Assembly (NCBI GenBank): GCA_002772695.1
Contig: PFDI01000003.1
Span: 11,914-75,913, forward strand
Source of the DNA: Candidatus Pacebacteria bacterium CG10_big_fil_rev_8_21_14_0_10_44_54
Lineage (GTDB): Bacteria; Patescibacteriota; Microgenomatia; UBA1400; PJMF01
DNA: 64,000 nt
Reading direction: 5' to 3'
In this document: one piece after another, positions 1 through 64,000 of the stretch
Position numbering within the stretch: the stretch's first letter is position 1
Layout: each line of letters starts with the position of its first letter
The notes under the pieces: generated by a model
Seen by the model: the letters and a program-made list of their open reading frames with translations, nothing else
The model's database searches: none
What the model was told of the DNA's origin: nothing
Made by a program: the position numbers and the translations under genes

Positions 1-653
1 CGACTCATTGTTTCAAGTATTTGGTCAGAGTGGATAGCTTCGGTTGGATCTGTCGCTAGCATAGTTGGCAAGTGAGGATAGTGAAGTCCTTCATGTTGAA
101 TTTTGGATGGCAACTTCTGATTAAATGCAAAAACTCTTCGCCAATGCCAGAATGAGTATTGGTTTCTCTGTGGACCAATATAATCAAAGTTCACAAATAA
201 TCCATCTGGTTGTAAAGAATTAGATAATATGTATAGCAATCGGTTGAGATACTGTACGTGATGCAAGGCTGCATTATTTACTATCAGATCAAACTCACCC
301 GCTTTAAAAGAAATGGTGTTGGCATCAGCCTGGAAGTATTGAATAGTACGTTTTCCCTTTTTGGATTCTGCTTCTGCTAGCAAATCTGCAGACCAATCAA
401 AAGAAACAGCTTGTTTGACAATTTTTTTATCTATAAACTCACGCGACAACCACCCATTGCCGTCACAGAGAAAAAGTGCTCTTTTGAATTGAAACGGGCT
501 CGGAGCAAACCGTTCCTGAAAATCTGTCGTCCACCATTTATTTTTATCACCAGTAAAATTTTGACACATATACTCCTGCACCTCTGGTAGATCATTCCAG
601 TACTGCCCTTGGTAGTACACTTTTGCATCGCTAGGGACTATTGTTTTTTTCAT
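1..653 (-). CDS. class I SAM-dependent methyltransferase (start codon at 651-653, 3' end beyond window edge; partial)
   Basis: Hand translation of the minus strand from the ATG complement at 651-653 gives an open frame to position 1 (MKKTIVPSDAKVYYQGQYWNDLPEV...LCDGNGWLSREF...FDLIVNNAALHHVQ...LQPDGLFV). It shows a Rossmann-fold methyltransferase motif I/II/III pattern. It is absent from the ORF track because it runs off the window. Confidence 0.55.
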   Translation of the reverse strand, partial: MKKTIVPSDAKVYYQGQYWNDLPEVQEYMCQNFTGDKNKWWTTDFQERFAPSPFQFKRALFLCDGNGWLSREFIDKKIVKQAVSFDWSADLLAEAESKKGKRTIQYFQADANTISFKAGEFDLIVNNAALHHVQYLNRLLYILSNSLQPDGLFVNFDYIGPQRNQYSFWHWRRVFAFNQKLPSKIQHEGLHYPHLPTMLATDPTEAIHSDQILETMS

Positions 654-764
654 AAAGTTACAAATAATGTATGTGTTAAGATTAATTTAAACTAATTTCA
701 AGAAATCAAACTGAAAAAAAAGCCTTTTGTCTCAATTATCATTGTAAATTATAACGGACTGCAT

Positions 765-2132
765 TTGCTCCGCAATTGTTTGAGTTCTATCTTCAAAAGC
801 AGTTATTCAAAAAGTAAATTTGAAGTCATCGTTGTGGACAATAACTCACACGATGGTTCATGTGCATTTATCAAAAAAAACTTCCCAAAAGTTACAATTA
901 TCCGTCTTAAAGAGAATGTGGGCTTTGCCATGGGAAATAACGAAGGCTATAAGCACGCTCGTGGTGAATATATTGCCTTGCTGAATAATGATACTGAAGT
1001 AGACAAAAATTGGCTAACTGAACTAGTTGCGGTAGCTCAAGACTCCAGGGTTGGCATTGTTGCATCAAAAATTTTGTTGCAAGTACCGTTTGTCGAAGTA
1101 TCTATTACAAGCAGTGTTGTACAGCAATCTGATCTTGATCAATCAACAAATTTTTCTCCACGCGGTGTCTTGATTGAGGACATTAGTTGTCCTAACTCTG
1201 ATTGTCGCGACCTCATTTGGTATTCGACAGGTTTTGACAAACAGAAGGTACTCAGTGGTGTTGGCTTGCGCTGGACAACGGGCAAGGCTACAGTATTGCT
1301 ACCTATTCTAGAGGAAAAGAACACGTTTTCATTTGTATTTCATGGTTATCCAAGTAACGACAGCCAACTTCCGATGAACGCTAAAGTATCTGTCAAAAAC
1401 AAAGAACTATGTCACTTTTCACTCTCTCCCAACTCTGTCTTTAATAAAAAGATTACTATAAATAAATCGACGTGTGCCGATAACCTTGTTTGGCTGGTTC
1501 AGAATGCCGGCAACCTGCTTCTCAAGGATGGTTATAGCAAAGATATCGGTAGTGTGACGAGGATCTTGGGAGGATCAGTCGAAGAATTTTATGAACCAGA
1601 TTCACAGTTTTTTTCCCAAGAAAGAAAGCTCGTTTCAGCTTGTGGAGCCGGGATGTTAATAAAGCGAGAAGTAATCGAAAAAATTGGGTTCTTTAACCAA
1701 CACTACTTTATGTACTACGAAGACATTGATTTTTGTCTGAGAGTTTGGAAACACGGTTGGGACATTGTATTTGCACCAAAGGCAATTATGCACCACACTC
1801 ATAGAGCCACGACTGGAAAAACAGAATCAAGCTTTTTTATCAGCATGATAGAGAAGAATCATCTATTTTTATTGCTCACTCATTTTTCGCTCAGCACATT
1901 TTTGCAAGAATATTTCCTCTTTGGCTGTCGCTTATTTGATGCAATCTTGAAACAATTTGTGTTTCGATTTAAGCATTGGGATAAATACCAGATTTGGAAA
2001 ATCAAAGCCTCTGGCAGACTTGATGCCTTCATCTCATTTCATAAAAAAATCTTTACTTTTATAAAAATTCGTTATTGGTGGAAATCTCGAGAAGTAAGAA
2101 ACTATAATCAACTAAAACACCATTTGTACTAA
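765..2132 (+). CDS. glycosyltransferase family 2 (GT2), with extended C-terminal region
   Basis: FEVIVVDNNSHDGS...NVGFAMGNNEGYK...YIALLNNDTEV (DXD) and a C-terminal ED..FCLR block. The canonical GT2 N-terminus SIIIVNYNG is encoded in frame upstream (about 732-764) of the first ATG/GTG/TTG codon, so the true start is probably a non-canonical codon near 705-735. Confidence 0.8.
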   Translation: MLRNCLSSIFKSSYSKSKFEVIVVDNNSHDGSCAFIKKNFPKVTIIRLKENVGFAMGNNEGYKHARGEYIALLNNDTEVDKNWLTELVAVAQDSRVGIVASKILLQVPFVEVSITSSVVQQSDLDQSTNFSPRGVLIEDISCPNSDCRDLIWYSTGFDKQKVLSGVGLRWTTGKATVLLPILEEKNTFSFVFHGYPSNDSQLPMNAKVSVKNKELCHFSLSPNSVFNKKITINKSTCADNLVWLVQNAGNLLLKDGYSKDIGSVTRILGGSVEEFYEPDSQFFSQERKLVSACGAGMLIKREVIEKIGFFNQHYFMYYEDIDFCLRVWKHGWDIVFAPKAIMHHTHRATTGKTESSFFISMIEKNHLFLLLTHFSLSTFLQEYFLFGCRLFDAILKQFVFRFKHWDKYQIWKIKASGRLDAFISFHKKIFTFIKIRYWWKSREVRNYNQLKHHLY

Positions 2133-2134
2133 AT

Positions 2135-3688
2135 ATGAAATCAAGTCATAAAACTGCTGGAATTTACAATAGATGGTTATTTACACTTGGTGGTGGAGAA
2201 CAAGTAACTTTTGCGTACGCAGAAGCCCTGAGAGATGCAGGTTATAAAACAACGCTTGTCACACATAAAAAAGTAGATGTAGAGTCTGCAGAAAAAAAAA
2301 TGGGGGTATCTCTCACAGATATTGAACTTCGTTATGAACCACTGCGTCCTGTAACAGAACTCTCTGGTATTTCACAAGAGTATGATTTGTTTATAAATAC
2401 CTCCTATCTTGATTACTTTCCCAACAGAAGTAGTAATGGATTTCTATCGGTTTTCTTTCCCGCTGAAATTTATCTATCTCTCTGGGAGTGGTGCAAACGA
2501 ACTATTTTTTTGCCCTCACTAAAGTTACTTTTTATTTACCCGACTGATTATTCTGGTTTTTCACATGATACATTTGAAGAAGGAAAAATTTGTAAGTGGC
2601 TTGGAGAGAGTTCGGAGATTTCATTTTCAAATCAGACTATTTACTCACTCGCTATTGAGCTGCACGTTCCAACTTTTGCTGTTTCGATAGTAGAATCACT
2701 GGTATTTTTTATAAACAAAAAAACCGTTTCTCCAGATAGAAAACGACTCAATCATACGACAAACACGCTTAGATATTTTTTTTGTAGCTCTGAGCCAATC
2801 GTAAATTTTGCTATAACACACAAAAAATGGAAGATACAGAAAATAAGCTTAGTAAAACTAACCATTCCTAAATGGCGATACTATTTGTACAACATATTTA
2901 AGCTTTTATTTCCAAAATGGGAAATGCGCCTTCATGGCGGTCCAGGTGTAACTTCACTCAGTGATATCCAATCATACAAAAGAATTATAACCATCAGCAA
3001 ATTTTGTCAGTACTGGATTAAGCAATATTGGGGTTTGGAAAGCGAGGTATTATATCCTCCAGTAAACACTAGTGTATTTTTGCCTGCCAAAAACAAGCAA
3101 AACTGGATATGCCATATTGGAAGATTTTTTGTTACAGGTCACTCAAAAAAGCAGCTCGAACTAATTAGAGTATTTAAAGAACTTGTTGACTCAAAACAAC
3201 TTATTGATTGGCAACTACATCTGATTGGATCTGTTCACGAAGGAGCAAACCACGAGGCATACTACAAAGCATGCTTGAACGAAGCTTTGGGGTATCCTAT
3301 CCAATTTCACTGCGAGGCTCCATTTGTAGAAGTTCGAGAAGTGCTCTCAAAAAGTAAGATATATTGGCATGCTACTGGTCTCGATGAAGACCAGAAAAAG
3401 CAACCTATTCTAATGGAACACTTTGGGATTACCACTGTGGAGGCTATGGCGTCTGGTTGTGTTCCTATTGTAATCAATGCAGGAGGACAACCTGAAATTG
3501 TCATCGCCGAATCAGGCTTTACTTGGAATAACCGAGAGGAACTAAAAGAATACACGGCACGAGTTGCAAACAACAGCGAGTTGCGACAACAACTTAGTAT
3601 AGCTGCAAAAAAGAGAAGCGCATACTTTAGTAAGAAAAAATTTCGTGAACGATTCCTAAAAATCCTTAAAAGCAATCAAAAAACTTAA
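2135..3688 (+). CDS. glycosyltransferase family 4 (GT1 superfamily, GT-B fold)
   Basis: N-terminal GGGEQVTFAYAEAL and C-terminal EHFGITTVEAMASGCVPIVINAGGQPEIV match the GT4 E-x7-E region. Confidence 0.75.
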   Translation: MKSSHKTAGIYNRWLFTLGGGEQVTFAYAEALRDAGYKTTLVTHKKVDVESAEKKMGVSLTDIELRYEPLRPVTELSGISQEYDLFINTSYLDYFPNRSSNGFLSVFFPAEIYLSLWEWCKRTIFLPSLKLLFIYPTDYSGFSHDTFEEGKICKWLGESSEISFSNQTIYSLAIELHVPTFAVSIVESLVFFINKKTVSPDRKRLNHTTNTLRYFFCSSEPIVNFAITHKKWKIQKISLVKLTIPKWRYYLYNIFKLLFPKWEMRLHGGPGVTSLSDIQSYKRIITISKFCQYWIKQYWGLESEVLYPPVNTSVFLPAKNKQNWICHIGRFFVTGHSKKQLELIRVFKELVDSKQLIDWQLHLIGSVHEGANHEAYYKACLNEALGYPIQFHCEAPFVEVREVLSKSKIYWHATGLDEDQKKQPILMEHFGITTVEAMASGCVPIVINAGGQPEIVIAESGFTWNNREELKEYTARVANNSELRQQLSIAAKKRSAYFSKKKFRERFLKILKSNQKT

Positions 3689-4350
3689 TTAGGCTTGGTT
3701 CCAACAAAAAATAACCAGTGATACCACTCAGTTTCATGCCAACTTGGATTAGACATTCTACTTGGATCTTGCCAATTAAGCGATCTTATTTTTCGCCAAC
3801 CTCGAATGGGGTTGGCATCTTCCAAATTAATAAATCCTGCTTTGGTAAACCAGCGTATTGCATCAGCTTTTGTCCACAACCAATGATGAACGTCATAGAT
3901 ATTTCTGTGACCACCCACGCTCCATTGTTGAAGCTGCTCTAGTTTAATTCGGTTCTTGGCCACAGACTGAGAAATCTTTTCAAAATCTGGCGTTACCATC
4001 ACAAAACGAGCCCCAGGACTCAACACCCTATATACCTCTTTCAGCACACTTGTAGTTGTGCCAATTTGCTTTTGTATTGCTGCAGAAGAAAACTCAGGGT
4101 GGCAAAAGTGCTCCATGACATGAACTGCCCTAATTTCTTGAGTGATAAAATTATCCGGAAATGGAAGCCAGCGGATATCGGCTAATATATCAACATCTTT
4201 TCCTGTTTGAATATCTAGATGGGTGTAGCCTGGTTCTGGATATTCTCCAGATCCCAAATCAAGTTTTGAAATTTTATCGGGATAGTTTCTGAGAACATAC
4301 TGTTTTGAGTGAAATCTTTTTTGATTCGTCATATAGCTTGATGATATCAT
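3685..4350 (-). CDS. class I SAM-dependent methyltransferase (Methyltransf_11-like)
   Basis: LDLGSGEYPEPGYTHLD...DVDILADIRWLPFPDNF...VHVMEHF. Its stop overlaps the stop of the upstream GT4 gene by 4 nt (convergent). Confidence 0.65.
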   Translation of the reverse strand: MISSSYMTNQKRFHSKQYVLRNYPDKISKLDLGSGEYPEPGYTHLDIQTGKDVDILADIRWLPFPDNFITQEIRAVHVMEHFCHPEFSSAAIQKQIGTTTSVLKEVYRVLSPGARFVMVTPDFEKISQSVAKNRIKLEQLQQWSVGGHRNIYDVHHWLWTKADAIRWFTKAGFINLEDANPIRGWRKIRSLNWQDPSRMSNPSWHETEWYHWLFFVGTKPN

Positions 4351-4358
4351 TGCGTCTG

Positions 4359-5987
4359 ATGAAACGTCATCTTTTTTTCAAGTATAAATTTTTTCAACAC
4401 TGGCTGTTATTTCTGGTGATTCCAATTTTTTTTCTTCTTTTGCTTCGCAACCCTTTTTCCAACCGCAACCTCATCGCAAACCTCGGACCATTCCCAGACG
4501 TATTTCATTACATCACGGGCGCGCAGTGTTTCCTCGATGGTCAAGGGTTCTCTCTTTGCAGGCATAGCGAGAAGATTGACACAAGTGTGCCGCCTCTGTA
4601 CTCGGCACTGCTTCTACCATTTCTTCTCATCAATAACGACCCCCGCATGTTTTACTTTCTCAACCTTATACTGGCAACTTCGAGCTTGTTTCTCATGTAT
4701 CTTATCCTAAAAAAAATAGTGGTTAGAAACACACTTATCTTTTTGGGACTAGTGCTCTATGTGACAAGCTACCTGACATACTGGTACCCGACACTGGCAA
4801 TGGCAGAAAACCTACTCCTGCCAATTGTTTTATCACTCTTCTTCCTGCTGCTATACAAACCAAACAAAGCAAGAGCGGCACTTTTTGGGGCACTGGCTGT
4901 TGGAACCTATGCAAGTAAGTACTCGGCAGCGCCGATTACGCTCGGGTTTTTAGCCTTGTATGTGTGGCATATTGTCGGTAGTAACAAAAAGGGGAGAATA
5001 AACCTCTTGAGTGTGCTAGCCATGTGCGCACTGCTCGCGATCAGTGTGACCCAAAGCAGAAGCATTGTCACCAAGGGTCTTGATTTTTTTCAAAATACTA
5101 TTATCGCGCAAGTTAACCAAAATATTCCTGATCCACAAGCAAGACCTGATGTATGGATTAGTGCAGAGTACTTCGGCAGAAACATTGTTTTGTACGCCAA
5201 AACACTTCTCGGTTATACCGTGCTGATCCTTTGGCATCGAGATAGTTTTCTTTTACAACCGCTCTCGATTCTTGGTTTGCTGGGTATTGCTTTGGGAATA
5301 GTCAGAAAAAGTCGGTATCGTTTTTTCTTCTCGTCAATAGTAATAATTTTGACTTTGCAGATCGTCACACTCTCGTTTTTTTATTCATTTGAGAGTCGGT
5401 ATGTCTTGTATCTTCTGCCACTACAAATTGTCGGAGTAGTTTTTGCAGTACGGTTGTTGGTAGAAGTAGTGGCAAAATACTTCCCACGCATTCCAAGTTC
5501 TATTCTTTCTGCCAGTGTAGTGCTGCTTATTTTGGGTCTATATGCACTCAGTTCGACACAGCGCCTCCGACACCAGGTTGTACTCAACCTAAAGTATAGT
5601 GAGTCACCCTGGTGGTATTTGTCAGTGCAAGAACTGAATGTATTTTTTTCTGAAAAGGGTGAGGAAATCCCATTTGTTATCACGATTGTTCCGACCTATT
5701 TTGTTGACTACTACACAAATGCAAACTACGAGATTCTTCCCCTATCAAACCAACAAAGCTTCGAAAATGACCTGTATATGCTGAGCAAGCCAGAGAGCTT
5801 GGAGTTGGAAAATTGGTTCGAAATACTCTTGAGAGAAAATAAAAAATTGTTCGTGATGAACTATGGTCTTTCAGCAGAGGCTGGCTATCAATATGCGTTT
5901 GACCATCTCGAAGAGCTATACAAGGTAACAAAGCTTACCGAAGGTTGCTACAATACGTGCAATATCTACTCGCTCGAACTCAGGTAG
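4359..5987 (+). CDS. polytopic membrane protein, GT-C-like (PMT/ArnT-like) putative glycosyltransferase; paralogous to the middle and C-terminal blocks of the adjacent 6001-9141 product
   Basis: More than 10 predicted TM helices. The N-terminal loop PDVFHYITGAQCFLDGQGF resembles the DE..Y..A motif of GT-C PMT/ArnT enzymes. The C-terminal block LFVMNYGL...CYNTCNIYSL aligns with LFLSDYGL...CYDQCALLRV of the 6001 product. The ORF-track start at 4305 overlaps the divergent gene, so an internal Met at 4359 is preferred. Confidence 0.5.
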   Translation: MKRHLFFKYKFFQHWLLFLVIPIFFLLLLRNPFSNRNLIANLGPFPDVFHYITGAQCFLDGQGFSLCRHSEKIDTSVPPLYSALLLPFLLINNDPRMFYFLNLILATSSLFLMYLILKKIVVRNTLIFLGLVLYVTSYLTYWYPTLAMAENLLLPIVLSLFFLLLYKPNKARAALFGALAVGTYASKYSAAPITLGFLALYVWHIVGSNKKGRINLLSVLAMCALLAISVTQSRSIVTKGLDFFQNTIIAQVNQNIPDPQARPDVWISAEYFGRNIVLYAKTLLGYTVLILWHRDSFLLQPLSILGLLGIALGIVRKSRYRFFFSSIVIILTLQIVTLSFFYSFESRYVLYLLPLQIVGVVFAVRLLVEVVAKYFPRIPSSILSASVVLLILGLYALSSTQRLRHQVVLNLKYSESPWWYLSVQELNVFFSEKGEEIPFVITIVPTYFVDYYTNANYEILPLSNQQSFENDLYMLSKPESLELENWFEILLRENKKLFVMNYGLSAEAGYQYAFDHLEELYKVTKLTEGCYNTCNIYSLELR

Positions 5988-6000
5988 CAACCAAGCAATA

Positions 6001-9000
6001 ATGAAATCTACACCAAAGCTGCTTTTTTTTGTCTCTCTTTTCCTCCTTGCCTTCATCCCTTTGTACCCCAAAATCCCGCTGTTTGACATTCTGCCTGGTT
6101 ACATAGTTCGCGTCAGAGTAGAAGATATCCTGATGGTGATCGCAAGTGGCTTGTGGTTGTGGCACGCACTCAAAAACAAAACAAAGTGGCAAAGCGGCTA
6201 TCTTGGCATTATCGGACTCTATGCTGCTGTGGGAGTTTTTTCTATTGCCCTGGGCATTTTTCTACTCCAGACTATTCCCTTTGAAGTATTGCACATTGGC
6301 AAAAGTGCACTGCATTACTTTCGCTACCTTGAGTACTTCTCGCTCTTTTTTATAGCATTTTCTGGCATTCGCACCAAAAAACAAGCAACAAAGGCTGTGT
6401 TTGTACTCGCCGCTACTACATTTCTTATAATCATCTACGGTATTGGTCAAAAATACTTGCATTTTCCGCTGTACTCCACCATGAATAGAGAGTACAGCAA
6501 AGGCCAAGCCTTTTATCTTGAGGAGGGAGGCAAAATCAGCGCTACTTTTGGTGGGCATTATGACCTAGCCGCCTACCTCGTAATTATCTTACCGCTCCTT
6601 TTTTCTTTTTCGCTACAGTATCTAAAGAAATCAAAAGGCAAACTAGTGCTATTTGTCTGGCTCCAGACTATACATCTTGGTGGTGCTTGGCTCCTGTTAG
6701 AAACCGCCTCGAAAGCAGCTCTTATCGCCTACATCTTTGCTCTAGCGATCGTAATAGCGCTATACCTGAAAATGATTGCCAACAAACGACTTCGCACCCT
6801 GCTTTCTTCTGCAGCTTTACTTACATCAGCAGCAATTTTTTTTGCATTTCTTAGTCTTTTTGGTTCTCAAACCAAGATTCGATTTAGCAATCTCTACACC
6901 GCTTTGGTTAGCGACCAACAAAACCAAGACCCCAACGACCTAGTTGGAAACGGCTATGAATGGAAAACCTATACCCAGACATCTCCCGATGGTGAAGTCG
7001 TCACTACTAGAAAATTAGAAAAAAGTACCTGGTCACCAAATGCGCTGCGTTATGGCATTTCAATGGGAATTCGACTAGACACTCTCTGGCCACAGGCGCT
7101 CAAAGGACTCAGCAATAATCCGCTGTTTGGTAGTGGTTACGGTACACTATCCAAACTAGAGAACACACAATTTGTCGAGGCCGATAGTACCGATAACAAT
7201 TATCTCAGAACACTAGGTGAAACCGGATTACTTGGTTTTATCACCTTTTATGGCTTTGTTTTACTTGCCATGCGTCTTGTCTGGAATCAGCTAGAAAGAC
7301 ACAAAGGCATAACCCAAGCACTAAGTATTGGCTATCTTGGCGCAAGTCTCGGACTCCTAGTCAATGCTCTGTATATCGATGTTTTTGCTGCCTCCAAAGT
7401 CGCCTTTGTCTTTTGGGGAATAACTGGCTTTGTCCTGCGACTTGTTGCAAAGGAGCAGGGGAGTGATGCACTCAAAGCTATTCTCATGCACCTTGGCAAA
7501 CACAAAACGTTGTACGCCGCAGTTCTCTTGGCATTTTTCTTATTACAACAGAATCCTCTGGCGAATCACTCCAATCTACTCGCTTTTCATACTTCGACTC
7601 CTGCCTTCGAAAACTTTGTGGCTGCGCGCTGCTTCAGGCAGTCGTACTCATTTGCTCTTTGTCGCAATTCTGGCCTAATAACTGGCGAGCATTTTTCTTT
7701 CTACAGCATGTTGTTGCTGCCATTTTTGTGGTTGAGCAAGAATCCAGCAGTCTTTTATTACCTCAATCTCTCATTGGTTTTGACCACTCTCTTGCTGATG
7801 TACAAAAAACTAGGCATCAAGTCATTACTCTCACTACTACTCTTGGTAGTACTAGCCTATGAATACAACTTCACCGGCCAACCACTCGAAGACTCGCAGT
7901 TACTGCGACTAATGATTCTAGCCCCTGCCGCCATTTTGCTCTTACAAAAATTTATTCTTGCGGGAAAACATGCGCGCGTTGCAAAAGTTGTTCTGTATGG
8001 GGCACTCATGCTCTCTCCAGTCCTCTCTGCAAACTCAGGACAACGATTTCTAGAAAGTTTCCGCAATTCAGTTCAGGTGGTCAAACGAGATGCAGTTTTG
8101 CAAGCTAATTCCAGGCTTACTGCCGATGACTTTCTCATTACTGTACTTTCACCATACTATATTGATTTATTTAGCGACAAACCCTACCAAGTATTGCCAC
8201 TCTCACCGGCTCAGACCTACATGGATACACCAGAAAGAGTCTGGGGAGCTTATGACTTTTCCAATATGTATACGCTCTACGAGCGTCTGCTTGCCCAGGG
8301 CAAACAGTTATTTTTGTCAGATTATGGCTTGAATACCAATAAAGCTTTTTTCGAAGACTATGCTGCGCTGAGGCAGAACTTTGATGTTCGCTACGCCAAT
8401 CTAGATTGTTATGACCAGTGCGCGCTTTTGCGTGTCAACAAGTTGACCGAAAAAATCTCACCGCTACCTAGCTCAATTACAACAAAAAAACTTGAACCGA
8501 GTCTGCTCTCGAGTGAATACTCATTTGCCGTTATCTCAAATCGCTATGACAAAACAAACACTCAAACAGAGGTGGAGTATCTGGGCAAACTTGCAAACCA
8601 AAATGACGAATCATTTGCTTTTATGATTCTCACTGGAGATATTGTAAATAGCAAAGATTCTAGTGCTATTCAAACTGTAAACACGCTCTTTGCCAACCAA
8701 GCATCCTTTCCTGTACTCTACAGTCCGGGGAACTACGATCTCTTGCCAAGCAAGCCATATAATATAGCCAGCGAGCGATTCTATTCTGATCGAGATTATT
8801 TCATCCTACTGGATATAGGTCGCGACTCGGTGGCGACAAAACAGCAGCAATTATTTGTCTACAACGCATTGCTTGAGCTCGAGCAGTTGCCAAATATCCA
8901 AAATTTATTTATCATCTCGCATGACCTGAATTGGCAAGATCGTGATAATCCAAACAACTTCATTTTTGACCTTGAAGAAAAACTTGCTGCATTTCCAGAA

Positions 9001-9141
9001 CTAAAATCATACATTTTAACGGCGGATCATGCGCAAGCGGATACAAAAGAGAGTAGAAGTAAGTTTAATGGGAATAGTAAATATTATGCAAACACGCAAT
9101 CCGTCATTCGCGTAACCAAAAATGGTGAAATACTATTTTAG
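6001..9141 (+). CDS. 1046-aa multidomain membrane protein: N-terminal Wzy_C (O-antigen ligase/O-oligosaccharyltransferase-like) domain + GT-C-like paralogous segment + C-terminal degenerate calcineurin-like metallophosphoesterase-like domain
   Basis: Residues 1-480 are collinear with the 17769-19391 product (FIPLYPKIPLFDILPGYIVRVRVEDI, STMNREYSKG, IRLDTLWPQA, STDNNYLRTLGETGLLGF, a WaaL/Wzy_C HNxYLxxLxExG-type motif). Residues from about 530 are homologous to the N- and C-terminal blocks of the 4359-5987 product. The C-terminus carries MILTGDIVN...SPGNYDL...ISHD, which resembles MPE motifs II/III with His replaced by Tyr. Confidence 0.7.
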   Translation: MKSTPKLLFFVSLFLLAFIPLYPKIPLFDILPGYIVRVRVEDILMVIASGLWLWHALKNKTKWQSGYLGIIGLYAAVGVFSIALGIFLLQTIPFEVLHIGKSALHYFRYLEYFSLFFIAFSGIRTKKQATKAVFVLAATTFLIIIYGIGQKYLHFPLYSTMNREYSKGQAFYLEEGGKISATFGGHYDLAAYLVIILPLLFSFSLQYLKKSKGKLVLFVWLQTIHLGGAWLLLETASKAALIAYIFALAIVIALYLKMIANKRLRTLLSSAALLTSAAIFFAFLSLFGSQTKIRFSNLYTALVSDQQNQDPNDLVGNGYEWKTYTQTSPDGEVVTTRKLEKSTWSPNALRYGISMGIRLDTLWPQALKGLSNNPLFGSGYGTLSKLENTQFVEADSTDNNYLRTLGETGLLGFITFYGFVLLAMRLVWNQLERHKGITQALSIGYLGASLGLLVNALYIDVFAASKVAFVFWGITGFVLRLVAKEQGSDALKAILMHLGKHKTLYAAVLLAFFLLQQNPLANHSNLLAFHTSTPAFENFVAARCFRQSYSFALCRNSGLITGEHFSFYSMLLLPFLWLSKNPAVFYYLNLSLVLTTLLLMYKKLGIKSLLSLLLLVVLAYEYNFTGQPLEDSQLLRLMILAPAAILLLQKFILAGKHARVAKVVLYGALMLSPVLSANSGQRFLESFRNSVQVVKRDAVLQANSRLTADDFLITVLSPYYIDLFSDKPYQVLPLSPAQTYMDTPERVWGAYDFSNMYTLYERLLAQGKQLFLSDYGLNTNKAFFEDYAALRQNFDVRYANLDCYDQCALLRVNKLTEKISPLPSSITTKKLEPSLLSSEYSFAVISNRYDKTNTQTEVEYLGKLANQNDESFAFMILTGDIVNSKDSSAIQTVNTLFANQASFPVLYSPGNYDLLPSKPYNIASERFYSDRDYFILLDIGRDSVATKQQQLFVYNALLELEQLPNIQNLFIISHDLNWQDRDNPNNFIFDLEEKLAAFPELKSYILTADHAQADTKESRSKFNGNSKYYANTQSVIRVTKNGEILF

Positions 9142-9146
9142 GCACC

Positions 9147-10115
9147 TTAGTTCGAAAATGAGTCTCGCACTCTCCGCAACCCCTCGGCAAACGACACTTT
9201 TGGCGACCAATTGAGCAGCGCTCTAGCTTTTGTTATGTCTGGCTTTCGTCGAGTCGGATCATCCCCAGGTAAATCTTTAAACAAGAGTTCTAAACCTGGT
9301 TTTTCAAATGCGTTCTTGACGAGTTCTGCCGTTTGGATCGCTGTATGTTCTTCATTGGGATTGCCCAAATTGATTGTTTCTCCAGCTAAGTTTTGTAGTG
9401 TTCCCATGAGTAAAATCCCCTCGACTAGATCAGAAACATAACAGAATGAGCGAGTTTGCGAGCCGTCACCGTAAACAGTAAGAGGATGGTCAGAACGTAC
9501 TTGTGCGATGAAGTTGGGGATAATACGACCATCCGCCAAGTCCATTCGCGGACCGTAGGTATTAAAAATACGTACGATACGAACATCCATACCAAAGTCT
9601 CGTGTATGGACTCCGCAGATTGTTTCGCCCAAACGTTTGGCTTCGTCATAGCAAGAGCGCACGCCATTTGGATTGACATTACCCCAATAGCTTTCTGACT
9701 GTGGGTGCTCTGTAGGATCGCCATACACCTCGGAAGTACTGGCAAAAATAAATCTAGCTTGCGACGCTCTGGTCTTGAGATACTGCAAGAGATAATGGGT
9801 ACCGATCGAGTTGACCAAATAGGTTTCTACAGGATGCGCCTGATACCTGGGAGGGCTCGCAGGCGAAGCGAGGTGATAGACTACATCTGGCTCCAACAAC
9901 TTGGGAAGATAATTAGCAGCAGGCTGAGAAACATCTGCTCTAATAAAATGAAAATCGCTATTACTTTCAAGATGGTCTAAATTTTTGGCTTGACCTGTGA
10001 TAAAGTTATCTATGCCATAAACCGAATAACCTTGCTTTAGTAGCGCATCACACAAATGCGAGCCGACAAATCCTGCGACTCCGGTTATTACTGCTGTTTG
10101 GTTGCTACGGTTCAT
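9147..10115 (-). CDS. UDP-glucuronate decarboxylase (UDP-xylose synthase)-like NAD-dependent epimerase/dehydratase
   Basis: VITGVAGFVGSHLCDAL (GxxGxxG), YDEAKR (YxxxK) and RIFNTYGPRM, which is characteristic of UXS/ArnA-type decarboxylases. Confidence 0.85.
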   Translation of the reverse strand: MNRSNQTAVITGVAGFVGSHLCDALLKQGYSVYGIDNFITGQAKNLDHLESNSDFHFIRADVSQPAANYLPKLLEPDVVYHLASPASPPRYQAHPVETYLVNSIGTHYLLQYLKTRASQARFIFASTSEVYGDPTEHPQSESYWGNVNPNGVRSCYDEAKRLGETICGVHTRDFGMDVRIVRIFNTYGPRMDLADGRIIPNFIAQVRSDHPLTVYGDGSQTRSFCYVSDLVEGILLMGTLQNLAGETINLGNPNEEHTAIQTAELVKNAFEKPGLELLFKDLPGDDPTRRKPDITKARALLNWSPKVSFAEGLRRVRDSFSN

Positions 10116-10149
10116 ACAGATATTCTAACGTATTAGAAAAGGTAAAACT

Positions 10150-10377
10150 ATGCCCGTAGTTGAAATTAAGAATGCATCTTTTGAGCTACTTATGGAAATA
10201 TACACCCAAGAGCTTCGGCGCCTACTTAGTTCAGAAGGAAATAACATCGACCCAGATTACATTGCCTCCATGCTAGAACGTTCACGATTGGAACAACATC
10301 AAAAAATGTTACTGCATCTAGAACTGGAAAAAAAATTACCGGAATTGCGTAAAGCAGCAAATCAAAATAGCACTTGA
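10150..10377 (+). CDS. hypothetical small helical protein (75 aa)
   Basis: ORF only. Its stop overlaps the start of the next gene. Confidence 0.3.
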   Translation: MPVVEIKNASFELLMEIYTQELRRLLSSEGNNIDPDYIASMLERSRLEQHQKMLLHLELEKKLPELRKAANQNST

Positions 10378-11876
10378 ACTCTACACTCTCTATAATGGAG
10401 TTCGTGCAATCATTTCTTAATCGTTCACGCTTGTTATTGCTACTAATTTTGGCGCTTGCGATACTTCTCCGCCTCCCACACCTCTCTGGCTCATTCTGGC
10501 TCGACGAAGCCGCCCAAGCACTCGAAAGCACACGGCCACTGTCGCAACAACTCGATATAGTGGCAGACTTTCAACCACCGCTGCTACACCTCATTACGCA
10601 TGTGGCTAGTTATGCATCGCACACCGAGTGGTGGCTAAGAACCGCCGGCGCACTAGTTCCTGGCTTGCTGACGATTGCGATCTTGTACTTATTTCTAGAG
10701 CGTGCCGCAAACAAAAAAACGGCGACGATTGCTGCAGCTCTACTTGCTACCTCCTCACTACACATCTATTTTTCTCAAGAATTGCGTCCGTACTCACTGC
10801 CTACCTTGTTTGCTGTTGCATCATGGTGGGCACTGTACGAGCAGCGTTGGCGCTGGTTTACCACCCTCACAATAGCAGGCCTCTACAGCTCATACCTTTA
10901 CCCATTTTTACTGATAGCACAGACAATTTGGTTACTACTAAATACAAAAAAATATAAGCAACTTGTCGTCTCCCTAGTAATCAGCACAGCCTGTTTTATT
11001 CCATGGCTGCCAACCTTTTTTGCACAGTTGCAAGCAGGGCAACTCCTTCGCAATGAACTGCCTGGTTGGGAAAGTACTGTCAGCATTTCACAAGAAAAAG
11101 CACTACAGTTGGTGATGGGGAAGTTTATTTTCGGCCTGAGCGATCTTTCTTTTTCTCTACCATATCTTGCTACTGGCTCGTTTGTCGTACTAAGCTTGAT
11201 TAGTTTGCTATTGTTTTCCTGGCAAAAAAAGGTAAAAAGGCAGCAAAAAGTACTCATGTTACTGCTATTCTGGGCAGGAGCACCACTTGCATTTGCTTGG
11301 CTGGCATCTTGGTTTGTGCCCGTAGTTGAGCCCAAGCGACTCTTACTCTCGCTCGCTGGATTTTATGGTCTAGCCAGCTATCTATTTGTACTTTCACTGC
11401 CGCAAAAAAATGCGATAGCAAAAAAACTCGCTACACTGCTTATTGCTATGCTATTTATTATAAATATCTCGAGTACTATCAGATATTTTATCGACAAATC
11501 ATTCCAACGAGAAGACTGGCGTGGAATCATTCGCAAAATAGAACAAACTTATCCGGCACAAAACACGATTGCTGTCTTTATTTTCCCCGAAGCTTTTGCT
11601 CCTTGGCTTTGGTATGCCTCTCCAGATATTACTACCATCAGTACAAAAGCAATCTATGTTGACAACACCACGCCGCTTCGTGATTTGCTTGAGCCAACAC
11701 TTGACTACGACTACATACTTATGTTTGACTACTTACAAGATCTCACCGACCCCAATCGATTGGTAGCAGCTGAGCTACAAAAGTTTGGTTTTGAGGAAAC
11801 TGGCTCGTTTTCTGCGCCAAACGTAGGTTTTGCCAGAATTTTTAGTAAACAAAATACCGCTGTAGATCAAGGATAG
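10374..11876 (+). CDS. GT-C family glycosyltransferase, PMT_2/ArnT-like (GT39/GT83-like) polytopic membrane protein
   Basis: LLLLILALAILLRLPHLSGSFWLDEAAQALES (the DE..A loop after TM1 is typical of PMT_2/ArnT), followed by multiple TM helices and a soluble C-terminal domain. Confidence 0.7.
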   Translation: MNSTLSIMEFVQSFLNRSRLLLLLILALAILLRLPHLSGSFWLDEAAQALESTRPLSQQLDIVADFQPPLLHLITHVASYASHTEWWLRTAGALVPGLLTIAILYLFLERAANKKTATIAAALLATSSLHIYFSQELRPYSLPTLFAVASWWALYEQRWRWFTTLTIAGLYSSYLYPFLLIAQTIWLLLNTKKYKQLVVSLVISTACFIPWLPTFFAQLQAGQLLRNELPGWESTVSISQEKALQLVMGKFIFGLSDLSFSLPYLATGSFVVLSLISLLLFSWQKKVKRQQKVLMLLLFWAGAPLAFAWLASWFVPVVEPKRLLLSLAGFYGLASYLFVLSLPQKNAIAKKLATLLIAMLFIINISSTIRYFIDKSFQREDWRGIIRKIEQTYPAQNTIAVFIFPEAFAPWLWYASPDITTISTKAIYVDNTTPLRDLLEPTLDYDYILMFDYLQDLTDPNRLVAAELQKFGFEETGSFSAPNVGFARIFSKQNTAVDQG

Positions 11877-11881
11877 CTGAC

Positions 11882-13036
11882 ATGTCACAACCACTCGCCG
11901 TCGGCATCGATATCACTTCTGTGTTGTATGGCAGGGGGGTATCACGCTATACGACCAATTTGACCAGGCACTTGCTGGCAAATAACCGAGTCAAAATGAG
12001 TTTGTACGGCTCCTCACTTCGACAAAAATCTGAACTCGAGCGAATTGCTAAAGAACTCAAGGCGGCCACGGAGCGAAAGGCTCATACTGTCATTCGTAAC
12101 TACCCACCATCGCTGTATAATTTTCTTTGGAACAAACTTGGCTACCCCAAAATTCGCGCTGCTTTCCCAGAAATTTCTCTCTTCCACTCATGGGACTGGT
12201 TGCAACCACCAGACAAAGATTTGCCACTAATCTCAACCATCCACGACCTAGCAATGCTGAAGTATCCCGAAACTGCCCATCCGCAAATTCTCAGCATGCA
12301 TCAAAAATCTTGGGATATTCTCAAAGATCGCGGCGCACATATTATTGCGGTTAGTCGGGCAACCAAAACCGACATTATTTCTTTTTTAGGAATACCGAGT
12401 GAGAGAATACATGTAGTACATGAAGCCCTACCGGACGAAGTGGTACTGACAAGTAAACACCTCACTGAGGAAAGATACGAGACTATCAAAACTAGCTTTG
12501 CACTACACAAACCGTTTGTATTATTTGTCGGCAGCAGAGAACCGCGAAAAAATCTTTCTCGCCTGATTGCCGCATGGCAGTCTCTGCAGATTCCCGACTT
12601 AGAATTACTCATTGCTGGGAGTGTTGGTTGGGACAAAACCAAAGACATGGATGCGATTCCCGGACTTCGTTTTCTCGATCGGGTCAGCGATGAAGCGCTA
12701 TCAGTACTGTATGGTGAAGCAAGCGTTTTTGCTTTTCCCTCATTGTATGAAGGTTTTGGTCTTCCGATATTGGAAGCGTTTCACCACGGTACACCTGTGG
12801 TTACTTCAAACTGCTCAAGCATGCCAGAGGTAGCGGGCAATGCAGCCGAGTTTGTCGATCCTCATTCCGAGGAAAGTATTGCGCTTGGACTCAAAAAAAT
12901 ACTCAATGAAAAAATTCCCGAGCAACAACTTCGCCTACAAAAAATGATCATCAGGTCGCAGATGTTCAGCTGGCAGCGTGTGGCAGAACAAACTATCACA
13001 GCCTACGAACAAACTGTTCAGTCATTTGTGTCATAA
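11882..13036 (+). CDS. glycosyltransferase family 4
   Basis: YEGFGLPILEAFHHGTPVVTSNCSSMPEVAGNAAEFVDP. Confidence 0.8.
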   Translation: MSQPLAVGIDITSVLYGRGVSRYTTNLTRHLLANNRVKMSLYGSSLRQKSELERIAKELKAATERKAHTVIRNYPPSLYNFLWNKLGYPKIRAAFPEISLFHSWDWLQPPDKDLPLISTIHDLAMLKYPETAHPQILSMHQKSWDILKDRGAHIIAVSRATKTDIISFLGIPSERIHVVHEALPDEVVLTSKHLTEERYETIKTSFALHKPFVLFVGSREPRKNLSRLIAAWQSLQIPDLELLIAGSVGWDKTKDMDAIPGLRFLDRVSDEALSVLYGEASVFAFPSLYEGFGLPILEAFHHGTPVVTSNCSSMPEVAGNAAEFVDPHSEESIALGLKKILNEKIPEQQLRLQKMIIRSQMFSWQRVAEQTITAYEQTVQSFVS

Positions 13037-13042
13037 TAAATC

Positions 13043-14209
13043 ATGGCTACCTACCGCATAGCAATAGACGGCAATGAGGCTAATGTAGTCGATCGTGTTG
13101 GCAGCAACACTTATGCGTATGAACTACTGGTCGCGCTCGAGCAACAACTTGCCAAACAAGCAAATTGGCAGATCACAGTTCTGCTCACACAGCATCCATG
13201 CAGCGACATGCCGCTAGAGCGTCCTGGCTGGAAGTATGTTGTAGTTCGACCAAAACAATTCTGGACACAATGGGCGCTGCCTCGTTTTTTGTATCAGCAC
13301 CGAAGTAATTTTGATTTGTTTTTTACACCCGGCCATTACGCTCCCCGACACGCTCCGTTACCCTATATTTCTGCGGTACTAGACCTTGCCTTTCTTTCGC
13401 ACCCCGATTCTTTCACACTGCGCGACAGACTGCAGCTCTCCTACTGGACTAAGTACAGCGTTAAAAACGCCAAAAAAATCATAACTATTAGCCATGCAAG
13501 TAAAACAGAAATTGCTGCTACATATAAAATTCCTCCAGAAAACATAGCTGTTTGTTATCCAGCTATTGGCATAATCCAAAAACCAACTTTGCAAGAAGCG
13601 GCCAAAGATCTCAAAAAATTTGCTATTACAAAGCCATTCTTTATTTCTCTTGGAACAATTCAGCCGAGAAAAAACCTCATTAAACTAATTGAAGCTTTCG
13701 AAAGCTACTCACGAAAACAACAAGGTCTAGCCAAACAAACAAAGGCAAAACAACATAACTTAGTACTAGCGGGCAAGGAAGGCTGGCTGGCAGCACCAAT
13801 TCTCAAGCGTATTGCAGCATCTCCATTCAAAGAATTGATTATAGTGACTGGTTTCATCACAACAAAAGAAAAATGGTCGCTACTTCGCTCGGCTACTGCT
13901 GTTGTCATTGTCGGACTGAAAGAAGGTTTTGGCATACCTGCACTCGAGGCACTCGAAGCAAACACAATTCCTGTTGTCGCCAATGCGGCAAGTTTGCCAG
14001 AAGTAGTCGGCGAGTCAGGAATTTTGGTAGATCCACACAACACTCTAGATATAGCCGATGGTTTGTGGAAGGCTGCAACGCTCAAAGCGCGGGAAAAAGC
14101 TGTGCTCAAAAAAAAGGGAAGAGAACAAAAAACTCTCTTCAGTTGGAAAAACACCGCTCAACATGTACAGGATCTCTGGCAAAGTGTGCTCACAAAGAAA
14201 CAAGTGTGA
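13043..14209 (+). CDS. glycosyltransferase family 4
   Basis: KEGFGIPALEALEANTIPVVANAASLPEVVGESGILVDP. Confidence 0.8.
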   Translation: MATYRIAIDGNEANVVDRVGSNTYAYELLVALEQQLAKQANWQITVLLTQHPCSDMPLERPGWKYVVVRPKQFWTQWALPRFLYQHRSNFDLFFTPGHYAPRHAPLPYISAVLDLAFLSHPDSFTLRDRLQLSYWTKYSVKNAKKIITISHASKTEIAATYKIPPENIAVCYPAIGIIQKPTLQEAAKDLKKFAITKPFFISLGTIQPRKNLIKLIEAFESYSRKQQGLAKQTKAKQHNLVLAGKEGWLAAPILKRIAASPFKELIIVTGFITTKEKWSLLRSATAVVIVGLKEGFGIPALEALEANTIPVVANAASLPEVVGESGILVDPHNTLDIADGLWKAATLKAREKAVLKKKGREQKTLFSWKNTAQHVQDLWQSVLTKKQV

Positions 14210-14691
14210 TAACAATTCTCGCTATTGACCCAGGATATGACCGTCTCGGTTGGGCAGTTGTATCGGTCGACGACCGCAAGCTTTTACTGCGAGCATACAA
14301 CTGTATTGTGACTGATCGAGCCAAAAACTTGGCCGAAAGAATTCAACAAATCACTACCGAGCTTGAAGAAATAATTGCGAGTCAACAGCCGCAAGAACTT
14401 GCCATCGAAACACTCATTTTTGCTCGTAACACAACTACTGCACTCAAAGTAAGTGAGGTGCGTGGAGCAATTATCGCCACAGCAAATACCCATAACTTAG
14501 TAATTCACCAGTACAATCCTGGTACTATTAAGCTAGCTATCGCAGGGCATGGCAAAGCTGATAAGCGAGCAGTTGATAAAATGTTGCGCCTGCTCATACC
14601 AGATATAGGCAAAGTACTGCACGATGATACAATGGATGCAATCGCAATCGCAGTAACTCACGCGCTTGCAGTTCACCATCTGCAACTCTGA
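14206..14691 (+). CDS. ruvC: crossover junction endodeoxyribonuclease RuvC
   Basis: ITILAIDPGYDRLGWAVV...ETLIFARNTTTALKVSEVRGAII...DAIAIAVTHA. The GTG start is embedded in the upstream stop (GTGA). The track ORF 13873-14691 is an upstream extension of this frame that overlaps the preceding GT4 gene. Confidence 0.85.
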   Translation: MITILAIDPGYDRLGWAVVSVDDRKLLLRAYNCIVTDRAKNLAERIQQITTELEEIIASQQPQELAIETLIFARNTTTALKVSEVRGAIIATANTHNLVIHQYNPGTIKLAIAGHGKADKRAVDKMLRLLIPDIGKVLHDDTMDAIAIAVTHALAVHHLQL

Positions 14692-14693
14692 TT

Positions 14694-15269
14694 ATGATCG
14701 CATTTCTTACTGGCACACTCCATCAAGTCGGGACTCCACTCATCCTTCTGGTTGGCGGTGTCGGCTATAGTGTACGAGTAGCAGAAAAACATCAATCTCT
14801 CTGGAGCGTTGGTCAAAATTTATCACTGTGGATCCATACCCACGTTGCCGAGACAAAGTTTGAGTTATTCGGTTTTCCAGACCAAAAAGAGAAGGAACTA
14901 TTTTTACTTTTACTCCAAGTGTCTGGAGTAGGCCCAAGCACTGCCTTGCAGTTGGGGGCGATCGGAAGTGAAAAAATCTCACAGGCGGTTCGCGACGGGG
15001 CTGTGCGCACATTTACTCAAGTTCCTCGGGTGGGAAAGAAATTAGCACAAAAAATAATCATAGAGCTTGGCAGCAAGCTTGGGGCAATAGAAGAACTACA
15101 ACTAGGTACACTCGATACTGATCGCGCACTACTGCTCGAGGCTCTGCTTTCACTTGGATATGAAGAACAACGTGTATACGACGTAGTCCGCAAAACAAAT
15201 ATGGACAACCAAACGCTGGAGCAAGCACTCAAACAAACCATGCAAACAATTGGAACAACGAAAACATGA
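14694..15269 (+). CDS. ruvA: Holliday junction DNA helicase RuvA
   Basis: MIAFLTGTL...LLVGGVGYSV...ELFLLLLQVSGVGPSTAL. Confidence 0.85.
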   Translation: MIAFLTGTLHQVGTPLILLVGGVGYSVRVAEKHQSLWSVGQNLSLWIHTHVAETKFELFGFPDQKEKELFLLLLQVSGVGPSTALQLGAIGSEKISQAVRDGAVRTFTQVPRVGKKLAQKIIIELGSKLGAIEELQLGTLDTDRALLLEALLSLGYEEQRVYDVVRKTNMDNQTLEQALKQTMQTIGTTKT

Positions 15270-16258
15270 CACAAGCTCCTTCCCAATTACAAACACCAGA
15301 AGAAGTAGAGCTTTTTTCTAACCTGAGAGCACAAACATGGGCTGAATTTTATGGTCAAGACACGGTCAAAAAATCTCTTACCATTGCGATAGAAGCTGCG
15401 CGCAATCGAGCCGAACCACTTGATCACTTACTGCTATATGGGCCCCCAGGTCTTGGCAAAACGACACTTTGCCACTTGATTGCCAGTGAACTCAACGTAC
15501 AAACCAAAATTACTTCTGGCACGGCCTTGACAAAGGTCGGGGATTTGGCTGCCATTATTACCAATCTTAACCCAGGCGACATCTTGTTTATTGATGAAAT
15601 TCACCGCTTGCCAAAAGCTGTAGAAGAAACTCTGTACCCTGCCATGGAGGATTACGCACTAGATGTAGTCATTGGCAAAGGACCAACAGCCCGATCTATC
15701 CGACTTGATTTACCCAAGTTTACACTTGTTGGTGCTACCACAAAATTTGGCTTGCTATCTGGTCCATTTCGAGATCGGTTTGGCATTATTCATCGTCTTT
15801 CTTACTATAAATCACTCGCATTACAAACAATCTTGATGCGTTCGGCAGAAAAACTCCATGTTAGACTGCGTGAATCTGGCGCTATTGCGATCGCACAACG
15901 CTCTAGAGGCACCCCTCGAATTGCTCTCAAATTACTGAAACGAGTGCGAGATTATCTCGAAGTACACAACCAAACCGAAATTTCTGGTGAGCTTGTACAA
16001 AAAGCACTTGATCTTTTTGAAATTGATCAGTTGGGTCTTGATGATAGCGACCGACGTCTTATTGAGCTCATCATTGGCAAACACCAAGGTGGTCCGGTAG
16101 GACTAAGTACGCTTGCGGCGGCGTTAAATGAAGATACTGTCACAATCGAGGAAGTGATTGAACCATACCTCATGCAGATTGGTTTTCTCAAACGAACCAC
16201 ACAGGGCAGAATGACGACAGAAGCTGCCAAAAAGCACCTCAACAACTCAAATGCTTAG
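15266..16258 (+). CDS. ruvB: Holliday junction DNA helicase RuvB
   Basis: LLYGPPGLGKTTL (Walker A), ILFIDEIHRL (Walker B) and a C-terminal winged-helix domain. Confidence 0.95.
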   Translation: MTQAPSQLQTPEEVELFSNLRAQTWAEFYGQDTVKKSLTIAIEAARNRAEPLDHLLLYGPPGLGKTTLCHLIASELNVQTKITSGTALTKVGDLAAIITNLNPGDILFIDEIHRLPKAVEETLYPAMEDYALDVVIGKGPTARSIRLDLPKFTLVGATTKFGLLSGPFRDRFGIIHRLSYYKSLALQTILMRSAEKLHVRLRESGAIAIAQRSRGTPRIALKLLKRVRDYLEVHNQTEISGELVQKALDLFEIDQLGLDDSDRRLIELIIGKHQGGPVGLSTLAAALNEDTVTIEEVIEPYLMQIGFLKRTTQGRMTTEAAKKHLNNSNA

Positions 16259-16277
16259 GCGTATACTGAGGGCAACT

Positions 16278-16862
16278 ATGACTGTTTGGCAAAAAATCCA
16301 ACGTCGAATCACTACAATTTGGCTCGAACTAGCAACTGGGTTTTTGTGGTGGGGCGTTGGCGTAGTCCCACTACATCACGTCCGACGATTCTTTTATCGC
16401 TTGTTTGGTATGCAAATCGGATCAGGCTCGACACTTCATATGGGAGCGCGTATCTACGATCCACGACATATTTATATTGGAAAAGACAGCATAATCGGAG
16501 AAAAAGTTACACTCGATGGGAGAAGACAACTAGAAAACTCACGAGGTGGTATCACCATCGGCGACCATGTTGATATTGCTTCGGAAGTCATGATCTGGAC
16601 AAGTGAGCATGATATTTCCAGCACTGACTTTGCCCCTATTGAAGAGCCTGTGACGATTGGTGATTATGTATTTATTGGTCCTCGGGCAATCATTTTGCCA
16701 GGAGTAACAATTGCTCATGGTGCGGTGATTGCTGCGGGAGCAGTCGTAACCAAAGATGTGGCGGCACACAGTATTGTCGGTGGTGTCCCTGCCAAAGCAA
16801 TTGGACAGAGAGCACAAAACAACTTGCAGTACCGCTTGGGTAGGGCCCGTTGGTTCCAATAA
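16278..16862 (+). CDS. left-handed beta-helix (hexapeptide repeat) acetyltransferase, WcaF/LacA-like
   Basis: IGDHVDIASEVMIWTSEHD...IGDYVFIGPRAIILPGVTIAHGAVIAAGAVVTKDV. The start is taken at the internal ATG that follows a TATACT -10. Confidence 0.75.
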   Translation: MTVWQKIQRRITTIWLELATGFLWWGVGVVPLHHVRRFFYRLFGMQIGSGSTLHMGARIYDPRHIYIGKDSIIGEKVTLDGRRQLENSRGGITIGDHVDIASEVMIWTSEHDISSTDFAPIEEPVTIGDYVFIGPRAIILPGVTIAHGAVIAAGAVVTKDVAAHSIVGGVPAKAIGQRAQNNLQYRLGRARWFQ

Positions 16863-16867
16863 ATTCC

Positions 16868-17764
16868 ATGCGCGTTTCAATTCTCATCGTCTCGTACAAT
16901 ACAAAAGAGCTCACCCTGCAAACCTTGCAGAGCGTTATTGCCTCACTTTCTCAATCAATCCTGTTGCAAAACAATTCAGAAATTATTGTCGTTGACAACA
17001 ACTCGAGAGATGAAAGTCTCGCAGCAATCAAACAGCTTGCAACAGCTTCTGCTATCCCAATTACGCTGCTGGCAAATACCAAAAATACCGGCTTTGCCCA
17101 TGCCAACAACCTCGCTATCGCCAAAGCTACTGGCAAGGTGCTTCTGCTACTTAATTCAGACACGCTCGTGCCACAAGGTGCGATTACTCGCCTCTATGAG
17201 AGACTCATGCAATCTGATTCCAAGCATCTGGGTATTCTTGCTGCTAACCTACGCAACCTTGATGGTAGTCCACAACCGCAGGGTGGAGCGCTACCAAACC
17301 TCATAACGCTCACCAATCATATGCTGATGCTTGATGACTTACCGCTCATCGGAAAATTTCTGCCATCTACCCAAAATCAAAAATTTCAAGGTTGGGTAGC
17401 TGCTACCGCCATGGCAATTAAAAAGTCAGTTATCGATGAAATCGGAACACTCGACGAAAATATCTTTATGTACGGAGAAGATGTAGAGTTTTGTCTGCGC
17501 GCTCGGCACCACCACTGGGATGTAGCAATTTCACCTGACGCAGTAATCACTCACATCCAAGCTGCAAGCTCCAACCAGAAAAATGCAGTACTCGGAGAAA
17601 TCAAAGGCTATCAATACATTTGGGCAAAGCATATGCCACTTTGGCAGCGGCCGGTTGTTAACACCATACTTCGCCTGGGCATACTACTTCGCTGGCTGCT
17701 ATTTGCTACAATAGGCAGGACAGAGCAATCCCGACTGTATCGCAGTCTCTTGTCTCAGGTCTAA
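16868..17764 (+). CDS. glycosyltransferase family 2
   Basis: MRVSILIVSYNTKELT...IIVVDNNSRDESL...LLLNSDTLV...YGEDVEFCLR. Confidence 0.8.
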   Translation: MRVSILIVSYNTKELTLQTLQSVIASLSQSILLQNNSEIIVVDNNSRDESLAAIKQLATASAIPITLLANTKNTGFAHANNLAIAKATGKVLLLLNSDTLVPQGAITRLYERLMQSDSKHLGILAANLRNLDGSPQPQGGALPNLITLTNHMLMLDDLPLIGKFLPSTQNQKFQGWVAATAMAIKKSVIDEIGTLDENIFMYGEDVEFCLRARHHHWDVAISPDAVITHIQAASSNQKNAVLGEIKGYQYIWAKHMPLWQRPVVNTILRLGILLRWLLFATIGRTEQSRLYRSLLSQV

Positions 17765-17768
17765 CTGT

Positions 17769-19391
17769 ATGCCTACCTCCAAAACAATCCTTGGCTGGAT
17801 CGATCACAATCTCTTACTTGTTCTCAGTGGATTCTTGCTCGCGTTTATCCCACTCTATCCCAAGTTACCACTGTTTGACTTGATTCCAGGTTATCTCGTG
17901 CGAGTTCGAGTAGAAGATATTTTTATAGCACTTACTATACTTTTTTGGCTCATCCAGTTAGCCAGAAAAAAAGTAACCTGGAAAATTCCCATAGCAAAAT
18001 TGCTTGGTCTGTATTTGCTGGCAGGATTTGCTTCGTTACTCAGTGCAGTGTTTATTACCAAAACCATTCCTTTTGAGGTTCTGCATCTAGGCAAATCTGT
18101 CTTGCATTTACTAAGATATCTCGAATACTTCGCACTTTTCTTTATCATTTTTTCAAGTATAAAAACAAAGCATCACTTGCGCATTTTACTGCTGACCGGC
18201 TTCATAACGCTCTTGGCTGTGGCCGCCTATGGTGTCGGACAACGCTACTTCTACTGGCCAGTCTACTCGACCATGAATAGAGAGTTTAGCAAAGGACTCA
18301 GACTCTACCTCACCCCACATGCACGAGTACAATCAACTTTTGGCGGTCATTATGATCTTGGAGGCTACCTCGTCATCACCCTACCATTTGTCCTAGCCGC
18401 CCTATATAGCTTCACAAAGAAAAAAGAAAAAATTGCGCTCTTTGTTTTATTTTACTTTGGTATCTGGTTGATTACTGTCTCTGCCTCACGAGCCTCATTT
18501 GGTTCACTCTTGCTTGCTTTACTCATAGTTGTACTACTTTTTGCGATCCAGAAAAAAACCTGGCTAAAGAGGACAACCTGGTTTTTCCGCCAGACAAGCC
18601 TACTCACACTTGGAACGTCGGTCGTGCTCGTGTTCTTTGGTCAAGATATGTACGAGAGATTACTACAAATTTTGGATGGTTATCCTCTGGCTCACACAGC
18701 GTATGAGCAAGTAGATACAAAGAGAAAAGAATTTCTGCATTTTCTACCTCAGTTTCAAGTCGAAAAACCAGAAAACGCGCTTTCAACAGAAGAAGCAGCG
18801 GTTATGGTAGCTTCGGATACACGACCAACACCCCAAAGACCAAGTGACGTTTATGTTAATGTTCCCGACCATAAATTAGTCGCTACGGTGTCGGCAGAGG
18901 GGATCGAGTCTATGATACTAGTAGAGGTTGAGCGAACATACTCACAAAATGCGCTCGAGCGAGGACTTTCGCTCGCTATTCGTCTTGATACACTTTGGCC
19001 ACAAGCAATTGCCGGGTTTCAAAAAAACCCACTACTTGGTACGGGATACGCCACGCTAACCAAGGAGAGTGTTCAGCAATTTACCGAAGCCGAAAGCACT
19101 GATAACAACTATTTACGAACACTCGGCGAAACAGGCCTTGCTGGTTTTCTATTCTTTTACGGTAGCATTATCACCGCACTCTGGCTCTCATTGCGCACGC
19201 TACGACGTGTAGACCAACAACTCGCCCCAATCGAAAAAATTATCCTTGTTGGTTTTATTGCTGGCTCAATTGGCTTGCTACTCAATGCTACCTATATTGA
19301 TGTATTTGTAGCTTCCAAAATAGCCTACATATTTTGGGCAAATACGGGTATGGCAATGGCAGTTTACCTCTGGTATCATAATGAAAAATAA
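17769..19391 (+). CDS. Wzy_C family membrane protein (O-antigen ligase / O-oligosaccharyltransferase-like), paralog of the N-terminal domain of the 6001-9141 product
   Basis: FIPLYPKLPLFDLIPGYLVRVRVEDI, STMNREFSKG, IRLDTLWPQAIAGFQKNPLLGTGYATL and STDNNYLRTLGETGLAGF. Confidence 0.75.
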   Translation: MPTSKTILGWIDHNLLLVLSGFLLAFIPLYPKLPLFDLIPGYLVRVRVEDIFIALTILFWLIQLARKKVTWKIPIAKLLGLYLLAGFASLLSAVFITKTIPFEVLHLGKSVLHLLRYLEYFALFFIIFSSIKTKHHLRILLLTGFITLLAVAAYGVGQRYFYWPVYSTMNREFSKGLRLYLTPHARVQSTFGGHYDLGGYLVITLPFVLAALYSFTKKKEKIALFVLFYFGIWLITVSASRASFGSLLLALLIVVLLFAIQKKTWLKRTTWFFRQTSLLTLGTSVVLVFFGQDMYERLLQILDGYPLAHTAYEQVDTKRKEFLHFLPQFQVEKPENALSTEEAAVMVASDTRPTPQRPSDVYVNVPDHKLVATVSAEGIESMILVEVERTYSQNALERGLSLAIRLDTLWPQAIAGFQKNPLLGTGYATLTKESVQQFTEAESTDNNYLRTLGETGLAGFLFFYGSIITALWLSLRTLRRVDQQLAPIEKIILVGFIAGSIGLLLNATYIDVFVASKIAYIFWANTGMAMAVYLWYHNEK

Positions 19392-20826
19392 CCTTCCCTT
19401 CCTCCTGATAATCAGCACCGCTTTTTTGCTCAGATTGCCACACATCACTAGTCCCGTGCTTGATTGGCACAGCTTCAGACAAGCAGATACGGCCTCAGTG
19501 ACGTACGAGTATGTGAGAAATGGCGTCGATCTCTTACATCCAAAGTTTCATGATTTTTCCAACATTGCTTCTGGCAAAGACAATCTTGCTGGCTATCGTA
19601 TGGTCGAGTTTCCTTGGATTAATGGCTTGTTAGCCAGCATACTGCGGTTTGCTCCGAATCTTTCACTCGTGGTACTCAGCAGAGGTTTTACCATCGCGCT
19701 TTCACTGGTCACGCTCAGCAGTTTGTATTTTTTTGTCAAACTATTTTCAGACAAAAAAACTGCGCTGCTTGCCGCAATGACTTTCGCAGTTTTGCCATAT
19801 GCGGTTTTTTATAGTCGAGTTATCTTGCCAGACCCTGTTATGATAGCCCTGGCAACTGCATCGGTGACTCTTTTTGCCTACTGGCTGCACTCGAGACACT
19901 GGCGTTACTATGCTGCTTCTTTCTTGCTACTCGCTCTTGCCGCACTTACGAAGCCGTTTGTTCTGTTTTTGGCACCTGTGTACGTATCTTTGTTATTCGT
20001 TCAGTTTCTAAAAAAAAAGCTAGTATGGCAGCAAGTTTTTTGGACTATGATGCTACCAAGCAGCTTGCTGCCGCTGTGGTGGTGGCGAGATTGGATTTTG
20101 CAATTTCCCTCAGGTATTCCTGCCTCAGACTGGCTCTACAATGGTCCTATTAATGAAGTGCCTCCGCGTCTGCGACCAGTCTGGTTTCGCTGGCTCTGGT
20201 ACGAGCGATTATCTAAGTTAATCCTAGGGTATACCGGTACTGTGCTGCTGATACCACTTCTCCTGCGTTGGAAAAAAATCTCTACGCCAGAATTGTTCGT
20301 GTATGGCTCTTGGTGGTTGAGTGTCCTGCTTTTTTTTGTCGTTATAGCCCGGGGTAACATCCAGCACGATTACTATCAAGTTTTTACCCTACCAATAATT
20401 TGCATCTCTGTCGCAAAAGGAGTCAGGCTGCTATTTGCGTGGCTACAACACAAACTACACAAAAAAATTGCCATTACACTGACTGTCGCTCTGTATCTTT
20501 CAATGCTATTGCTCTCCCTACAACAAGTTGTCGGCTACTACCAAATCAATCACTGGGAGTATTATCGAGTTGGACAACGAGCACAAGCAGTGTTGCCAGA
20601 AGAAGCTATTGTTGTGGCACCTGCTTTTGGCGACACCTCATTCCTCTTTCAAACACGCCGCCGCGGCTGGCCAATTGGCTTCGAAATTGAAAAAAAAGTT
20701 GCAGCTGGCGCCCAATACTACATCACGACGACTTATGATGATGAAGCAAAAACGCTAGAATCAACTTATGAGTTAATCGAAAAAACACCAGAGTATCTTA
20801 TTTTAAATTTACAGAATACCTTATGA
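19381..20826 (+). CDS. GT-C family glycosyltransferase, PMT_2/ArnT-like polytopic membrane protein
   Basis: LRLPHITSPVLDWHSFRQADTASVTYEY (PMT-like loop) and about 11 TM helices. Confidence 0.7.
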   Translation: MKNNLPFLLIISTAFLLRLPHITSPVLDWHSFRQADTASVTYEYVRNGVDLLHPKFHDFSNIASGKDNLAGYRMVEFPWINGLLASILRFAPNLSLVVLSRGFTIALSLVTLSSLYFFVKLFSDKKTALLAAMTFAVLPYAVFYSRVILPDPVMIALATASVTLFAYWLHSRHWRYYAASFLLLALAALTKPFVLFLAPVYVSLLFVQFLKKKLVWQQVFWTMMLPSSLLPLWWWRDWILQFPSGIPASDWLYNGPINEVPPRLRPVWFRWLWYERLSKLILGYTGTVLLIPLLLRWKKISTPELFVYGSWWLSVLLFFVVIARGNIQHDYYQVFTLPIICISVAKGVRLLFAWLQHKLHKKIAITLTVALYLSMLLLSLQQVVGYYQINHWEYYRVGQRAQAVLPEEAIVVAPAFGDTSFLFQTRRRGWPIGFEIEKKVAAGAQYYITTTYDDEAKTLESTYELIEKTPEYLILNLQNTL

Positions 20827-22028
20827 AAATCCTCATGTTAACGCCATATTTACCGTATCCGCTCTTATCGGGTGGGCAAATTCGGACCTACAACCTACTC
20901 AAACAGCTCAGTGAAAAACATCAAGTAACCCTATTTTCTCTGATTAAAGATACAGAAGAAACAAAACATATTCCAGAATTACTCAAGTTTTGTGAAGATG
21001 TCAGGGTATTTCGTAGGTCAAAAACTCCGTTCACCCTGAGAAATATTGCAAAAACAGCAATCTCTACACACCCGTTTCTTGTTGTTCGCAATTATGTAGC
21101 AGAGGTTACTCAAGCAATTGAGCAAGAACTCAAAAGAACCAAATTTGATCTTTTGCACGCGGAAACCTTTTATATGATGCCACATCTACCCCAGACTAAA
21201 ACTCCAATCATTTTGGTTGAACAGACCATTGAGTATCTTGGGTACGAAAGCTATGCAAAGCAAGCTTTTCCCCTGCTACGACCACTCCTGCATATTGACA
21301 TTGCCAAAATTAAACGTTGGGAGAAGTACTACTGGGGTAGAGCAGACCAGCTTATTGTAATGAGTGAGCAAGACAAAGACTTTATTCACCAAAGCACCAG
21401 CGTACAAAACGATATCGCAGTAGTAGCAAATGGAGTTGATGCAGATTGGTTTAGCCAAAAACCAAAGTTGCAACATACTGATCCAACCGTCTTGTTTGTT
21501 GGCACTTTTAAGTGGTTACCAAACAGGGAGGCCGTGCGCTTTCTTGTTCACGAGATTTGGCCTCACATCCGAAAAAAAATTCCGACAGCCAAACTACACA
21601 TTGTTGGTAACGCACCAACCAAAGAAATTCTCAATTTTGAAAACGAGTACCCCAACGTCGTAGTTAAAGGCAGGGTAGAGGACATTAGAGACGCATTTGC
21701 GGTTGCGGATGTTTTGGTTGCACCTGTTTTCAGTGGCAAAGGTACCCGCTACAAAGTACTAGAAGCGATGGCTTCGGGCACACCACTTGTAGCGACACCA
21801 ACCGCTGTAGAAGGTCTCAACCTAGAAGAAAATGCTCATGTTCGGATTGGCAAAACAGGCAAAGAACTTGCCAAACAAACTGTGATGCTACTCAAATCCA
21901 AAATACTGCGCAGAAAACTAGCACAAGCAAGCAAACAATTTGTCCAGAAGCACTATGACTGGCAGAGTATTTCACAGCAACTTGATATAATTTATCGCCG
22001 GATAGGAGCGAGTAATGCAACAAAATAA
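20823..22028 (+). CDS. glycosyltransferase family 4
   Basis: MKILMLTPYLPYPLLSGGQIRTYNLL...FSGKGTRYKVLEAMASGTPLVATPTAVEGL. Confidence 0.8.
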   Translation: MKILMLTPYLPYPLLSGGQIRTYNLLKQLSEKHQVTLFSLIKDTEETKHIPELLKFCEDVRVFRRSKTPFTLRNIAKTAISTHPFLVVRNYVAEVTQAIEQELKRTKFDLLHAETFYMMPHLPQTKTPIILVEQTIEYLGYESYAKQAFPLLRPLLHIDIAKIKRWEKYYWGRADQLIVMSEQDKDFIHQSTSVQNDIAVVANGVDADWFSQKPKLQHTDPTVLFVGTFKWLPNREAVRFLVHEIWPHIRKKIPTAKLHIVGNAPTKEILNFENEYPNVVVKGRVEDIRDAFAVADVLVAPVFSGKGTRYKVLEAMASGTPLVATPTAVEGLNLEENAHVRIGKTGKELAKQTVMLLKSKILRRKLAQASKQFVQKHYDWQSISQQLDIIYRRIGASNATK

Positions 22029-22893
22029 GCCTGATTTAGAACTGATTTTTCTCAATTTTAATAGTGATTTCTGGATTGAAAAGGCACTAACTTCACTGCA
22101 AACCTTTTATCTAAAAAAAACCAAGTTGCAGGTCGCCATCACTGTTGTTGATAACAACAGCAGTGACAACTCACTACAGACGGTAGCAACCTGTTGCCCT
22201 AAGGCAAAAATTATTCGTCTCAAAGAAAATCTGGGTTTTGCTGGAGCTAATAATGCCGCCCTAACTCAGACGACGGCAAGATACACCATGCTGCTCAACT
22301 CGGATGTTGAACTAACAGCAGACTCAAATTTTGACGAACTTGTCTCATATATGGATACACACAAAAATGTTGCTGTTATAACACCCAAACTAACATTCTT
22401 TTCTGGCGCACTCGACCCTGCTTCACACCGTGGAGAGCCAACCATCTGGGCTTCAATCGCCTATTTTGCTCGACTCGAGCAATTATTTCCAAACTCAAAA
22501 CGATTTGCACAGTATCATCAAACATATAAAGATCTATCACAAATTCATGAGATAGACGCCTGTTCTGGTGCAGCACTACTGTCGCGCACCTCTCTTTATA
22601 ATAAAGTTGGTTTGCTAGATGATCGTTTTTTTATGTATGCCGAGGATCTTGATTGGTGTCGTCGTTTCAGAGAAGCGGGGTACTCGGTTGTATTTTATCC
22701 ACACGTTGCGCTGATTCACCATAAATATAAGTCTGGCATCAAAAATTCATCACAAAATATTGCTCAAAAAACCCAGTTTCACTTTTATAACACCATGCTA
22801 CAATACTACGACAAACACTATGCCAAAGAGTATCCATCTGTGGTACGCTGGTTGCTTAAGTATTTTATCGCGTTTAAGAAAGGCGGACTATGA
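22015..22893 (+). CDS. glycosyltransferase family 2
   Basis: VVDNNSSDNSL...MLLNSDVEL...YAEDLDWCRR. Confidence 0.8.
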   Translation: MQQNKPDLELIFLNFNSDFWIEKALTSLQTFYLKKTKLQVAITVVDNNSSDNSLQTVATCCPKAKIIRLKENLGFAGANNAALTQTTARYTMLLNSDVELTADSNFDELVSYMDTHKNVAVITPKLTFFSGALDPASHRGEPTIWASIAYFARLEQLFPNSKRFAQYHQTYKDLSQIHEIDACSGAALLSRTSLYNKVGLLDDRFFMYAEDLDWCRRFREAGYSVVFYPHVALIHHKYKSGIKNSSQNIAQKTQFHFYNTMLQYYDKHYAKEYPSVVRWLLKYFIAFKKGGL

Positions 22894-23327
22894 ACACCCA
22901 AACACTGCAATTTAAGATTGAAAATCTTAGAGCCACAACAATACAACGCACGCTCGAGGGCCTCTTTACTGTTGTCGCAAGCTTGTTTGTGACGGCCTTG
23001 CTGCCATCTTTGTTGATTAAATACTTCTATGCTAACGCTCAATTATTTGAACAACCAAAATTGCTCGAATATATCCCAGTTGCTACCTTTGCAATTTCTG
23101 GTGCCTACATCGTATTCGTAATCGTCGGCAACTTCTCGAGAGGAGCAAAAATTCGCCAAGCAGAATCTGAGCTAGCGCTCTCAGAGTCGATGACAGCTAA
23201 TGATCTCGGTACGACACAAGAGGAGCTGGCTGAGCTAGAAAAAATTGTTGACAACGCTCTAGCAAAACCAAATAAATCAAAACGCAGTAACACAAAAAAG
23301 TCGACTCGAAAAAAGAGCGCTAAGTAA
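22890..23327 (+). CDS. hypothetical small membrane protein (2 TM, basic C-terminal tail)
   Basis: ORF with two hydrophobic segments and a Lys/Arg/Ser-rich C-terminus, translationally coupled to the flanking GT genes. Confidence 0.4.
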   Translation: MNTQTLQFKIENLRATTIQRTLEGLFTVVASLFVTALLPSLLIKYFYANAQLFEQPKLLEYIPVATFAISGAYIVFVIVGNFSRGAKIRQAESELALSESMTANDLGTTQEELAELEKIVDNALAKPNKSKRSNTKKSTRKKSAK

Positions 23328-23331
23328 TCAG

Positions 23332-24429
23332 ATGCCTCGAGTTGGTATCGATTGCCGACTAGCAGGCCTCAATCACGCTGGAATTGGACGGTATATTTCT
23401 TGTCTTGTGCCTCGGGTTATTTCTTTACTCGAGAATAAAGCAGATATTGTACTTTTTTGTGCCACAAAGCAACAAGCTCATGAACTAAACCCAAATGAGT
23501 CAGCCTGGGTTGCGATAGTGCAAACACCGATCAAGCATTACTCGCTTGCCGAACAAACGCAATTTCTTGCTGTGCTGCGGCAACAATCACTCGATGTACT
23601 ACACGTCCCACACTTTAATGTACCGTTTTTCTATCGGGGAAAATTTGTCGTCACTATTCATGACTTGTTATGGCATGAGCAACGGGGGCTACATGTCACG
23701 ACACTCAAACCAATAATTTACTGGTTGAAGTATTTTTTTTATAGACACGTTGTTGCCAACACTATCGCGCGGGCAAAAACAATATTTGTACCGTCAAAAA
23801 CAATTGCCAATCAAGTGCTCAAAACATTTTCAGACGCTAAAAATAAAATAATTGTTACCTATGAAGGAGTAAGTGATGCTTTTGCAAAACCGAAATTCAT
23901 AGCTCAACGAAAAAAAAATACTTTACTCTACGTTGGCTCACTTTACCCACACAAAAACATACAACTTGTCCTGAAGCTGCTACAACGGCAACCAGAAATT
24001 CGGCTGGAAATTGTCACTGCACGATCTGCTTTTGTGACAAAAGTAAAAAAACGCATCGTTGCACTAGGACTCAAAAATCAAGTTATATTTTATATTTCAA
24101 TCACTGATCAAGAACTCGCCAAGAAATATCAACAAGCGACCGCACTTATTCAGCCCTCACTATCCGAAGGATTTGGTTTGACTGGTCTTGAAGCACTCCG
24201 TCAAGGAACGCCATTGCTCGCATCTGACATTCCTATCTTTCATGAGATTTACCAACAACAAGCTGTCTTTTTTGATCCACATAGCGTCAAATCTCTCCAA
24301 TCTGCCTGGGATTCAATCGAGAATAAAATGACACAACTGCAATTACCAAAACAATTTTTCGAAAAATACGATTGGGACAAGCTTGCAAAACAAACCACTG
24401 ATGTCTACCTCACCACACTCAAAAACTAA
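23332..24429 (+). CDS. glycosyltransferase family 4
   Basis: LSEGFGLTGLEALRQGTPLLASDIPIFHEIY. Confidence 0.8.
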   Translation: MPRVGIDCRLAGLNHAGIGRYISCLVPRVISLLENKADIVLFCATKQQAHELNPNESAWVAIVQTPIKHYSLAEQTQFLAVLRQQSLDVLHVPHFNVPFFYRGKFVVTIHDLLWHEQRGLHVTTLKPIIYWLKYFFYRHVVANTIARAKTIFVPSKTIANQVLKTFSDAKNKIIVTYEGVSDAFAKPKFIAQRKKNTLLYVGSLYPHKNIQLVLKLLQRQPEIRLEIVTARSAFVTKVKKRIVALGLKNQVIFYISITDQELAKKYQQATALIQPSLSEGFGLTGLEALRQGTPLLASDIPIFHEIYQQQAVFFDPHSVKSLQSAWDSIENKMTQLQLPKQFFEKYDWDKLAKQTTDVYLTTLKN

Positions 24430-25639
24430 ACCCAACGTTTGTCTCGTTTACGATAGAGTGACCACCAAGTATGGTGGAGCCGAGTGCCTTTTGCAGCACT
24501 TACTTGATCTTTTTCCAGCAGCACCACTCTACACAGCTGTTTATAATCCAAACAGAACACCTTGGGTAATACCAAGCAGGGTGAGATCTTCCTTTGCCAG
24601 TCGCTGGTGGTTTGTACGTAGGTGGTATCAATTTTTTTCTCCTATCTTTCCGCTTGTATTTGAACAGTTTGACTTGTCGACATTCGATATCATTATCTCG
24701 ATAAGCAGCGCAGAAGCAAAAGGAGTTCTTACTTCTCCCAAGCAACTACATATAAGCTATCTCTTCAGCCCACCAAAGTACCTTGCCAAGAATAACGCTG
24801 CCTATCTATATTCATATAAATTATTAACAATTCCTGCCATAAGATCACTGGCAGAACTACCACTTCGCTACCTTCGTTGGTGGGATCAAGCTGCTGCCGC
24901 TCGCCCTGATTACACCATTCCTATTTCAAATACAATTGCAAAACAGATAAGTGGTAGTTACACAAACATCATGCTGGAGCCCATCTATCCTCCTATTGCT
25001 GTACCACCGCTTAGCAAAATAAAACAGGCAATGAGACTCACAACAGCACAATACTTTCTATCACTTTCTCGCCTAGTCTGGTACAAGCGAGTAGACCTTG
25101 CAGTGAGTGTCGCACAAAAAACCGGAGACTTGCTACTCATTGCCGGTGAGGGAGTGATGAAGAAGCAGTTGCTGAAACAAGCAGATCGGCGTGGGGCAAT
25201 CCGCCAAAAAAATGAGCTTATTTCAGACTGCATAAGACGTGCGATCAAACATAATCGAAACATCATTTTTCTCAATACTGTATCTGAAAAAGAAAAAACA
25301 GCGCTCCTCACTCACGCTCAGGCAACCCTACAGTTGGGAAAAGAAGATTTCGGCATTGTAGCAATCGAAAGCCTCGGCCACGAAACTCCCGTCATACTAT
25401 TTGCAGATTCAGGTGCGGCGGAAGTACTTAGAAACAAACAAGTTGGAATACTCCTTGCATCGCAAAACACCAAGGCCCTTGAAAGGGCATTTTATGAAAT
25501 TAAAAAGATGACTTTTTCACCCTCATACTTGAGAAAATTAGCATTATCATTCTCTCCTGAAATATACAAAAGGAGGATGCAAAAAATAGTGTATGATGTA
25601 TGGGCTATTCACAAAAATGGACACAAAAATGACAAATAA
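24401..25639 (+). CDS. glycosyltransferase family 4-like
   Basis: N-terminal KYGGAECLL and C-terminal EDFGIVAIESLGHETPVILFADSGAAEV. The track start 24383 overlaps the upstream gene, so the internal Met is chosen. Confidence 0.55.
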   Translation: MSTSPHSKTKPNVCLVYDRVTTKYGGAECLLQHLLDLFPAAPLYTAVYNPNRTPWVIPSRVRSSFASRWWFVRRWYQFFSPIFPLVFEQFDLSTFDIIISISSAEAKGVLTSPKQLHISYLFSPPKYLAKNNAAYLYSYKLLTIPAIRSLAELPLRYLRWWDQAAAARPDYTIPISNTIAKQISGSYTNIMLEPIYPPIAVPPLSKIKQAMRLTTAQYFLSLSRLVWYKRVDLAVSVAQKTGDLLLIAGEGVMKKQLLKQADRRGAIRQKNELISDCIRRAIKHNRNIIFLNTVSEKEKTALLTHAQATLQLGKEDFGIVAIESLGHETPVILFADSGAAEVLRNKQVGILLASQNTKALERAFYEIKKMTFSPSYLRKLALSFSPEIYKRRMQKIVYDVWAIHKNGHKNDK

Positions 25640-26732
25640 CAAGCATGTGTATGCCGTACTCCTAGCAGGTGGTGGTGGCACAAGACTCTGGCCTAAATCC
25701 CGCGAAAAAACGCCCAAACAGTTTCTCAAACTATTTGGCGATGAAACAATGCTGCAATACACCGCACGCAGAATCACAAAATTAGTTGATTGGGACAAAA
25801 TTATCGTTGTAACCAACACCAAATACCAAGCTGAAGTTCTCAAGCAACTACCAAAAATTCCCAAATCAAATGTCATTGCTGAACCCAAGAAAAAAGACAC
25901 GGCACTTGCCATGTTGGTTGGAACACTCTACGCTCGCTCACTTGATGAAAATGCGGTAATCATCAATTCAGCCTCAGATCACGTTGTAACTGATGAAGCA
26001 GAATTTGCCCGCGTTATGAATGCAGCAGTTCGCGTTGCAACAAACAAGCAGTCATTGGTAACCGTTGGCATCACTCCAACCTATCCTGCAACTGGCTTTG
26101 GATACATCAAAATTGCCAATGATATCGAGCGACTCGACAGGGGATTAACACTCTTTTCAGTAAACAGCTTTACCGAGAAACCAAATCACTCAACAGCACG
26201 CGCGTTCATTTCTACAGGTCGTTATTTTTGGAATGCCAATATGTATGTTTGGGCAGCCGAAACATTGCTCACTGCTTTTAAACAACATTTGCCCGAAATG
26301 TTTGCGGCGACCCAAAAAATACAACAGGCGACTCGTACAGATTTTGTTCAGCTCTTACCCCAAGTCTACACCGAGTCTAATGCTATTTCAATTGATTATG
26401 CGATATCAGAGAAGGCTGACAATCTCGTCCTTATTCCTGGAGATTTTGGCTGGAACGATGTTGGTGACTGGAAAGTTGTATATGAGCTCGAGAAAAAAGA
26501 CATTCAGGGGAATGTCGTGTTGGACGAATCGACCAAAGCTCCAGTACTTGCGATTGACTCTACCAATAACCTGGTGCATTCTAATAAGCGTCTAGTTGCT
26601 ATGCTTGGCATAAGAGATACTATGGTGATCGACACCGACGAAATTCTCATGATTATCCCAAAAGGCAGAAGTCAGGATGTCAAAAAAATTATTGAGCAAT
26701 TAAAGGCAGAAAATAGAACCGAGTATCTATAA
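25629..26732 (+). CDS. manC: mannose-1-phosphate guanylyltransferase-like sugar nucleotidyltransferase
   Basis: VYAVLLAGGGGTRLWPKSREKTPKQFL. The start could alternatively be 25593 or 25617. Confidence 0.75.
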   Translation: MTNNKHVYAVLLAGGGGTRLWPKSREKTPKQFLKLFGDETMLQYTARRITKLVDWDKIIVVTNTKYQAEVLKQLPKIPKSNVIAEPKKKDTALAMLVGTLYARSLDENAVIINSASDHVVTDEAEFARVMNAAVRVATNKQSLVTVGITPTYPATGFGYIKIANDIERLDRGLTLFSVNSFTEKPNHSTARAFISTGRYFWNANMYVWAAETLLTAFKQHLPEMFAATQKIQQATRTDFVQLLPQVYTESNAISIDYAISEKADNLVLIPGDFGWNDVGDWKVVYELEKKDIQGNVVLDESTKAPVLAIDSTNNLVHSNKRLVAMLGIRDTMVIDTDEILMIIPKGRSQDVKKIIEQLKAENRTEYL

Positions 26733-26739
26733 GACTTTC

Positions 26740-27360
26740 ATGACGTATTTAGCTCAAAAGCGCCTTCTTGATCTTGCCGTTGCTCTCGGATTAAGTATGC
26801 TTTTTTTACCCGTCTGGTTGGTAGTGCCAGTTTTAATTTTTCTTGATTCAGGCAAACCTATTTTTTTTGTCCATAAACGAGTTGGCCTAAACGGTCGCGA
26901 ATTTTATCTCTACAAATTTCGCTCAATGATAATTGGTGCTGACGACATGCTGCACAAACACGACAAAAAATTACTCAGAGAATTTAAAAGCAACGACTGG
27001 AAAATTCCCAATGATCCCCGCATAACAAAGTTGGGAAAAATACTTCGCTCACTCACCATCGATGAGTTTCCACAGTTGCTCAATGTGTTGCGAGGCGAAA
27101 TGTCTATGGTTGGTCCTCGCGCTTATGTACGTAAAGAGCTCGATGAACAAAGCGAGCGATATCCCGAAACGAAATCATATATTACAAAAATTCTCAGTGT
27201 AAAGCCAGGTATTTCTGGACCCTGGCAAACCAGTGGTCGCAACGAGATCCCTTTTGCCCAACGAGCCAAGATGGATGCGCAGTATGCAAGCAATCCTTCT
27301 ATCTGGCGAGACATTCTTATTTTACTCAAGACACCTGGAGCTATGATTTCAAAGTGGTGA
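26740..27360 (+). CDS. small monotopic phosphoglycosyl transferase (bacterial sugar transferase family, PglC/WbaP C-terminal-like); initiating enzyme
   Basis: FFVHKRVGLNGREFYLYKFRSM...DEFPQLLNVLRGEMSMVGPRA. At 206 aa it has a single N-terminal TM segment. Confidence 0.85.
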   Translation: MTYLAQKRLLDLAVALGLSMLFLPVWLVVPVLIFLDSGKPIFFVHKRVGLNGREFYLYKFRSMIIGADDMLHKHDKKLLREFKSNDWKIPNDPRITKLGKILRSLTIDEFPQLLNVLRGEMSMVGPRAYVRKELDEQSERYPETKSYITKILSVKPGISGPWQTSGRNEIPFAQRAKMDAQYASNPSIWRDILILLKTPGAMISKW

Positions 27361-27390
27361 TTGGAGTGCCAGTCATATATTTGCTATACT
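27361..27390 (+). promoter_or_regulatory. putative sigma70-type promoter: -35 TTGGAG, 18-nt spacer, extended -10 TGcTATACT; ATG 11 nt downstream
   Basis: The motif is read directly from the sequence. The same TGnTATACT then about 10 nt then ATG arrangement recurs at rplU, ileS, lemA and the acetyltransferase gene. Confidence 0.4.
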
Positions 27391-27400
27391 GAGAACTCAT

Positions 27401-29377
27401 ATGCCACTCGAAGCCATACACCAGTCACAAATAAAAAATCAAGCAGCAACAATCTCTCAAACAACTGAAGAAGCGGCTCAAAAAACAGGCTTGCGCACTT
27501 GGTGGCTCGCCCGGAAAACATGGCAAAAAATTGCAATAGCTGGACTCATCGTCACCACAATTCTCATAGGCATTCTCGTTTCTCTTGTATTCAAAACCTA
27601 TCAAGTATTGCAGTCAATGCAACTTCAGGCAGAATCTACCAAGCTAATCGGCCAAGAAACATACGGACACTTCAAAGCACAAAACTTACCACCAGTTCAG
27701 GAAAACCTCGTAAAACTAGACGAGCACTTACTTGAGATGAGAGAAAGTTATCAGCAACTTTCATTCTATAAGTACTTTCCAATAATTCGCAATTACTACC
27801 TTGATGGCGAACACGCATTTGCCGCAGCTCAATCTGGCTTAGCCGCTGCTAAAAAGTCTGTCGACGCACTAGTACCTTATGCTGACGTGCTTGGCTTCTC
27901 GGGGGAAGGTACATTCCAAGGCGGTACTGCCGAAGATCGATTGAAAATCGTGCTCGAGACACTCGATAAAATTTCACCCATTTTGGATGAAATCGCAGCA
28001 GACCTAAAATCTACAGAATCGGAGCTTGCGCTCATCTCACCAACACGATATCCGGAAAGCATTCAGAACATAGCGATCAGATCGCAAATCTTGCAAGCAC
28101 AAAATCTGAGTTCGGCGGCTGTCGACGCAGTAACAGAATTCAGACCAGTTATCGAACAACTACCAAGTATCGCCGGCGGACGCGGTGAGCGCAAAAAATA
28201 TATCGTTCTGTTTCAAAATAACGCTGAGCTCCGCCCCACCGGTGGTTTCTTAACTGCGTATGCGGTGATAAACGTCGAGAATGGCAAAGTTGAACCAGAG
28301 AAATCAGATGATATTTATGAACTCGATCAAAAATACCGCAGCAAATTGCCTATTCCAGAGGAACTTGGTAGATATCTCACAACAGAAAAAAACTGGAATC
28401 TGAGAGACATGAACACTTCGCCTGATTTCAAAGTATCAATGGATCAGTTTTTCCCCGAGTACAGCAGTTTACCGAGTGAACCAGATAATGTTGATGGCAT
28501 TATTGCTGTTGATACCAAAGTTTTGACTGACCTTTTGACCGTACTTGGCCCAGTAGAAGTACCGGGTTATGGACTGTTTTCAAGCAAAATAGACCCACGC
28601 TGCGATTGTCCAGAAATTATTTACATCCTGTCCGAAATTATTACCAGACCAACTCCGTATCTTCGTGAAGATCGCAAGGGCGTTATTGGTCCATTGATGC
28701 GATCTGTCCTTACCAAAGCATACTCAAGCCCAAAAACAGTTTGGCCAGCATTATTTCAAACGGGTATGGATAATATTGCCGGTAGACATATCCAGTTTTA
28801 TTTTCTTGACGAAAAATCCCAAGCCGCCGCAGAGGCGATACATGCAGCTGGTCGTCTCGAGTCAAAACAAGATGTTGATTTCTTGGCAATTGTCAATGCC
28901 AATCTTGCTGGAGCGAAGTCAAATTTATTTGTAACATATGAGGTAGAGCAGGTAGTTTCTGCACCCCAAGATGGATTTATTACAAAACAACTAGAGATTA
29001 CCTACAAAAATTCTAGAAAATCCGACAACTGTAATCTCGAAGCTGGCCTACTCTGTCTCAACTCTACACTCAAAGACTGGACCAGAATTTATGTTCCCGC
29101 AGGGAGTGAGCTCATCTCCTCTGAGGGTTTTAAAGAATCGGCTCGTGTCACCGAAGAGCTTGGCTTCTCTGTCATAAATGGCTTCTTTACACTTGAACCA
29201 CTGGGAACCGCTAAAATTAAGCTAGAATACAAAATTCCCTACAATGCAACAGACAGGTATCAACTGAGGGTTTGGAAACAAGGTGGCATTGACACTTTCC
29301 CACTACTACTTGAGACAGATGGCAATCAGGAAAAACTCCAAATTTCTAAAGATACAACCTACTCAATCGCTTTTTAA
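27401..29377 (+). CDS. DUF4012-like membrane-anchored protein
   Basis: An N-terminal TM segment and the segment LFQNNAELRPTGGFLTAYAV, recalled as characteristic of the DUF4012 family (from memory, not verified). Confidence 0.5.
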   Translation: MPLEAIHQSQIKNQAATISQTTEEAAQKTGLRTWWLARKTWQKIAIAGLIVTTILIGILVSLVFKTYQVLQSMQLQAESTKLIGQETYGHFKAQNLPPVQENLVKLDEHLLEMRESYQQLSFYKYFPIIRNYYLDGEHAFAAAQSGLAAAKKSVDALVPYADVLGFSGEGTFQGGTAEDRLKIVLETLDKISPILDEIAADLKSTESELALISPTRYPESIQNIAIRSQILQAQNLSSAAVDAVTEFRPVIEQLPSIAGGRGERKKYIVLFQNNAELRPTGGFLTAYAVINVENGKVEPEKSDDIYELDQKYRSKLPIPEELGRYLTTEKNWNLRDMNTSPDFKVSMDQFFPEYSSLPSEPDNVDGIIAVDTKVLTDLLTVLGPVEVPGYGLFSSKIDPRCDCPEIIYILSEIITRPTPYLREDRKGVIGPLMRSVLTKAYSSPKTVWPALFQTGMDNIAGRHIQFYFLDEKSQAAAEAIHAAGRLESKQDVDFLAIVNANLAGAKSNLFVTYEVEQVVSAPQDGFITKQLEITYKNSRKSDNCNLEAGLLCLNSTLKDWTRIYVPAGSELISSEGFKESARVTEELGFSVINGFFTLEPLGTAKIKLEYKIPYNATDRYQLRVWKQGGIDTFPLLLETDGNQEKLQISKDTTYSIAF

Positions 29378-29385
29378 GAAACTTG

Positions 29386-29925
29386 ATGGCAGCAAAATCA
29401 TACAGAGTAACCGGCATTGTCCTCAAACGTACAAATGTCGGAGAACTTGATAGAGTAGTGACGCTGCTTACAAAAGAGGAGGGGAAAAATCGCTATGTTG
29501 CCAAAGGTGTCCGACGATTACATTCCTCAAGTGGCAGCAATCTAGAGCCAGGTTCACTCATAACTGCACACTGCATTCAAACTAAATCAATGCCCATCAT
29601 TACTCAAACCAAGCTTCATATGCAAGCGCTCGAAGACACCAATTCACTCATACAAGTCAGAAGAGTGCAGCAGTTGCTAGAAATTTTAGATCATCTTTTT
29701 GTACCAGAAGAACTCGACCAACAAACCTTCACACAGGTCACAAATGTCTATGCAGCAGTCCTAGAAAAACACGATAATGTCAAAGAACTTCGTGGCAAAA
29801 TCATTGATCTCGTACGTCATCTCGGTTACAACATTACAAACACACCAAACAACTCATTGTCTCAACAGCTCAGCACCATTTTCGAACAACCACTACGAAG
29901 CTTTGAGTACTTACTAGTCAAATAG
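29386..29925 (+). CDS. recO: DNA repair protein RecO, minimal form lacking the C-terminal zinc-finger region
   Basis: An N-terminal OB-fold pattern GIVLKRTNVGELDRVVTLLTKEEGKNRYVAKGVRR in a 180-aa protein. Confidence 0.55.
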   Translation: MAAKSYRVTGIVLKRTNVGELDRVVTLLTKEEGKNRYVAKGVRRLHSSSGSNLEPGSLITAHCIQTKSMPIITQTKLHMQALEDTNSLIQVRRVQQLLEILDHLFVPEELDQQTFTQVTNVYAAVLEKHDNVKELRGKIIDLVRHLGYNITNTPNNSLSQQLSTIFEQPLRSFEYLLVK

Positions 29926-29934
29926 CTGACAGAT

Positions 29935-29943
29935 TGCTACAAT
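29935..29943 (+). promoter_or_regulatory. extended -10 element TGcTACAAT, ATG of glyQS 10 nt downstream (near-leaderless)
   Basis: Sequence motif. The identical TGcTACAAT precedes the tRNA-Gly gene on the other strand. Confidence 0.3.
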
Positions 29944-29952
29944 CTCGACAGC

Positions 29953-31374
29953 ATGCAACCCAAAACCACAACGCTTGACGATCTTGTAAGCCTTGCCAAG
30001 CGTCGTGGCTTTGTTTTTCAAACCTCAAGCATTTATGGTGGTCTTGCCAATTCTTATGACTACGGTCCGCTTGGCACAGAGCTTTTACGTAATATTAAAA
30101 ACCTCTGGTGGCAGAAGTTCATTCATCAGCGACCTGATATGGTCGGGTTAGACTCGCAGATACTCCTACACCCAAAAACTTGGATGGCTTCAGGACACAC
30201 AACGGCATTTAATGATCCATTGGTTGAAGATCTCACAACACAAAAACGCTATCGAGCTGACCACCTGATCGAAGAGTGGCAAGAAAAAAATAACCAAACA
30301 ACTGACACATCACCTGAAGATATGTCTGTCAAGGCGATGGACGAATATATCATCCAACACAAAATCGTCAGTCCCGACGGCAACCCTGTTAGCGCTGTGA
30401 AAGTGTTTAATTTGTTGTTTGAGACATCTATTGGAGTCGTTACTGGAGAAAAATCCAAGATCTATCTCCGTGGAGAAACCGCTCAGGGTATTTTTAGTAA
30501 TTTTGCAAATATTAGCAACTCCACTCGTATGCAATTACCATTTGGGGTTGGACAAATTGGCAAAAGTTTTCGCAATGAGGTAACCACAGGCCAGTTTGTT
30601 TTTCGCACACTTGAGTTTGAACAAGCCGAAATTGAGTATTTCTTTGACCCAGAGACAACAGACTGGCAAACATTGATGGAATCTTGGAAAACAGCCATGT
30701 GGGAGTTTGTGACTAAAGATCTACATATTGCAGCAAAAAATCTGCGTTGGCGAAAACACACAGATACTGAACGTAGTCACTATAGTATGGATACGTATGA
30801 CCTTGATTACAAATTTCCTTTTGGTTGGAAAGAGCTTTGGGGCATTGCCTATAGAACAGATTATGATTTGAAACAACACCAAGAGTACTCGGGAGAGACA
30901 CTGCAAGCCACCACTACAGATAACACACGGCGCTTCACTCCCCATGTCATCGAGCCTGCAGTCGGTATAAATCGCCTTTTTATGATGGTTCTCGCCGAAC
31001 ACTATTGGGAAGACACTGAACGCTCTCGGACAGTTTTGTGCCTACCAAGGCAACTGAGTCCACACAGCGTCGCAGTGTTTCCGCTGGCACGAAATAAACC
31101 TGAATTGATCGCTGCAGCCAAAATAATTTATCAAGAACTACTCGGTAAAATTCCAACCACTTGGGACGACAGAAGCAATATCGGCAAACGTTATCTCTAT
31201 CAGGACGAGATAGGCACACCTTTTTGCATCACTATTGATTATCAAACACTCGAAGATAACACTGTGACCATCAGGAACCGAGATACAACTGAACAAACAA
31301 GAATTGGCTCAAACCAAATACTCGAGTATCTAGCAAAAAAGCTAGACCTAGCTGAGGAAGCTGTGCTAGGCTAG
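29953..31374 (+). CDS. glyQS: glycine--tRNA ligase (dimeric GlyQS type)
   Basis: LAKRRGFVFQTSSIYGGLANSYDYGPLGTELLRNIKNLWW and a class II anticodon-binding C-terminus. Confidence 0.9.
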   Translation: MQPKTTTLDDLVSLAKRRGFVFQTSSIYGGLANSYDYGPLGTELLRNIKNLWWQKFIHQRPDMVGLDSQILLHPKTWMASGHTTAFNDPLVEDLTTQKRYRADHLIEEWQEKNNQTTDTSPEDMSVKAMDEYIIQHKIVSPDGNPVSAVKVFNLLFETSIGVVTGEKSKIYLRGETAQGIFSNFANISNSTRMQLPFGVGQIGKSFRNEVTTGQFVFRTLEFEQAEIEYFFDPETTDWQTLMESWKTAMWEFVTKDLHIAAKNLRWRKHTDTERSHYSMDTYDLDYKFPFGWKELWGIAYRTDYDLKQHQEYSGETLQATTTDNTRRFTPHVIEPAVGINRLFMMVLAEHYWEDTERSRTVLCLPRQLSPHSVAVFPLARNKPELIAAAKIIYQELLGKIPTTWDDRSNIGKRYLYQDEIGTPFCITIDYQTLEDNTVTIRNRDTTEQTRIGSNQILEYLAKKLDLAEEAVLG

Positions 31375-31379
31375 TTTTT

Positions 31380-32168
31380 ATGAAAAAACCATTAGCACTC
31401 ATCATCGGTCTCATAATTGTCGCCATAGCTGGAACGCTTTTTTGGAGACTTCGACCAAAGGCTGAACCAGAAGCAGTCGTTGCTGAAAAAAAACGAATTG
31501 TCCAACCAGCCAATATTATTCCGCAAGAAGATCGTCCATATATTGCTATTTCTCCAGAATCTGACGGCAAGAACATCACCATCGCTATAGACTCTATAAA
31601 AAAAGCAGCCACAACAGTCGAGTATGAACTTGAGTACCAAGCGGGTACGCTACTTCAGGGCGCATTTGGCGCTATCCAACTCGATACTCTTCCGGCTCGT
31701 GAAAAAATTCTGCTCGGTAGCTGCAGTGCTGGAGGCGCTTGCACCTATCACCAAGATGTCCGCGGTGGCTCACTCACAACTACTTTTGCTGGCCAAGAAG
31801 ATTACAGCCTCAAAACAGAGTGGAAATATTTTGAAAACAAAGCCAAAGAGAGCAGTTTTTCTTCCAGAGACGGAAAATTTCAGATTGAAGCCAAGTCGCT
31901 TGCTCAAGCTCGATACCTTATTATTAGCCAAGCATCGGGCATTCCCAAAGGATACGATGGGAAGATCATTTCCGAACCATACTCACTCCAAGCTAGTTCT
32001 AATCTGACGGGTGAGGGTGAGCTCAGTATTCGTACTAACTCTGAGGAAACTGCGAGCATTCTCGGTTGGAATGGTACCGCCTGGGAAACATATCCCACAA
32101 ACCAAGACGGTAAGACAGCTACAGCAACTGTACCTATGGTCCAGCTCTACGTTGTGATAGCCAAATAG
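31380..32168 (+). CDS. hypothetical membrane-anchored/secreted protein
   Basis: An N-terminal TM/signal anchor followed by a soluble domain with CSAGGAC. No family recognised. Confidence 0.45.
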   Translation: MKKPLALIIGLIIVAIAGTLFWRLRPKAEPEAVVAEKKRIVQPANIIPQEDRPYIAISPESDGKNITIAIDSIKKAATTVEYELEYQAGTLLQGAFGAIQLDTLPAREKILLGSCSAGGACTYHQDVRGGSLTTTFAGQEDYSLKTEWKYFENKAKESSFSSRDGKFQIEAKSLAQARYLIISQASGIPKGYDGKIISEPYSLQASSNLTGEGELSIRTNSEETASILGWNGTAWETYPTNQDGKTATATVPMVQLYVVIAK

Positions 32169-32204
32169 CTTTTCTTTTTTTATCACTGTTTTTGTAAGTC
32201 ACTA

Positions 32205-32229
32205 ACACGGTATTTTCGTGTTTTTTTTG
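32205..32229 (+). terminator. putative rho-independent terminator (5-bp stem ACACG/CGTGT, 7-nt loop, T8 tail)
   Basis: A hairpin followed by TTTTTTTT, read directly. It sits at the end of the 131-bp intergenic region before mraZ. Confidence 0.4.
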
Positions 32230-32268
32230 TATTTACTTCTTGATATGAAGAGTCATAATGTTGCCTGA

Positions 32269-32287
32269 TGGTAAATAGTGGTAAACT
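32269..32287. promoter_or_regulatory. tandem direct repeat TGGTAAA-N3-TGGTAAA (10-bp period) immediately upstream of mraZ: candidate MraZ operator and/or tandem extended -10 (TGgTAAACT) elements
   Basis: Two exact 7-mers are spaced one helical turn apart and end 13 nt before the mraZ ATG. Confidence 0.35.
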
Positions 32288-32299
32288 ATCTTATAGTTA

Positions 32300-32725
32300 A
32301 TGTTTATTGGAAAATATTACTACACACTCGAAACAAAGGGAAGAGTTTCACTTCCTAAGCCGTTTCGGGTTGCCCAAAAAAACTGGATAATTACTAGAGG
32401 TTTAGATGGCTCACTGTTTCTATTTCCGGACAGCGTTTTTCAATCTGAGGTAGAGAAACTCTCAAAATACTCAACCAATCAACGAGCTGTCAGAGATGCA
32501 ATCCGTCTCTTGAGCAATGACGCATCAGAACAAACACCAGATAAGCTTGGCAGGATTAGTATTCCTGAGCACCTTATTGCAGCGGCAGGGCTACAAAAAA
32601 ATGTCGTGATTGTCGGCAGCCTAAATAAAATAGAGATCTGGGACAGAGATACGTACCACGAATACATGGACGAACTCGGCAATAACGCTGAATCAACCGT
32701 CGAACAAATTGATAAACTAATATGA
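32300..32725 (+). CDS. mraZ: transcriptional regulator MraZ
   Basis: MFIGKYYYTLETKGRVSLPKPFR...TRGLDGSLFLFP. Two MraZ half-domains are present. Confidence 0.9.
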   Translation: MFIGKYYYTLETKGRVSLPKPFRVAQKNWIITRGLDGSLFLFPDSVFQSEVEKLSKYSTNQRAVRDAIRLLSNDASEQTPDKLGRISIPEHLIAAAGLQKNVVIVGSLNKIEIWDRDTYHEYMDELGNNAESTVEQIDKLI

Positions 32726-33609
32726 ACCGCAATAAACACACGCCCGTTTTGCTTGAGGAATCACTAGAATTTCTGAAGATAGAACCAAACGATACAATCG
32801 TGGATGCGACGTTTGGTGGCGGAGGTCACACTGCAGCCATGCTCAAAGCAGGAGCTACAGTAATTGCTTTTGATTGGGATAAAGAAGCAATTACACAAGG
32901 AGTCGCACGGTTTAAGCCCCAGATACAACAAAAAAAACTCTATCTCGTACATGAGTCATTTTCTAAGCTAACCGAAGAGGTGGAGAAAATTGCAAAAAAC
33001 ACCCATCTGAGTATTTCAGCTGTCTTATTCGATTTTGGGACCAGCACAGAGCAACTCATGTCTGCAGATCGAGGATTTAGTTTTATGGGTAATGGTCCAC
33101 TCGATATGAGAATGGATACAAGACTAGCGGTCATGGCAAAAGATATTCTGGCTGTAGTGCCAGAAAAACAACTGGAGCAATTATTTCGAGATTTAGCCGG
33201 TGAAACACAGGCAAGACGCATTGCAAAAGCGATAAAAAATGCACCACAACCAATCACTACCACAACACAACTTGTTAGCTGTATTCAGAGTGTGACTCAC
33301 AAAAAGTCTGGCTTACTACATCCTGCAACCAAAATATTCCAAGCACTTCGTCTGGCGGTAAATGGTGAACTCAGCGAAATTCAGCTTGCGTTACCCCAAG
33401 CACTCTCTCTAGTAAAAAAAGGTGGCAGAGTTGTCTGCATTGCCTTCCATGAAGGGGAAGATCGAATTGTCAAACAACAATTTGCACAGTGGGATAGCTG
33501 TAACCGGGTAAAAAAACTACAAAAAAAAGCAATCAAGCCAAGCGAGCTCGAACTACAAAAAAATCCTCGAGCAAGAAGCGCCAGACTACGAGCGGTAGAA
33601 AAACTATGA
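32722..33609 (+). CDS. rsmH: 16S rRNA (cytosine1402-N4)-methyltransferase RsmH
   Basis: HTPVLLEESLEFLKIEPNDTIVDATFGGGGHT. Confidence 0.9.
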   Translation: MNRNKHTPVLLEESLEFLKIEPNDTIVDATFGGGGHTAAMLKAGATVIAFDWDKEAITQGVARFKPQIQQKKLYLVHESFSKLTEEVEKIAKNTHLSISAVLFDFGTSTEQLMSADRGFSFMGNGPLDMRMDTRLAVMAKDILAVVPEKQLEQLFRDLAGETQARRIAKAIKNAPQPITTTTQLVSCIQSVTHKKSGLLHPATKIFQALRLAVNGELSEIQLALPQALSLVKKGGRVVCIAFHEGEDRIVKQQFAQWDSCNRVKKLQKKAIKPSELELQKNPRARSARLRAVEKL

Positions 33610-33905
33610 GAAAAATATATCTTTACACCTACTATGGGCTTTTGGGCATTGCCTTGTTTAGTCAGGTGGTAAATGTACTTATCACAGAATCAGTTTGGGT
33701 AAGAAGAAATACTTCTTTCAACAAAGCAATAACAACACAAGACGCACTCATCTCACAACGAAAACGACTCGAAAATGAACTCGCACGGATTAGCTCGCTG
33801 ACTGAACTCGAGCAAGAATCTCGACTACTCGGATATGAGCCAATCAACAAAACTATTGTAATCGCAAATCAAACGAAACTGGCTGATACACTTGCCGTAC
33901 ACTAA
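33606..33905 (+). CDS. ftsL: cell division protein FtsL/DivIC-like (single TM + coiled coil)
   Basis: Small bitopic protein positioned between rsmH and the PBP gene. Confidence 0.5.
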   Translation: MRKIYLYTYYGLLGIALFSQVVNVLITESVWVRRNTSFNKAITTQDALISQRKRLENELARISSLTELEQESRLLGYEPINKTIVIANQTKLADTLAVH

Positions 33906-35623
33906 TGAGAGGGAAAGTTGTCATCTCACTGATTTTTGCCTGTTCATTTAGCATTATTGCTCGACTATTTTTTTTGCAGGTTATTTCCGCAAACGAACTC
34001 ACAAAACAAGCAAACAAACAGTATGGACAACAAATTAAAAGTGTTGGTAGTCGAGGCAGTCTTTATTTTTCTGACGGATCCTTACTCGTTGGAAACCAAA
34101 CAGTCTATCGATTATTTGCTGAGCCAGCCTTGTTTACTCAGTCTCCTGAAGAAATTGCCGAAATCCTGGCCTCACTTGTTTCTACAGATCTAGAGCGCTA
34201 CGAAACAGCCTCAGCTAGTGCCCAAAGCGAAATACAACGTGATCTTGCTACCGAATTTATTCACAAACTAACAGCAGAAAATAAAAGTTGGATTGGGCTC
34301 AAAGAACGGGTTAGTGAAGCTACTAAGCAAGCAATCGAACGCAAGCAAATTGCTGGAATTGGATTCGATGACTATGAAGTAAGATACTATCCAGAAGCGT
34401 CGATGGCCGCACAACTCACAGGCTTCATCGGCAAAACAGAAGTAGGAGAGGATATCGGCTACTTTGGAATTGAGGGCGCACTCGAAAAAGAACTCCAACC
34501 ACAACGTGTTCAAAATAAAATCAGCCGTGATGCTTTGGGTGGCAAACTGCTTTCTGACAAGCAAGACTTTGTGTCACTCAATGGCAGAGATATTACTACT
34601 ACTCTCAGCAGAGATATCCAGCGCATCTTGGAGAGAGAGCTGAATGATGGCATTGCGCGCTACGGTGCAATTGGCGGAGAAGCAATCGCGTATGAACCAA
34701 GCACGGGCAAGATTCTTGGACTTGCAGCCAGTCCTACATTTTCTCAGGAAAAATTCTATCAGTTTCCCTCAGAAAGATATAAAAATCCATCACTAACTAC
34801 GCTGTATGAACCGGGGTCGACTTTTAAAATCCTAACTGTGGCAGCTGGAATCGACTCACAAACAATTACTCCAGAAACTACCTGCGACACTTGTGCTAAA
34901 CCACGCCAATTTGGCACTTACACAATCAGAACATGGAATGACGTCTACTATCCAGATATCACTATGCGTGAGGCCCTCGCAAAATCAGATAATACAGCGA
35001 TGATCTTTATAAACGAAAAAATGGGCAGTGAAAAGTTTGTTGAGTATCTCCGCAAATTTGGTATAGGAAGAGAATTGGGGATAGATCTCCAAGGAGATAG
35101 GGGTACACCCTTTCCAACCAGCTGGCGTCCAGTTGAAACTGCAACACGCTCGTTTGGTCAAGGAATCACCGTATCTAGTCTTCAGTTGGTAAGAGCTGTA
35201 GCTGCAGTTGCACATGATGGCAAACTCATGAAGCCACAAATAGTTTCTGCGGTCTTTGATCCAGCCACCGGCGAATCCCATCAAATTGCTCCTATAGTAG
35301 AAGAGCAGGTTATTACGCCTGACTCAGCTAGAATACTCCAAGACATGCTCGTGTACGCTGCAGAACACGGAGAAGCTCAATGGACCTACTCAAAAAAAAT
35401 TCCCGTTGCAGGAAAAACAGGCACGTCGCAAGTTGCTGAAGCGGGTGGGTATAAAGAAGATGCGACAATCACGAGCTTTATCGGCTTTACCCCACAGCAC
35501 AATGCAGACTTTCTACTTTTTGTTAAATTAAATGAACCAAGCACTTCTCCCTGGGCAGCTGAGACTGCTGCCCCACTTTGGTTTCGGATTGCAGAGCAAA
35601 TCGCTCTGACGCTCTACAACTAG
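33905..35623 (+). CDS. ftsI: class B penicillin-binding protein (FtsI-like transpeptidase)
   Basis: An N-terminal TM segment, an STFK motif (SxxK), an SDN motif and KTGTS. Confidence 0.85.
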   Translation: MRGKVVISLIFACSFSIIARLFFLQVISANELTKQANKQYGQQIKSVGSRGSLYFSDGSLLVGNQTVYRLFAEPALFTQSPEEIAEILASLVSTDLERYETASASAQSEIQRDLATEFIHKLTAENKSWIGLKERVSEATKQAIERKQIAGIGFDDYEVRYYPEASMAAQLTGFIGKTEVGEDIGYFGIEGALEKELQPQRVQNKISRDALGGKLLSDKQDFVSLNGRDITTTLSRDIQRILERELNDGIARYGAIGGEAIAYEPSTGKILGLAASPTFSQEKFYQFPSERYKNPSLTTLYEPGSTFKILTVAAGIDSQTITPETTCDTCAKPRQFGTYTIRTWNDVYYPDITMREALAKSDNTAMIFINEKMGSEKFVEYLRKFGIGRELGIDLQGDRGTPFPTSWRPVETATRSFGQGITVSSLQLVRAVAAVAHDGKLMKPQIVSAVFDPATGESHQIAPIVEEQVITPDSARILQDMLVYAAEHGEAQWTYSKKIPVAGKTGTSQVAEAGGYKEDATITSFIGFTPQHNADFLLFVKLNEPSTSPWAAETAAPLWFRIAEQIALTLYN

Positions 35624-35653
35624 CATTTGCTTAAAGTGCTTTATAATGATGAC

Positions 35654-36871
35654 ATGCTAGCGCAAGTAGCCTACCTATTAAAACGCCCCCTTCACTTTGT
35701 GAAAACCGGCTTGTTGCAAGGCTTACCAGCACAAATTCAGACAAAATTTCCTGAAAGGAAACTACGAGTCATCGCTATCACCGGCACTGATGGTAAAACA
35801 AGCTCCTCGACTCTTTTACAGCATGTCCTGCTTTTTGCAAAACGCAAATCAGGACTCATCAGCACAATTGGCTTTTTTCTCGGAAAAAATCCAAGTGACT
35901 CGGGATTGCATGTTACCGCACCTCAGCCAAAAGACCTGTATAAATTCATGCAGGAGCTGGTCAAAAAAAAATATGAGTTTTTGGTTCTAGAGACAACTTC
36001 GCACGGTTTGTATCAATATCGTACTTGGGGAATCCGACCAGAGATTGCAGCAATTACTAACATTGCTCGCGAACACCTTGATTATCACCGCACCTACAAA
36101 CAGTATGTTGCGGCAAAGTCTCTGTTGCTCAAAAATGCAAAAACAATTGTACTCAATGCAGATGATTTTTCCTTTCCACTTTTGAGCAAACAAACAAAAG
36201 AGAAAAAAGTTCTCACATATAGCTCAAGTGATCGCCTGCCTGTTGGCGTTACAAAAGCAATTCGCGCTCGATTTCCAGAGCAGTATAACCAACAAAACGC
36301 ACGAATGGTCTTTACCATATGTCAAATACTTGGGATTTCTATTCAAGATTTTATTCAATCCCTCTCGTCGTTTCAGCATGCTCCAGGCAGAATGCAGTGG
36401 CTTCAGCTCAACAAAAAGTTTGCTGTTATCGTAGATTTTGCACACACCCCACAAGGTGTCGCAGCCGTATTAACAGCTTTAAAAAAACTTCAGACCACCC
36501 AAAATAAGCTGGGGAAATTACTTGTGGTTCTTGGTTCAGCTGGCTTGCGAGACAGGGAGAAGCGTCCAGAAATGGGAAAAGTAGCAACCGAACTTGCCGA
36601 CCTAGCTATTTTTACAGCTGAAGATCCACGTACCGAAGATGTCTGGTCAATCATCAGGCAAATGAAAGAACAACTTAGTGCCAACCACAATAAAATTGTC
36701 TCAATTGCAGACAGAAAGAGAGCTATTGCCTTTGCTTTGGCAGCTGCAAAAGCAAACGATATTGTTGCAATTCTTGGCAAAGGTCACGAGCAGAGCATGT
36801 GTTATGGCACCAAGGAAATTCCTTGGGATGATGCTCGTGTAGCGACAGAACTGGCCAAAAAACAATTATGA
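35654..36871 (+). CDS. murE: UDP-N-acetylmuramoyl-tripeptide ligase MurE-like with shortened N-terminal domain
   Basis: VIAITGTDGKTSSS (P-loop), DFAHTP, and C-terminal AGLRDREKRPEMGKVATELADLAIFTAEDPR (the MurE DNPR region). The ATG at 35654 lies 6 nt after TATAAT (leaderless); an alternative TTG start is at 35627. Confidence 0.7.
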   Translation: MLAQVAYLLKRPLHFVKTGLLQGLPAQIQTKFPERKLRVIAITGTDGKTSSSTLLQHVLLFAKRKSGLISTIGFFLGKNPSDSGLHVTAPQPKDLYKFMQELVKKKYEFLVLETTSHGLYQYRTWGIRPEIAAITNIAREHLDYHRTYKQYVAAKSLLLKNAKTIVLNADDFSFPLLSKQTKEKKVLTYSSSDRLPVGVTKAIRARFPEQYNQQNARMVFTICQILGISIQDFIQSLSSFQHAPGRMQWLQLNKKFAVIVDFAHTPQGVAAVLTALKKLQTTQNKLGKLLVVLGSAGLRDREKRPEMGKVATELADLAIFTAEDPRTEDVWSIIRQMKEQLSANHNKIVSIADRKRAIAFALAAAKANDIVAILGKGHEQSMCYGTKEIPWDDARVATELAKKQL

Positions 36872-37848
36872 GACAACCAGAAATACTTGTCATCGGCGGC
36901 GGAACTGGTATTTACCCAGTCGTATCTGCTCTAAAACAATTGTCCGTAAAAATTACTACTATCATTGCTGTATCCGATTCCGGTGGTTCCACAGGCAGAA
37001 TCAGAGATGAGTTTGGATTTCCCCCAGTCGGTGACTTGCGCCAATCGCTTGCCGCACTTGCAAGTCTTGATAGCCAAAGAGCAATTCAAGAACTATTGCT
37101 CTACAGATTTGAAAGGGGCAGTGGACTCAAAGGCCATAATCTTGGCAATCTTATCCTCACAGCTCTACAAGATAAATATCGATCAACTACCAAAGCACTT
37201 GAGGTAGCACAACAAATTTTCCGCATTGAAGGGAATGTTATCCCGAGCACCGACACTGCAGTTAATCTTAAAATTACATATCAAGACGGCACCGAAGTAC
37301 TTGGAGAACACCACCTAGATAAAGCGATAAAAAAACCAAATAAAATTGCAAAAGTCTCACTTACTCCAAAATGCAAGGTGAATCCTGCCGTTACAAAAGC
37401 ACTATCCAAGGCAGACCTTATTATAATTGGTCCAGGCGACCTTTATGCTAGCCTCATAGCTGTACTGGTTACTCCAGGACTATCTCAGGCTTTGGTGCAT
37501 TCAAAGTCGCCAATTTGTTACTTTCTTAATCTTATGACTCGACAAGCACAGACTCATGATATGACTGCCACCGACCACGTAACAGCAATCGAAAGAATAC
37601 TCGGTTTTCCCCTTACCAAAATTATCATTAACACTGACCCCATACCCCCTGAAATTTTGACTGTTTATGCTGCGCAACAAGAATTTCCCGTTACAGACGA
37701 TGTGACAAACGACGATCGCATACTTCGTAAACCACTGTTGGAAAAAACAATTCACAAGCAATCAAGTTCGGATTCCGTACAGCGCACATTACTGCGTCAT
37801 AGTAGTAAAAAAATCATCCCAGTGATTAAATCACTTTTGGCAATATGA
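36868..37848 (+). CDS. yvcK: YvcK/GlmR (UPF0052, CofD-like) family protein
   Basis: LVIGGGTGIYPVVSALK...AVSDSGGSTGRIRDEFGFPPVGDLRQ. Confidence 0.8.
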   Translation: MRQPEILVIGGGTGIYPVVSALKQLSVKITTIIAVSDSGGSTGRIRDEFGFPPVGDLRQSLAALASLDSQRAIQELLLYRFERGSGLKGHNLGNLILTALQDKYRSTTKALEVAQQIFRIEGNVIPSTDTAVNLKITYQDGTEVLGEHHLDKAIKKPNKIAKVSLTPKCKVNPAVTKALSKADLIIIGPGDLYASLIAVLVTPGLSQALVHSKSPICYFLNLMTRQAQTHDMTATDHVTAIERILGFPLTKIIINTDPIPPEILTVYAAQQEFPVTDDVTNDDRILRKPLLEKTIHKQSSSDSVQRTLLRHSSKKIIPVIKSLLAI

Positions 37849-39224
37849 ACTTCTTTCCCTACCAGCACGCACATCTTGTCGGTATCAAAGGTGTGGCGAT
37901 GACTGCCTTGGCGCAACTACTGCGAGATTGTGGCACCTCGGTTACTGGCAGTGACGTCGCAGAAGAGTTTGTAACGCAAAAAATGCTCACCCAACTGCAT
38001 CTCAAAATCCAAATCTCATTTGCTGACAAACTGCCAGATAAAACTGACTGCGTTATTTATACCGCGGCGCACCAAGCGATCAACAATCCTCAAGTGCAGG
38101 CAGCGCTTACCAAAAAACTACCTGTGTTTTCCCATGCTGAAGTTCTGGCTCTTTTCTTTAATCAGAAACATGGTATTGCTGTTTGTGGTGTCGGGGGTAA
38201 ATCAACAATTTCTGCAATGATTGCTTGGATCCTTACCAAGTTGCGGCAAAATCCATCATATGCGGTGGGAGTAGGAAAAATCATTGGACTCAAGCAAACT
38301 GGCAAGTATGCTAAATCGAGTAAAATTTTTGTCGCAGAGGCAGACGAATACGTAACTAATCCTACAGAGCCTAACCCACAACTTCGGGTTGCTCGTTTCT
38401 CGTACTTGCGACCAAGCATTGCTGTTTGTAGCAACATATTACATGATCATCCCGACGTCTATGCCAATGAAGCTGCTACACAAACAGTTTTTAATCAGTT
38501 TTTTGGACAGATAAAAAAGCCAAGAGTCCTCATTCTTAATTCTGCATCAGAAAAGTTACTCACTACAAAAGTTGCTAAACTAATTACCTACGGAGTTAAC
38601 GCTCATGACACCTATTTTCTTGAAAAAAATAGTGAGACACGAGATAAAGTAGTTACGACTACACTCCACTACAAAAATACTACTTATAAAGTATCACTAG
38701 CAGTACCTGGTTTTTTTAATTTACTAAATGCGACGGCAGCTATTGCGGCCTGTGTAGCTGCTGGTCTACCAATTGCTGAGTGCATAGAGGCCATACGCAC
38801 ATTTGCTTCAACCCAACGTCGTTTTGAAAATAAAGGGATACACAATGGCGTGCAGTACTACGATGATTATGCTCATCATCCAAGTGAAATTTTGGCTACA
38901 ATAACCGCAGCAAAAGACTGGGAACCAAACAAACGGATTGTTTTTGCATTTCAACCACATACCTACTCTAGAACAAAAAAATTATTTTCAGAATTTTCAG
39001 AGGTACTCAGTCGTGCAAATGAAATGCTCTTGCTCCCAATCTATGCCTCAGCTCGAGAACAAGCAGATACAAGCATACAAAGCGAAATGCTATTGCCTTC
39101 TGCCAAATCGCTCTCGGGCATTGCAGAGCTTGCAGAGTGGTGCAAAAAAGAGTTAAAGCCTGGCGACGTTTTTATCACACTTGGAGCAGGCGATATTTAT
39201 CAAGTACATGAGTTGTTACAATAA
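37845..39224 (+). CDS. murC: UDP-N-acetylmuramate--L-alanine ligase
   Basis: HLVGIKGVAMTALAQLL...VCGVGGKSTISAM. Confidence 0.9.
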   Translation: MNFFPYQHAHLVGIKGVAMTALAQLLRDCGTSVTGSDVAEEFVTQKMLTQLHLKIQISFADKLPDKTDCVIYTAAHQAINNPQVQAALTKKLPVFSHAEVLALFFNQKHGIAVCGVGGKSTISAMIAWILTKLRQNPSYAVGVGKIIGLKQTGKYAKSSKIFVAEADEYVTNPTEPNPQLRVARFSYLRPSIAVCSNILHDHPDVYANEAATQTVFNQFFGQIKKPRVLILNSASEKLLTTKVAKLITYGVNAHDTYFLEKNSETRDKVVTTTLHYKNTTYKVSLAVPGFFNLLNATAAIAACVAAGLPIAECIEAIRTFASTQRRFENKGIHNGVQYYDDYAHHPSEILATITAAKDWEPNKRIVFAFQPHTYSRTKKLFSEFSEVLSRANEMLLLPIYASAREQADTSIQSEMLLPSAKSLSGIAELAEWCKKELKPGDVFITLGAGDIYQVHELLQ

Positions 39225-39228
39225 CATC

Positions 39229-40302
39229 ATGCGGACATGGAAAAATATACTCCAGCAAGCCTGTCCCAGCGTCGCCTTTCGGGCAAACGAACCGCTCGCG
39301 CATCACACAACTGTAGGCATTGGTGGACCTGCTGAGTTGTTTTGCAGTATTTCGACCAAACAAGACCTCACGGCCGTATTGCAGATAGCAATACAAGAAA
39401 AAATCCCTATTACCATACTCGGTTGGGGTGCAAACACACTAATAGCAGATCGAGGTATTACCGGTTTAGTCATAAAAAATACAACCAACAATCTAAAAAT
39501 ACTAGACCAAAATCTAACCCCAAAAGATCCTGAACAACTTACTGCTCGCTGGCAAGCTGCAACAGCCGACACTAACATGCCACAGTTCCAAGATCTTGAC
39601 TACGACGAGAAATCGGCAGAACAAGTTTTGGTTGAGATCGATTCCGGAGCAGCACTGCCTGTGCTGATTCAAAAATTGGTGCGACAAGGCATTACTGGCC
39701 TGCAATGGTTCACCAAGATACCAGCTACGCTTGGTGGAGCAGTGGTAAATAATATCCACGGTGGTACACACTATATTTCTGAATTTGTTGAGTCGGTAGA
39801 AGTACTTGATGCATCAGGAAATAAACAAACACTACGGGCTAGCCAACTCGAATTTGACTACGATTACTCTAGATTTCACCACACAGATGAGTACTTACTG
39901 ACACTCAGACTGCGTCTGTATCGAGGAGATCAAGAACGAGCGCAAGCCATAATCACAAAATGGTCCAGACAAAAACAAAAACAACCGCCTCGCTCGCTTG
40001 GTTGTGTCTTCCAAAATATTACTGCCAAACAACAGCGAGAACTTGCGCTACCAACCCCCAGTATTGGCTATCTAGTCGACCAGGAACTTGGTTTGGCAGG
40101 TACAAAAGTTGGTGATGCAGAAATTTCAAAATTGCACGCTGCGTTTATAGTAAACACTGGCAGAGCAACGGCTAGCGAGTATCTTGCCGTTATGAGACAA
40201 ATCCACCAAGCGGTATACATAAAATACAATGTTTCACTCAAGCCTGAAATTTTTTTTAAAGGCTTTACCCAAGAAGAACTAGCGTTCCTTACTCCGCTAT
40301 AA
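39229..40302 (+). CDS. murB: UDP-N-acetylenolpyruvoylglucosamine reductase
   Basis: EPLAHHTTVGIGGPAELF (FAD-binding domain) and the MurB C-terminal domain. The start is taken at the first ATG after the murC stop. Confidence 0.85.
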   Translation: MRTWKNILQQACPSVAFRANEPLAHHTTVGIGGPAELFCSISTKQDLTAVLQIAIQEKIPITILGWGANTLIADRGITGLVIKNTTNNLKILDQNLTPKDPEQLTARWQAATADTNMPQFQDLDYDEKSAEQVLVEIDSGAALPVLIQKLVRQGITGLQWFTKIPATLGGAVVNNIHGGTHYISEFVESVEVLDASGNKQTLRASQLEFDYDYSRFHHTDEYLLTLRLRLYRGDQERAQAIITKWSRQKQKQPPRSLGCVFQNITAKQQRELALPTPSIGYLVDQELGLAGTKVGDAEISKLHAAFIVNTGRATASEYLAVMRQIHQAVYIKYNVSLKPEIFFKGFTQEELAFLTPL

Positions 40303-41627
40303 TGAATACTATGAATACATTTAAGATTGTTGGCGGCAAACCGCTTTTTGGCTCTGTTCGCATCGGCGGAGCAAAAAATGCCTCATATAAGTTGATGCTG
40401 GCAACACTTCTCGCCCATACTCCTTCACGCATCCTTAATTTCTCGCATATTCAAGATGTTGCTACCGTCGGCAAAATCATCACATCACTCGGCGGCATGG
40501 TAAAAGCCGTGGGTGAACGAGCTCTAGTTATTGACCCAAAAAATCTGCACAAATTTGAACTCTCGAAAGCAGTTGGTTCAGAAGGTCGATTCTCAAGTAT
40601 GTTCATTGCACCGCTGCTCGCTCGATTTGGTCGGGCGATTGTGCCAATCCCCGGTGGTGACAAAATTGGCAAGCGACCACTCAATTGGCACTTTGATGGG
40701 CTGCGCGCACTCGGTGCAGAAATTACCCTTAAAAATGGAGTTTTCTATGCTCGAGCAGAAAAACTTCGTGGCACTGTGTACCGCTTCCACAAGAACACAC
40801 ACACTGGTACAGAGACGGTTTTGTTGGCTGCAGTCCAGGCTGAAGGAATAACAAGACTCGAAAATGCAGCCGAAGAACCAGAAATTGACGATCTCATCAA
40901 TTTTCTCATTGCCATGGGGGCAAAAATCACCCGACCAGAAAAACGAGTACTTGAAATTGATGGTGTAGCAAAACTTCGTGGTGCCATACACAAATTGATG
41001 CCAGATCGCAATGAAGCTGTCAGCTATGCATGCGCTGCACTGGCAACAAAGGGAGATATTATCATAGAAAACGCCAGAGCAGAGCATCTAGAATCATTTT
41101 TAGAACAACTCAACAAGATTGGCGCCGGCTATGAACTGGGGTCCTACGGTATTCGATTTTTTTATAAAGGAAAACTTATTGCAACTGACATAGAAACTCG
41201 CCAAGCTCCTGGATTTATGACAGATTGGCAACCGATTTGGGCTACCCTCATGACTCAAGCAACAGGTACAAGCCGTATTCATGAAACCATTCACGAAGAT
41301 CGCTTTCAGTACATTAAAGAACTGCAGGCAATGGGTGCACAAATCACAACTTATCAGCCAAAAGTAACAAATCCTGAAAATTTGTACAATTTTGAGTATG
41401 CTAAAAGCAACCACGACACACCACACGCCATAGCTGTCACTGGTCCAACAAAACTAAAACCTGGACAATTTGCCGTAAAAGACCTGCGCCATGGTGCCAC
41501 GCTTGTCATTGCTGCTCTGACCGCACCTGGTACATCATACATTACTCAAATTCAACACATTGATCGCGGATATGAGTCGCTTGACGAGAGACTACGATCT
41601 CTTGGCGCAGAAATTGCTAGAACGTAG
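40302..41627 (+). CDS. murA: UDP-N-acetylglucosamine 1-carboxyvinyltransferase
   Basis: FKIVGGKPLFGSVRIGGAKNA...PGGDKIGKRPL (EPT family). Confidence 0.9.
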   Translation: MNTMNTFKIVGGKPLFGSVRIGGAKNASYKLMLATLLAHTPSRILNFSHIQDVATVGKIITSLGGMVKAVGERALVIDPKNLHKFELSKAVGSEGRFSSMFIAPLLARFGRAIVPIPGGDKIGKRPLNWHFDGLRALGAEITLKNGVFYARAEKLRGTVYRFHKNTHTGTETVLLAAVQAEGITRLENAAEEPEIDDLINFLIAMGAKITRPEKRVLEIDGVAKLRGAIHKLMPDRNEAVSYACAALATKGDIIIENARAEHLESFLEQLNKIGAGYELGSYGIRFFYKGKLIATDIETRQAPGFMTDWQPIWATLMTQATGTSRIHETIHEDRFQYIKELQAMGAQITTYQPKVTNPENLYNFEYAKSNHDTPHAIAVTGPTKLKPGQFAVKDLRHGATLVIAALTAPGTSYITQIQHIDRGYESLDERLRSLGAEIART

Positions 41628-41639
41628 TATCATTGTCAT

Positions 41640-42686
41640 ATGCAGTCTCTTGGCATTGCTTTTGGCGTACTTCTATTTTCATTCATAGTCACATCTATTT
41701 TAATAATTCCATTTATTAATTTGCTGTATTCCTGGCGATTTCGCCGCAAATCACAAATTACTGCGGATGTCTTTGGCAAGCTAACACCAGTTTTTAATCG
41801 TTTCCACGCAAAAAAAGCCGGTGTTCCAATCGGCGGAGGACTACTAGTTATACTGGTAGTTTCAATTCTCTTCGCCCTCATCTTGCCGCTAGTGAAGTTA
41901 TTTGGCCAAGAGGTAACCAGTGTTCACCGTGACATTGGTGCCGAGATAAATATAATCTTCTTCACCTTTTTGTCATTTGGCATCCTCGGACTCTATGACG
42001 ATATTAAAAAATTCTTTCTTCTCGAAAAAGAAGGTTTTTTTGGTCTGCGTATGAAGCACAAGTTTTTTCTCCAGCTCATACTTTCGCTGATTATCAGTCT
42101 AATGCTCTATCAAAACCTTGGCATCTCATTCATTAACATTCCATTTGTCGGTACTTTCAATCTAGGCTTGATGTTTATTCCATTTGCTACCTTCACAATT
42201 TTGGCATTTGCTAATGCAGTAAATATTTCTGATGGTCTTGATGGCTTGGCGTCGGGATCACTCATGATTTGTCTATTCGGCCTGTGGCTGCTTTCAGCCT
42301 CAATTCTTGATATTCCACTCTCATTATTTATCGCAATCTGGATTGGCTCATTGATTTCATTTTTGTACTTTAATGTCTATCCAGCGCGGATATTTATGGG
42401 TGACGTCGGCTCATTAGCTTTTGGTGCTACCTTGGCGGTAGTTGGCTTATTACTCGGAAAAGTTTTCGCGCTTCTGATTATTGGCTTTATATTTGTTTTG
42501 GAAATTACCTCATCATTTTTACAGCTGCTCTCAAAACGCTTCCGCAAGAAGAAATTATTTCCAGCTGCTCCCTTTCACCTCACCCTACAAGCTCAAGGCT
42601 GGGAGGAACCAAAAATTGTGCAACGTGCCTGGATTATTCAAATCTTATTGACTATTTTTGGCGTATGGTTGACCGTCGTACGATGA
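41640..42686 (+). CDS. mraY: phospho-N-acetylmuramoyl-pentapeptide transferase
   Basis: NAVNISDGLDGLASG...MGDVGSLAFGA. Confidence 0.9.
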   Translation: MQSLGIAFGVLLFSFIVTSILIIPFINLLYSWRFRRKSQITADVFGKLTPVFNRFHAKKAGVPIGGGLLVILVVSILFALILPLVKLFGQEVTSVHRDIGAEINIIFFTFLSFGILGLYDDIKKFFLLEKEGFFGLRMKHKFFLQLILSLIISLMLYQNLGISFINIPFVGTFNLGLMFIPFATFTILAFANAVNISDGLDGLASGSLMICLFGLWLLSASILDIPLSLFIAIWIGSLISFLYFNVYPARIFMGDVGSLAFGATLAVVGLLLGKVFALLIIGFIFVLEITSSFLQLLSKRFRKKKLFPAAPFHLTLQAQGWEEPKIVQRAWIIQILLTIFGVWLTVVR

Positions 42687-43768
42687 AGCGAAAAAAAAAT
42701 TCTCATGCGAGCGCTGCACGATGGCTTTTTTTGTACACAGCCCTTCTAAGCTTGGTCGGACTTATATTTGTGTTCGAAGGCTCAATTATCGAAAGCTATC
42801 GAACTTTTGGTACTCCATATGCTCTTATCACTCAACAGCTATTTGGTGTATTCATCGGCATTGGAGCCTTCGCGCTTGCTCTGCTACTGCCGAGCAAAAT
42901 TTGGACACGGCTGGGAACACCGCTCTACATATTTGGAATTATCTGTCTGTCACTAGTATTTTTGCCGATAATTGGCCTCGAACTTAATGGAGCACGACGC
43001 TGGATTAACCTCGGCTTCATGGTGATTCAACCTGTTGAATTACTAAAATTTTGCCTCATTGCTAGCTTTGCTCACTGGTTTGCAAAAAAACAAAATATTC
43101 GTTCTTTTCTTTTTTTAAGCGCTATCCCTCTCACACTTTTGCTGCTACAACCAGATTTTGGATCAACACTTTTGGTCGGAAGTATTGCCATTGGCATTAT
43201 TTTTGTCGCCGGTGGGTCAATAAAAAAATTGCTTGTTGCAGGTTTATTTTGTTTGCCGCTACTATTGCTTGCTATTTTTGGCTCTTCGTATCGACTTGAG
43301 CGGGTAAAAACTTTTTTTAATCCAAGTAGCAATACACTAAGTACTGGCTTTCATGTCAAACAAATAACACTCGCATTTGGCCATGGAGGCCTTTTCGGTC
43401 AAGGCATAGGCAATTCTCAACAAAAACAATCCTACTTACCAGAATCAAGTACAGACTCTATTTTTGCCATTGTCGGGGAAGAGCTTGGTTTTGTCGGTAC
43501 TTCTCTCATCCTTATACTATTTACCTTGCTATTTTTTCAACTCTATAAGGCAGCAATGGGACTTGAAAAAAAACCTGAATCACGACTGGTAGTGTACGGA
43601 ATTCTTTTTTGGTTTGCGGGTCAAACATTTCTCAATTTATTGGCAACTGTGGGACTTATCCCACTGACAGGAGAACCGTTGCCATTTTTTTCGTATGGTA
43701 GATCGTCTTTGATCATGATATTGTTTGCCTCAGGAGTAGCCATTCGTGTTGCTCGAGAAAATACATGA
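42683..43768 (+). CDS. ftsW: SEDS family peptidoglycan glycosyltransferase FtsW
   Basis: Polytopic membrane protein with PLPFFSYGRSSLI. Its ATG overlaps the mraY stop (ATGA). Confidence 0.85.
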   Translation: MKRKKNSHASAARWLFLYTALLSLVGLIFVFEGSIIESYRTFGTPYALITQQLFGVFIGIGAFALALLLPSKIWTRLGTPLYIFGIICLSLVFLPIIGLELNGARRWINLGFMVIQPVELLKFCLIASFAHWFAKKQNIRSFLFLSAIPLTLLLLQPDFGSTLLVGSIAIGIIFVAGGSIKKLLVAGLFCLPLLLLAIFGSSYRLERVKTFFNPSSNTLSTGFHVKQITLAFGHGGLFGQGIGNSQQKQSYLPESSTDSIFAIVGEELGFVGTSLILILFTLLFFQLYKAAMGLEKKPESRLVVYGILFWFAGQTFLNLLATVGLIPLTGEPLPFFSYGRSSLIMILFASGVAIRVARENT

Positions 43769-44886
43769 AAATACTAACAACTGGCGGACACCTCACGCCC
43801 GCTCTTGCTTTTATTGATTATGTGAGAGAGCAGGCGGGCGCAGAATTCATTTTCTTGGGTCGCGAATTTTCGCAGATACAAAACAATCAGCGATCACAGG
43901 AAATTCAGGCCATTGCTACCGATCGAAGCATTCCATTTATTGCCTTTCAATCCGGAAAATTAACATTCCACTCACCCTGGCAATTACTGCTACAGTCATG
44001 GCAAGTAATAATTGGCATTATCCGAGCATTCAAGATAATCTCAACAGAAAAGCCAGATGTAGTTGTTTTGTTTGGGGGCTATCTAGCTGTTCCCGTTGCC
44101 CTAGCAGCTTGGCTGCAACATATCCCGGTTGTCACTCACGAACAAACAGCTGTAGCTAGTTTGAGCACTCAAATTATTGGCATTTTTAGTAAAAAGATTG
44201 CTGTATCACACAAGCATCTACTTGAAAAATTTTCAGAAAAAAAAGTAGTCTTCACTGGCAACCTACTGCGACACAAGCTCGAAAACAACCAGCCCAAAAA
44301 ACCAAGTTGGCTTGGCAGCCTCGAGCTACCTGTTATGTATATCACTGGCGGCAACCAAGGTTCTCAGGTAATAAACGCCACTATCGCTCAAGTCTTGCCA
44401 CAATTGACGCGTGACTGGACTGTGGTGCATCAATGCGGCTCGCCCACCAAAAAAACTAATTATGCGCAACAGCTTCATGACGCAGCTAGTCAGCTCTCCC
44501 ACCCTGCACAAGCCCGTTACTCAGTGCGTGAGTGGATAACAGAAACTGAACTTGCTTGGCTTTACACTCATGCTCAGATCGTTATTTCTAGAGCAGGAGC
44601 AAACACCCTGTTTGAACTGCAACACTTTGGACTGCCAGCAATACTTATCCCACTACCATTCTCACACCAACAAGAACAACTACGCAATGCCGAGATAGCA
44701 GCAAAATCTGGCAACTCAATTATCTTGCCACAAAATAAACTTAATCCTGATAGTCTTATAACTGCAATAAAAAATCTAGCTACCCACCGATCTGCCCGAC
44801 GAAAAAAAAATCTCCGACAAAAAACAAATACCCAGGGCAATAAAAATCTCTGGAACATTGTTTCTTCACTTGCTAAAGCTGTATGA
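43765..44886 (+). CDS. murG: UDP-GlcNAc:undecaprenyl-PP-MurNAc-pentapeptide GlcNAc transferase MurG
   Basis: MKILTTGGHLTPALAF...ISRAGANTLFE (GT28). Confidence 0.85.
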   Translation: MKILTTGGHLTPALAFIDYVREQAGAEFIFLGREFSQIQNNQRSQEIQAIATDRSIPFIAFQSGKLTFHSPWQLLLQSWQVIIGIIRAFKIISTEKPDVVVLFGGYLAVPVALAAWLQHIPVVTHEQTAVASLSTQIIGIFSKKIAVSHKHLLEKFSEKKVVFTGNLLRHKLENNQPKKPSWLGSLELPVMYITGGNQGSQVINATIAQVLPQLTRDWTVVHQCGSPTKKTNYAQQLHDAASQLSHPAQARYSVREWITETELAWLYTHAQIVISRAGANTLFELQHFGLPAILIPLPFSHQQEQLRNAEIAAKSGNSIILPQNKLNPDSLITAIKNLATHRSARRKKNLRQKTNTQGNKNLWNIVSSLAKAV

Positions 44887-45575
44887 GATTTTTGAAAAAA
44901 AAGTTGATACTTGTTTCTATTGCTACCATCCTGACATTTGTGCTGATAACAAGGCTTTTGCGGATACAACACATCACGTGTAGTATTGAGAAAACCGAAG
45001 TTTGTTCCACAGAAGAACTGTACAAATTGCGTGGCACGAGTATCTTCTTTGTCAACCTATATCAAAACACAAGTATTGCTGAATACGAACGAGCACACAA
45101 TATTGCGCTCAAGTCATATCACATTTCGCTTCCTCAAACACTCGAGGTTGATTTTACAAGAAAGCCAGAGCTTTACACTGTGCTGCTTAATGATACCGAT
45201 CGTTACTCCATTTCAGACTCTGGCACTGCAAAATTACTTACAGGATCAAACGAAAACACAGATATACAAGTTATAACTCCGACACTATTTACAGAACAAA
45301 ATACTACTATATTACCAATATATCATCATTTTCTTGTTGCTTACGTCAAAATAATAAAGCAAGACAAAGAATTGCCAAAACGCGTACTGTTTGAAACTGA
45401 ATTTGTAGAACTACAACTATCCTCTGGAGGCGTCGCATTTTTGCCATACGAGCACACACAAGAAAAAATCAAAATCCTTCAGCACATTTTGGACTCACAA
45501 GCCCTCTCTACACTTCCCGCACCAATCAAAGAAGTTGATTTACGGTTTGACCTACCAGTACTACGCACGCAATGA
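44883..45575 (+). CDS. ftsQ: cell division protein FtsQ/DivIB-like (TM + POTRA)
   Basis: An N-terminal TM segment and its position between murG and ftsA. Confidence 0.5.
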   Translation: MRFLKKKLILVSIATILTFVLITRLLRIQHITCSIEKTEVCSTEELYKLRGTSIFFVNLYQNTSIAEYERAHNIALKSYHISLPQTLEVDFTRKPELYTVLLNDTDRYSISDSGTAKLLTGSNENTDIQVITPTLFTEQNTTILPIYHHFLVAYVKIIKQDKELPKRVLFETEFVELQLSSGGVAFLPYEHTQEKIKILQHILDSQALSTLPAPIKEVDLRFDLPVLRTQ

Positions 45576-45606
45576 GAATTTTGCTATGCTACTGCAACAG
45601 AATAAT

Positions 45607-46911
45607 ATGCCATCACACTCGATAGTTACCGCAATTGATCTCGGCACAGATAAGTGCGCCACACTTATAGCTTCGGTAGATGCATACCAGAAGTTACAAG
45701 TGCTTGGCGTTAGTGTCGTGCCAGCACGTGGCATGCGCAAAAGTCAAATTATCGATCTAGAAAAAGTGCTCGATACAATTACACAAAGTCTAGACGGGGC
45801 AGAGCGTATGGCTGGTCTTGAAGTAAAGTCAGCATACATCTCGGTTGGTGGCACTCATATCCAGTCACTCAACTCCAAAGGAGTGGTAGCTGTTGCCTCA
45901 CCACAACAGGAAATCACCAAGTCAGATGTAGAACGAGTTACCGAAGCTGCGCGCGCGCTTTCGCTACCATCAGATCGACAAATCATTCATGTCATTCCCA
46001 ATGCCTACAAAGTTGACTCTCAGGAAGGCATTAAAGATCCTGTCGGCATGACTGGTGTCAGACTTGAATCTGAAGCGCATATCATTACTGGTCTCAATAC
46101 AACGCTCATCAACATTGAAAAGTGCTTGCTTGATCTTGGTTTACAGATTGATGACTTTGTTTTCTCTGGTCTGGCAGCTGCCGAGGTTACACTAACTGAA
46201 ACTGAGAAGGAGCTTGGTGTTGCCTTAGTTGATATCGGTGCAGGCTCAACTTCAATTTGCGCCTATCTTGAAGGCTCGCTAGTTTTTTCTGCCTCATTAC
46301 CAGTTGGCGCTCGTCACATTACTCAAGACATTGCGCTTGGCTGTCGCGTCAGTCTCGAGACAGCAGAAAAGATTAAGGTTGCGCTTTCAGAATCTGGCGA
46401 AGATGTTCAAAAACCACTACCCGGAGAATCAAAAGAAGACTTCACTGCACGCAAGAAAAAAAGTGACGTGCTAAAGCTACAGGATTTTGGCGTTATCGAT
46501 AACAACGATGAAGAACTTTCCAGAAAAGCAATTGTTGAGGGAATCATGATTCCAAGAATACAAGAAATCTTTTCACTAATAGAAACTGCTCTGTCTGAAG
46601 CCAATGTGCTCGATGAGATTCCTGCCGGTATTGTCCTAACTGGTGGAGGTGCTAGTACACAAAATATGGCAAACATCGGAAAAAAAGAACTTCGAATGGC
46701 AGTGCGAGTTGGCGAACCCCTAGCACTTAGCGGTCTAACAAACGACATTCACAAACCATCCTTTGCTACAGCAATTGGCTTGCTCGAGTATGGTAGAAGG
46801 CAAGGCGGTAGCTCACAGAAGCGATCCTTTTCGCTTTCTTCACTTCCAAGTTTTAATATTGGCGCGGTACTTACTTCTATAAAAAAACTACTTGCTTCAT
46901 TACTACCATAG
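45607..46911 (+). CDS. ftsA: cell division protein FtsA
   Basis: IVTAIDLGTDKCATLIAS (actin-fold phosphate-1 motif). An alternative upstream ATG is at 45586. Confidence 0.9.
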   Translation: MPSHSIVTAIDLGTDKCATLIASVDAYQKLQVLGVSVVPARGMRKSQIIDLEKVLDTITQSLDGAERMAGLEVKSAYISVGGTHIQSLNSKGVVAVASPQQEITKSDVERVTEAARALSLPSDRQIIHVIPNAYKVDSQEGIKDPVGMTGVRLESEAHIITGLNTTLINIEKCLLDLGLQIDDFVFSGLAAAEVTLTETEKELGVALVDIGAGSTSICAYLEGSLVFSASLPVGARHITQDIALGCRVSLETAEKIKVALSESGEDVQKPLPGESKEDFTARKKKSDVLKLQDFGVIDNNDEELSRKAIVEGIMIPRIQEIFSLIETALSEANVLDEIPAGIVLTGGGASTQNMANIGKKELRMAVRVGEPLALSGLTNDIHKPSFATAIGLLEYGRRQGGSSQKRSFSLSSLPSFNIGAVLTSIKKLLASLLP

Positions 46912-46927
46912 TTTCTACGTAATCCGG

Positions 46928-46955
46928 TTGATTCTAGGATGATAAATGATACACT
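46928..46955 (+). promoter_or_regulatory. putative ftsZ promoter: -35 TTGATT, 16-nt spacer, extended -10 TGaTACACT
   Basis: Read from the sequence. The ATG lies 15 nt downstream of the -10. Confidence 0.45.
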
Positions 46956-46970
46956 GCGAGACATATCGAT

Positions 46971-48239
46971 ATGGCACTAGTTAAACCCTCAAATACTACT
47001 TTCGCAAAAATAAAAGTAATCGGCATCGGTGGTGGTGGTAGTAATGCGGTTAACTCGATGATTATTTCCAAGCAGATCCAAGGTGTTGAGTTTATTGCCA
47101 TCAACACTGATGCTCAAGCACTACTCACCTCCCAAGCAGAAACAAAACTACAAATTGGCTCCAACTTTACCAAAGGACTTGGTTCTGGCGCAGACCCTGA
47201 AGTAGGCAAAACTGCAGCCGAAGAGTCATATGAAAAATTGAAAGACTTGCTGTATGACACTGACATGGTGTTTATTACCGCTGGTATGGGGGGAGGCACT
47301 GGCACTGGTGCCTCACCTATTGTGGCTGAAATTGCCAAGCAATCAGGAGCCCTAACAGTTGCCGTAGTCACCAAGCCATTTGCATTTGAGGGCAACAAGC
47401 GGATGCACGCAGCCGAAGAAGGCATTAATTTCTTGCGTGAGACTGTGGACACGTTGATTGTGATCCCCAATCAACGACTCATGGACGTAGTAGATAAAAA
47501 AATGACCCTGCTTGACGCATTTCGTTTGGCAGACAATGTCCTTGGACAAGGCGTGCAAGGCATTTCTGATCTGATTACTGTGCCCGGACTAATCAATGTT
47601 GATTTTGCTGATGTTAAAACTATCATGACCGACTCAGGATCTGCGTTAATGGGCATCGGGGAAGCAAGTGGCGAAAACAGAGCTTCAACAGCTGCTCGCA
47701 TGGCTATTGCCTCGCCTCTACTTGAGGTTTCTATCGAAGGCGCTAGGGGAATTCTTTTTAATATCATCGGTGGTGAAGACATGACTATGACAGAAGTTTC
47801 CGACGCTTCTCAGATTATTTCCAACGCAGCCGATCCACAAGCAAATGTAATCTTTGGGGCAACTATCGACGAAACTATGGGTAATAATATCAAGATCAGT
47901 GTAATTGCTACCGGATTTGACGAACAACAAATGGGCTACGCGAGCTCAAGGCGACAGCCATTTGGCGCTTTCAGCAGCGACTCTCAATCTAGACTCTCTC
48001 GATCACAACCATCAGAACCAACTCAGACTAAAATTGATCGAACACCCGATGGCTACACACAGCCGCTCACCACAACACAGATCACATCAAGCAAAACAAA
48101 TGAATCTCCCTTTGTGCAGTCTGATGGCTTTCGATCAGATGAACAGCCAAAATCAGCTATAAAAGCAAAAAGCGCTACTCCAACAACAGAATTTGAAGAC
48201 GAATTTGAAATTCCTGCATTCCTGCGAAAAAAACAGTAG
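46971..48239 (+). CDS. ftsZ: cell division GTPase FtsZ
   Basis: [17 protein letters not shown] and [16 protein letters not shown] (tubulin signature), followed by a long disordered C-terminal linker. Confidence 0.95.
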
Positions 48240-48240
48240 C

Positions 48241-48249
48241 TGTTATACT
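48241..48249 (+). promoter_or_regulatory. extended -10 TGtTATACT; ileS ATG 11 nt downstream (near-leaderless)
   Basis: Sequence motif. No T-box leader is possible in the 20-bp intergenic region. Confidence 0.3.
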
Positions 48250-48259
48250 TTACACCAGT

Positions 48260-51073
48260 ATGGCAACAACTGCTTCGTTTCCAAAATCGCTAAATATCCC
48301 CAATTTAGAAAAATCTATCTTGGCATTTTGGGACAAAACTAAGACATTCAAAAAATCAATCGAAAACCGTCCTCAATCTAAGCAGTACGTTTTCTATGAC
48401 GGTCCTCCTTTTGCCACTGGCATGCCACATTATGGTCATTTGTTGGGCTCGACAAGCAAAGACGTTTTCCCTCGTTACTGGACCATGAAGGGGTATCGTG
48501 TTGAACGAGTCTGGGGATGGGATTGTCATGGCCTTCCGATCGAGAATTTGATTGAAAAAAAACTTGGATTTTCCCAAGGAAAACAAGAAATAGAGGCGTA
48601 CGGTATTGACCGTTTTAACGCAGCCTGCAGATCCGAAGTTTTGCATCTAGATAATGAGTGGAAATCGATTATTGCAAGACTGGGGCGTTGGGTTGATTTT
48701 GAACATAACTACAAAACAATGGATAAAACTTACATGGAATCGGTTTGGTGGGGCTTTAAACAACTCACAGAAAAAGGACTTGTTTACCAAGGTAAGAAAG
48801 TAATCTTATACTGTCCACGCTGTACCACTCCGCTCTCAAATTTTGAGATTTCGATGGATAACAGTTACCGAACTGTCACAGATACTGCCACAACCTATAA
48901 ATATAAAGTGGTGGGTGAGGATGATCTTTACCTGCTTGCTTGGTCAACCACCCCATGGAATAAGTTGGCAACACCAGCGCTTGCAGTCAACGCCAACTTG
49001 GTTTACCTAACTGTCCAACAAGGAAATAAAAAATTTATTTTGGCTGAATCTAGATTATCAATGCTCAACAACCAACCATATGTGGTGCTACAAAAACAAT
49101 CTGGGAGCGAACTTACAAAGCTCACATTTGAACTGCACTTTGATTTTTATAAACAACGAACAGCAAAAGAAAAAATCGGCAGTATCATTGCTGACGATTT
49201 CGTAACTGATGATGAGGGAACAGGTGTCGTCACACTTGCTGCATATGGCGAAGACGACTATCGGGTGATGCAAAAACATGACATTCAAATCATCGAGCAT
49301 GTCGATGAACATGGAAAACTTAAAGCTGAAGTAACTCCTTGGGCCGGACTACCTATTCTCAAAGCCAATAGGCTCATTGATGCAGACCTACAAAATCGCA
49401 ATCTCATCTACAGACAAGATGTGCACGAGCATAGTGTCGCCGAATGCTATCGTTGCAACACCCGACTCTACCACGCACCCCTCCCAGCCTGGTTTATCGA
49501 TATTCAACGCTTGAAACCTCAGTTGTTGGCTGCAAACAAAAAAATGGACTGGTACCCAAAGCACCTTAAAACGGGCAGATTTGGAAAAGGTATTGAGACT
49601 GCTCCAGACTGGAATATTTCTCGATCGCGATACTGGGGAACCCCCATGCCTATCTGGCGGGCTGAGGATGGACAAGAAAGAATTATTGGCTCGATCGCCG
49701 AACTACAGAAGTGGGCGACCGATCCAAACCAAGTTGAGAATATAGAAGATTTGCATCGTGAACGCATCGACGACATTTGTGTTTGGGTGAACGATGAAAA
49801 AACCATCAAAGGGAGAAGGGTACCAGAAGTATTCGATTGCTGGGTTGAGTCTGGCTCAATGCCATTTGCCTCCAGGCATTACCCATTTGAAAATCAAAAA
49901 ACATTTGAGGATACATATCCTGCGCAATTCGTGAGTGAGTACATAGCACAAACTCGTGCATGGTTCTACACAATGCATGTCTTGTCAGTTGGCATTTTTG
50001 GCAAACATGCCGTCGAGAACACGCTCACAACCGGCACTATTTTAGCAGAAGACGGTACCAAGATGAGCAAGTCCAAAAAAAACTTCCCTGATCCACTCAA
50101 AGTCATTGATGAATTTGGTGCAGACAGCTTGCGTCTCTACCTAATGAGTTCTCCAGTTATGAAAGCTGAGAATATAAACTTTGTAGAGAAAGATGTCTCT
50201 AATATACGAAAGAATGTATTTCTTATTTGGTACAACTGTGTTTCACTGTACAAACTTAATAATAGCGCCAACACGTCGCTAGATCCAGTTACAACCAAGC
50301 CAAAGCATGTGCTTGATCGCTGGATTCTAAGTCGGATAGAGAGTTGTATTGTCGAAACAACTAAAGATATGGATGCCTATAATATAGTTGATGCATCACG
50401 CAGATTAATACTGTTTGTCAATGAATTATCAACTTGGTACGTCAGGAGAAGTCGAGAGCGGCTTGCAGATGACAACGAACCAGAATCTCTGAGAGTGTAC
50501 GGCACTGTACTTACACAACTTGCACTCCTCTTTGCCCCAATCACGCCGTTCTTTGCTGAGTTTGTGCACCAGCAAATTTCTGACAACTCTCGAAGCATTC
50601 ACCTGCTCGATTGGCCTTGCCACAATCCCAAACTGCTCGATATTGAGCTAGAAACAGAGATGACTTTGATACGAAAGATTGTCGAGCAAGCACATGCTGC
50701 TCGAGCAGAAGCTGGAATTAAAATCCGCCAACCATTGAGTCAACTTAATGTCTGGGATGCAATGGCTCAACCAAGTGATGAAATTCTTGACGTGCTTAAA
50801 GCAGAAACTAATATTAAAAAAGTCTCCTGGACACAAACCAGACAGACACAACGAGTCGAGCTCGAAACAATTATTACTACTGAACTACGCGTTGAGGGTG
50901 CCGCCAGAGACTTGATGCGAACTATCCAGGTCTTACGAAGGAAACACGGTCTATCTCGAGAAAATACAGCTAATATTACCGTTCCAGAAATTCCCAAAGG
51001 CTGGCAACAAGAAATCGAACAAAAAACTAATAGCACTATTTCAATCGGTCCAGAGCTCAAATTGTTATCATAA
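48260..51073 (+). CDS. ileS: isoleucine--tRNA ligase
   Basis: PPFATGMPHYGHLL (HIGH) and KMSKSKKN (KMSKS). Confidence 0.95.
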   Translation: MATTASFPKSLNIPNLEKSILAFWDKTKTFKKSIENRPQSKQYVFYDGPPFATGMPHYGHLLGSTSKDVFPRYWTMKGYRVERVWGWDCHGLPIENLIEKKLGFSQGKQEIEAYGIDRFNAACRSEVLHLDNEWKSIIARLGRWVDFEHNYKTMDKTYMESVWWGFKQLTEKGLVYQGKKVILYCPRCTTPLSNFEISMDNSYRTVTDTATTYKYKVVGEDDLYLLAWSTTPWNKLATPALAVNANLVYLTVQQGNKKFILAESRLSMLNNQPYVVLQKQSGSELTKLTFELHFDFYKQRTAKEKIGSIIADDFVTDDEGTGVVTLAAYGEDDYRVMQKHDIQIIEHVDEHGKLKAEVTPWAGLPILKANRLIDADLQNRNLIYRQDVHEHSVAECYRCNTRLYHAPLPAWFIDIQRLKPQLLAANKKMDWYPKHLKTGRFGKGIETAPDWNISRSRYWGTPMPIWRAEDGQERIIGSIAELQKWATDPNQVENIEDLHRERIDDICVWVNDEKTIKGRRVPEVFDCWVESGSMPFASRHYPFENQKTFEDTYPAQFVSEYIAQTRAWFYTMHVLSVGIFGKHAVENTLTTGTILAEDGTKMSKSKKNFPDPLKVIDEFGADSLRLYLMSSPVMKAENINFVEKDVSNIRKNVFLIWYNCVSLYKLNNSANTSLDPVTTKPKHVLDRWILSRIESCIVETTKDMDAYNIVDASRRLILFVNELSTWYVRRSRERLADDNEPESLRVYGTVLTQLALLFAPITPFFAEFVHQQISDNSRSIHLLDWPCHNPKLLDIELETEMTLIRKIVEQAHAARAEAGIKIRQPLSQLNVWDAMAQPSDEILDVLKAETNIKKVSWTQTRQTQRVELETIITTELRVEGAARDLMRTIQVLRRKHGLSRENTANITVPEIPKGWQQEIEQKTNSTISIGPELKLLS

Positions 51074-52131
51074 TGAAACAGTTTTTTTTGCCCACATTGC
51101 TTGGATGCTTCGCAATCCTCAGCGTCACAACGCTCTATGGGCTAAACACAGCTTTAGCACTACGACAACTGGTTTTTTTTCTTGTAGGATTTGGCATTTT
51201 TTTTGTTTGTCAGTCTATAGATTTTTCAAGGATGATTTCTCTATCAGGATTATTTTATGCTTTAGCGATATTACTATTGGTGATTGTACTTGTCTTTTCG
51301 TCTGAAATCCGTAATACCAATCGCTGGATTAGTCTTGGATTTTTTAATCTACAGCCGTCACAACTTGCTGTTCCAGCACTTGCCTTGCTACTCGCGAAAA
51401 TTTCTAGCCAAACAAAAAACAGAGGTGTGCTCCTCAAAATACTTGGAATTACACTCCTACCAGCAGTTTTGATTTTTCTTGAACCAGATCTTAGTATGAC
51501 CTTAATTGTTATGCTTACTGCTAGTGCAAGTATCTGGTTCCAACCTATTTCCCCAAAAGCCTACCTATCTGGTGGAGTGGTCTTGGCCGTACTGCTTAGT
51601 GTGAGCTGGATATGGTTGTTACAACCATACCAAAAAGAACGGCTTAGAAGCTTCTTTTCCCCATCCGACACGATCACGACTGCTTCTTACAACGTACAAC
51701 AATCTAAAATTGCCGTGGGGTCAGGCATGCTTTTTGGTAGGGGAATGCAGCAAGGCACACAATCGCAATTACAATTCTTACCAGAAAATGAAACCGACTT
51801 TATTTTTGCAACCTTTTCAGAAGAGTTTGGCTGGCTAGGAGCTATGTTTGTGCTTTGCCTCTACGCTGGCCTGCTCACCTACTTGCTACAAGTTTCCAAA
51901 AGGGTCAACGAGCCAATAGAACAAACGTTCCTCATTAGTGTGTTTGTTGTCTTCTTATCACAAATAAGCATTAATGTGGGAATGAACTTGGGGTTACTCC
52001 CTGTTACTGGCGTTGCGCTACCGCTACTTTCATACGGAGGTAGTTCGCTTCTGGTCACGTGTTTTATCTTTGGTATAGTGCAAAGCATTGCCGCGCGCAC
52101 CACCTTGCGCTCCCAGCTTCAAATCGAGTGA
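51073..52131 (+). CDS. second SEDS family protein (RodA/FtsW/SpoVE-like)
   Basis: Polytopic membrane protein with LPVTGVALPLLSYGGSSLL. Confidence 0.8.
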   Translation: MKQFFLPTLLGCFAILSVTTLYGLNTALALRQLVFFLVGFGIFFVCQSIDFSRMISLSGLFYALAILLLVIVLVFSSEIRNTNRWISLGFFNLQPSQLAVPALALLLAKISSQTKNRGVLLKILGITLLPAVLIFLEPDLSMTLIVMLTASASIWFQPISPKAYLSGGVVLAVLLSVSWIWLLQPYQKERLRSFFSPSDTITTASYNVQQSKIAVGSGMLFGRGMQQGTQSQLQFLPENETDFIFATFSEEFGWLGAMFVLCLYAGLLTYLLQVSKRVNEPIEQTFLISVFVVFLSQISINVGMNLGLLPVTGVALPLLSYGGSSLLVTCFIFGIVQSIAARTTLRSQLQIE

Positions 52132-52145
52132 AATCGTGTTATACT
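52118..52145 (+). promoter_or_regulatory. putative rplU promoter: -35 TTCAAA (inside the SEDS gene 3' end), 16-nt spacer, extended -10 TGtTATACT; ATG 10 nt downstream
   Basis: Sequence motif. The TATACTAGCGGC 12-mer is shared with the lemA promoter. Confidence 0.4.
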
Positions 52146-52154
52146 AGCGGCCTT

Positions 52155-52493
52155 ATGTCAAAAACTTCAACGCCATTTGCAATTATCCAGCTAGCTGGCA
52201 AACAGTTCATGGTCGAAGAGGGAATGACGCTCACCGTTCCTAGCCTTTCAGAAGAAACTGATAAAAGCATTGTTATCCCAGACGTACTTTTTATCCAAGA
52301 CGGCAAATCAAGCATTGTCGGCACTCCTACAATTGCTGGTGCAAGCGTAACTGCTGCTCATGATCAGAAACAAAAAGCAAAAAAAATTCGTGTCGCAACC
52401 TACAAATCTAAATCACGCTATCGCCGCGTGCTTGGCCACAGACAACCAGAGTCAGTGATCACGATCAAAAAAATCTCGCTCAAACAAAAATAA
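52155..52493 (+). CDS. rplU: 50S ribosomal protein L21
   Basis: FAIIQLAGKQFMVEEGMTLTVPSL. The track ORF 52059 extends upstream into the SEDS gene, so the internal Met is chosen. Confidence 0.85.
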   Translation: MSKTSTPFAIIQLAGKQFMVEEGMTLTVPSLSEETDKSIVIPDVLFIQDGKSSIVGTPTIAGASVTAAHDQKQKAKKIRVATYKSKSRYRRVLGHRQPESVITIKKISLKQK

Positions 52494-52497
52494 CGAA

Positions 52498-53643
52498 ATG
52501 TATACCTATTTCTTTCAGCTTGGCACCACGACCGAGCTTTCTCTGGCAGAGCTTGCTTGCGTGCTTGGTGACAAAAAACTTGACATACTTACACAGCAGA
52601 TTATTGCGGTCAATTCTGCCACTAAAATTGATGTACAAGGTCTACAAAACCAACTAGGCGGTTGTGTCAAGATTCTTAAAAAAGAAGCTTTATTAAACGA
52701 TACTACTGCCCAGACTATTGCTACAAGCATTGCACAAATCATTCCAGAAGGAAAAATTACATTTGCTTTTACCCAATTGGATCTGAGGGCAGGGGAGACA
52801 AGCGATGAGATTCTCCTTGATGCTGCAGAGATTAAAAAAGAATTAGTACAGCAAGGTCGATCAGTTCGATTTGTAGAGGGCAAAAAATTTGGACTCTCAG
52901 CTGCAGTTCTACTTCATCAAAAGAAAGTGCGAGAGTTTGTTCTAATTATCACTACAAAAGAAATTATGTTTGCGCAAACAATGAGCATCCAAAATATAGA
53001 TGACTGGACAGTTCGTGATCGAAGCAAGCCATATGCGGACAGAAAAAAGGGCATGCTTCCACCAAAAGTTGCTCGCATACTGCTAAATATCAATCGCTCG
53101 TTTGATCAAGCAACTGAGCGCGTAGTCCTTGATCCATTCTGTGGTGCGGGTAATATCTTGCTTGAAAATGCCATGCTAAAAACAAAAGGTATTGGAATCG
53201 ACATAGACAAAAACGCAGTAGCTGGAACCACAGACAACTTGCGTTGGTTTTCTGAAACCTACCAACAACCTCACCATCAGCAAGTCTATCCAGGAGATGC
53301 CACACATGTTCCGGAAAGCATTGTACAGGCTGTGACAGCGATTGTCACAGAACCATTTCTTGGTCGTCCAAAACCAAAAGCCGAACAGGTGCCAGATATT
53401 TTTCGCGGACTTTACAAACTCTATCTGGGTGCTTTTAAAAATTGGAAAAAAATTCTTCCCGATGGCGCCCCTGTCACAATTGTCTTTCCGTCCACACTTG
53501 TCGCAGGCAAAGAATATACAATGAGTGCCTTAATTGACAAACTTTTGCCTCTCGGATACACTACTGTATCTGGTCCTCTCCGGTATAGTCGACCAGACGC
53601 GATTATCACTAGATCAATTTATACATTTGTACTAAAAAAATAA
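52498..53643 (+). CDS. putative RNA (guanine-N2)-methyltransferase-like SAM-dependent methyltransferase (Trm11/RlmL-like), inserted between rplU and rpmA
   Basis: [16 protein letters not shown] (motif I DPFCG-G) and VTEPFLGRP (a variant of motif IV D/N-PPY/F). Confidence 0.55.
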
Positions 53644-53644
53644 T

Positions 53645-53902
53645 ATGTCAAAAGTCAAAGCATCCGGTGCAGTCAGACAACACAAACAAAGCAAGCGTCA
53701 TGGTAAACGCCTGGGTGTCAAAAAGTTTGGTGGTCAAAAGGTCCGAACAGGTTCAATCATAATCAGACAACGTGGCGCTACCTACAAAGCTGGCAAACAC
53801 GTTGGTCTCGGTCGAGACTACACCATTTTTGCACTTACTGATGGTGTTGTTTCATTTGGCGTCTCTCGCTCATCGACTGTTGTTAACGTCCTTCCTGAAT
53901 AA
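53645..53902 (+). CDS. rpmA: 50S ribosomal protein L27
   Basis: [35 protein letters not shown]. Confidence 0.95.
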
Positions 53903-53928
53903 ATAAAGTCCTACTCCCCGACAGCAGC

Positions 53929-54780
53929 TTGGTGTGGTATACCTTTTCTGTGGTGGCAAATACATCTATTCAGTTACTAGCTGTCTCATACTTGGAACCA
54001 AATCCGTTTCAACCAAGAAATAAAATAGCTGACGCCGACATCACTGAGTTGGCAGATTCTATAAAACAATTTGGTGTTCTAGAACCTCTTGTCGTCGCCA
54101 ACACTCCTGCTGGCTATCAAATAATTGCGGGAGAACGCCGTTGGCGAGCCGCCAAAATTGCCGGCCTGAGCGAAGTGCCAGTTGTCATCAAAAAAACCTC
54201 ACCACGAGAAATGCTTGAGATTGCCTTGATCGAAAACGTCCAAAGAACCAATCTCTCAGCAATAGAGCGAGCTCAAGCCTTTCTGCAATTACAACGAGAA
54301 TTTGGCTTTACTGTAGCCGATATCGCACGACGTATCAGTAAATCAAGCTCATACGTCAGTAATACCCTCAAACTACTCAAGCTCCCTGATGCAATCAAGG
54401 ATGGTTTGCTCGGAGGTTCAATCTCTGAGGGACATGCTCGGGCTATATCAGGCATTTTGGATGAACCAACAATGGTCGCTGTCTACAAGCGAATATTAAA
54501 AGAAAGTGCATCCGTCCGTAGAGCAGAGGAGTTGGCTCGGCACGCCAAAGAAGATTCGGGCGACAAGAAATTTAAGACAACACCAGGAGCCTACGCGATT
54601 GATAACAAAAAATTAAAACACTGGGAGAAAACCATTCAACGTATGCTAGCTGCCAAATCTAAGCTAAAACTAGTGAGAACAGATCGCCAAACTAAAATAA
54701 GCATCACGCTCAAAGGTGATGTGGACCAAACCCAGCAGGATCTCGAGAAATTTATGAGTATTATCGAGGCACAACCTTAG
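53929..54780 (+). CDS. parB: ParB/Spo0J family partition protein (TTG start)
   Basis: EPNPFQPR, GERRWRAAKIAG and IALIENVQRTNLSAIE. Confidence 0.8.
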   Translation: MVWYTFSVVANTSIQLLAVSYLEPNPFQPRNKIADADITELADSIKQFGVLEPLVVANTPAGYQIIAGERRWRAAKIAGLSEVPVVIKKTSPREMLEIALIENVQRTNLSAIERAQAFLQLQREFGFTVADIARRISKSSSYVSNTLKLLKLPDAIKDGLLGGSISEGHARAISGILDEPTMVAVYKRILKESASVRRAEELARHAKEDSGDKKFKTTPGAYAIDNKKLKHWEKTIQRMLAAKSKLKLVRTDRQTKISITLKGDVDQTQQDLEKFMSIIEAQP

Positions 54781-55345
54781 CTATCACGCCCATATCTTTC
54801 GCTGGCCAATAGCGGAAAAAAGCGCGACCAACAATTTCGTCAGCCATAACAGGTCCCCAGGCTCTCGAATCGCTCGAATGCGGTCGGTTATCTCCCACGG
54901 CAAAATACTCGTCTGTCCCTAATGTGGTGATTCTTCCGCCTGCAGTAAAAGCGCCCTCGCTCGTGACCACAGTGCTGTCGAGATATTGTGATTCATCGAG
55001 TCTCTGTTGATTTACATAAATGCTCGAATCCTTTACTTGCACTGTATCTCCTGGTACAGCAATGACACGTTTAATAAAATCACAACCAGTTCCTTCGGGA
55101 CAATTGGCAGCGGGAGGGGCATGAAATACTATCACATCACCAGGTTGTGGTGAACCAACTCGATAGCTTACTTTGTCTGTCAACAAATAATCACCATTGT
55201 GGAAATTGGGAAACATCGACAAGCCATTGACCTGGTGTGGTTGTAATAAAAATAAATAAACAACTAAAAAAATCGATAGACCAATAACTACAGTCTCTAT
55301 AAAATCTAAAACGATGCTAGAGAATGATTTTAAAATTTGTTTCAT
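54761..55345 (-). CDS. lepB: signal peptidase I
   Basis: NGLSMFPNFHNGDYLL, KRVIAVPGDTV and VGDNRPHSSDSRAWGPV (S26 boxes). The start is set at the internal Met (MKQILK) to avoid an 18-nt divergent overlap with wzx. The 3' end overlaps parB by 20 nt (convergent). Confidence 0.8.
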   Translation of the reverse strand: MKQILKSFSSIVLDFIETVVIGLSIFLVVYLFLLQPHQVNGLSMFPNFHNGDYLLTDKVSYRVGSPQPGDVIVFHAPPAANCPEGTGCDFIKRVIAVPGDTVQVKDSSIYVNQQRLDESQYLDSTVVTSEGAFTAGGRITTLGTDEYFAVGDNRPHSSDSRAWGPVMADEIVGRAFFRYWPAKDMGVIAKVVPR

Positions 55346-55411
55346 GATCTGCGACCCATTATTGCCATTCCCCGCTGGAGTTTCAAGCAGTAAATAGGGA
55401 TAATAGGCAGA

Positions 55412-56638
55412 ATGGGGTACACAGCACATACACTACGTGGTTTCGGTTGGCAAACAACGCTCAAATTTGCGACAGCTGGTATTGCATTATTCAAAATTGC
55501 AGTCCTTTCCCACATTCTTTCTCCAAATGATTTTGGTGTTTTTGCTATCGTTCTAGTGGCGCTCGGCATCAGTGAAGCAACAACTCAAACAGGCATAAAC
55601 ATCACTTTGTTACAAACAACCAAAAAATTACAATACTACCTCAGTACTGCCTGGGTAATTGCAATTGTCCGCGGCTTTCTGATTGCAATACTTATGAGTA
55701 TTATCGGCATTTTTCTAGCTAATTACTATACCAATCCGATTCTTGCACCACTAACCGTGGTAGCAGCCCTGGTCCCGCTTATAAAGGGCTTTATTAATCC
55801 AAGCATCGTCAGACTACAAAAAGAACTTTTGTTCTCAAAAGAGGCTATCTTCAGGCTGTCACTCTCTATTATCGAAACAACAGTAACTATTTTATTTGCG
55901 ACTATTATTCACTCACCACTTGCCCTACTACTCAGTCTTGTGTGTATTGCGATTGTCGAAGTACTCGCTTCATTTTATTTATTTAAAGAACGACCAACGC
56001 TACACTTTAGCAAGCGACGGGCCAAAGATATTCTGACAAACTCACTCGGCTTGAGCCCCGCATCGTTCTTGAGTTATATCGGTGATAATATCGATGACTT
56101 TCTCATCGGTAAATTACTGGGCACCTACAAACTTGGTCTCTACCACAATGCTTACGCATTTAGTCATAAACCAAACTATGACGTCTCGAAGGCATTAAAT
56201 CACTCAACTCTGCCTATTTTTACCAAAATGTTGACAGAAAAAGCTCGATTACAAAATGCTTTTTTACGCTCTTCGATTGCACTTGTCGGATTAATCTTCG
56301 TACTTTCACTGCCACTATTTCTCTTTCCCAAACAGCTTGTCTCGCTTTTGTTTGGCGAGCAATGGCTTCCAATCGCAGAGGTGTTGCCATTTCTCGCTCT
56401 TGCAGGCATACTCCATAGCATCACAAATCTTGGTTACAATATTTGGATTGCTACCAAACAGTATCTCCTACTTAATCTCCACTTGGCCCTGAGTGTTGCC
56501 GCTCTCGTCGGTTGTCTCTTGTACTTAGTTACCCACAACGACTTCTATGGCACTGGGCAAGCACTGCTCTTTTCGAGACTCATACCGCTCCCAATTCTAA
56601 TATTTGGCGTACTCAAGACTCTCAAACATGGCAAGTAA
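55412..56638 (+). CDS. wzx: Wzx-like polysaccharide/oligosaccharide flippase (MOP superfamily)
   Basis: A 12-14 TM protein with a polysaccharide-biosynthesis-protein pattern. The ATG is 8 nt after GATAAT (leaderless). Confidence 0.7.
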   Translation: MGYTAHTLRGFGWQTTLKFATAGIALFKIAVLSHILSPNDFGVFAIVLVALGISEATTQTGINITLLQTTKKLQYYLSTAWVIAIVRGFLIAILMSIIGIFLANYYTNPILAPLTVVAALVPLIKGFINPSIVRLQKELLFSKEAIFRLSLSIIETTVTILFATIIHSPLALLLSLVCIAIVEVLASFYLFKERPTLHFSKRRAKDILTNSLGLSPASFLSYIGDNIDDFLIGKLLGTYKLGLYHNAYAFSHKPNYDVSKALNHSTLPIFTKMLTEKARLQNAFLRSSIALVGLIFVLSLPLFLFPKQLVSLLFGEQWLPIAEVLPFLALAGILHSITNLGYNIWIATKQYLLLNLHLALSVAALVGCLLYLVTHNDFYGTGQALLFSRLIPLPILIFGVLKTLKHGK

Positions 56639-57254
56639 CATCTCTGTCATCACGCTTTCTCATGAGCAGTTTCCCAATATTACTGATTTTGCCGCGGCAC
56701 GAAATGCGTTGCTTGGACAAGCAAAGACTGACTGGGTACTATTTCTTGATTCTGATGAGAAACTTAGTCAGGAGGATTTCACCAAATTGAAGCAACACGT
56801 CAAAACTACCAGTGCTGTCGGTATTTATCTACAAAGATCTGATATTTTTTATGGCAAAAGATTGCGATATGGCGAGTGGGGTAGCGCAAAAATTTTGCGT
56901 CTCATGCAACCAAATAAGGCAAATTACGAAAATAAAGTTCATGAAAAACCAAAAATTTTTGGCAAAACAGAAGAGATTGACATCACCATACTACATTATG
57001 CTCACCCAAGCGTATCTCAATTTGTTACCAAAGTTGCTCATTATGCCAAGCTTGCTGCCTCTCAAAGAAAAAAATCACTTACTCGCTTGAGTCTAGAAAT
57101 CTTCACGTACCCATTTGCAAAATTTTTGCTTAACTATGTTGTGAGACTTGGGTTTCTCGATGGCTGGAGAGGTCTCGCCTATGCTACCCTTATGAGTCTG
57201 CACTCCTTCTTTGTTAGAGCATACAGTATCACCGGGTACATACAACATGAGTAA
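56628..57254 (+). CDS. truncated WaaE/KdtX-like GT2 glycosyltransferase (C-terminal half only)
   Basis: FAAARNALLGQAKTDWVLFLDSDE (DXD) and GFLDGWRGLAYA. It lacks the N-terminal nucleotide-binding half of GT2 enzymes. Confidence 0.55.
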   Translation: MASNISVITLSHEQFPNITDFAAARNALLGQAKTDWVLFLDSDEKLSQEDFTKLKQHVKTTSAVGIYLQRSDIFYGKRLRYGEWGSAKILRLMQPNKANYENKVHEKPKIFGKTEEIDITILHYAHPSVSQFVTKVAHYAKLAASQRKKSLTRLSLEIFTYPFAKFLLNYVVRLGFLDGWRGLAYATLMSLHSFFVRAYSITGYIQHE

Positions 57255-58407
57255 GTTACTACGCAACAAAGAAGAGATCTTACTCCTATTACTAATTTTT
57301 TTATTAGCCCTAGGTCAACTCCAACGCCTACCGTTTCCCTGGGGTGCCCAGTACGCCCATGAGCTCGCCCTGCTGCTATATTTATTTACATGCAGGCAAC
57401 GCTACGCAAAAATACTGTTTACTAGCTGGAAAAATCTTACTACCAATAGCAAAATACTAACAATTTTGACAGTCAGCGGCGTACTGCTCCACGAGCTGAC
57501 TACAACTGATCAGCGCGCGCTCCTGCTTAGTGTGCGAGCATTTTTGTACGGAAGTGCTGCCTGGGTTGTATACCAATCGGCGACGGATAAACTCAAACTA
57601 CGACTACGATTCTTTCTACTCGCGAGTGGAGTAGGCATGGCAATCATTGGCAGTCTCCAGTACTTGTTTCTGCCCGACACTCGCTTCTTGCAAATTCTGG
57701 GTTGGGATGATCACTACTACAGAGCTATCGGCAGCATGCTTGATCCAAACTACCTCGGTATTATTTTGCTACTCACTCTGGCAAACCTCTGGACCTGGAC
57801 AAAAAAACTGCGACCAGAAATCATCCTTGCTGGAACACTAGTATTATCAATGACAATCGCAGCTACTTTCTCTCGTGCTAGCTTTTTGGCGACTGCCGTC
57901 TTTTTGGCCTCACAAGCTGTGTCAAAAAGATTGTTGGTGGTGCTTACAACACTCGTACTCATACTAACTATCGTGGTACTACCAAAGCCAACTGGCGAAG
58001 GAGTTAACTTACTTAGATCTAGCACGATTACAAGTCGTATTGACAATGATAAAGCAATTATACAAACACAGAAGCAACCCATGAAAGTATTGTTTGGAAC
58101 TGGTTTATTTTCGAGTACGCGTCAAACGACTTTAGAAAATAAAAGCATGGACCATGGATTGCAGGCAAACAACATTTTTATTTTTTTGTACCAAAGCATT
58201 GGCGTTGTGGGGATGCTACTACTTGCACCAGCTCTAGTCAAAGGAATCAGGAGCATCTATAAAAAAGAGCCTATCATTGCTTATGCTCTGGCAGCGATTT
58301 TTATCCATGCACAGTTCAACAATACTTTTTTTGAACCAATTGTTTTTTCGTACTGGGTTCTCACAAGTGCCTCGCTATCTCGTCAGCAAAACGATCAACA
58401 TGTATAA
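57247..58407 (+). CDS. Wzy_C family membrane protein (O-antigen ligase/polymerase-like), third paralog
   Basis: TFSRASFLATAVFLASQ...NNIFIFLYQSIGVVGMLLL and about 10 TM helices. Confidence 0.65.
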   Translation: MSKLLRNKEEILLLLLIFLLALGQLQRLPFPWGAQYAHELALLLYLFTCRQRYAKILFTSWKNLTTNSKILTILTVSGVLLHELTTTDQRALLLSVRAFLYGSAAWVVYQSATDKLKLRLRFFLLASGVGMAIIGSLQYLFLPDTRFLQILGWDDHYYRAIGSMLDPNYLGIILLLTLANLWTWTKKLRPEIILAGTLVLSMTIAATFSRASFLATAVFLASQAVSKRLLVVLTTLVLILTIVVLPKPTGEGVNLLRSSTITSRIDNDKAIIQTQKQPMKVLFGTGLFSSTRQTTLENKSMDHGLQANNIFIFLYQSIGVVGMLLLAPALVKGIRSIYKKEPIIAYALAAIFIHAQFNNTFFEPIVFSYWVLTSASLSRQQNDQHV

Positions 58408-59023
58408 GTCCAACTGTATTTACACTGCTAAAGTCTTGTCTCGCGTTGTATTCATTGAGCACTCCCAAACAATCAATGTTTGCTCGATTGGCCGCCTCTA
58501 CGCCAGGCAATGAATCTTCTAGCACGATAGCTTGTTTGGCAGTGCAGTGAAGTGCTTGCAGCATTGAGAAATAAATTTCTGGATCTGGTTTGTTTCGTTC
58601 TACGTCGTCACGAGAAAGTAGTTTTGTTACAGCCTTGGTTAGATCAAAATACTCAAGCACAGCCTCTAAATAGAGGGTTGTATTCATAGAAGCAATGCCT
58701 ATGGTATAGGCAACACTTGCAGATCTAATAAAATCAATAACTTGCTCATGTGGGGTGATGTATTTTTCAATATTCTCGATCGTTGCTTTTTTATAAAGCT
58801 GATACAATTCTTTCATTTCCTGAACGCTCAATCTATCCGAAAGGTTTTTTTCTATAAAAACACTGGTAGGCATGCCAACTTTACTTGGCGCAAGTTTTGG
58901 ATCTAGAACAATTTTGTGCTTGGCAAGCAATGTATCTGCCAAGAACACGAATGACTTTGATTCTGACTCAACAAGCACGCCATCAAAGTCAAAAATTATG
59001 CAGGTTTTTTTCATTAGCAGCAA
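58361..59023 (-). CDS. HAD superfamily hydrolase (beta-phosphoglucomutase-like subfamily IA)
   Basis: CIIFDFDGVLVESE (motif I), a motif II Ser/Thr, and ED...GVEAA (motif IV). The 3' end overlaps the Wzy_C gene by 47 nt (convergent). Confidence 0.75.
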   Translation of the reverse strand: MLLMKKTCIIFDFDGVLVESESKSFVFLADTLLAKHKIVLDPKLAPSKVGMPTSVFIEKNLSDRLSVQEMKELYQLYKKATIENIEKYITPHEQVIDFIRSASVAYTIGIASMNTTLYLEAVLEYFDLTKAVTKLLSRDDVERNKPDPEIYFSMLQALHCTAKQAIVLEDSLPGVEAANRANIDCLGVLNEYNARQDFSSVNTVGLIHVDRFADEIARHL

Positions 59024-59026
59024 ACC

Positions 59027-59740
59027 CTATAACTGAAAAGTAATCGAAATTTTTTGTTCCGTCACATTACCCGCTGTATCAGTGGCAATAATTTCTAGAT
59101 CATTCTTGCCTTCGCTGAGATGAAAGTTCTGCGAAAATACTCCATCTTGCTTGGCGTATGTCAGTTGTCCATTGATTGTCACTTTTACGCCAGGATCTGT
59201 TGTACCCTTGATTTGCAGATTTTGGTTATTCTTCCCCTGGATTGTGCTGCCATCTGCTAGATCAGTTAGCTCGAGCGGCGGCTCTTGTGTGTCTAATACA
59301 ATCTTGTATTCCCTGCTCAATTGTGACTCATTCTCTGCGACATCTCTGGCATACGTAGTCAAGACATTTTCACCCTCGGTAAGTGCAATTGTAGCCTGAA
59401 ATGATCCGTCGCCCTGCGCTTGTATTGGAGCCATCTCGTCCCCATTGACGATAACAAACACATCGCTCTCCGCCTCTGCATAGCCAAAGAGCAATAACTC
59501 TGCATCTTTGGTTGCTTTGGGTGGTGCAGTCAATGTCGGCGTAAAAGGCGGCAACTCATCTTTGGGGGTAAACGGTGTCGCACTACCAAGAAATGATGAG
59601 GTCATGTTGATAAAATTTGGCAAAATAACAAAGATAAACAAACCAATCAAGATCGCAGCCATAACCACAAAAAACCAAAACTGGCGAACCACTTTGTTTT
59701 TCTCTTGTTTGACTAGGCGAGATGAAACTCTTTTTCGCAT
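59027..59740 (-). CDS. hypothetical membrane-anchored protein with two tandem Ig-like/beta-sandwich repeats
   Basis: An N-terminal TM anchor, a Pro/Thr linker and an internal repeat (VIVNGD...DGSFQATIALTEGENVLTTYARDVAENES versus VTINGQ...DGVFSQNFHLSEGKNDLEIIATDTAGNVT). Confidence 0.4.
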   Translation of the reverse strand: MRKRVSSRLVKQEKNKVVRQFWFFVVMAAILIGLFIFVILPNFINMTSSFLGSATPFTPKDELPPFTPTLTAPPKATKDAELLLFGYAEAESDVFVIVNGDEMAPIQAQGDGSFQATIALTEGENVLTTYARDVAENESQLSREYKIVLDTQEPPLELTDLADGSTIQGKNNQNLQIKGTTDPGVKVTINGQLTYAKQDGVFSQNFHLSEGKNDLEIIATDTAGNVTEQKISITFQL

Positions 59741-59742
59741 AG

Positions 59743-60186
59743 TTATTTTGCGCTTGGGGAGCCAATTTTTTTGGCTGATCTTACCAAAGAACCAGAGTCA
59801 ACATGCTTCAGATTGATTCCGGTATCTTTTACTGCTACTAGTCCCATGACTAAATCTTTTATACGAGCAGCGTCCGATCTTCTAAGATACCGTATTGAAA
59901 TTGACTTATCATCAAAACCAAATACTTCAAACTGCAGCTTGGCGAAAAATGGCCCTGTGTTCATCTCGACAAGACGAATGTCTTGCAATAGAATCGTTAT
60001 GACTTCACTCGAGAGAAAAAATACTTTCTTGTGTATAACAACTTTGGTTGAATCGACAATAATTTTGTCGGGAAATAAAGCAAAAGGAAATACGCTTGTA
60101 CATGTAAAAAGCGTCCTATTTGCTTCTACAGCCATGTGTTGCAGTCTTTGCTCGCTAGTAAGATTCGCGTTTCGCTTGGTTTTCAT
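59743..60186 (-). CDS. hypothetical protein, possibly bacterial PH (bPH_2-like) domain
   Basis: ORF only; weak pattern resemblance. Confidence 0.3.
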   Translation of the reverse strand: MKTKRNANLTSEQRLQHMAVEANRTLFTCTSVFPFALFPDKIIVDSTKVVIHKKVFFLSSEVITILLQDIRLVEMNTGPFFAKLQFEVFGFDDKSISIRYLRRSDAARIKDLVMGLVAVKDTGINLKHVDSGSLVRSAKKIGSPSAK

Positions 60187-60220
60187 TGGCTTACAGTATA
60201 ACTGATTTTTCTTTGTAATG

Positions 60221-60293
60221 AGCCGGGAAGGGGATTCGAACCCCTGACCTACGGTTTACGATACCGCCGCTCTACCAACTGAGCTATCCCGGC
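60221..60293 (-). tRNA. tRNA-Thr (anticodon CGU), no encoded CCA
   Basis: Cloverleaf folded by hand: acceptor GCCGGGA/TCCCGGC, D-arm GCTC..GAGC, anticodon stem GCGGT/ACCGT with loop AUCGUAA, T-arm AGGGG-TTCGAAT-CCCCT. Confidence 0.85.
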
Positions 60294-60298
60294 GAGGG

Positions 60299-60369
60299 AG
60301 CGGGATACGGGAGTCGAACCCGCTTCTCCACCTTGGGAAGGTGGCATACTACCGCTGTACTAATCCCGC
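60299..60369 (-). tRNA. tRNA-Gly (anticodon CCC), no encoded CCA
   Basis: Acceptor GCGGGAT/ATCCCGC, anticodon stem CCACC/GGTGG with loop UUCCCAA, T-arm GCGGG-TTCGACT-CCCGT. Confidence 0.85.
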
Positions 60370-60379
60370 AGGCAAAAGT

Positions 60380-60388
60380 ATTGTAGCA
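60380..60388 (-). promoter_or_regulatory. extended -10 TGcTACAAT for the tRNA-Gly/tRNA-Thr transcript (minus strand), 10 nt upstream of the mature tRNA-Gly 5' end
   Basis: The reverse complement of 60380-60388 is TGCTACAAT. Confidence 0.35.
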
Positions 60389-60521
60389 AACAGCGAACTT
60401 CTACATAGATCGCGTCAGTTCAAAATACTTTATATGTTATTTTAGATTGCGATGGGTTGATTTTTTGTACGAAAACAAATTGGAATCAAAAAAAAGCTAG
60501 AGTGACTTAAATCTTTACTTG

Positions 60522-60594
60522 CGAACCCGACCGGGATCGAACCGGCGATCTCCTCCGTGACAGGGAGGCATGTTAACCACTACACCACGGGTCC
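60522..60594 (-). tRNA. tRNA-Asp (anticodon GUC), 3' CA only encoded
   Basis: Acceptor GGACCCG/CGGGTTC (one G-U pair), anticodon stem CCTCC/GGAGG with loop CUGUCAC, T-arm GCCGG-TTCGATC-CCGGT. Confidence 0.85.
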
Positions 60595-60604
60595 AACAGG
60601 CCAG

Positions 60605-60633
60605 ATTATACGAAGAGTCGTCTGGTTTGCCAA
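60605..60633 (-). promoter_or_regulatory. putative tRNA-Asp promoter (minus strand): -35 TTGGCA, 17-nt spacer, -10 TATAAT, 10 nt upstream of the mature 5' end
   Basis: The reverse complement reads TTGGCA-N17-TATAAT. Its -35 overlaps 5 of the 6 positions of the plus-strand lemA -35. Confidence 0.45.
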
Positions 60634-60654
60634 GTCACAACAGGATGCTATACT
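60627..60654 (+). promoter_or_regulatory. putative lemA promoter: -35 TTGCCA, 16-nt spacer, extended -10 TGcTATACT; ATG 9 nt downstream (leaderless)
   Basis: Read directly from the sequence. Confidence 0.45.
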
Positions 60655-60662
60655 AGCGGCAT

Positions 60663-61250
60663 ATGTCTACTCCAATTATCTTACTTGGTATTCTTCTAGC
60701 GTTGGCTGCCTATGCAGTTGGCCTCTACAACACGCTGCAACGCCTCAAGACACAAATAGCTGCCAGCATTCAGGAGATAGGTAATCAACTCAAGCGGCAA
60801 GCCTCGCTCATCCCCAATCTAGAGTCGAGCGTCAAGGGTTTTCTCAAACACGAAAAAGGAATCTTCGATCTCTTGGCTTCTGCCAGAAAGTCGGTTGCCA
60901 AAGCGGCTTCTTCCAACTCTCTGCCAGATGTAGAGCGGGCTGCTACTGCCATGCAGGAATTGATTCCAAAAATCAGCCTTGTGGTAGAAGATAATCCGGA
61001 GCTCAAGTCCAATGACACCGTCACCCAGTTTATGCGGGAGTTGACTGATACTGCCGACAAACTCATGTACGCGCGTCGCTCAGTGATTGACTTGACTCAA
61101 CAATTTAATGAAAAGTTAGTTGTTTTCCCATCCAATCTTATCGCAGGGATATTTGGCTTTGCACAACAAAAAGGACTAGAAACACCACAGACTGGACAAC
61201 ACCTCGAGGTGAGTTCAAACGAAATGAAGGATGTCAAAGTAGACATCTAG
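60663..61250 (+). CDS. lemA: LemA family protein
   Basis: An N-terminal TM segment followed by LYNTLQRLKTQIAASIQEIGNQLKRQASLIPNL. Confidence 0.8.
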   Translation: MSTPIILLGILLALAAYAVGLYNTLQRLKTQIAASIQEIGNQLKRQASLIPNLESSVKGFLKHEKGIFDLLASARKSVAKAASSNSLPDVERAATAMQELIPKISLVVEDNPELKSNDTVTQFMRELTDTADKLMYARRSVIDLTQQFNEKLVVFPSNLIAGIFGFAQQKGLETPQTGQHLEVSSNEMKDVKVDI

Positions 61251-61298
61251 CCACTCTTTCTCACTAGCTCGCCTACCGTTACAATACCAGTAGTTCTT

Positions 61299-62213
61299 AT
61301 GACGCATCTACAACTCATTCAGCAAAACAAATGGAAGTCATCTCTAATCATGTTGTTTTTTGTGGTTTTTGTTGTTGGGGCAAGCTACCTAATTGCTATT
61401 GGCTTGGGCTATGATCTCAGTTTTGTCGGCACTGCTCTGATTTTTTCTGGCTTACTATCTTTTGCCTCATACTGGTGGTCCGATAAAATTATATTGAGTA
61501 TTTCCAAAGCTCGTCCAGCCACCAGATCAGAATTTTTTGATTACTACACCGTAACAGAGAATATTGTGTCTGGGCAGCGTATGCCAATGCCAAAACTCTA
61601 TGTGATAGACGATACTGCCATGAACGCGTTTGCAACGGGCAGAGACCCGCAGCACGCGGTCGTCTGCGCGACGACCGGCCTACTTCAGAGACTCAGTAGA
61701 AGTGAAATTGAAGGAGTAGTAGCACACGAGCTGGCGCACGTCAAAAACTATGATATCCGGCTTATGTCTATCGTCACCATTCTTGTAGGCATGGTAGCAC
61801 TACTGTCTGACTGGGCCCTGAGAATGACGATATGGGGAAGGTCAGGGCGATCAAGAGACAACGAAAAAGAAGGTGGTCAAGCACAGATGATTTTGATGGT
61901 GGCAGGTATTACCTTGGCCCTACTTTCCCCACTGATTGCCCAAATTATTCAACTGGCAATCTCTCGCAAAAGAGAATTTCTAGCCGATGCGTCTGGTGTG
62001 GGCATGACCAGAAATCCAAATGGTTTGCTATCAGCGCTCAAAAAAATTGATTCTGATCGAGAGCCACTCGAGGTGGCCAATAAAGCCACCGCACACCTAT
62101 ACATCTCCAATCCGCTCAAAAATACGCATGGTGCTATTGGCTGGTTTGCCAAACTATTTAGAACTCACCCTCCAGTTGGAGAACGCGTCGCTGCCTTGGA
62201 GAAATTGTTGTGA
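61299..62213 (+). CDS. htpX: M48 family zinc metalloprotease HtpX
   Basis: VVAHELAHVKNYD (HEXXH) and four TM helices. Confidence 0.85.
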   Translation: MTHLQLIQQNKWKSSLIMLFFVVFVVGASYLIAIGLGYDLSFVGTALIFSGLLSFASYWWSDKIILSISKARPATRSEFFDYYTVTENIVSGQRMPMPKLYVIDDTAMNAFATGRDPQHAVVCATTGLLQRLSRSEIEGVVAHELAHVKNYDIRLMSIVTILVGMVALLSDWALRMTIWGRSGRSRDNEKEGGQAQMILMVAGITLALLSPLIAQIIQLAISRKREFLADASGVGMTRNPNGLLSALKKIDSDREPLEVANKATAHLYISNPLKNTHGAIGWFAKLFRTHPPVGERVAALEKLL

Positions 62214-62503
62214 AGAATCTTATACAACACCTGGCTCAGCTAGCGGCACTAGAAATTTCTGATTCTGAAGTACCTAAATACCAAGCACAGCTCACAGATA
62301 TTTTTGAACACATGGACCAGATAAAGCAGCTTGACCTTGCCGCAATCGCGGAAACGTTTCGTACTACAGAGGAAGAAAATGTCTTGCGCGATGATATTGT
62401 CACCCCTTCGCTTTCTCAAGCTGAAGCACTTCAAAATGCATCTCTAACTCATGATGGCTTTTTCGTTGTTCCAAGTGTCATGAAAGACAAAGATGCTACT
62501 TGA
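62210..62503 (+). CDS. gatC: Asp-tRNA(Asn)/Glu-tRNA(Gln) amidotransferase subunit C
   Basis: A 97-aa protein with LAQLAALEISDSEV, located directly upstream of gatA. Confidence 0.8.
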   Translation: MKNLIQHLAQLAALEISDSEVPKYQAQLTDIFEHMDQIKQLDLAAIAETFRTTEEENVLRDDIVTPSLSQAEALQNASLTHDGFFVVPSVMKDKDAT

Positions 62504-63878
62504 GTTGAGTATTGATGAACTAGCGGCTCGCTTGCGCAAAAAGGAAATAACTATTGAGCAGCTGGTTAGTGAATCAATCGACGCAAGTCTGCAAGAAAAT
62601 GAAAAACTTAACTGCTATATTTCACTACGGAATAAAAAAGATGTGCTCAAGGAGGCTCGTCAAAAAGATCTTGAGTTTTCAGTCGACAAACCCAAACTCT
62701 ATGGCATTCCTTTTTCTGTCAAAGACAGTTATGTCACTAAAGAGTTGCCAACAACTTCTGGTAGTGCAGTACTTCAAAACTACCACTCACCCTACACAGC
62801 AACTGTAGTAAAAAAACTGCAAGCAGCCGGAGCTATTTTGATAGGAAAAAATAGTCAAGACAGCTGGGGACACGGTGGTTCAAGTGAAAATACTGACTTT
62901 GCAGTAGTCAAAAATCCAAACAATCTCAAACACATAGCTGGGGGTTCATCTGGAGGCAGTGCCGCAGCTGTTGCCGCACATCTTGTTTCGTTTTCAATAG
63001 GCGAAGACACGGGAGGCTCTATTCGCAACCCTGCCAGCATGTGTGGAGTATCTGGGCTAAAAGTCACATATGGAAGAGTTTCACGCTACGGCACGATTGC
63101 TTACGCATCCTCTCTCGACACCGTCGGACCAATCGCAAACTCTGCGGCAGATCTTGCACTCGTATTGGAAACAATAGCGGGGGCTGACCCAAAAGACAGC
63201 TCGAGTTCTCAGAGACCAGTTGATACCTATACCAAAACACTTACACAACAAATTAGCGGAAAAAAGATTGGACTACCAAAACAGTTTTTTGGCGATAACT
63301 ATAATCCTGAAGTTCGAGCATCTGTGCTTGCTGCAGTTGAAAAATTACGCTCACTTGGCTTAGAAACTGTTGAACTTGACATGCCTGTTCTCGACTACGC
63401 AATCCCGATCTACTACATGATTGCTGCAAGTGAAACAAGCTCAAACTTGGCACGTTACGACGGCATACGCTTTGGCACTGGTAGAGACAAATTTTTGCCA
63501 GAATCAACCCGTCGCATTATGCTCGGCACCTACGCACTCTCTGCAGGCTACGCAGATGAACTCTATAAAAATGGTCAGCGAGCTCGTACTCTTTTGATCA
63601 ATAGTTATGAAAAAGCATTCAAAAACTGCGATGTCATAATCACTCCTACTTCGCCGTCTCTCGCTCAAAAATTTGGTGAACTCCTCACCAATCCAATAGA
63701 AAATATGTTGGCAGACTTATTTACCGTTACCTGCAATCTCGTCGGTATTCCAAGTATCGCTATTCCTGTTGGTCGAAGTAAAGATAACTTGTCGATCGGT
63801 ATGCAGATAATGGGTAAAAAATTTGCAGAAAGCAGTATTCTCAACATTGCTCACATTTATCAAACCACTACGCAATGA
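62493..63878 (+). CDS. gatA: Asp-tRNA(Asn)/Glu-tRNA(Gln) amidotransferase subunit A
   Basis: Amidase signature GGSSGGSAAAVAA...GEDTGGSIRNPAS. Confidence 0.95.
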   Translation: MLLELSIDELAARLRKKEITIEQLVSESIDASLQENEKLNCYISLRNKKDVLKEARQKDLEFSVDKPKLYGIPFSVKDSYVTKELPTTSGSAVLQNYHSPYTATVVKKLQAAGAILIGKNSQDSWGHGGSSENTDFAVVKNPNNLKHIAGGSSGGSAAAVAAHLVSFSIGEDTGGSIRNPASMCGVSGLKVTYGRVSRYGTIAYASSLDTVGPIANSAADLALVLETIAGADPKDSSSSQRPVDTYTKTLTQQISGKKIGLPKQFFGDNYNPEVRASVLAAVEKLRSLGLETVELDMPVLDYAIPIYYMIAASETSSNLARYDGIRFGTGRDKFLPESTRRIMLGTYALSAGYADELYKNGQRARTLLINSYEKAFKNCDVIITPTSPSLAQKFGELLTNPIENMLADLFTVTCNLVGIPSIAIPVGRSKDNLSIGMQIMGKKFAESSILNIAHIYQTTTQ

Positions 63879-64000
63879 CAAGACAAAAATACCAACTAGT
63901 CTGCGGCATGGAGATCCATGCAGAACTCAAAACAAACTCAAAAATGTTTTGTGGCTGCAAAAACGATCCTTTTCATGCACCCAAACCAAATATCTATACG
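63875..64000 (+). CDS. gatB: Asp-tRNA(Asn)/Glu-tRNA(Gln) amidotransferase subunit B (5' partial in window)
   Basis: MTRQKYQLVCGMEIHAELKTNSKMFCGCKN. The ATG overlaps the gatA stop (ATGA). Confidence 0.85.
   Translation, partial: MTRQKYQLVCGMEIHAELKTNSKMFCGCKNDPFHAPKPNIYT

Follow-up and report, generated by a model that had tools for sequence, protein, structure and literature searches.

Probable promoter sharing between ruvCAB and a glycosyltransferase operon in Pacebacteria-like Microgenomates

A ruvC-ruvA-ruvB trio among glycan genes

The window analyzed here is a stretch of 64,000 nt of DNA from Candidatus Pacebacteria bacterium CG10_big_fil_rev_8_21_14_0_10_44_54. Between positions 10374 and 32168, it carries 21 co-directional genes with every gap ≤40 nt, and the same array contains ruvCAB, the glycan genes surrounding it, the dcw cluster, and recO (Table 1). 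As originally predicted, Pfam and NCBIfam searches place ruvCAB inside glycan genes, with two GT4 glycosyltransferase genes upstream and genes for a sugar O-acetyltransferase (AcT), a GT2 glycosyltransferase, and a Wzy_C protein downstream. The order after AcT is GT2, Wzy_C, PMT_2, GT4, GT2, an unknown protein of 145 aa, GT4, GT4, a ManC-like nucleotidyltransferase, and Bac_transf, the initiating transferase and last gene of what we call unit 2.

Table 1. Positions of genes, junctions, and candidate promoters in the window
Feature	Position	Strand	Basis and remarks
Candidate promoter P1, -10 box TATAAT	10391..10396	+	7 nt 5' of in-frame GTG 10404; predicted from sequence
PMT_2 GT-C family membrane glycosyltransferase, opens unit 1	10374..11876	+	Pfam PF13231; orthologs in relatives
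GT4 glycosyltransferase, 384 aa	11882..13036	+	Pfam PF00534/PF13439; orthologs 43-83% identical in relatives
GT4_388 glycosyltransferase, 388 aa	13043..14209	+	Pfam; stop overlaps ruvC start
GTGA junction, ruvC GTG nested in GT4_388 stop TGA	14206..14209	+	Sequence; junction compared across relatives
ruvC, Holliday-junction resolvase, 161 aa	14206..14691	+	PF02075, TIGR00228
ruvA, 191 aa	14694..15269	+	TIGR00084; RuvA_N and HHH_5
ruvB, 330 aa	15266..16258	+	NF000868, TIGR00635; ATGA overlap with ruvA stop
Candidate promoter P2	16239..16267	+	-35-like TCAACA, 17-nt spacer, -10 TATACT; consensus scan and enrichment in relatives
WcaF-like hexapeptide sugar O-acetyltransferase (AcT), opens unit 2	16278..16862	+	Pfam Hexapep; alternative start ATG 16251
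Remainder of unit 2, GT2 through Bac_transf	16868..27360	+	Pfam; gene order kept in relatives

All three Ruv proteins are intact. RuvC matches PF02075 with 117.8 bits (cut-off of 22.2) over residues 4-152 of 161 and, in the NCBIfam profile search, TIGR00228 with 104.9 bits (cut-off of 100.65), its score of 136.4 for NF000711 being under the cut-off of 163. Alignment to 1HJR shows that its catalytic acidic tetrad, D8, E68, D141, and D144, corresponds to E. coli D7, E66, D138, and D141. RuvA scores 146.1 bits for TIGR00084 (cut-off of 85), contains the Pfam domains RuvA_N and HHH_5, and aligns through residues 1-188 with residues 1-194 of M. tuberculosis RuvA (2H5X), including the C-terminal domain III, so that the OB domain, the two HhH motifs, and the RuvB-binding domain III are all present. 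RuvB scores 469.5 for NF000868 (cut-off of 282) and 435.5 for TIGR00635 (cut-off of 299), and its translation contains Walker A (GPPGLGKTT), Walker B (FIDEIH), RDRFG, and RGTPRIA, with the AAA+ motif set of Walker A, Walker B, arginine finger, and sensor 2 intact. The trio is a canonical branch-migration and resolution module that is predicted to be functional.

Two further open reading frames were rejected. A 272-aa frame that begins at ATG 13873 and is in phase with ruvC has an extension that is absent from relatives and is attributed to chance, and a 75-aa frame heading the array (10150-10377) has no tblastn match in any of the loci compared and no Pfam match and is probably no gene. An Rfam scan of the whole window returned only three tRNAs at 60221-60594, with no match near ruvCAB.

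Gene junctions and candidate promoters

The ruvC start codon is a GTG (14206-14208) nested in the stop TGA of GT4_388 (14207-14209), in frame and as originally predicted, even though the start had been assigned to 14204, an out-of-frame GTG; the trio spans 14206 to 16258. The same junction reads ATGA in the three closest relatives. Across relatives, in which start codons were placed using homology with the proteins of the window, leaving some error in gap sizes, the gap from GT4 to ruvC has a median of -4 nt, with an overlap in 30/50, ≤20 nt in 44/50, and a maximum of 137 nt. The expectation that the other ruv starts would also overlap upstream stops holds for ruvB, whose ATG at 15266 forms an ATGA with the ruvA stop, but not for ruvA, whose ATG at 14694 follows the ruvC stop TGA (14689-14691) after a 2-nt spacer.

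Shine-Dalgarno motifs are absent before ruvC, ruvA, and ruvB, but since such motifs are rare throughout the window this absence is not discriminating alone. The predicted RNA fold of the GT4/ruvC junction has no special structure (z-score of 0.51). A -10-like box at the usual position precedes ruvC in only 4 of 46 distinct upstream regions, against a background of 95/596, and no promoter-type hexamer is enriched in these regions. For ruvA, such a box is found in 23/51 relatives, where a spacer exists, and some relatives have insertions at ruvC|ruvA or ruvA|ruvB, either of genes on the opposite strand (dCMP deaminase) or of glycan genes. Cotranscription of ruvAB with the glycosyltransferase genes is therefore not obligatory throughout the lineage.

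AcT, which matches the NCBIfam WcaF-like profile with a score under the cut-off, more likely starts at ATG 16278 than at the doubtful ATG 16251, because the former agrees with the public gene call and with a conserved TATACT box at 16262-16267. This start leaves a 19-nt spacer after ruvB. The original prediction that AcT and GT2/Wzy genes directly follow ruvB is thus right as to order, while an 8-nt overlap with ruvB exists only if ATG 16251 is used. The candidate promoter P2 consists of TCAACA (16239-16244) within the 3' end of ruvB and the TATACT box right after the ruvB stop. In relatives, TATACT is the most enriched hexamer upstream of AcT (35/75 versus 12/596, p=2e-27), conserved at 6-10 nt from its start, and 54/75 cases have a -10-like box at a distance of 4-15 nt from that start compared to 95/596 at other genes (p=5e-23), although these Fisher p-values overstate independence given that the loci are phylogenetically related and include several near-duplicates. 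Within the window, a P2-like box also precedes other gap-preceded genes (8/17 versus 3/38).

A TANNNT motif placed ∼10 bp upstream of the start codon is accepted as a sign of leaderless genes (PMC3160421). For PMT_2, alternative starts at 10395 or 10404 are possible, with GTG 10404 the likely true one; two relatives (L081 and L083) carry TATAAT/TATACT at the P1 offset before the GTG start of PMT_2, and many others have a -10-like box 7-13 nt upstream of this gene. We take these boxes as evidence that -10 boxes of the TATACT type, located 6-10 nt ahead of start codons, are in use in these genomes, a usage that would amount to a leaderless-like architecture.

The ruvB-to-AcT junction is the loosest of the block, with a median of 51 nt and 14/67 loci exceeding 500 nt. 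No terminator-like hairpin follows ruvB in the window or in the junctions of 38 distinct relatives, and a scan of 9000-28000 found none on the + strand within 11290-17733; the 36 terminator-like sites that it returned (18.5 expected) are dispersed, with most of them on the minus strand. A generic sigma-70 scan of the same region, with a consensus that may not be that of this phylum, gave 31 promoter-like sites versus 30.9 expected, including weak ones inside coding regions such as 14606-14633 before ruvA. At the sequence level, ruvC has no spacer, -10-like box, or terminator upstream, and ruvB is followed by TATACT with no terminator. The extreme compaction and coupling suggested originally are supported in part, by the gaps of ≤40 nt, the lack of a + strand terminator, and the conserved GT4/ruvC overlap, but the locus is probably not one seamless superoperon, as a conserved promoter-like box separates ruvB from AcT.

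Conservation in relatives and other lineages

Following the synteny comparison proposed with the original prediction, we found ruvCAB in the same position with conserved glycan flanks in ∼85 related loci, comprising 5 genomes (L001-L005) and 80 metagenome contigs (L081-L160). They share a 16-17-gene order (PMT2-GT4-GT4-ruvC-ruvA-ruvB-AcT-GT2-Wzy-PMT2-GT4-GT2...) at 40-89% protein identity. Where enough upstream DNA is available, the GT4_388 ortholog lies directly before ruvC in 48/48 relatives, and ruvA and ruvC are present at all 50 ruvB loci. ruvB lies upstream of AcT in 75/79 loci, and the GT2 ortholog follows AcT in 66/67. The four loci with no ruvB upstream of AcT within the short DNA available (L097, L107, L130, and L131) are not counted as counterexamples, since L107 has PMT_2-GT2-RmlD upstream of AcT, resembling glycan insertions in L004. 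Other insertions, found at ruvB|AcT and ruvC|ruvA in certain relatives, include a transposase (L113) and KilA-N and Bro-N genes of phage type. Synteny extends to the wider backbone, Bac_transf-DUF4012-RecO-GlyRS...MraZ, as would be expected if rearrangement is slow in general. The embedding of ruvCAB in glycan genes is far beyond chance. A literature search covering Pacebacteria, CPR, and Patescibacteria brought up no relevant report of the arrangement.

Distance matrices of the upstream half, ruvCAB, and the downstream half are concordant (Mantel r of 0.88-0.95, p=0.001). The comparison of GC and codon usage between the two halves, also proposed originally, revealed no break, with GC, GC3, and codon usage uniform over 10374-27360. 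Both flanks and ruvCAB have been inherited vertically together, and the layout is old. The discontinuity, patchy distribution, and discordant phylogeny expected of a horizontally acquired island or a recombination junction were not found.

Outside this lineage, the glycan-type embedding is absent around ruvB in 73/75 loci, with a GT-like neighbor in the remaining 2. In Levybacteria and Gottesmanbacteria, ruvCAB sits among unrelated housekeeping genes, and in the Levybacteria loci L010-L013 it has Wzy_C/DUF4012 as a neighbor. The ruvC-ruvA-ruvB trio itself occurs in 38/75 of these loci, including those of Firmicutes and other Microgenomates. The GT4-ruvC pairing is restricted to one Microgenomates lineage; the arrangement, originally called unusual, is so compared to other bacteria but is the norm within its own lineage.

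Proposed promoter sharing, its rivals, and known systems

We consider it likely that ruvCAB, lacking a promoter of its own, closes a glycosyltransferase operon of six genes and that the glycan operon after it is promoted separately, in an arrangement inherited vertically and explained by promoter sharing. The identities of the genes and the anatomy of their junctions are observed, as are the synteny throughout the lineage, the parallel divergence, and the enrichment of motifs; transcription start sites, cotranscription, and translational coupling we infer as follows. In an ancestor of Pacebacteria-like Microgenomates, ruvCAB would have become the distal part of the glycosyltransferase operon and been kept there vertically since. 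Transcription would most likely start at the leaderless-type promoter before PMT_2 and yield a unit 1 transcript containing PMT_2, GT4, GT4, ruvC, ruvA, and ruvB. ruvC, predicted to have neither its own promoter nor a ribosome-binding site, would probably be translated by ribosomes ending on GT4 and restarting at GTGA, with ruvB coupled to ruvA likewise via ATGA. The TATACT box would start the 11-gene unit from AcT to Bac_transf, to which read-through from unit 1 probably adds because there is no terminator in between. If ruvC expression depends on the upstream gene in this way, insertions or breaks at GT4|ruvC would be selected against. Promoter sharing in a small, compact genome would then be the best explanation of the association, with no biochemical link between glycans and recombination needed.

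Synteny conserved across such divergence could also reflect a true functional link, and gene-neighborhood methods usually take such conservation as functional association. Selection might keep ruvCAB in the glycan operon for coexpression with envelope glycan synthesis, for example, to track growth or division, which would make the locus one of few cases in which the dosage of DNA-repair genes is linked to envelope synthesis. We regard this as unlikely. The GT4-ruvC adjacency does persist at a mean protein p-distance of ∼0.45 and is uninterrupted in all relatives examined, while other junctions of the block are interrupted, and recO likewise adjoins the end of the glycan array, both in the window and in three divergent relatives. 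However, all loci are of a single origin and therefore count as one evolutionary event, no such link appears in the other Microgenomates or other phyla examined, several GT-GT junctions are equally uninterrupted, and ruvAB apparently has its own promoter in many relatives. We also know of no biochemistry linking RuvABC to glycosyltransferases.

It is similarly improbable that the genes are adjacent without being cotranscribed, with an unrecognized promoter inside GT4_388 driving ruvCAB and the overlap a by-product of compaction. The weak sigma-70-like sites within coding regions and the box before ruvA in relatives having a spacer are consistent with such a promoter, but the scarcity of boxes and the lack of an enriched hexamer before ruvC, together with the stop/start overlap being the majority state, argue against it. 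More doubtful still is a stronger form of coupling, in which, across a lineage of candidate-phylum rank, the only visible resolvase gene is tied to GT4 translation by termination-reinitiation and this is selected as repair must scale with glycan synthesis or growth; if true, it would represent a real regulatory coupling between surface biogenesis and DNA repair in ultrasmall bacteria with very few transcription factors.

A recombination seam at ruvCAB, originally suggested as the place where two halves of the island, both having a Wzy_C/GT-C module, came together, is very improbable, whether the halves evolved independently before joining or ruvCAB dropped in between them recently by rearrangement or horizontal transfer. 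In favor of a seam, a PMT_2 gene lies on either side of ruvCAB, the downstream Wzy_C has a paralog at 6001-9141 (40% identity over 512 aa), and the ruvB|AcT and ruvC|ruvA junctions tolerate insertions in some relatives. However, the two PMT_2 proteins share only 21% identity, and the Wzy_C paralog is located beyond the conserved block, on the upstream side of an epimerase gene, and is missing in many relatives. With the shared order, concordant distances, and uniform composition, a seam is unsupported and for recent events largely refuted, and any joining would predate the entire lineage with no detectable trace. In a paralogy test of the two halves, the Wzy_C pair was the only clearly paralogous one.

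Most likely, ruvCAB has an ordinary function in a lineage-specific, locked-in context. The main value of the locus is as a calibration case: a repair operon in a glycan island here represents an ancient gene string of Pacebacteria-like CPR bacteria and, given its ancient vertical inheritance, should not be taken for the edge of an island, a seam left by horizontal transfer, or a chimeric assembly. The 16-17-gene order can serve as a synteny marker for the lineage, and the predicted operon map (P1 to PMT_2-GT4-GT4-ruvCAB; P2 to AcT through Bac_transf) is testable. Leaderless-like boxes may aid the annotation of start codons and operons in genomes of uncultivated CPR bacteria; in the window, they go with corrected starts for AcT (16278), GT2 (16868), and probably PMT_2 (10404).

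Canonical ruv operons include E. coli ruvAB and ruvC and the Mycobacterium ruvC-ruvA-ruvB operon. The window trio has the same three proteins, domain architecture, catalytic residues, and ATPase motifs and shares with the trios of other lineages the gene order and overlapping or abutting cistrons. It differs in having no upstream intergenic region, in being stop/start-joined to GT4, and in being followed by a glycan operon. The usual neighbors in other bacteria, yebC upstream and queA/tgt/yajC downstream, are absent here, and a control region of the LexA/SOS type is not apparent. The locus also resembles the "uber-operons" of compact genomes, in which housekeeping genes of unrelated function stand under shared promoters, in its long co-directional array, minimal spacers, unrelated functions, and lineage-conserved order, although the GT4-ruvC pairing was not found in the searchable literature and belongs to one Microgenomates lineage only. 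The flanks contain the standard families of Wzx/Wzy-type or O-linked protein glycosylation clusters (Bac_transf, GT2/GT4, Wzy_C, O-acetyltransferase, and ManC). Whereas clusters of this kind generally vary and are often "islands" exchanged by horizontal transfer, the block in the window is core and vertically inherited, diverging in step with ruvCAB.

Gene content and starts of the ruv genes

Nearly all genes of the window lie on the + strand, and ruvCAB is embedded in a co-directional string of glycan genes, so the original prediction was right in its observation, although slightly off in its description. RuvC, RuvA and RuvB scored above the NCBIfam equivalog cut-offs (TIGR00228, 104.9/100.65; TIGR00084, 146.1/85; NF000868, 469.5/282). 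The RuvC acidic tetrad is kept (D8, E68, D141 and D144, aligned with E. coli D7, E66, D138 and D141), RuvA can be aligned over its full length with M. tuberculosis RuvA, domain III included, and the Walker A, Walker B, arginine-finger and sensor-2 motifs of RuvB are all intact. The three are canonical, ordinary genes. An identical RuvB is found on at least 15 contigs, assembly GCA_009991455.1 among them. A DUF4012 protein identical to that of the window is listed by NCBI under "Candidatus Pacebacteria bacterium", which places the organism in the Microgenomates group of CPR/Patescibacteria.

All three ruv genes had been described as translationally coupled through overlaps; the overlap is present at two of the three starts. 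The in-frame ruvC GTG at 14206 overlaps the TGA of the upstream GT4 gene (14207-14209), while a GTG at 14204, previously taken as the start, is out of the ruvC frame. In the closest relatives (L081, L083 and L091) this junction reads ATGA, and their RuvC N-termini align without offset. A 111-codon open ruvC frame 5' of the GTG (13873-14205, within GT4) has no such extension in relatives and appears to be due to chance. The ruvB start overlaps the ruvA stop (ATGA, 15266-15269), but ruvA does not overlap ruvC, because TT separates TGA 14689-14691 from ATG 14694. It is doubtful whether ruvB overlaps AcT, the WcaF-like hexapeptide sugar O-acetyltransferase gene, through ATG 16251; AcT begins at ATG 16278 in the public gene call, and a conserved -10-like box lies between the ruvB stop and this codon.

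Features of the window and insertions in related loci
Feature	Position	Strand	Remark
GT2, GT4, methyltransferase (- strand), unclassified protein, 1046-aa Wzy_C	765-9141		Pfam; glycan set
NAD-dependent epimerase	9147-10115	-	Pfam
PMT_2 (GT-C family membrane glycosyltransferase)	10374-11876	+	Pfam; opens co-directional string
GT4	11882-13036	+	Pfam
GT4	13043-14209	+	Pfam; directly 5' of ruvC
RuvC, RuvA, RuvB, in order	after GT4 13043-14209	+	Pfam
Hexapeptide acetyltransferase, GT2, Wzy_C, PMT_2, GT4, GT2, in order	3' of RuvB	+	Pfam
Unclassified 145-aa protein, GT4, GT4, ManC-like nucleotidyltransferase, Bac_transf	string end at 27360	+	Pfam
DUF4012, RecO, class-II aminoacyl-tRNA synthetase	3' of Bac_transf		Pfam
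MraZ/MraW, full dcw cluster to FtsZ, IleRS, RodA, ParB	after aminoacyl-tRNA synthetase		Pfam
TATACT (-10-like, P2)	16262-16267	+	3 nt after ruvB stop, 10 nt before ATG 16278
TCAACA (-35-like)	inside ruvB	+	17 nt upstream of TATACT
TATACT/TACAAT-type boxes	16262-16267, 27385-27390, 29938-29943, 48244-48249, 60649-60654, 61280-61285
TATACT/TACAAT-type boxes, minus-strand genes	before starts of 9147-10115 and 59743-60186
Unclassified gene and sulfatase-family gene	between ruvC and ruvA		L004, L134
GT2, methyltransferase, DegT, FdtA	between ruvB and AcT		L004
Opposite-strand ORF	between ruvA and ruvB		L101, L105, L111
rve transposase insert			L113
KilA-N insert			L158/L159
Bro-N insert			L155
Radical SAM insert			L134/L137
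Insert-bearing stretches	6383-9405, 10986-16683		L004
Insert-bearing stretches	2409-5410, 7020-9904		L134

Orthologs of the aminoacyl-tRNA synthetase in relatives bear a GlyRS-type Pfam domain. A second recombination gene, recO, attached 5 nt after DUF4012, closes the glycan array (stretch 27401-29925), and Bac_transf-DUF4012-RecO is kept in three divergent relatives (L164, L165 and L166). Within the dcw cluster, a CofD/YvcK-family gene (PF01933, 36868-37848) lies between two Mur ligase genes and overlaps each of them by 4 nt.

Conservation of the gene string in relatives

We retrieved 80 loci from one-genome-per-species contigs with RuvB as the query, and 80 metagenome loci from many environments with an alignment of AcT orthologs. 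The five best RuvB matches (66-68% identity; L001-L005, including Candidatus Pacebacteria GW2011_GWA1_46_10) all showed the same order, epimerase (- strand), PMT_2, GT4, GT4, RuvC, RuvA, RuvB and AcT, followed by GT2, Wzy_C, PMT_2, GT4, GT2, an unclassified gene, GT4 and GT4, and the 80 metagenome loci carry the same block. ruvB lies 5' of AcT in 75/79 loci with at least 300 nt of upstream DNA (the other four have short upstream DNA or an insertion), ruvA and ruvC are present in all 50 ruvB loci with sufficient DNA, the GT4 13043-14209 ortholog precedes ruvC in 48/48, and a GT2 ortholog follows AcT in 66 of 67. Protein identity to the window ranges from ∼35% to 89%, with mean pairwise p-distances of 0.42-0.50 over 32 complete blocks. 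Bac_transf-DUF4012-RecO-...-GlyRS-...-MraZ-MraW is also kept, with local insertions, in three divergent relatives. Several MAG records (L001, L002, L003, L006, L008, L011 and L013) belong to Patescibacteria/Microgenomates by gene content and RuvB similarity, yet bear the titles "uncultured Pseudomonadales" or "Gammaproteobacteria" and seem to be taxonomically mislabelled.

In some genomes the ruv junctions accept cargo. The opposite-strand ORF of L105 is a dCMP deaminase by Pfam, and BLAST groups the copies of L101 and L111 with it. No interruption of the GT4-to-ruvC junction was observed in the loci examined.

Junction spacing and a proposed two-unit expression model

With starts placed by homology, junction gaps over all loci had medians of -4 nt for GT4 to ruvC (n = 50; 30 overlaps, 44 at ≤20 nt, maximum 137), 35 nt for ruvC to ruvA (n = 52), 3 nt for ruvA to ruvB (n = 55) and 51 nt for ruvB to AcT (n = 67; 14 above 500 nt). 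GT4-to-ruvC is thus among the tightest junctions and ruvB-to-AcT the loosest of the whole block; the reading as extreme compaction and coupling held for the upstream side only.

We then counted -10-like hexamers in non-identical upstream sequences, taking those that match TATAAT at 5 or more of 6 positions, have A2 and T6, and end 4-15 nt before a start codon. They precede AcT in 54/75 cases versus 95/596 for other block genes, AcT and ruvA left out (Fisher p = 5e-23), and in an unbiased hexamer count TATACT was the word most enriched before AcT (35/75 versus 12/596, p = 2e-27). A box precedes ruvC in only 4/46 and ruvA in 23/51, almost all with a ruvC/ruvA spacer (three exceptions, with gaps of 3 nt or -4 nt); none was found before ruvA in the window's own sub-clade, where this gap is 2-3 nt. 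Neither the window nor the junctions of 38 distinct relatives have a terminator-like hairpin after ruvB.

The layout gcTATACT/TACAAT, ∼8-10 nt, ATG also precedes DUF4012, GlyRS, IleRS and other spacer-preceded genes of the window, and a box of this type lies 6-13 nt before the start in 8/17 genes with a spacer of at least 15 nt versus 3/38 tightly packed ones. The window has few Shine-Dalgarno motifs, and TANNNT ∼10 bp before the start codon is accepted as a mark of genes that are leaderless or have a short leader (PMC3160421). These features point to promoters that are mostly of the leaderless or short-leader type in this CPR genome. In many relatives a -10-like box stands 7-13 nt ahead of PMT_2; the window has TATAAT 10391-10396 before an in-frame GTG at 10404, matching L081 and L083, so that GTG 10404 (or ATG 10395) is a more likely PMT_2 start than TTG 10374. 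A 75-aa ORF at 10150-10377, with no homolog in the fetched loci and no Pfam match, is probably spurious.

The best-supported model, in which transcription and translation are read from sequence throughout, has two adjacent transcription units. The first would run from P1, a candidate promoter before PMT_2, through GT4, GT4, ruvC, ruvA and ruvB, and the second from P2, between ruvB and AcT, through Bac_transf, with read-through from the first probably added. ruvC would be a promoterless distal cistron, likely translated by termination-reinitiation at GTGA, and in the window's sub-clade ruvA and ruvB would depend on upstream genes as much as ruvC. Dependence on the upstream promoter can explain the conserved GT4/ruvC junction, with no need for a functional link, and the high general synteny of this genome region fits this explanation. 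Selected functional coupling of ruvCAB with the glycan genes is possible, but would rest on a single evolutionary origin.

Origin of the arrangement

The region had also been read as a recombination seam joining two island halves, each with a Wzy_C/GT-C module. GC, GC3 and codon usage stay level from the upstream half through ruvCAB to the downstream half, with no break between the halves, and match those of the housekeeping genes; the distance matrices of the three parts are concordant (Mantel r = 0.88, 0.95 and 0.88; each p = 0.001); rank correlations with the short ruvCAB set are lower (0.39-0.46), which is to be expected close to saturation. Identity between the two PMT_2 proteins is only 21%. 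The 540-aa Wzy_C of the block shares 40% identity over 512 aa with the N-terminal half of the 1046-aa Wzy_C, and this larger paralog sits 5' of the epimerase, in a stretch that varies among relatives. A seam is thus not supported, and ruvCAB bears no mark of a junction between two recently joined pieces.

GT2, GT4 and the minus-strand methyltransferase at 765-4350 have a GC of 0.37-0.40 versus 0.42-0.46 in the rest of the window; since the region 5' of the epimerase differs among relatives, the part of the glycan locus that truly varies or can be exchanged may lie here. An unannotated 560-aa protein 5' of the 1046-aa Wzy_C (the pair spans 4305-9141) shows 38% identity over 112 aa to Wzy_C residues 500-607.

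The ruvCAB context is a lineage-specific conserved gene string, and we found no such string with ruvCAB in a glycan context in the searchable literature. The association is absent outside this lineage, where just 2/75 ruvB loci had a GT-like match within 10 kb. In Levybacteria DUF4012 lies 3-5 kb upstream of ruvC (L010-L013), with Wzy_C and RNase H ahead of it in L011, so that ruvCAB may have stood loosely near envelope-glycan genes before the Pacebacteria arrangement arose. ruvCAB is compact both in Levybacteria (Wzy_C-RNaseH-DUF4012-aaRS-TPR-L25(-)-ruvCAB-RidA) and in Gottesmanbacteria (RF-ZIP-Fur-YibE/F-ruvCAB-DsbA); the compact trio therefore predates its position within the glycan block, and this position is a derived trait that the Pacebacteria-like lineage shares.

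Follow-up and report, generated by a model that had tools for sequence, protein, structure and literature searches.

Group C of the GeneMarkS-2 classification comprises Actinobacteria such as Mycobacterium and Streptomyces, together with Deinococcus-Thermus (PMC6028130, PMC12340547), in which the -10 region adjoins the ORFs (PMC12340547). Bacteria scarce in Shine-Dalgarno (SD) sequences include Bacteroidota and some CPR lineages without the CCUCC anti-SD (SR1, Campbellbacteria, Wolfebacteria and part of Parcubacteria); CPR bacteria figure among the SD-scarce groups in PMC10783764, and PMC9297842 reports that a Parcubacteria subgroup has lost the anti-SD.

The window analysed here (the whole 64 kb stretch, from an ultra-small CPR/Patescibacteria bacterium of the Microgenomates type) resembles group C in having a Pribnow-type TANNNT box about 6-10 nt from the start codons of first-in-operon genes (PMC6028130, PMC12340547), which lack an SD, and in its tightly localised spacer distribution. 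About 16 of the 21 unit-first genes, those preceded by 12 nt or more of non-coding DNA or by a neighbour on the opposite strand, fit this architecture: a -10-like hexamer lies 6-12 nt before the ATG in 16, at 13-15 nt in two, and is missing in three. We consider it likely that the recurring motif is a housekeeping sigma-70 -10 element placed beside first-gene start codons, and that the mRNAs are leaderless or near-leaderless. The differences from group C are several. The lineage here, Microgenomates-type CPR/Patescibacteria, goes unmentioned in the texts of PMC6028130 and PMC12340547 and in the other literature found; the TGn/TnTGn extension is prominent here; the strongest sites have spacers of up to 8-10 nt; an SD is missing from internal genes here too, whereas GeneMarkS-2 reports RBS at the remaining M. 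tuberculosis operons (PMC6028130); and the fitting share of about 16/21, from only 64 kb, exceeds the 25-50% quoted for group C. Leaderless initiation is already known; here it is predicted for a CPR lineage, for which we found no earlier report in the literature searched.

A preliminary description of this DNA had claimed eight motif/ATG pairs, and all are present in the sequence, alongside about ten more sites distributed over both strands (Table 1). Several of its details needed correction. The acetyltransferase hexamer had been placed at 16263-68, but TATACT lies at 16262-16267. The TGn extension, part of the general motif given there, accompanies only five of the eight hexamers (DUF4012, glyS, ileS, rplU and lemA), with GCG, CTT and AGG at this position in the acetyltransferase gene, murE and wzx, respectively. 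The gap between hexamer and ATG, given as 8-11 nt, measures 6-10 nt (6 at murE, 7 at wzx, 8 at lemA, 9 at glyS and rplU, and 10 at the other three). Although no AGGAGG-like sequence was said to precede these starts, the acetyltransferase gene has GAGGG 6-10 nt upstream of its ATG, and its spacer contains GAGG. Of the eight sites, this one is the weakest: the gene has an alternative ATG at 16251 that overlaps its upstream neighbour. Public gene calls use ATG 16278. The 12-mer TATACTAGCGGC is indeed common to rplU and lemA, but L001, the closest relative, has not kept it.

Table 1. Motif-bearing sites and their layout in the window.
Feature	Position	Strand	Layout
Palindrome ATGATATCAT (4341-4350)	4330..4361	both	reads TGATATCAT on each strand, 8 nt, ATG 4359 (+) / 4332 (-)
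Epimerase gene	10113..10127	-	TAGAAT 10127-10122, 6 nt, ATG 10115
PMT_2-type gene	10382..10397	+	TACACT, 7 nt, ATG 10395
Hexapeptide acetyltransferase	16259..16280	+	TATACT 16262-16267 without TGn, 10-nt spacer GAGGGCAACT, ATG 16278
Gene 22015 (contrast case)	21983..22017	+	TGATATAAT, 23 nt with AGGAG at -11, ATG 22015; short SD-bearing leader
DUF4012 gene	27382..27403	+	TGCTATACT, 10 nt, ATG 27401; first possible in-frame start
GlyRS-like gene (glyS)	29935..29955	+	TGCTACAAT, 9 nt, ATG 29953
mraZ (dcw cluster head)	32279..32302	+	TGGTAAACT, 12 nt, ATG 32300; assignment uncertain
Mur ligase (murE)	35642..35656	+	TATAAT, 6 nt, ATG 35654
murB	39214..39231	+	TGTTACAAT, 6 nt, ATG 39229; box within last codons of upstream gene
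Gene at 41640	41628..41642	+	TATCAT, 6 nt, ATG 41640
ftsZ	46947..46973	+	TGATACACT, 15 nt, ATG 46971; predicted leader ~9 nt, without SD
ileS	48241..48262	+	TGTTATACT, 10 nt, ATG 48260; intergenic gap just 20 nt
rplU	52137..52157	+	TGTTATACT, 9 nt, ATG 52155; 112-aa product (public calls)
lepB (signal peptidase)	55343..55386	-	-35 TTGAAA 55386-55381, 17 nt, AATAAT 55363-55358, 12 nt, ATG 55345; 194-aa product (public calls)
wzx-like flippase	55399..55414	+	GATAAT, 7 nt, ATG 55412
Minus-strand operon head	60184..60200	-	TATACT 60200-60195, 8 nt, ATG 60186
tRNA-Gly promoter	60370..60388	-	TGCTACAAT 60388-60380, 10 nt before mature 5' end 60369
tRNA-Asp promoter	60595..60633	-	TTGGCA 60633-60628, 17 nt, TATAAT 60610-60605, 10 nt before 5' end 60594
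lemA	60627..60665	+	-35 TTGCCA 60627-60632, 16 nt, TGCTATACT 60646-60654, 8 nt, ATG 60663
htpX	61280..61301	+	TACAAT, 13 nt, ATG 61299; predicted leader ~7 nt

Pfam confirms the identities of the motif-bearing genes and covers their products (the acetyltransferase is a Hexapep match). Their start codons have threefold support: in five of the genes no earlier start is possible in the open frame, orthologous proteins are conserved at the N-terminus beginning with this Met, and independent public gene calls choose identical starts.

In the window and in loci from relatives, the motif is enriched before start codons. In the window, TAYAMT-N6-12-ATG occurs at 11/54 gene-start ATGs vs 12/1786 other ATGs (odds ratio 38, p = 5e-12), and TGNTAYAMT at 7/54 vs 0/1786. 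Could these be chance AT-rich hexamers in short intergenic DNA? The motif total is just about twice expectation (17 copies of TGNTAYAMT vs 8.7 expected from shuffles), and a single fixed-spacer pattern tested alone showed no enrichment. However, the placement statistics, the strand bias (15 copies on the gene-rich plus strand vs 2 on the minus strand), conservation and the E. coli negative control all oppose this reading, to which we assign practically no probability; together, these tests exclude a chance origin of the matches.

The relatives' loci numbered 119 (about 1.4 Mb) and formed two independent sets, with 39 ileS-anchored loci drawn from genomes and 80 glyS-anchored loci drawn from metagenomes. 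With gene starts set by a naive rule (the first ATG of ORFs of at least 100 codons) and some loci being near-duplicates, the motif precedes 69/510 gene starts vs 166/21536 other ATGs in the ileS set (odds ratio 20, p = 1.5e-56), and 89/589 vs 138/22395 in the glyS set (odds ratio 29, p = 7e-82). The predicted trait is common, to varying degree, to many Microgenomates and other CPR genomes.

RNA polymerase usually initiates about 7 nt past the hexamer. By this standard geometry, with the box 6-10 nt upstream of the first-gene start codon in most transcription units, the 5' ends of the transcripts would fall on the A of the AUG itself or 1-4 nt ahead of it. Predicted leaders of 0-4 nt leave no room for an SD site, and the 5'-terminal AUG would be recognised directly by the ribosome and fMet-tRNA, the established leaderless pathway. 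Spacers of 0-5 nt are found in only 4 (ileS set) and 11 (glyS set) cases in total, vs 20/18/9/11 and 27/15/22/7 cases, respectively, at 6/7/8/9 nt; this abrupt lower edge at 6 nt across the 119 loci is as leaderless transcription predicts.

At the five strongest TGnTATACT/TGnTACAAT sites, spacers of 8-10 nt give predicted leaders of 2-4 nt, not strictly zero, and short 5' extensions are reported to reduce leaderless translation in E. coli. It is conceivable, though unlikely, that the promoters are real but the mRNAs short-leadered (2-9 nt), with 30S-based, SD-independent initiation at an unstructured A-rich 5' end, of the kind used by leadered mRNAs that lack an SD, in place of 5'-terminal-AUG recognition. 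Besides the strongest sites, the 12-15 nt spacers at lepB, mraZ, htpX and ftsZ would yield leaders in this range, and since internal genes lack an SD too, the ribosome needs a way of initiating on leadered RNA without one in any case. Yet the pooled spacers are most often 6-7 nt long, with a sharp cut-off below 6, as expected if transcription starts on the A of the AUG. A 6-nt spacer is found at murE, at murB, at the epimerase gene and at the gene at 41640, and published working definitions of leaderless extend to UTRs of less than 8 nt (for archaea, PMC10783764).

The surroundings of the hexamer are also those of a promoter. Across 136 unique sites, T at -3 (60%), G at -2 (60%) and T at -5 (54%) relative to the hexamer compare with control frequencies of 31%, 23% and 29%, and TTG is weakly enriched 17 bp upstream. 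This matches extended -10 sigma-70 promoters (TGn, or the Gram-positive 'TRTGn' -16 region): TGn abuts the hexamer, T is over-represented two positions before TGn, and a promoter with TGn can do with a weak -35 or none. We see no feature in the sequence that would distinguish our sites from such promoters. A generic TTGACA/TATAAT scan was not enriched over shuffles, which leaves most sites with weak support for a -35. At lepB, tRNA-Asp and lemA, TGn and -35 complement one another; the -10 would usually carry TGn (TnTGn) with a weak -35, and otherwise lack TGn and have a good -35. The box also lies exactly 10 nt before the 5' ends of tRNA-Gly and tRNA-Asp in the window, L001 and L002; the tRNA-Gly promoter geometry is identical in both relatives, and that of tRNA-Asp, with 11/12 consensus matches, is identical in L001.

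These features make it very improbable that TAYAMT is instead an RNA-level, non-SD ribosome-binding signal of the Bacteroidetes-like kind (GeneMarkS-2 group B). The motif does occupy an RBS-like position, and SDs are scarce, but DNA-level promoter features (TnTGn, -35) accompany it, it stands at an equal distance before tRNA genes, which are untranslated, and its spacers are cut off sharply below 6 nt. In group B, every gene has the motif in front of it (PMC6028130), whereas the motif seen here is absent before internal genes: the strict form occurs at 0/21 window genes with an upstream gap of 11 nt or less, and in the relatives at 5% of such genes vs 27% at gaps of 12-60 nt. We read the motif as a sigma-70-type promoter and not an RNA signal.

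Box and spacing are conserved at rplU, lemA, wzx, lepB, ftsZ, glyS, murE and DUF4012, while the spacer sequence diverges. At rplU, TGnTATACT with 9 nt is kept in L001 and L002, and TGnTAYAAT is found upstream in about eight more distant loci; at lemA, L001 retains TTGCCA, TGGTATACT and an ATG 8 nt further on, but the bases of its spacer differ. The DUF4012 orthologue in L097 has TGCTATACT, 7 nt and ATG. The glyS site is kept in L092-L094, with TGATACCAT and 6 nt in L095-097 and TGATATACT and 6 nt in L106/107/112/117/118, and the N-terminus of the protein is conserved starting at Met. At murE, TATAAT, 6-8 nt and ATG are kept in L092, L093, L099-L101, L103, L106, L117, L118 and L128, in proteins with identities as low as 50% and with a conserved N-terminus (MLA...); at wzx, [G/A]ATAAT, 6-7 nt and a start codon are kept in L001, L002, L003, L006, L016, L020, L039 and L040, down to 40% identity, again with a conserved N-terminus (MGY...). 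The lepB arrangement (TTGAAA, 17-18 nt, nATAAT, 7-12 nt, ATG) has been kept in over ten relatives, and TGATACACT of ftsZ is found again in L001, L002, L039, L006, L016 and L024, where the spacers range from 9 to 20 nt. L001 and L002 also keep TAGTATCAT with 6 nt at the gene at 41640, as well as the murB box, where coding constraint could account for the conservation. Both lack the minus-strand operon-head gene (ATG 60186), and TATACT with 7-8 nt there directly precedes the orthologue of gene 59740; the promoter thus follows the operon head when the first gene differs.

This conservation bears on whether the boxes are only minor internal promoters, with long polycistronic transcripts from far upstream dominating and the leaderless form a small fraction. 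Nearly all genes lie on the same strand, gaps of 20-40 nt leave no room for terminators, terminator-like hairpins are not enriched in 46-64 kb, and TGNTAYAMT also occurs inside coding sequence, 46-85 nt upstream of other gene starts. Read-through across the short gaps is likely, so translation of the same ORFs may also start inside polycistronic RNAs. Even so, we see only a slim chance that such transcripts dominate; the box and its exact ATG spacing are kept at 40-75% protein identity, which argues for selection on geometry, and the divergent cases (wzx/lepB, lemA/tRNA-Asp, 4332/4359 and 10115) are beyond the reach of an upstream same-strand transcript. The leaderless regime previously suggested for operon-first genes is supported by positional enrichment, promoter signatures, tRNA boxes, conservation and SD scarcity, with transcription starts inferred from geometry.

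As in SD-scarce bacteria, SD motifs are very rare upstream of genes here, at about 6/59 genes in the window (SD 4-mers); the same naive pipeline finds SDs at 45% of E. coli genes, and at 2% in a control window. Unlike in those bacteria, the upstream signal here would be a promoter confined to unit-first genes and not a general non-SD RBS. Internal genes lack SDs as well. In the curated gene list, same-strand neighbours include 13 at -4 nt (ATGA-type overlaps), three at -1 nt, seven overlaps of 8-29 nt and 15 gaps of +1 to +10 nt; most downstream genes thus overlap or abut the preceding stop, and termination-reinitiation coupling would account for their translation. Not every unit follows the regime, as gene 22015 and rplS depart from the leaderless layout. 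rplS, just outside the window, is laid out like gene 22015 (23-nt spacer, AGGAG; L081 position 17989), and this arrangement at two genes suggests that SD pairing is still used, with a minority of genes perhaps retaining a short AGGAG-bearing leader. The anti-SD is probably retained, since these two genes keep AGGAG at the right distance and relatives use AAGGA.

An Rfam search of the whole 64 kb found no cis-regulatory RNA. The window's ileS, with 20 nt of intergenic DNA and no leader, is unlike T-box aminoacyl-tRNA synthetase genes. Its site is matched by TGATAGACT with 10 nt in L001 and by TATAAT with 11 nt in L012, L015 and L023, but many other relatives have a T-box-like leader or an AAGGA SD instead. 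In some, a terminator-like hairpin and T-run immediately precede the ileS ATG, and L010 and L031 match the Rfam T-box family, though their scores of 33 and 30 bits (E = 1e-5 and 5e-5) fall short of the gathering threshold.

Near mraZ, a terminator-like hairpin lies at 32204-32222, and the mraZ box overlaps direct repeats of TGGTAAA at 32268 and 32279. Elsewhere in the window, the palindrome at 4341-4350 is possibly a shared -10 of two divergent leaderless genes; public calls give a 215-aa minus-strand gene (start 4332) and start the plus-strand gene at ATG 4341 instead of 4359.

Most unit-first genes in the window (the first genes of their transcription units) have a sigma-70-type -10 box just before the start codon, predicted from the sequence and often in the extended form. 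The window has a G+C content of 43% and holds about 59 genes and three tRNAs, with almost all genes on the plus strand and intergenic gaps that are very short or negative. In a protein search, the best match to its IleRS was from a 'Candidatus Paceibacterota' MAG (74% identity), and subsequent matches were from Pacebacteria, Woesebacteria, Gottesmanbacteria and other Microgenomates-group genomes, which places the organism in the CPR/Patescibacteria, among the Microgenomates-type members. Several groundwater-type metagenomes carry near-identical contigs; the organism is present in ENA assemblies ERZ27293414 and ERZ27293400 and in JGI metagenomes 3300008255, 3300025850 and 3300004210.

All eight pairs of box and ATG listed in the preliminary description are present, and the gene names assigned to them agree with Pfam, although the acetyltransferase hexamer had been placed one base off. 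The spacer between hexamer and ATG had been put at 8-11 nt, whereas it measures 6-10 nt at these eight sites. The TGn extension, directly 5' of the hexamer, occurs at five of the eight and is missing at the other three; it is found at 11 of the 22 promoter-type sites that we tabulated. The described lack of Shine-Dalgarno (SD)-like sequence holds for seven sites, which have no SD 4-mer, but not for the acetyltransferase gene, whose spacer contains GAGGG. None of the additional sites listed in the table has an SD 4-mer. The 12-mer common to the rplU and lemA promoters is also real. We rejected a meaning for its AGCGGC, the part following TATACT; the closest relative (L001) has ACCGAC and ATTTCC there, and since the hexamer is not kept, its identity at the two sites is probably coincidental (we estimate a chance of about 3% among some 16 sites).

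Promoter-type sites and other features, with conservation in relatives. Positions are those of the window unless a relative's locus (L010, L031) or a contig of the same organism reaching beyond the window's right end (L081) is named.
Feature	Position	Strand	Box, spacer or sequence	In relatives
Acetyltransferase hexamer	16262-16267
12-mer, rplU promoter	52140-52151		TATACTAGCGGC
12-mer, lemA promoter	60649-60660		TATACTAGCGGC
rplU			TGnTATACT + 9 nt	same in L001, L002; TGnTAYAAT in about 8 more distant genomes
lemA			TTGCCA, TGnTATACT, 8 nt	kept in L001
wzx			[G/A]ATAAT + 6-7 nt	down to 40% protein identity
murE			TATAAT + 6-8 nt	down to 50% identity
glyS				three different -10 variants, each 6-10 nt from ATG
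DUF4012				box kept in L097
Additional sites	ATG 10395, 39229, 41640	+	-10 box near ATG
ftsZ	ATG 46971	+	15-nt spacer	TGATACACT, variable spacing
htpX	ATG 61299	+	13-nt spacer
Additional sites	ATG 10115, 60186, 4332	-
lepB (additional site)	ATG 55345	-	TTGAAA, 17-18 nt, nATAAT, 7-12 nt	more than 10 genomes
pyrG	same contig, just outside window		TATAAT, 10 nt, ATG
Unit-first genes without -10-like hexamer	6001, 10150, 53929
PBP gene	33884		TGATACACT, 12-nt spacer	not kept in L092 or L093
tRNA-Gly box and spacer	60370-60388	-	TGCTACAAT
tRNA-Asp box and spacer	60595-60613	-	TATAAT
lemA/tRNA-Asp -35 overlap	60627-60633		TTGCCAA	kept in L001
Gene 22015	21983-22017		-10 box, 23-nt spacer, AGGAG at about -11
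rplS (outside window)	L081 17950-17991		-10 box, 23-nt spacer, AGGAG at about -11
T-box matches	L010 532-676; L031 8685-8939
Palindrome	4341-4350	both	ATGATATCAT
Region of palindrome and both ATGs	4330-4361	both	8 nt to ATG 4359 (+) and ATG 4332 (-)
TGNTACAAT boxes in gene 3' ends	5946, 14625, 17704, 22796	+	46-85 nt before next ATG
TGNTACAAT copy antisense to gene	58800	+
TGNTACAAT copy antisense to gene	25355	-
mraZ upstream block	32265-32300		TGGTAAA at 32268 and 32279; CTTATAGT	kept in many relatives
Glycosyltransferase-2 ORF	693-905		KKKPFVSIIIVNYNG from about 714
Recombinase region	L081 18701-20615			different gene in strain variant L083

The expected enrichment of the motif 5' of start codons is borne out within the window, though not by the bare motif count alone. 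TGNTAYAMT occurs 17 times against 8.7 expected, an approximately two-fold excess reached in one of 100 shuffles, and 15 of the copies lie on the gene-rich strand. Placement is far more telling: TAYAMT stands 6-12 nt 5' of 11 of the 54 gene-start ATGs vs 12 of the 1786 other ATGs (odds ratio 38, p = 5e-12), and TGNTAYAMT precedes seven of the former and none of the latter. A pattern with a fixed 9-nt spacer gave two matches in the window where 2.2 were expected; the signal is visible only when conditioned on gene starts. A generic scan for TTGACA-N16-18-TATAAT was likewise no richer than shuffles (32 vs 36 and 42 vs 32) and so is uninformative overall, although it still picks the lemA, rplU, glyS, lepB, htpX and tRNA-Asp promoters.

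We took as unit-first the 21 genes with at least 12 nt of non-coding DNA upstream or with an upstream neighbour on the opposite strand. A -10-like hexamer lies 6-12 nt before the start in 16 of these and 13-15 nt before it in two, and is absent in three. The box before the PBP gene was not counted as a reliable promoter because it is not kept in two relatives. Among relatives, the spacer distribution sets in abruptly at 6 nt and has its mode at 6-7 nt, with 20, 18, 9 and 11 sites at 6, 7, 8 and 9 nt in 39 ileS-anchored loci, 27, 15, 22 and 7 in 80 independent glyS-anchored loci, and almost none at 0-5 nt in either set. This lower bound is what would be expected if transcripts cannot begin beyond the AUG.

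A motif this close to the ATG could also be a ribosome-binding signal, but such a motif would precede internal genes too. Instead, the strict motif occurs before none of the 21 window genes with gaps of at most 11 nt vs four of the eight with gaps of 12-60 nt, and in relatives before 5% of overlapping or abutting genes vs 27% of those with 12-60 nt gaps, which argues for a promoter. The flanking bases resemble those of extended -10 sigma-70 promoters, with TG one base 5' of the hexamer both in the window and in pooled sites. In 136 non-redundant sites pooled from the window and its relatives, T and G each reach 60% at TGn, and T 54% two bases further 5', compared with 31%, 23% and 29% at the corresponding T, G and T positions of control hexamer occurrences; the pooled sites show a TnTGn pattern and a weak enrichment of TTG 17 bp upstream. 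Most TGn sites match the -35 consensus at two to four of six positions, whereas sites without TGn tend toward a good -35, as at lepB (TTGAAA) and tRNA-Asp (TTGGCA), which both match at five of six. The boxes before tRNA-Gly and tRNA-Asp lie exactly 10 nt from the mature 5' ends, a geometry also seen in the two closest relatives (L001 and L002), and pre-tRNA 5' leaders of just 4 nt or so are predicted; tRNA promoters of more distant relatives lie 20-50 nt upstream. On these several independent lines of sequence evidence, the recurrent box is a promoter.

The divergent lemA and tRNA-Asp promoters have overlapping -35 elements in a palindromic TTGCCAA, read as TTGCCA on the plus strand and TTGGCA on the minus strand.

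The start codons themselves are supported. In five genes (DUF4012, glyS, ileS, wzx and lemA), no possible start codon lies between the upstream in-frame stop and the ATG, and for the other three (rplU, murE and the acetyltransferase gene) public gene calls begin at this same ATG. Orthologue N-termini are kept from the Met onward, while the sequence 5' of it is unconserved or contains stops. Leaderless starts strongly prefer AUG, and every tabulated site uses ATG. In orthologous genes the sequence of the spacer diverges, but the box and its distance from the start codon are kept. In the minus-strand operon, L001 and L002 are without the first gene and have the same TATACT box directly before the next one.

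The arrangement is not universal, however; many relatives have AAGGA-type SD sequences or hairpin and T-run leaders at ileS and glyS instead. Many of their ileS genes have a hairpin and T-run directly before the ATG, and in targeted searches two of their loci give full-length Rfam T-box matches (33 bits in L010 and 30 bits in L031) below the gathering score of 93; at the gathering threshold, Rfam finds no T-box in eight relatives' loci. In the window, ileS follows its neighbour after 20 nt and has no leader; given the T-box-like leaders of relatives, the window lineage seems to have lost or replaced a T-box.

With curated starts, only about six of the 59 window genes have an SD 4-mer at -17 to -6. 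The same naive pipeline on a 50-kb stretch of E. coli gave 45% (2% in a control window) and no -10 peak, and the relatives are intermediate and variable (12-25%). No clear canonical SD sites were seen in the organism other than those of gene 22015 and rplS. Their AGGAG suggests that SD pairing is still usable, and argues indirectly that the anti-SD is kept in the 16S rRNA. There is no rRNA in the window, the 10 kb to either side of it on the contig hold only protein and tRNA genes and no 16S rRNA, and conserved 16S 3' motifs were found in none of the 170 CPR loci examined. In published surveys, anti-SD loss is confined to one subgroup of Parcubacteria and a small number of other CPR lineages (PMC9297842; PMC10783764). 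Among same-strand neighbours in the window, 13 pairs have a gap of -4 nt (ATGA-type), three of -1 nt and 15 of +1 to +10 nt, while seven overlap by 8-29 nt, and no SD precedes the overlapping or abutting internal starts. These overlaps and tiny gaps, together with the lack of SD, suggest that internal genes are by default translated through coupled reinitiation.

Under the mechanism we propose, transcription would start about 7 nt after the hexamer, a start point placed by the position of the -10 box only. The 5' UTRs would then be 0-4 nt long, or up to 9 nt at ftsZ, translation would begin by direct recognition of the 5'-proximal AUG, and downstream genes would be translated by termination-reinitiation. 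The main residual doubts concern the true leaderless behaviour of leaders of 2-4 nt and the share of expression that comes from read-through polycistronic RNA.

The predicted architecture is that modelled by GeneMarkS-2 as group C, and in silico support for it is solid. In group C genomes, a Pribnow box lies about 10 nt from the first gene in the operon, a layout frequent in Actinobacteria (90%) and in Deinococcus-Thermus (97%) (PMC6028130). The window resembles these in its TANNNT box about 6-10 nt 5' of the start (16 sites with 6-12 nt spacers), its localised spacers, the restriction to unit-first genes, the ATG starts and the absence of SD save for the acetyltransferase GAGG. Leaderless architecture has recently been characterised experimentally in Deinococcus-Thermus (PMC12340547), and a set of transcription start sites exists for Nanosynbacter lyticus (PMC12641261). 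Our literature search found no paper reporting leaderless expression in CPR, Patescibacteria or Saccharibacteria.

The trait appears to be widespread in the CPR radiation and unusually dominant in the window genome. A bolder generalisation, which we regard as rather doubtful, is that leaderless expression is the dominant mode across a large part of CPR/Patescibacteria. Most units (about three quarters in this genome, a share above that published for Deinococcus or mycobacteria) would begin at most 4 nt from the AUG. Stop-start reinitiation would serve the internal genes, SD would be marginal, and the most streamlined lineages would have given up leader-based control by T-boxes, riboswitches and r-protein leaders; tRNA genes would follow suit, with their boxes some 10 nt from the mature 5' end. 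If true, this would tie the reduced ribosome of CPR to a regime of SD-independent initiation.

The window's architecture reveals no new mechanism. It adds a third major bacterial group with seemingly widespread leaderless expression, after Actinobacteria and Deinococcus-Thermus, and suggests that SD-independent initiation accompanies extreme genome streamlining. Leaderless units would have no room for 5' UTR regulation. Gene callers that expect an SD can misplace CPR starts, and a -10-anchored start model (TnTGnTAYAMT, 6-10 nt, ATG) would better annotate this very large, mostly uncultured radiation. The few tractable Patescibacteria, among them Southlakia and Nanosynbacter systems, need expression cassettes, for which a compact promoter joined to a leaderless ATG would be directly usable.

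Several further features were noted. A perfect 10-bp palindrome reads TGATATCAT on both strands and is followed on each by 8 nt and an ATG, with the two starts 27 bp apart. It could be one shared -10 for two divergent leaderless genes, although the plus-strand start at 4359 is uncertain because public gene calls use ATG 4341. Four more perfect TGNTACAAT boxes lie in gene 3' ends and may be internal promoters with SD-less leaders; two further copies are antisense to genes. Upstream of mraZ, direct TGGTAAA repeats 11 bp apart overlap a candidate extended -10, and between them and the ATG, 2 nt from the latter, stands a conserved CTTATAGT; we take the block to resemble MraZ operator repeats.

The glycosyltransferase-2 ORF has a conserved N-terminal motif (KKKPFVSIIIVNYNG) and no in-frame ATG, GTG or TTG between the upstream stop (693-695) and this motif. 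Two candidate starts, CTG 711 and ATC 705, sit beside a stretch of eight A residues (713-720); the GTG 834 used in public calls would exclude the motif from the product. The anomaly could reflect a non-canonical start codon or a homopolymer error. Finally, a serine recombinase with Resolvase/Recombinase domains is found together with a small ORF beside tRNA-Glu, about 8 kb past the right end of the window. A strain variant has a different gene there, and this region may be an integrated mobile element.

Follow-up and report, generated by a model that had tools for sequence, protein, structure and literature searches.

The analyzed window is a 64-kb stretch of DNA, in which positions 32300–48239 of the forward strand are occupied by 15 co-directional genes. 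According to Pfam and NCBIfam profiles, their order is mraZ-rsmH-ftsL-like-ftsI-murE-yvcK-murC-murB-murA-mraY-ftsW-murG-ftsQ-like-ftsA-ftsZ. This matches the order proposed in the first-pass annotation, with ftsL and ftsQ placed without a profile match. The cluster begins with mraZ (32300..32725; PF02381, E 4e-26) and rsmH (mraW), encoding a 16S rRNA methyltransferase (32722..33609; PF01795, E 2e-79). The next gene (33606..33905) encodes a small membrane protein of 99 aa lacking any Pfam or NCBIfam match and considered FtsL-like because of its position between rsmH and ftsI and its N-terminal hydrophobic segment; the same slot is filled by an ORF of 89–99 aa in all relatives compared. The FtsI-type class B penicillin-binding protein (33905..35623) contains PBP_dimer and Transpeptidase domains and the STFK, SDN, and KTGT motifs. 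It is followed by the short form of murE, encoding 405 aa (35654..36871; TIGR01085, 338 bits against a cutoff of 257), and by yvcK/glmR, encoding a CofD-related protein of 326 aa (36868..37848; PF01933, E 1e-73). MurC (37845..39224) is a three-domain enzyme that kept its N-terminal domain (PF01225, PF08245, and PF02875; TIGR01082, 339 bits against a cutoff of 335). MurB (39229..40302) contains FAD_binding_4 and MurB_C domains (TIGR00179, 156 bits against a cutoff of 144.5), and MurA (40302..41627) exceeds the cutoff of TIGR01072 (437 versus 393 bits). MraY (41640..42686) was recognized by PF00953 and by TIGR00445 (E 7e-53), the latter with 180 bits, just under the cutoff of 192. Then come ftsW of the SEDS family (42665..43768; PF01098, E 2e-87) and murG (43765..44886; N- and C-terminal Glyco_transf_28 domains; TIGR01133, E 6e-60). 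The 230 aa FtsQ/DivIB-like protein (44883..45575) likewise had no match in Pfam or NCBIfam, and was assigned from its N-terminal hydrophobic segment and a position conserved in relatives; a weak hhalign match (E 0.08) was found to the C-terminal VDLRY region of E. coli FtsQ. The last two genes are ftsA (45586..46911; SHS2_FTSA and FtsA domains) and ftsZ (46971..48239; Tubulin and FtsZ_C domains). The starts of murE, murB, and ftsA are those assigned by gene callers on identical contigs and lie later than the starts of the longest ORFs, which for murE begins with TTG at 35627.

Intergenic gaps in the block range from –44 to +59 nt. Since most neighboring reading frames overlap or abut, all 15 genes are probably expressed as a single transcript starting upstream of mraZ. 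The intergenic leader (32169..32299, same strand) contains a terminator-like hairpin at 32204–32222 and a –35/–10-like pair at 32232–32259, both being consensus matches only. The promoter and terminator scan of this leader gave counts no higher than in shuffled controls, and these elements suggest an operon boundary only weakly. Downstream of ftsZ, ileS and a second, rodA-like SEDS gene are located on the same strand (48260..52131). This synteny is common to relatives, and the order ftsZ-ileS-rodA was also found in loci L095, L096, L099, and L115.

In the canonical dcw cluster of E. coli, the genes are arranged as mraZ-rsmH-ftsL-ftsI-murE-murF-mraY-murD-ftsW-murG-murC-ddlB-ftsQ-ftsA-ftsZ. The window cluster retains its flanks (mraZ-rsmH-ftsL-ftsI and ftsQ-ftsA-ftsZ), the mraY...ftsW-murG core, and the compact, co-directional organization. 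By contrast, it has no murF, murD, or ddl, its murC-murB-murA are shifted to between murE and mraY, it contains an additional, non-canonical gene, yvcK, and its MurE has no domain 1. The presence of murA and murB is shared with the long, 17-gene version of the dcw cluster known in some Firmicutes (PMC8871954). The first-pass annotation described the cluster as remodelled, but a local event is not what the comparison revealed: operons of this type occur throughout the lineage and recur in relatives. The same order was found in five more distant relatives, L007, L008, L009, L010, and L011, whose YvcK proteins are 74, 69, 57, 56, and 54% identical to that of the window, respectively. Nothing in the gene order, the placement of yvcK, or the short MurE is peculiar to this genome.

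A related arrangement, murE-yvcK-glmU-like-murC-murB-murA-dgkA-mraY-murI-murD-ftsW-murG-...-ftsZ-ileS-rodA, is present in a sister clade of Microgenomates (L015, L095, L096, and L097), with proteins 36%–65% identical to those of the window. The shared part comprises the short murE, yvcK, murC-murB-murA, mraY, and ftsW-murG-ftsQ-ftsA-ftsZ-ileS-rodA. Unlike the window clade, the sister clade has the GlmU-like gene after yvcK, the dgkA-like gene before mraY, and murI and murD between mraY and ftsW; its MurC, unlike that of the window, also carries an N-terminal extension of about 175 aa. What is specific to the window clade is the empty mraY/ftsW junction, with the D-Glu module and the GlmU-like and DgkA-like genes lost from the cluster. 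We consider it rather probable that the locus is the native, reduced dcw operon of a Microgenomates-type Patescibacterium, in which yvcK serves the supply of UDP-GlcNAc and the missing genes are located elsewhere. NCBI attributes the identical YvcK protein to a 'Candidatus Pacebacteria bacterium', an uncultured ultrasmall organism. An ancestral cluster would have been rearranged in this lineage by placing murC-murB-murA between murE and mraY, and the YvcK/GlmR gene would have become firmly established within the mur block. The window clade would represent a further reduced version, without the GlmU-like and dgkA-like genes, with nothing between mraY and ftsW, and with murF and ddl outside.

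The absence of murD, murF, and ddl from the block, claimed in the first-pass annotation, was supported by both tblastn and Pfam scans. The tblastn searches of the 64-kb window with E. coli MurD, MurF, and DdlB returned only the two named Mur-ligase genes and no Ddl, and no Mur ligase or D-Ala-D-Ala ligase was detected by Pfam among the other window ORFs of at least 150 aa. The 3′ end of mraY overlaps ftsW by 22 nt, so there is no room for a murD remnant in this junction. None of the three genes was found in about 10 kb downstream (L012) or about 3.5 kb upstream (L013) of the window. Likewise, murD2, murL, and murI were missing from the window and these flanks, and none of all six genes was found in five relatives of the clade, for which the 10 kb flanking yvcK on either side were covered. 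In searches seeded with MurD and MurF of relatives, none of the best 120 matches listed had a longest contig equal in length to any of the five contigs of 0.88–1.41 Mb given for the best YvcK matches, two of which (L010 and L011) were confirmed as carriers of the cluster.

Patescibacteria are generally regarded as host-dependent for many of their building blocks. These findings, and the clean emptiness of a junction that holds the D-Glu module in relatives, could mean that the clade truly lacks MurD or MurD2 (with MurI or MurL), MurF, and Ddl. It would then rely either on a non-canonical stem peptide made by just MurC and the two-domain MurE, or on peptides or muropeptides salvaged from a host. 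Such a loss appears improbable. The searches seeded with MurD and MurF of relatives reached no further than the best 120 matches, and the MurD2 found in the nearest relative shares only 27% identity with the MurD query, so their outcome is uninformative. The sister clade (L095 and L096) keeps murD in the cluster, yet has ddl and murF outside. MraY, MurG, MurC, and MurE are intact and conserved across the clade, MurC scores as MurC rather than as the recycling ligase Mpl, and FtsI retains the transpeptidase motifs, which act on D-Ala-D-Ala donors. Most likely, murD or murD2, murF, and ddl are located in other parts of the genome, which is roughly 1 Mb in size. The D-Glu module to be expected there is probably of the type described in Xanthomonas, the alternative MurD2/MurL route (PMC8788868). 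The window itself lacks this route. L177, which is about as near to the window as L010 and L011, carries between mraY and ftsW, in the slot empty in the window, a MurL gene and a gene for a MurD-like protein with the E/R signature of MurD2, a ligase for L-Glu (PMC8788868); in L025, a MurL homologue beside such a ligase also occurs in this slot.

The N-terminal shortening of MurE, also noted in the first pass, was confirmed by alignment, and the whole N-terminal domain proved to be missing. The P-loop lies about 42 residues from the start of the protein, with just 52 codons between it and the nearest in-frame stop upstream. Alignments with E. coli MurE and PDB entries start at about residue 100 of the full-length enzyme, and residues 1 to about 104 of the E. 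coli enzyme have no counterpart. The central ATP-binding and C-terminal domains are common to the window protein and the three-domain MurE of E. coli (1E8C), M. tuberculosis (2WTZ/2XJA), and S. aureus (4C12), including the P-loop and the Arg of the DNPR motif (EDPR in the window). The AlphaFold model (pLDDT 93) comprises a single N-terminal helix of about 28 residues, in place of the alpha/beta domain, and two domains matching these structures with query-normalized TM-scores of 0.78–0.82. Since the catalytic motifs are intact and the model with a helix replacing domain 1 is confident, the two-domain MurE is presumably catalytically active. It is a widespread, conserved form and not a defect of the window gene. 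Short MurE of 402–410 aa is encoded in L007–L011, 90 of the best 150 MurE representative clusters are of this form, and 14 of the 15 sampled Patescibacteria loci contain it, whether or not yvcK is adjacent.

In the solved enzymes, the N-terminal alpha/beta domain contacts the UDP moiety of the substrate. From the 4-nt overlap between the yvcK start and the murE stop, from the adjacency of the two genes in the window clade, the sister clade, and L177, and from the binding of UDP-sugars by Bacillus YvcK (PMC6171935), one might imagine that YvcK forms a complex with MurE and replaces this domain in trans by holding that moiety. However, short MurE and adjacent yvcK do not co-vary, which makes this arrangement very unlikely. 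Short MurE is encoded with no yvcK in the locus in Daviesbacteria (L017, L018, and L027) and Saccharibacteria (L041, L058, L059, and L074), and with yvcK located after murA in L021, L101, and L127. Conversely, L016 encodes a full-length MurE, with yvcK as the next recognized gene about 1.8 kb downstream. Short MurE is thus a trait found across Patescibacteria independently of an adjacent yvcK.

The assignment of yvcK made in the first-pass annotation held, since the protein scored 267.6 bits with the curated profile TIGR01826, above its cutoff of 196. It aligns over residues 1–278 with 2O2Z, the structure of B. halodurans YvcK, is a family member together with GlmR/YvcK of Firmicutes and CuvA of mycobacteria and keeps their GGGTG, D-x-GGS-x-GR, and N-x-MT motifs. 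Among 131 sequences, residues D37, N221, Y267, R306, and R310-H311 show little or no variation, and the protein is under strong constraint. The second Asp of the catalytic pair proposed for Listeria GlmR is replaced by Ser in the window protein and in 128 of these 131 sequences. By family membership, a role in the supply of UDP-GlcNAc and peptidoglycan precursors is predicted for the window YvcK as well (PMC6171935, PMC10128056, PMC12637504). Together, the literature on Firmicute GlmR, the synteny, and gene fusions point to such a role. YvcK would most likely be co-expressed with the mur genes to secure UDP-GlcNAc for MurA and MurG, either by serving as an accessory GlcNAc-1-P uridyltransferase, by activating GlmS in response to UDP-GlcNAc, or in both ways.

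The first-pass annotation regarded YvcK as a sensor for GlmS. This is just one among the roles published for GlmR: the B. subtilis protein binds UDP-GlcNAc and was proposed to stimulate GlmS (PMC6171935). A pure sensor tuning GlmS, placed so that sensor and consumers are made in step, would agree with the conserved synteny with murA and murG; the invariant Y267 and R306/R310 also lie, by numbering only, near the ligand residues Y265 and R301 of B. subtilis. We treat this as a possible but less favored reading. No glmS was found in any locus examined, and B. subtilis mutants of the UDP-GlcNAc site show little phenotype (PMC6171935). The genes that co-vary with yvcK are of the uridyltransferase type, namely the GlmU-like gene beside it in the sister clade (L095 and L096) and the fusions of MurE to a GlmU-type nucleotidyltransferase (NTP_transferase) domain, seen in 7 of the best 150 MurE representative clusters. 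Therefore, the uridyltransferase role fits the comparative data at least as well, and the recurrence of these fusions supports the participation of YvcK in the supply or control of UDP-GlcNAc. Gene content by itself favors neither mechanism. GlmR was also shown to make UDP-GlcNAc in vitro, and this activity is required in vivo (PMC10128056).

The window gene resides in a dcw operon, in contrast to the yvcJ(rapZ)-yvcK-whiA context of the Firmicute and mycobacterial genes. The conservation of yvcK within dcw clusters of related lineages, which the first-pass annotation had proposed to check, extends over many of them: many Microgenomates-type Patescibacteria have the gene inside the mur block, where a GlmU-like gene is often next to it. 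In other Patescibacteria, it occupies other mur-block positions, as in L016, L021, L099, L101, L115, L120, L122, L127, and L131. Its position varies by lineage (after murE, after murA, or before dgkA), and in Bacillus, glmR belongs to the unrelated operon yvcI-yvcJ-glmR-yvcL (PMC6171935), as might be expected if yvcK had entered the cluster by neutral rearrangement without a functional link to its neighbors. This is unlikely, since despite the shuffling yvcK has not left the mur block in over 15 loci spanning 35%–74% identity, is often paired with the GlmU-like gene, and has homologs linked to peptidoglycan precursor supply by published genetics (PMC6171935, PMC10128056). The synteny of yvcK with mur genes, conserved over many lineages, speaks for a functional connection with precursor supply.

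Positions 32300-48239 of the window contain 15 consecutive reading frames, all on the plus strand and with gaps of -44 to +59 nt. Pfam and NCBIfam searches assigned MraZ, RsmH, an FtsI-type class-B penicillin-binding protein, a MurE-like ligase, YvcK/GlmR, MurC, MurB, MurA, MraY, FtsW, MurG, FtsA, and FtsZ, confirming the gene order proposed in the first-pass annotation, with the ftsL and ftsQ frames lacking a family match. [quoted passage not shown] The 3' part comprises the mraY, ftsW, and murG core and ftsQ-ftsA-ftsZ, with weak support for ftsQ, and the packing is co-directional, compact, and operon-like. The frames at the ftsL (99 aa) and ftsQ (230 aa) positions matched no family in profile searches; each has a hydrophobic segment near its N-terminus and a position that is conserved, and a profile comparison weakly matched the latter to Escherichia coli FtsQ at the VDLRY region. 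Gene callers, run on identical contigs, placed the starts of murE, murB, and ftsA at 35654, 39229, and 45586. The tight packing suggests a single transcription unit, which would start 5' of mraZ; a promoter and terminator scan gave nothing above chance. The identical YvcK protein is present on contigs of several groundwater-type metagenomes. Patescibacteria are a good match for what the window encodes, with DUF4012, numerous glycosyltransferases, and densely packed, overlapping genes. Of murC, murD, murE, murF, and ddl, just murE and murC lie inside the cluster. The observation made from the sequence alone therefore stands, and its interpretation is supported in part. The main interest of the operon lies in YvcK as a stable member, in a two-domain MurE (and MurF) found across Patescibacteria, and in an empty slot for D-glutamate genes.

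The order murE(short)-yvcK-murC-murB-murA-mraY-ftsW-murG-ftsQ-ftsA-ftsZ was the same at five further loci of relatives, whose YvcK proteins were 74, 69, 57, 56, and 54% identical to that of the window. The contigs of two of the five measure 1.2 and 1.4 Mb, and one locus has a murC-murB fusion (locus L009, 10948-13533, 861 aa). A sister clade of four loci (L015, L095, L096, and L097), with YvcK 47-49% identical, shares the framework and has four more genes, with an archaeal-type GlmU-like gene immediately 3' of yvcK, a dgkA-like gene 5' of mraY, and murI and murD between mraY and ftsW. Both clades continue with ftsZ-ileS-rodA. At other Microgenomates-type loci, yvcK is located 3' of murA, often adjoining a GlmU-like gene, murD is kept 3' of mraY, and murF lies 5' of mraY in some. 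Conservation of yvcK within the dcw clusters of related lineages, which the first-pass annotation had proposed to look for, was thus seen at the five loci and in the sister clade, and the operon is a lineage-typical, further reduced dcw variant. Many recognized dcw clusters lack some of the murC, murD, murE, murF, and ddl genes (PMC8871954), and it is common for individual genes to be missing from a cluster. As in some Firmicutes, murA is found inside the cluster, a location proposed to be ancestral (PMC8871954), and fused Mur genes have been described (PMC10214165). The dcw cluster serves as a marker of deep bacterial evolution, and its Microgenomates version, with the extra yvcK, GlmU-like, and dgkA genes and an exchangeable D-glutamate module, shows cluster editing in reduced genomes.

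The assignment of yvcK passed the profile search, scoring 267.6 bits against TIGR01826 (cutoff 196) and just 22.9 bits against the true CofD model, and residues 1-278 align with the crystal structure of Bacillus halodurans YvcK. The family is strongly conserved. Residues D40, D41, and N198 of Listeria monocytogenes were proposed for uridyltransferase activity (PMC10128056); read via the B. halodurans alignment, D37 and N221 are invariant, and the second Asp is replaced by Ser in 128 of 131 sequences. Y265 and R301 bind UDP-GlcNAc in Bacillus subtilis (PMC6171935), and Y267, R306, and R310, possible counterparts at similar residue numbers, are invariant among the 131 sequences aligned. The neighbors of yvcK in the window are murE and murC, unlike the yvcJ(rapZ)-yvcK-whiA context that is typical of Firmicutes and actinobacteria and does not define the family. 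Firmicute GlmR binds UDP-GlcNAc and promotes GlmS activity (PMC6171935). In its second role, the protein acts as an accessory GlcNAc-1-P uridyltransferase, and cells require this activity in vivo (PMC10128056, PMC12637504). The link of GlmR to peptidoglycan precursors is established. In the lineages compared, yvcK remains inside the mur block through many rearrangements and adjoins a GlmU-like gene in several of them. In addition, in 7 of the best 150 representative MurE clusters, the C-terminus of MurE is fused to a GlmU-type nucleotidyltransferase domain, at the place that yvcK takes in the window. Together, these features tie YvcK to the UDP-GlcNAc supply of the Mur pathway, which the protein would serve; the enzymatic role and the sensor role suggested in the first-pass annotation may exist together. 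The stable presence of GlmR/YvcK in the mur block, beside or instead of a uridyltransferase, is independent evidence, from comparison of genomes, for the debated part that the protein plays in UDP-GlcNAc supply. No mention of YvcK/GlmR in Patescibacteria was found in the literature searched, and an earlier description is possible.

The ligase encoded upstream of yvcK is a MurE: it scored 338 bits against TIGR01085 (cutoff 257) versus 93, 75, and 69 bits against the MurD, MurC, and MurF models, and MurE proteins are its best matches both in the PDB and by fold. The P-loop (GTDGKT) is invariant, as are other columns. In place of DNPR, the motif for meso-DAP, the protein has EDPR, which keeps the Arg but does not allow the amino acid specificity to be assigned. 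The shortened N-terminus noted earlier was borne out by alignment and extends to the loss of an entire domain: unlike three-domain MurE, the protein has no N-terminal substrate (UDP) binding domain, and residues 1 to ~104 of the E. coli enzyme have no counterpart. PF01225 did not match the window MurE, a search with an HMM of the N-terminal domain found nothing, and only 52 codons separate the upstream stop from the P-loop. In the confident AlphaFold model (pLDDT 93, pTM 0.90), a single long helix at the N-terminus precedes two domains, which superpose on solved MurE enzymes with TM scores of 0.78-0.82 when normalized by the query and 0.64-0.68 by the longer targets. Among the matches listed in a genome scan, short MurE was found in 14 of 15 Patescibacteria loci, a set that covers Daviesbacteria, Beckwithbacteria, Saccharibacteria, and a Peribacter-like genome, and none occurred in loci labeled as other phyla. 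The short form also accounts for 90 of the best 150 representative clusters. Short MurE is not a local oddity.

Replacement of the missing MurE domain by YvcK acting in trans was rejected because short MurE and yvcK do not co-vary. Daviesbacteria and Saccharibacteria have short MurE with no yvcK nearby, and at one relative's locus (L016) MurE is full-length and yvcK is the next recognized gene, ~1.8 kb downstream. The usual N-terminal domain is also absent from MurF of relatives, or a hydrophobic stretch is found instead (loci L027, 11759-12994; L017, 11749-13035; L031, 19095-20564; L021, 11917-13194). MurF of Daviesbacteria is ~392-400 aa long and contains only the Mur_ligase_M and Mur_ligase_C domains, and MurF of L021 and L031 instead begins with a long hydrophobic stretch that resembles a membrane segment. 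The occurrence of two-domain MurE, and apparently also of two-domain MurF, throughout Patescibacteria poses the problem of how these enzymes hold the UDP-linked substrate. Fusions of MurE with a GlmU-type nucleotidyltransferase, with MurC, or with MurC-MurB are recurrent among the representative proteins (P0131, P0212, and P0214 with short MurE; P0127, P0180, P0198, and P0164 with full MurE; also P0123, P0126, and P0139). A two-domain MurE, or short MurE in Patescibacteria, was not found in the literature searched and could have been described earlier.

The reported absence of murD, murF, and ddl from the block was upheld by two kinds of search. In tblastn of the window with E. coli MurD, MurF, and DdlB, the matches were the two named Mur ligase genes alone, with no Ddl, and Pfam scans of the other window ORFs of at least 150 aa, at permissive thresholds for unassigned ones, yielded no murD, murF, or ddl. 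These searches gave no sign of a hidden or mis-annotated copy in the window, whose other ORFs encode glycosyltransferases, RuvABC, tRNA synthetases, ParB, GatCAB, and other unrelated proteins. Nor were the three genes found in the flanking sequence that longer contigs from this organism add, ~10 kb on the downstream side and ~3.5 kb on the upstream side.

Comparison with relatives showed what the junction between mraY and ftsW can hold. Locus L177, which equals L010 and L011 in closeness to the window, has the same gene order with two extra genes at this place. The first encodes a MurL homolog (NF041275 as the sole family match, full-length, E 2e-78), and the second a MurD-like ligase; such a pair lies between mraY and ftsW in L177 (15806-18558) and in a further relative, L025 (17823-20472). 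Where E. coli has Asp182 and Lys348, the MurL-linked ligases have Glu and Arg, the pair that defines the L-Glu ligase MurD2 (PMC8788868), and the MurI-linked ligases have Asp and Lys. In relatives the slot therefore holds interchangeable D-glutamate modules, murI-murD or MurL-MurD2 type. For the MurL/MurD2-type route, a 2021 review names only some Proteobacteria and rare actinobacteria (PMC8788868). In the window clade the slot is empty, and the 22-nt overlap of mraY and ftsW leaves no remnant. In the window MraY (41640-42686), residues ~320-325 read PFHLTL versus PIHHHYE, the "HHH" motif, in E. coli. A connection of this change with the empty slot was rejected: every Microgenomates relative examined, with or without murD, has a similarly degenerate motif with a single His.

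The FtsI transpeptidase motifs are intact, and MraY, MurG, MurC, and MurE are conserved across the clade, which argues that the pentapeptide precursor is still made. Relocation of murD or murD2, murF, and ddl elsewhere in the genome is therefore much more likely than their loss. Homology searches seeded with a relative's MurD and with a profile of relatives' MurF covered the best 120 matches each, and none of these was on a contig equal in length to those given for the best YvcK matches. This result carries little weight: the MurD2 of the nearest relative is only 27% identical to the MurD query used, and Daviesbacteria dominated the MurF matches. The alternative is that the Pacebacteria-like clade lost MurD/MurD2 (with MurI/MurL), MurF, and Ddl, retaining MurA, MurB, MurC, two-domain MurE, MraY, MurG, FtsW, and FtsI. 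Such bacteria would use a shortened or salvage-dependent precursor route, for example with host-derived peptides attached to the precursor, and YvcK would be the sole uridyltransferase forming UDP-GlcNAc. We consider this combined scenario improbable. If the missing ligases are truly absent, the clade would have an unusual wall-precursor pathway.

In a metagenome scan with a MurD alignment, the top hit among the matches listed was L097 (JGI Ga0066639_10010376). This organism belongs to the sister clade, has 38% GC, and carries murI-murD in the cluster. Sample Ga0066639 also holds L002, a contig with the YvcK gene of the window, so binning by sample alone could mix the two. Patescibacteria-type dcw clusters were also found under the public labels Vitreimonas sp., Pseudomonadales, or Gammaproteobacteria (L011 on NCBI DASPLQ010000012.1, 1.41 Mb; L015, L025, L031, and L035); these are probably mis-binned or mislabeled MAGs.

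Directly 5' of mraZ, a 262-aa ORF (31380-32168) matched no family even at permissive thresholds, and a similar ORF (262-270 aa, no Pfam match) occupies the same place, after glyS, in loci L007-L011. Farther upstream is a ~28-kb surface-glycan locus (765-29377), inside which ruvC-ruvA-ruvB lies at 13873-16258. The locus encodes many glycosyltransferases of the GT1, GT2, and GT4 families, membrane proteins of the PMT_2 and Wzy_C types (one with 1046 aa), a GDP-mannose-type nucleotidyltransferase, an epimerase/dehydratase, a Bac_transf priming transferase, and a DUF4012 protein. Downstream of the operon, a second SEDS gene, rodA-like and with no class-B penicillin-binding protein adjoining, lies directly 3' of ileS (51073-52131), and the ftsZ-ileS-rodA order recurs in other Microgenomates loci. 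About 7.3 kb past the 3' end of the window, just downstream of rplS, the minus strand encodes a large serine recombinase with Resolvase and Recombinase domains (18727-20280 of the fetched downstream sequence, L012), which may mark a mobile element or prophage boundary.
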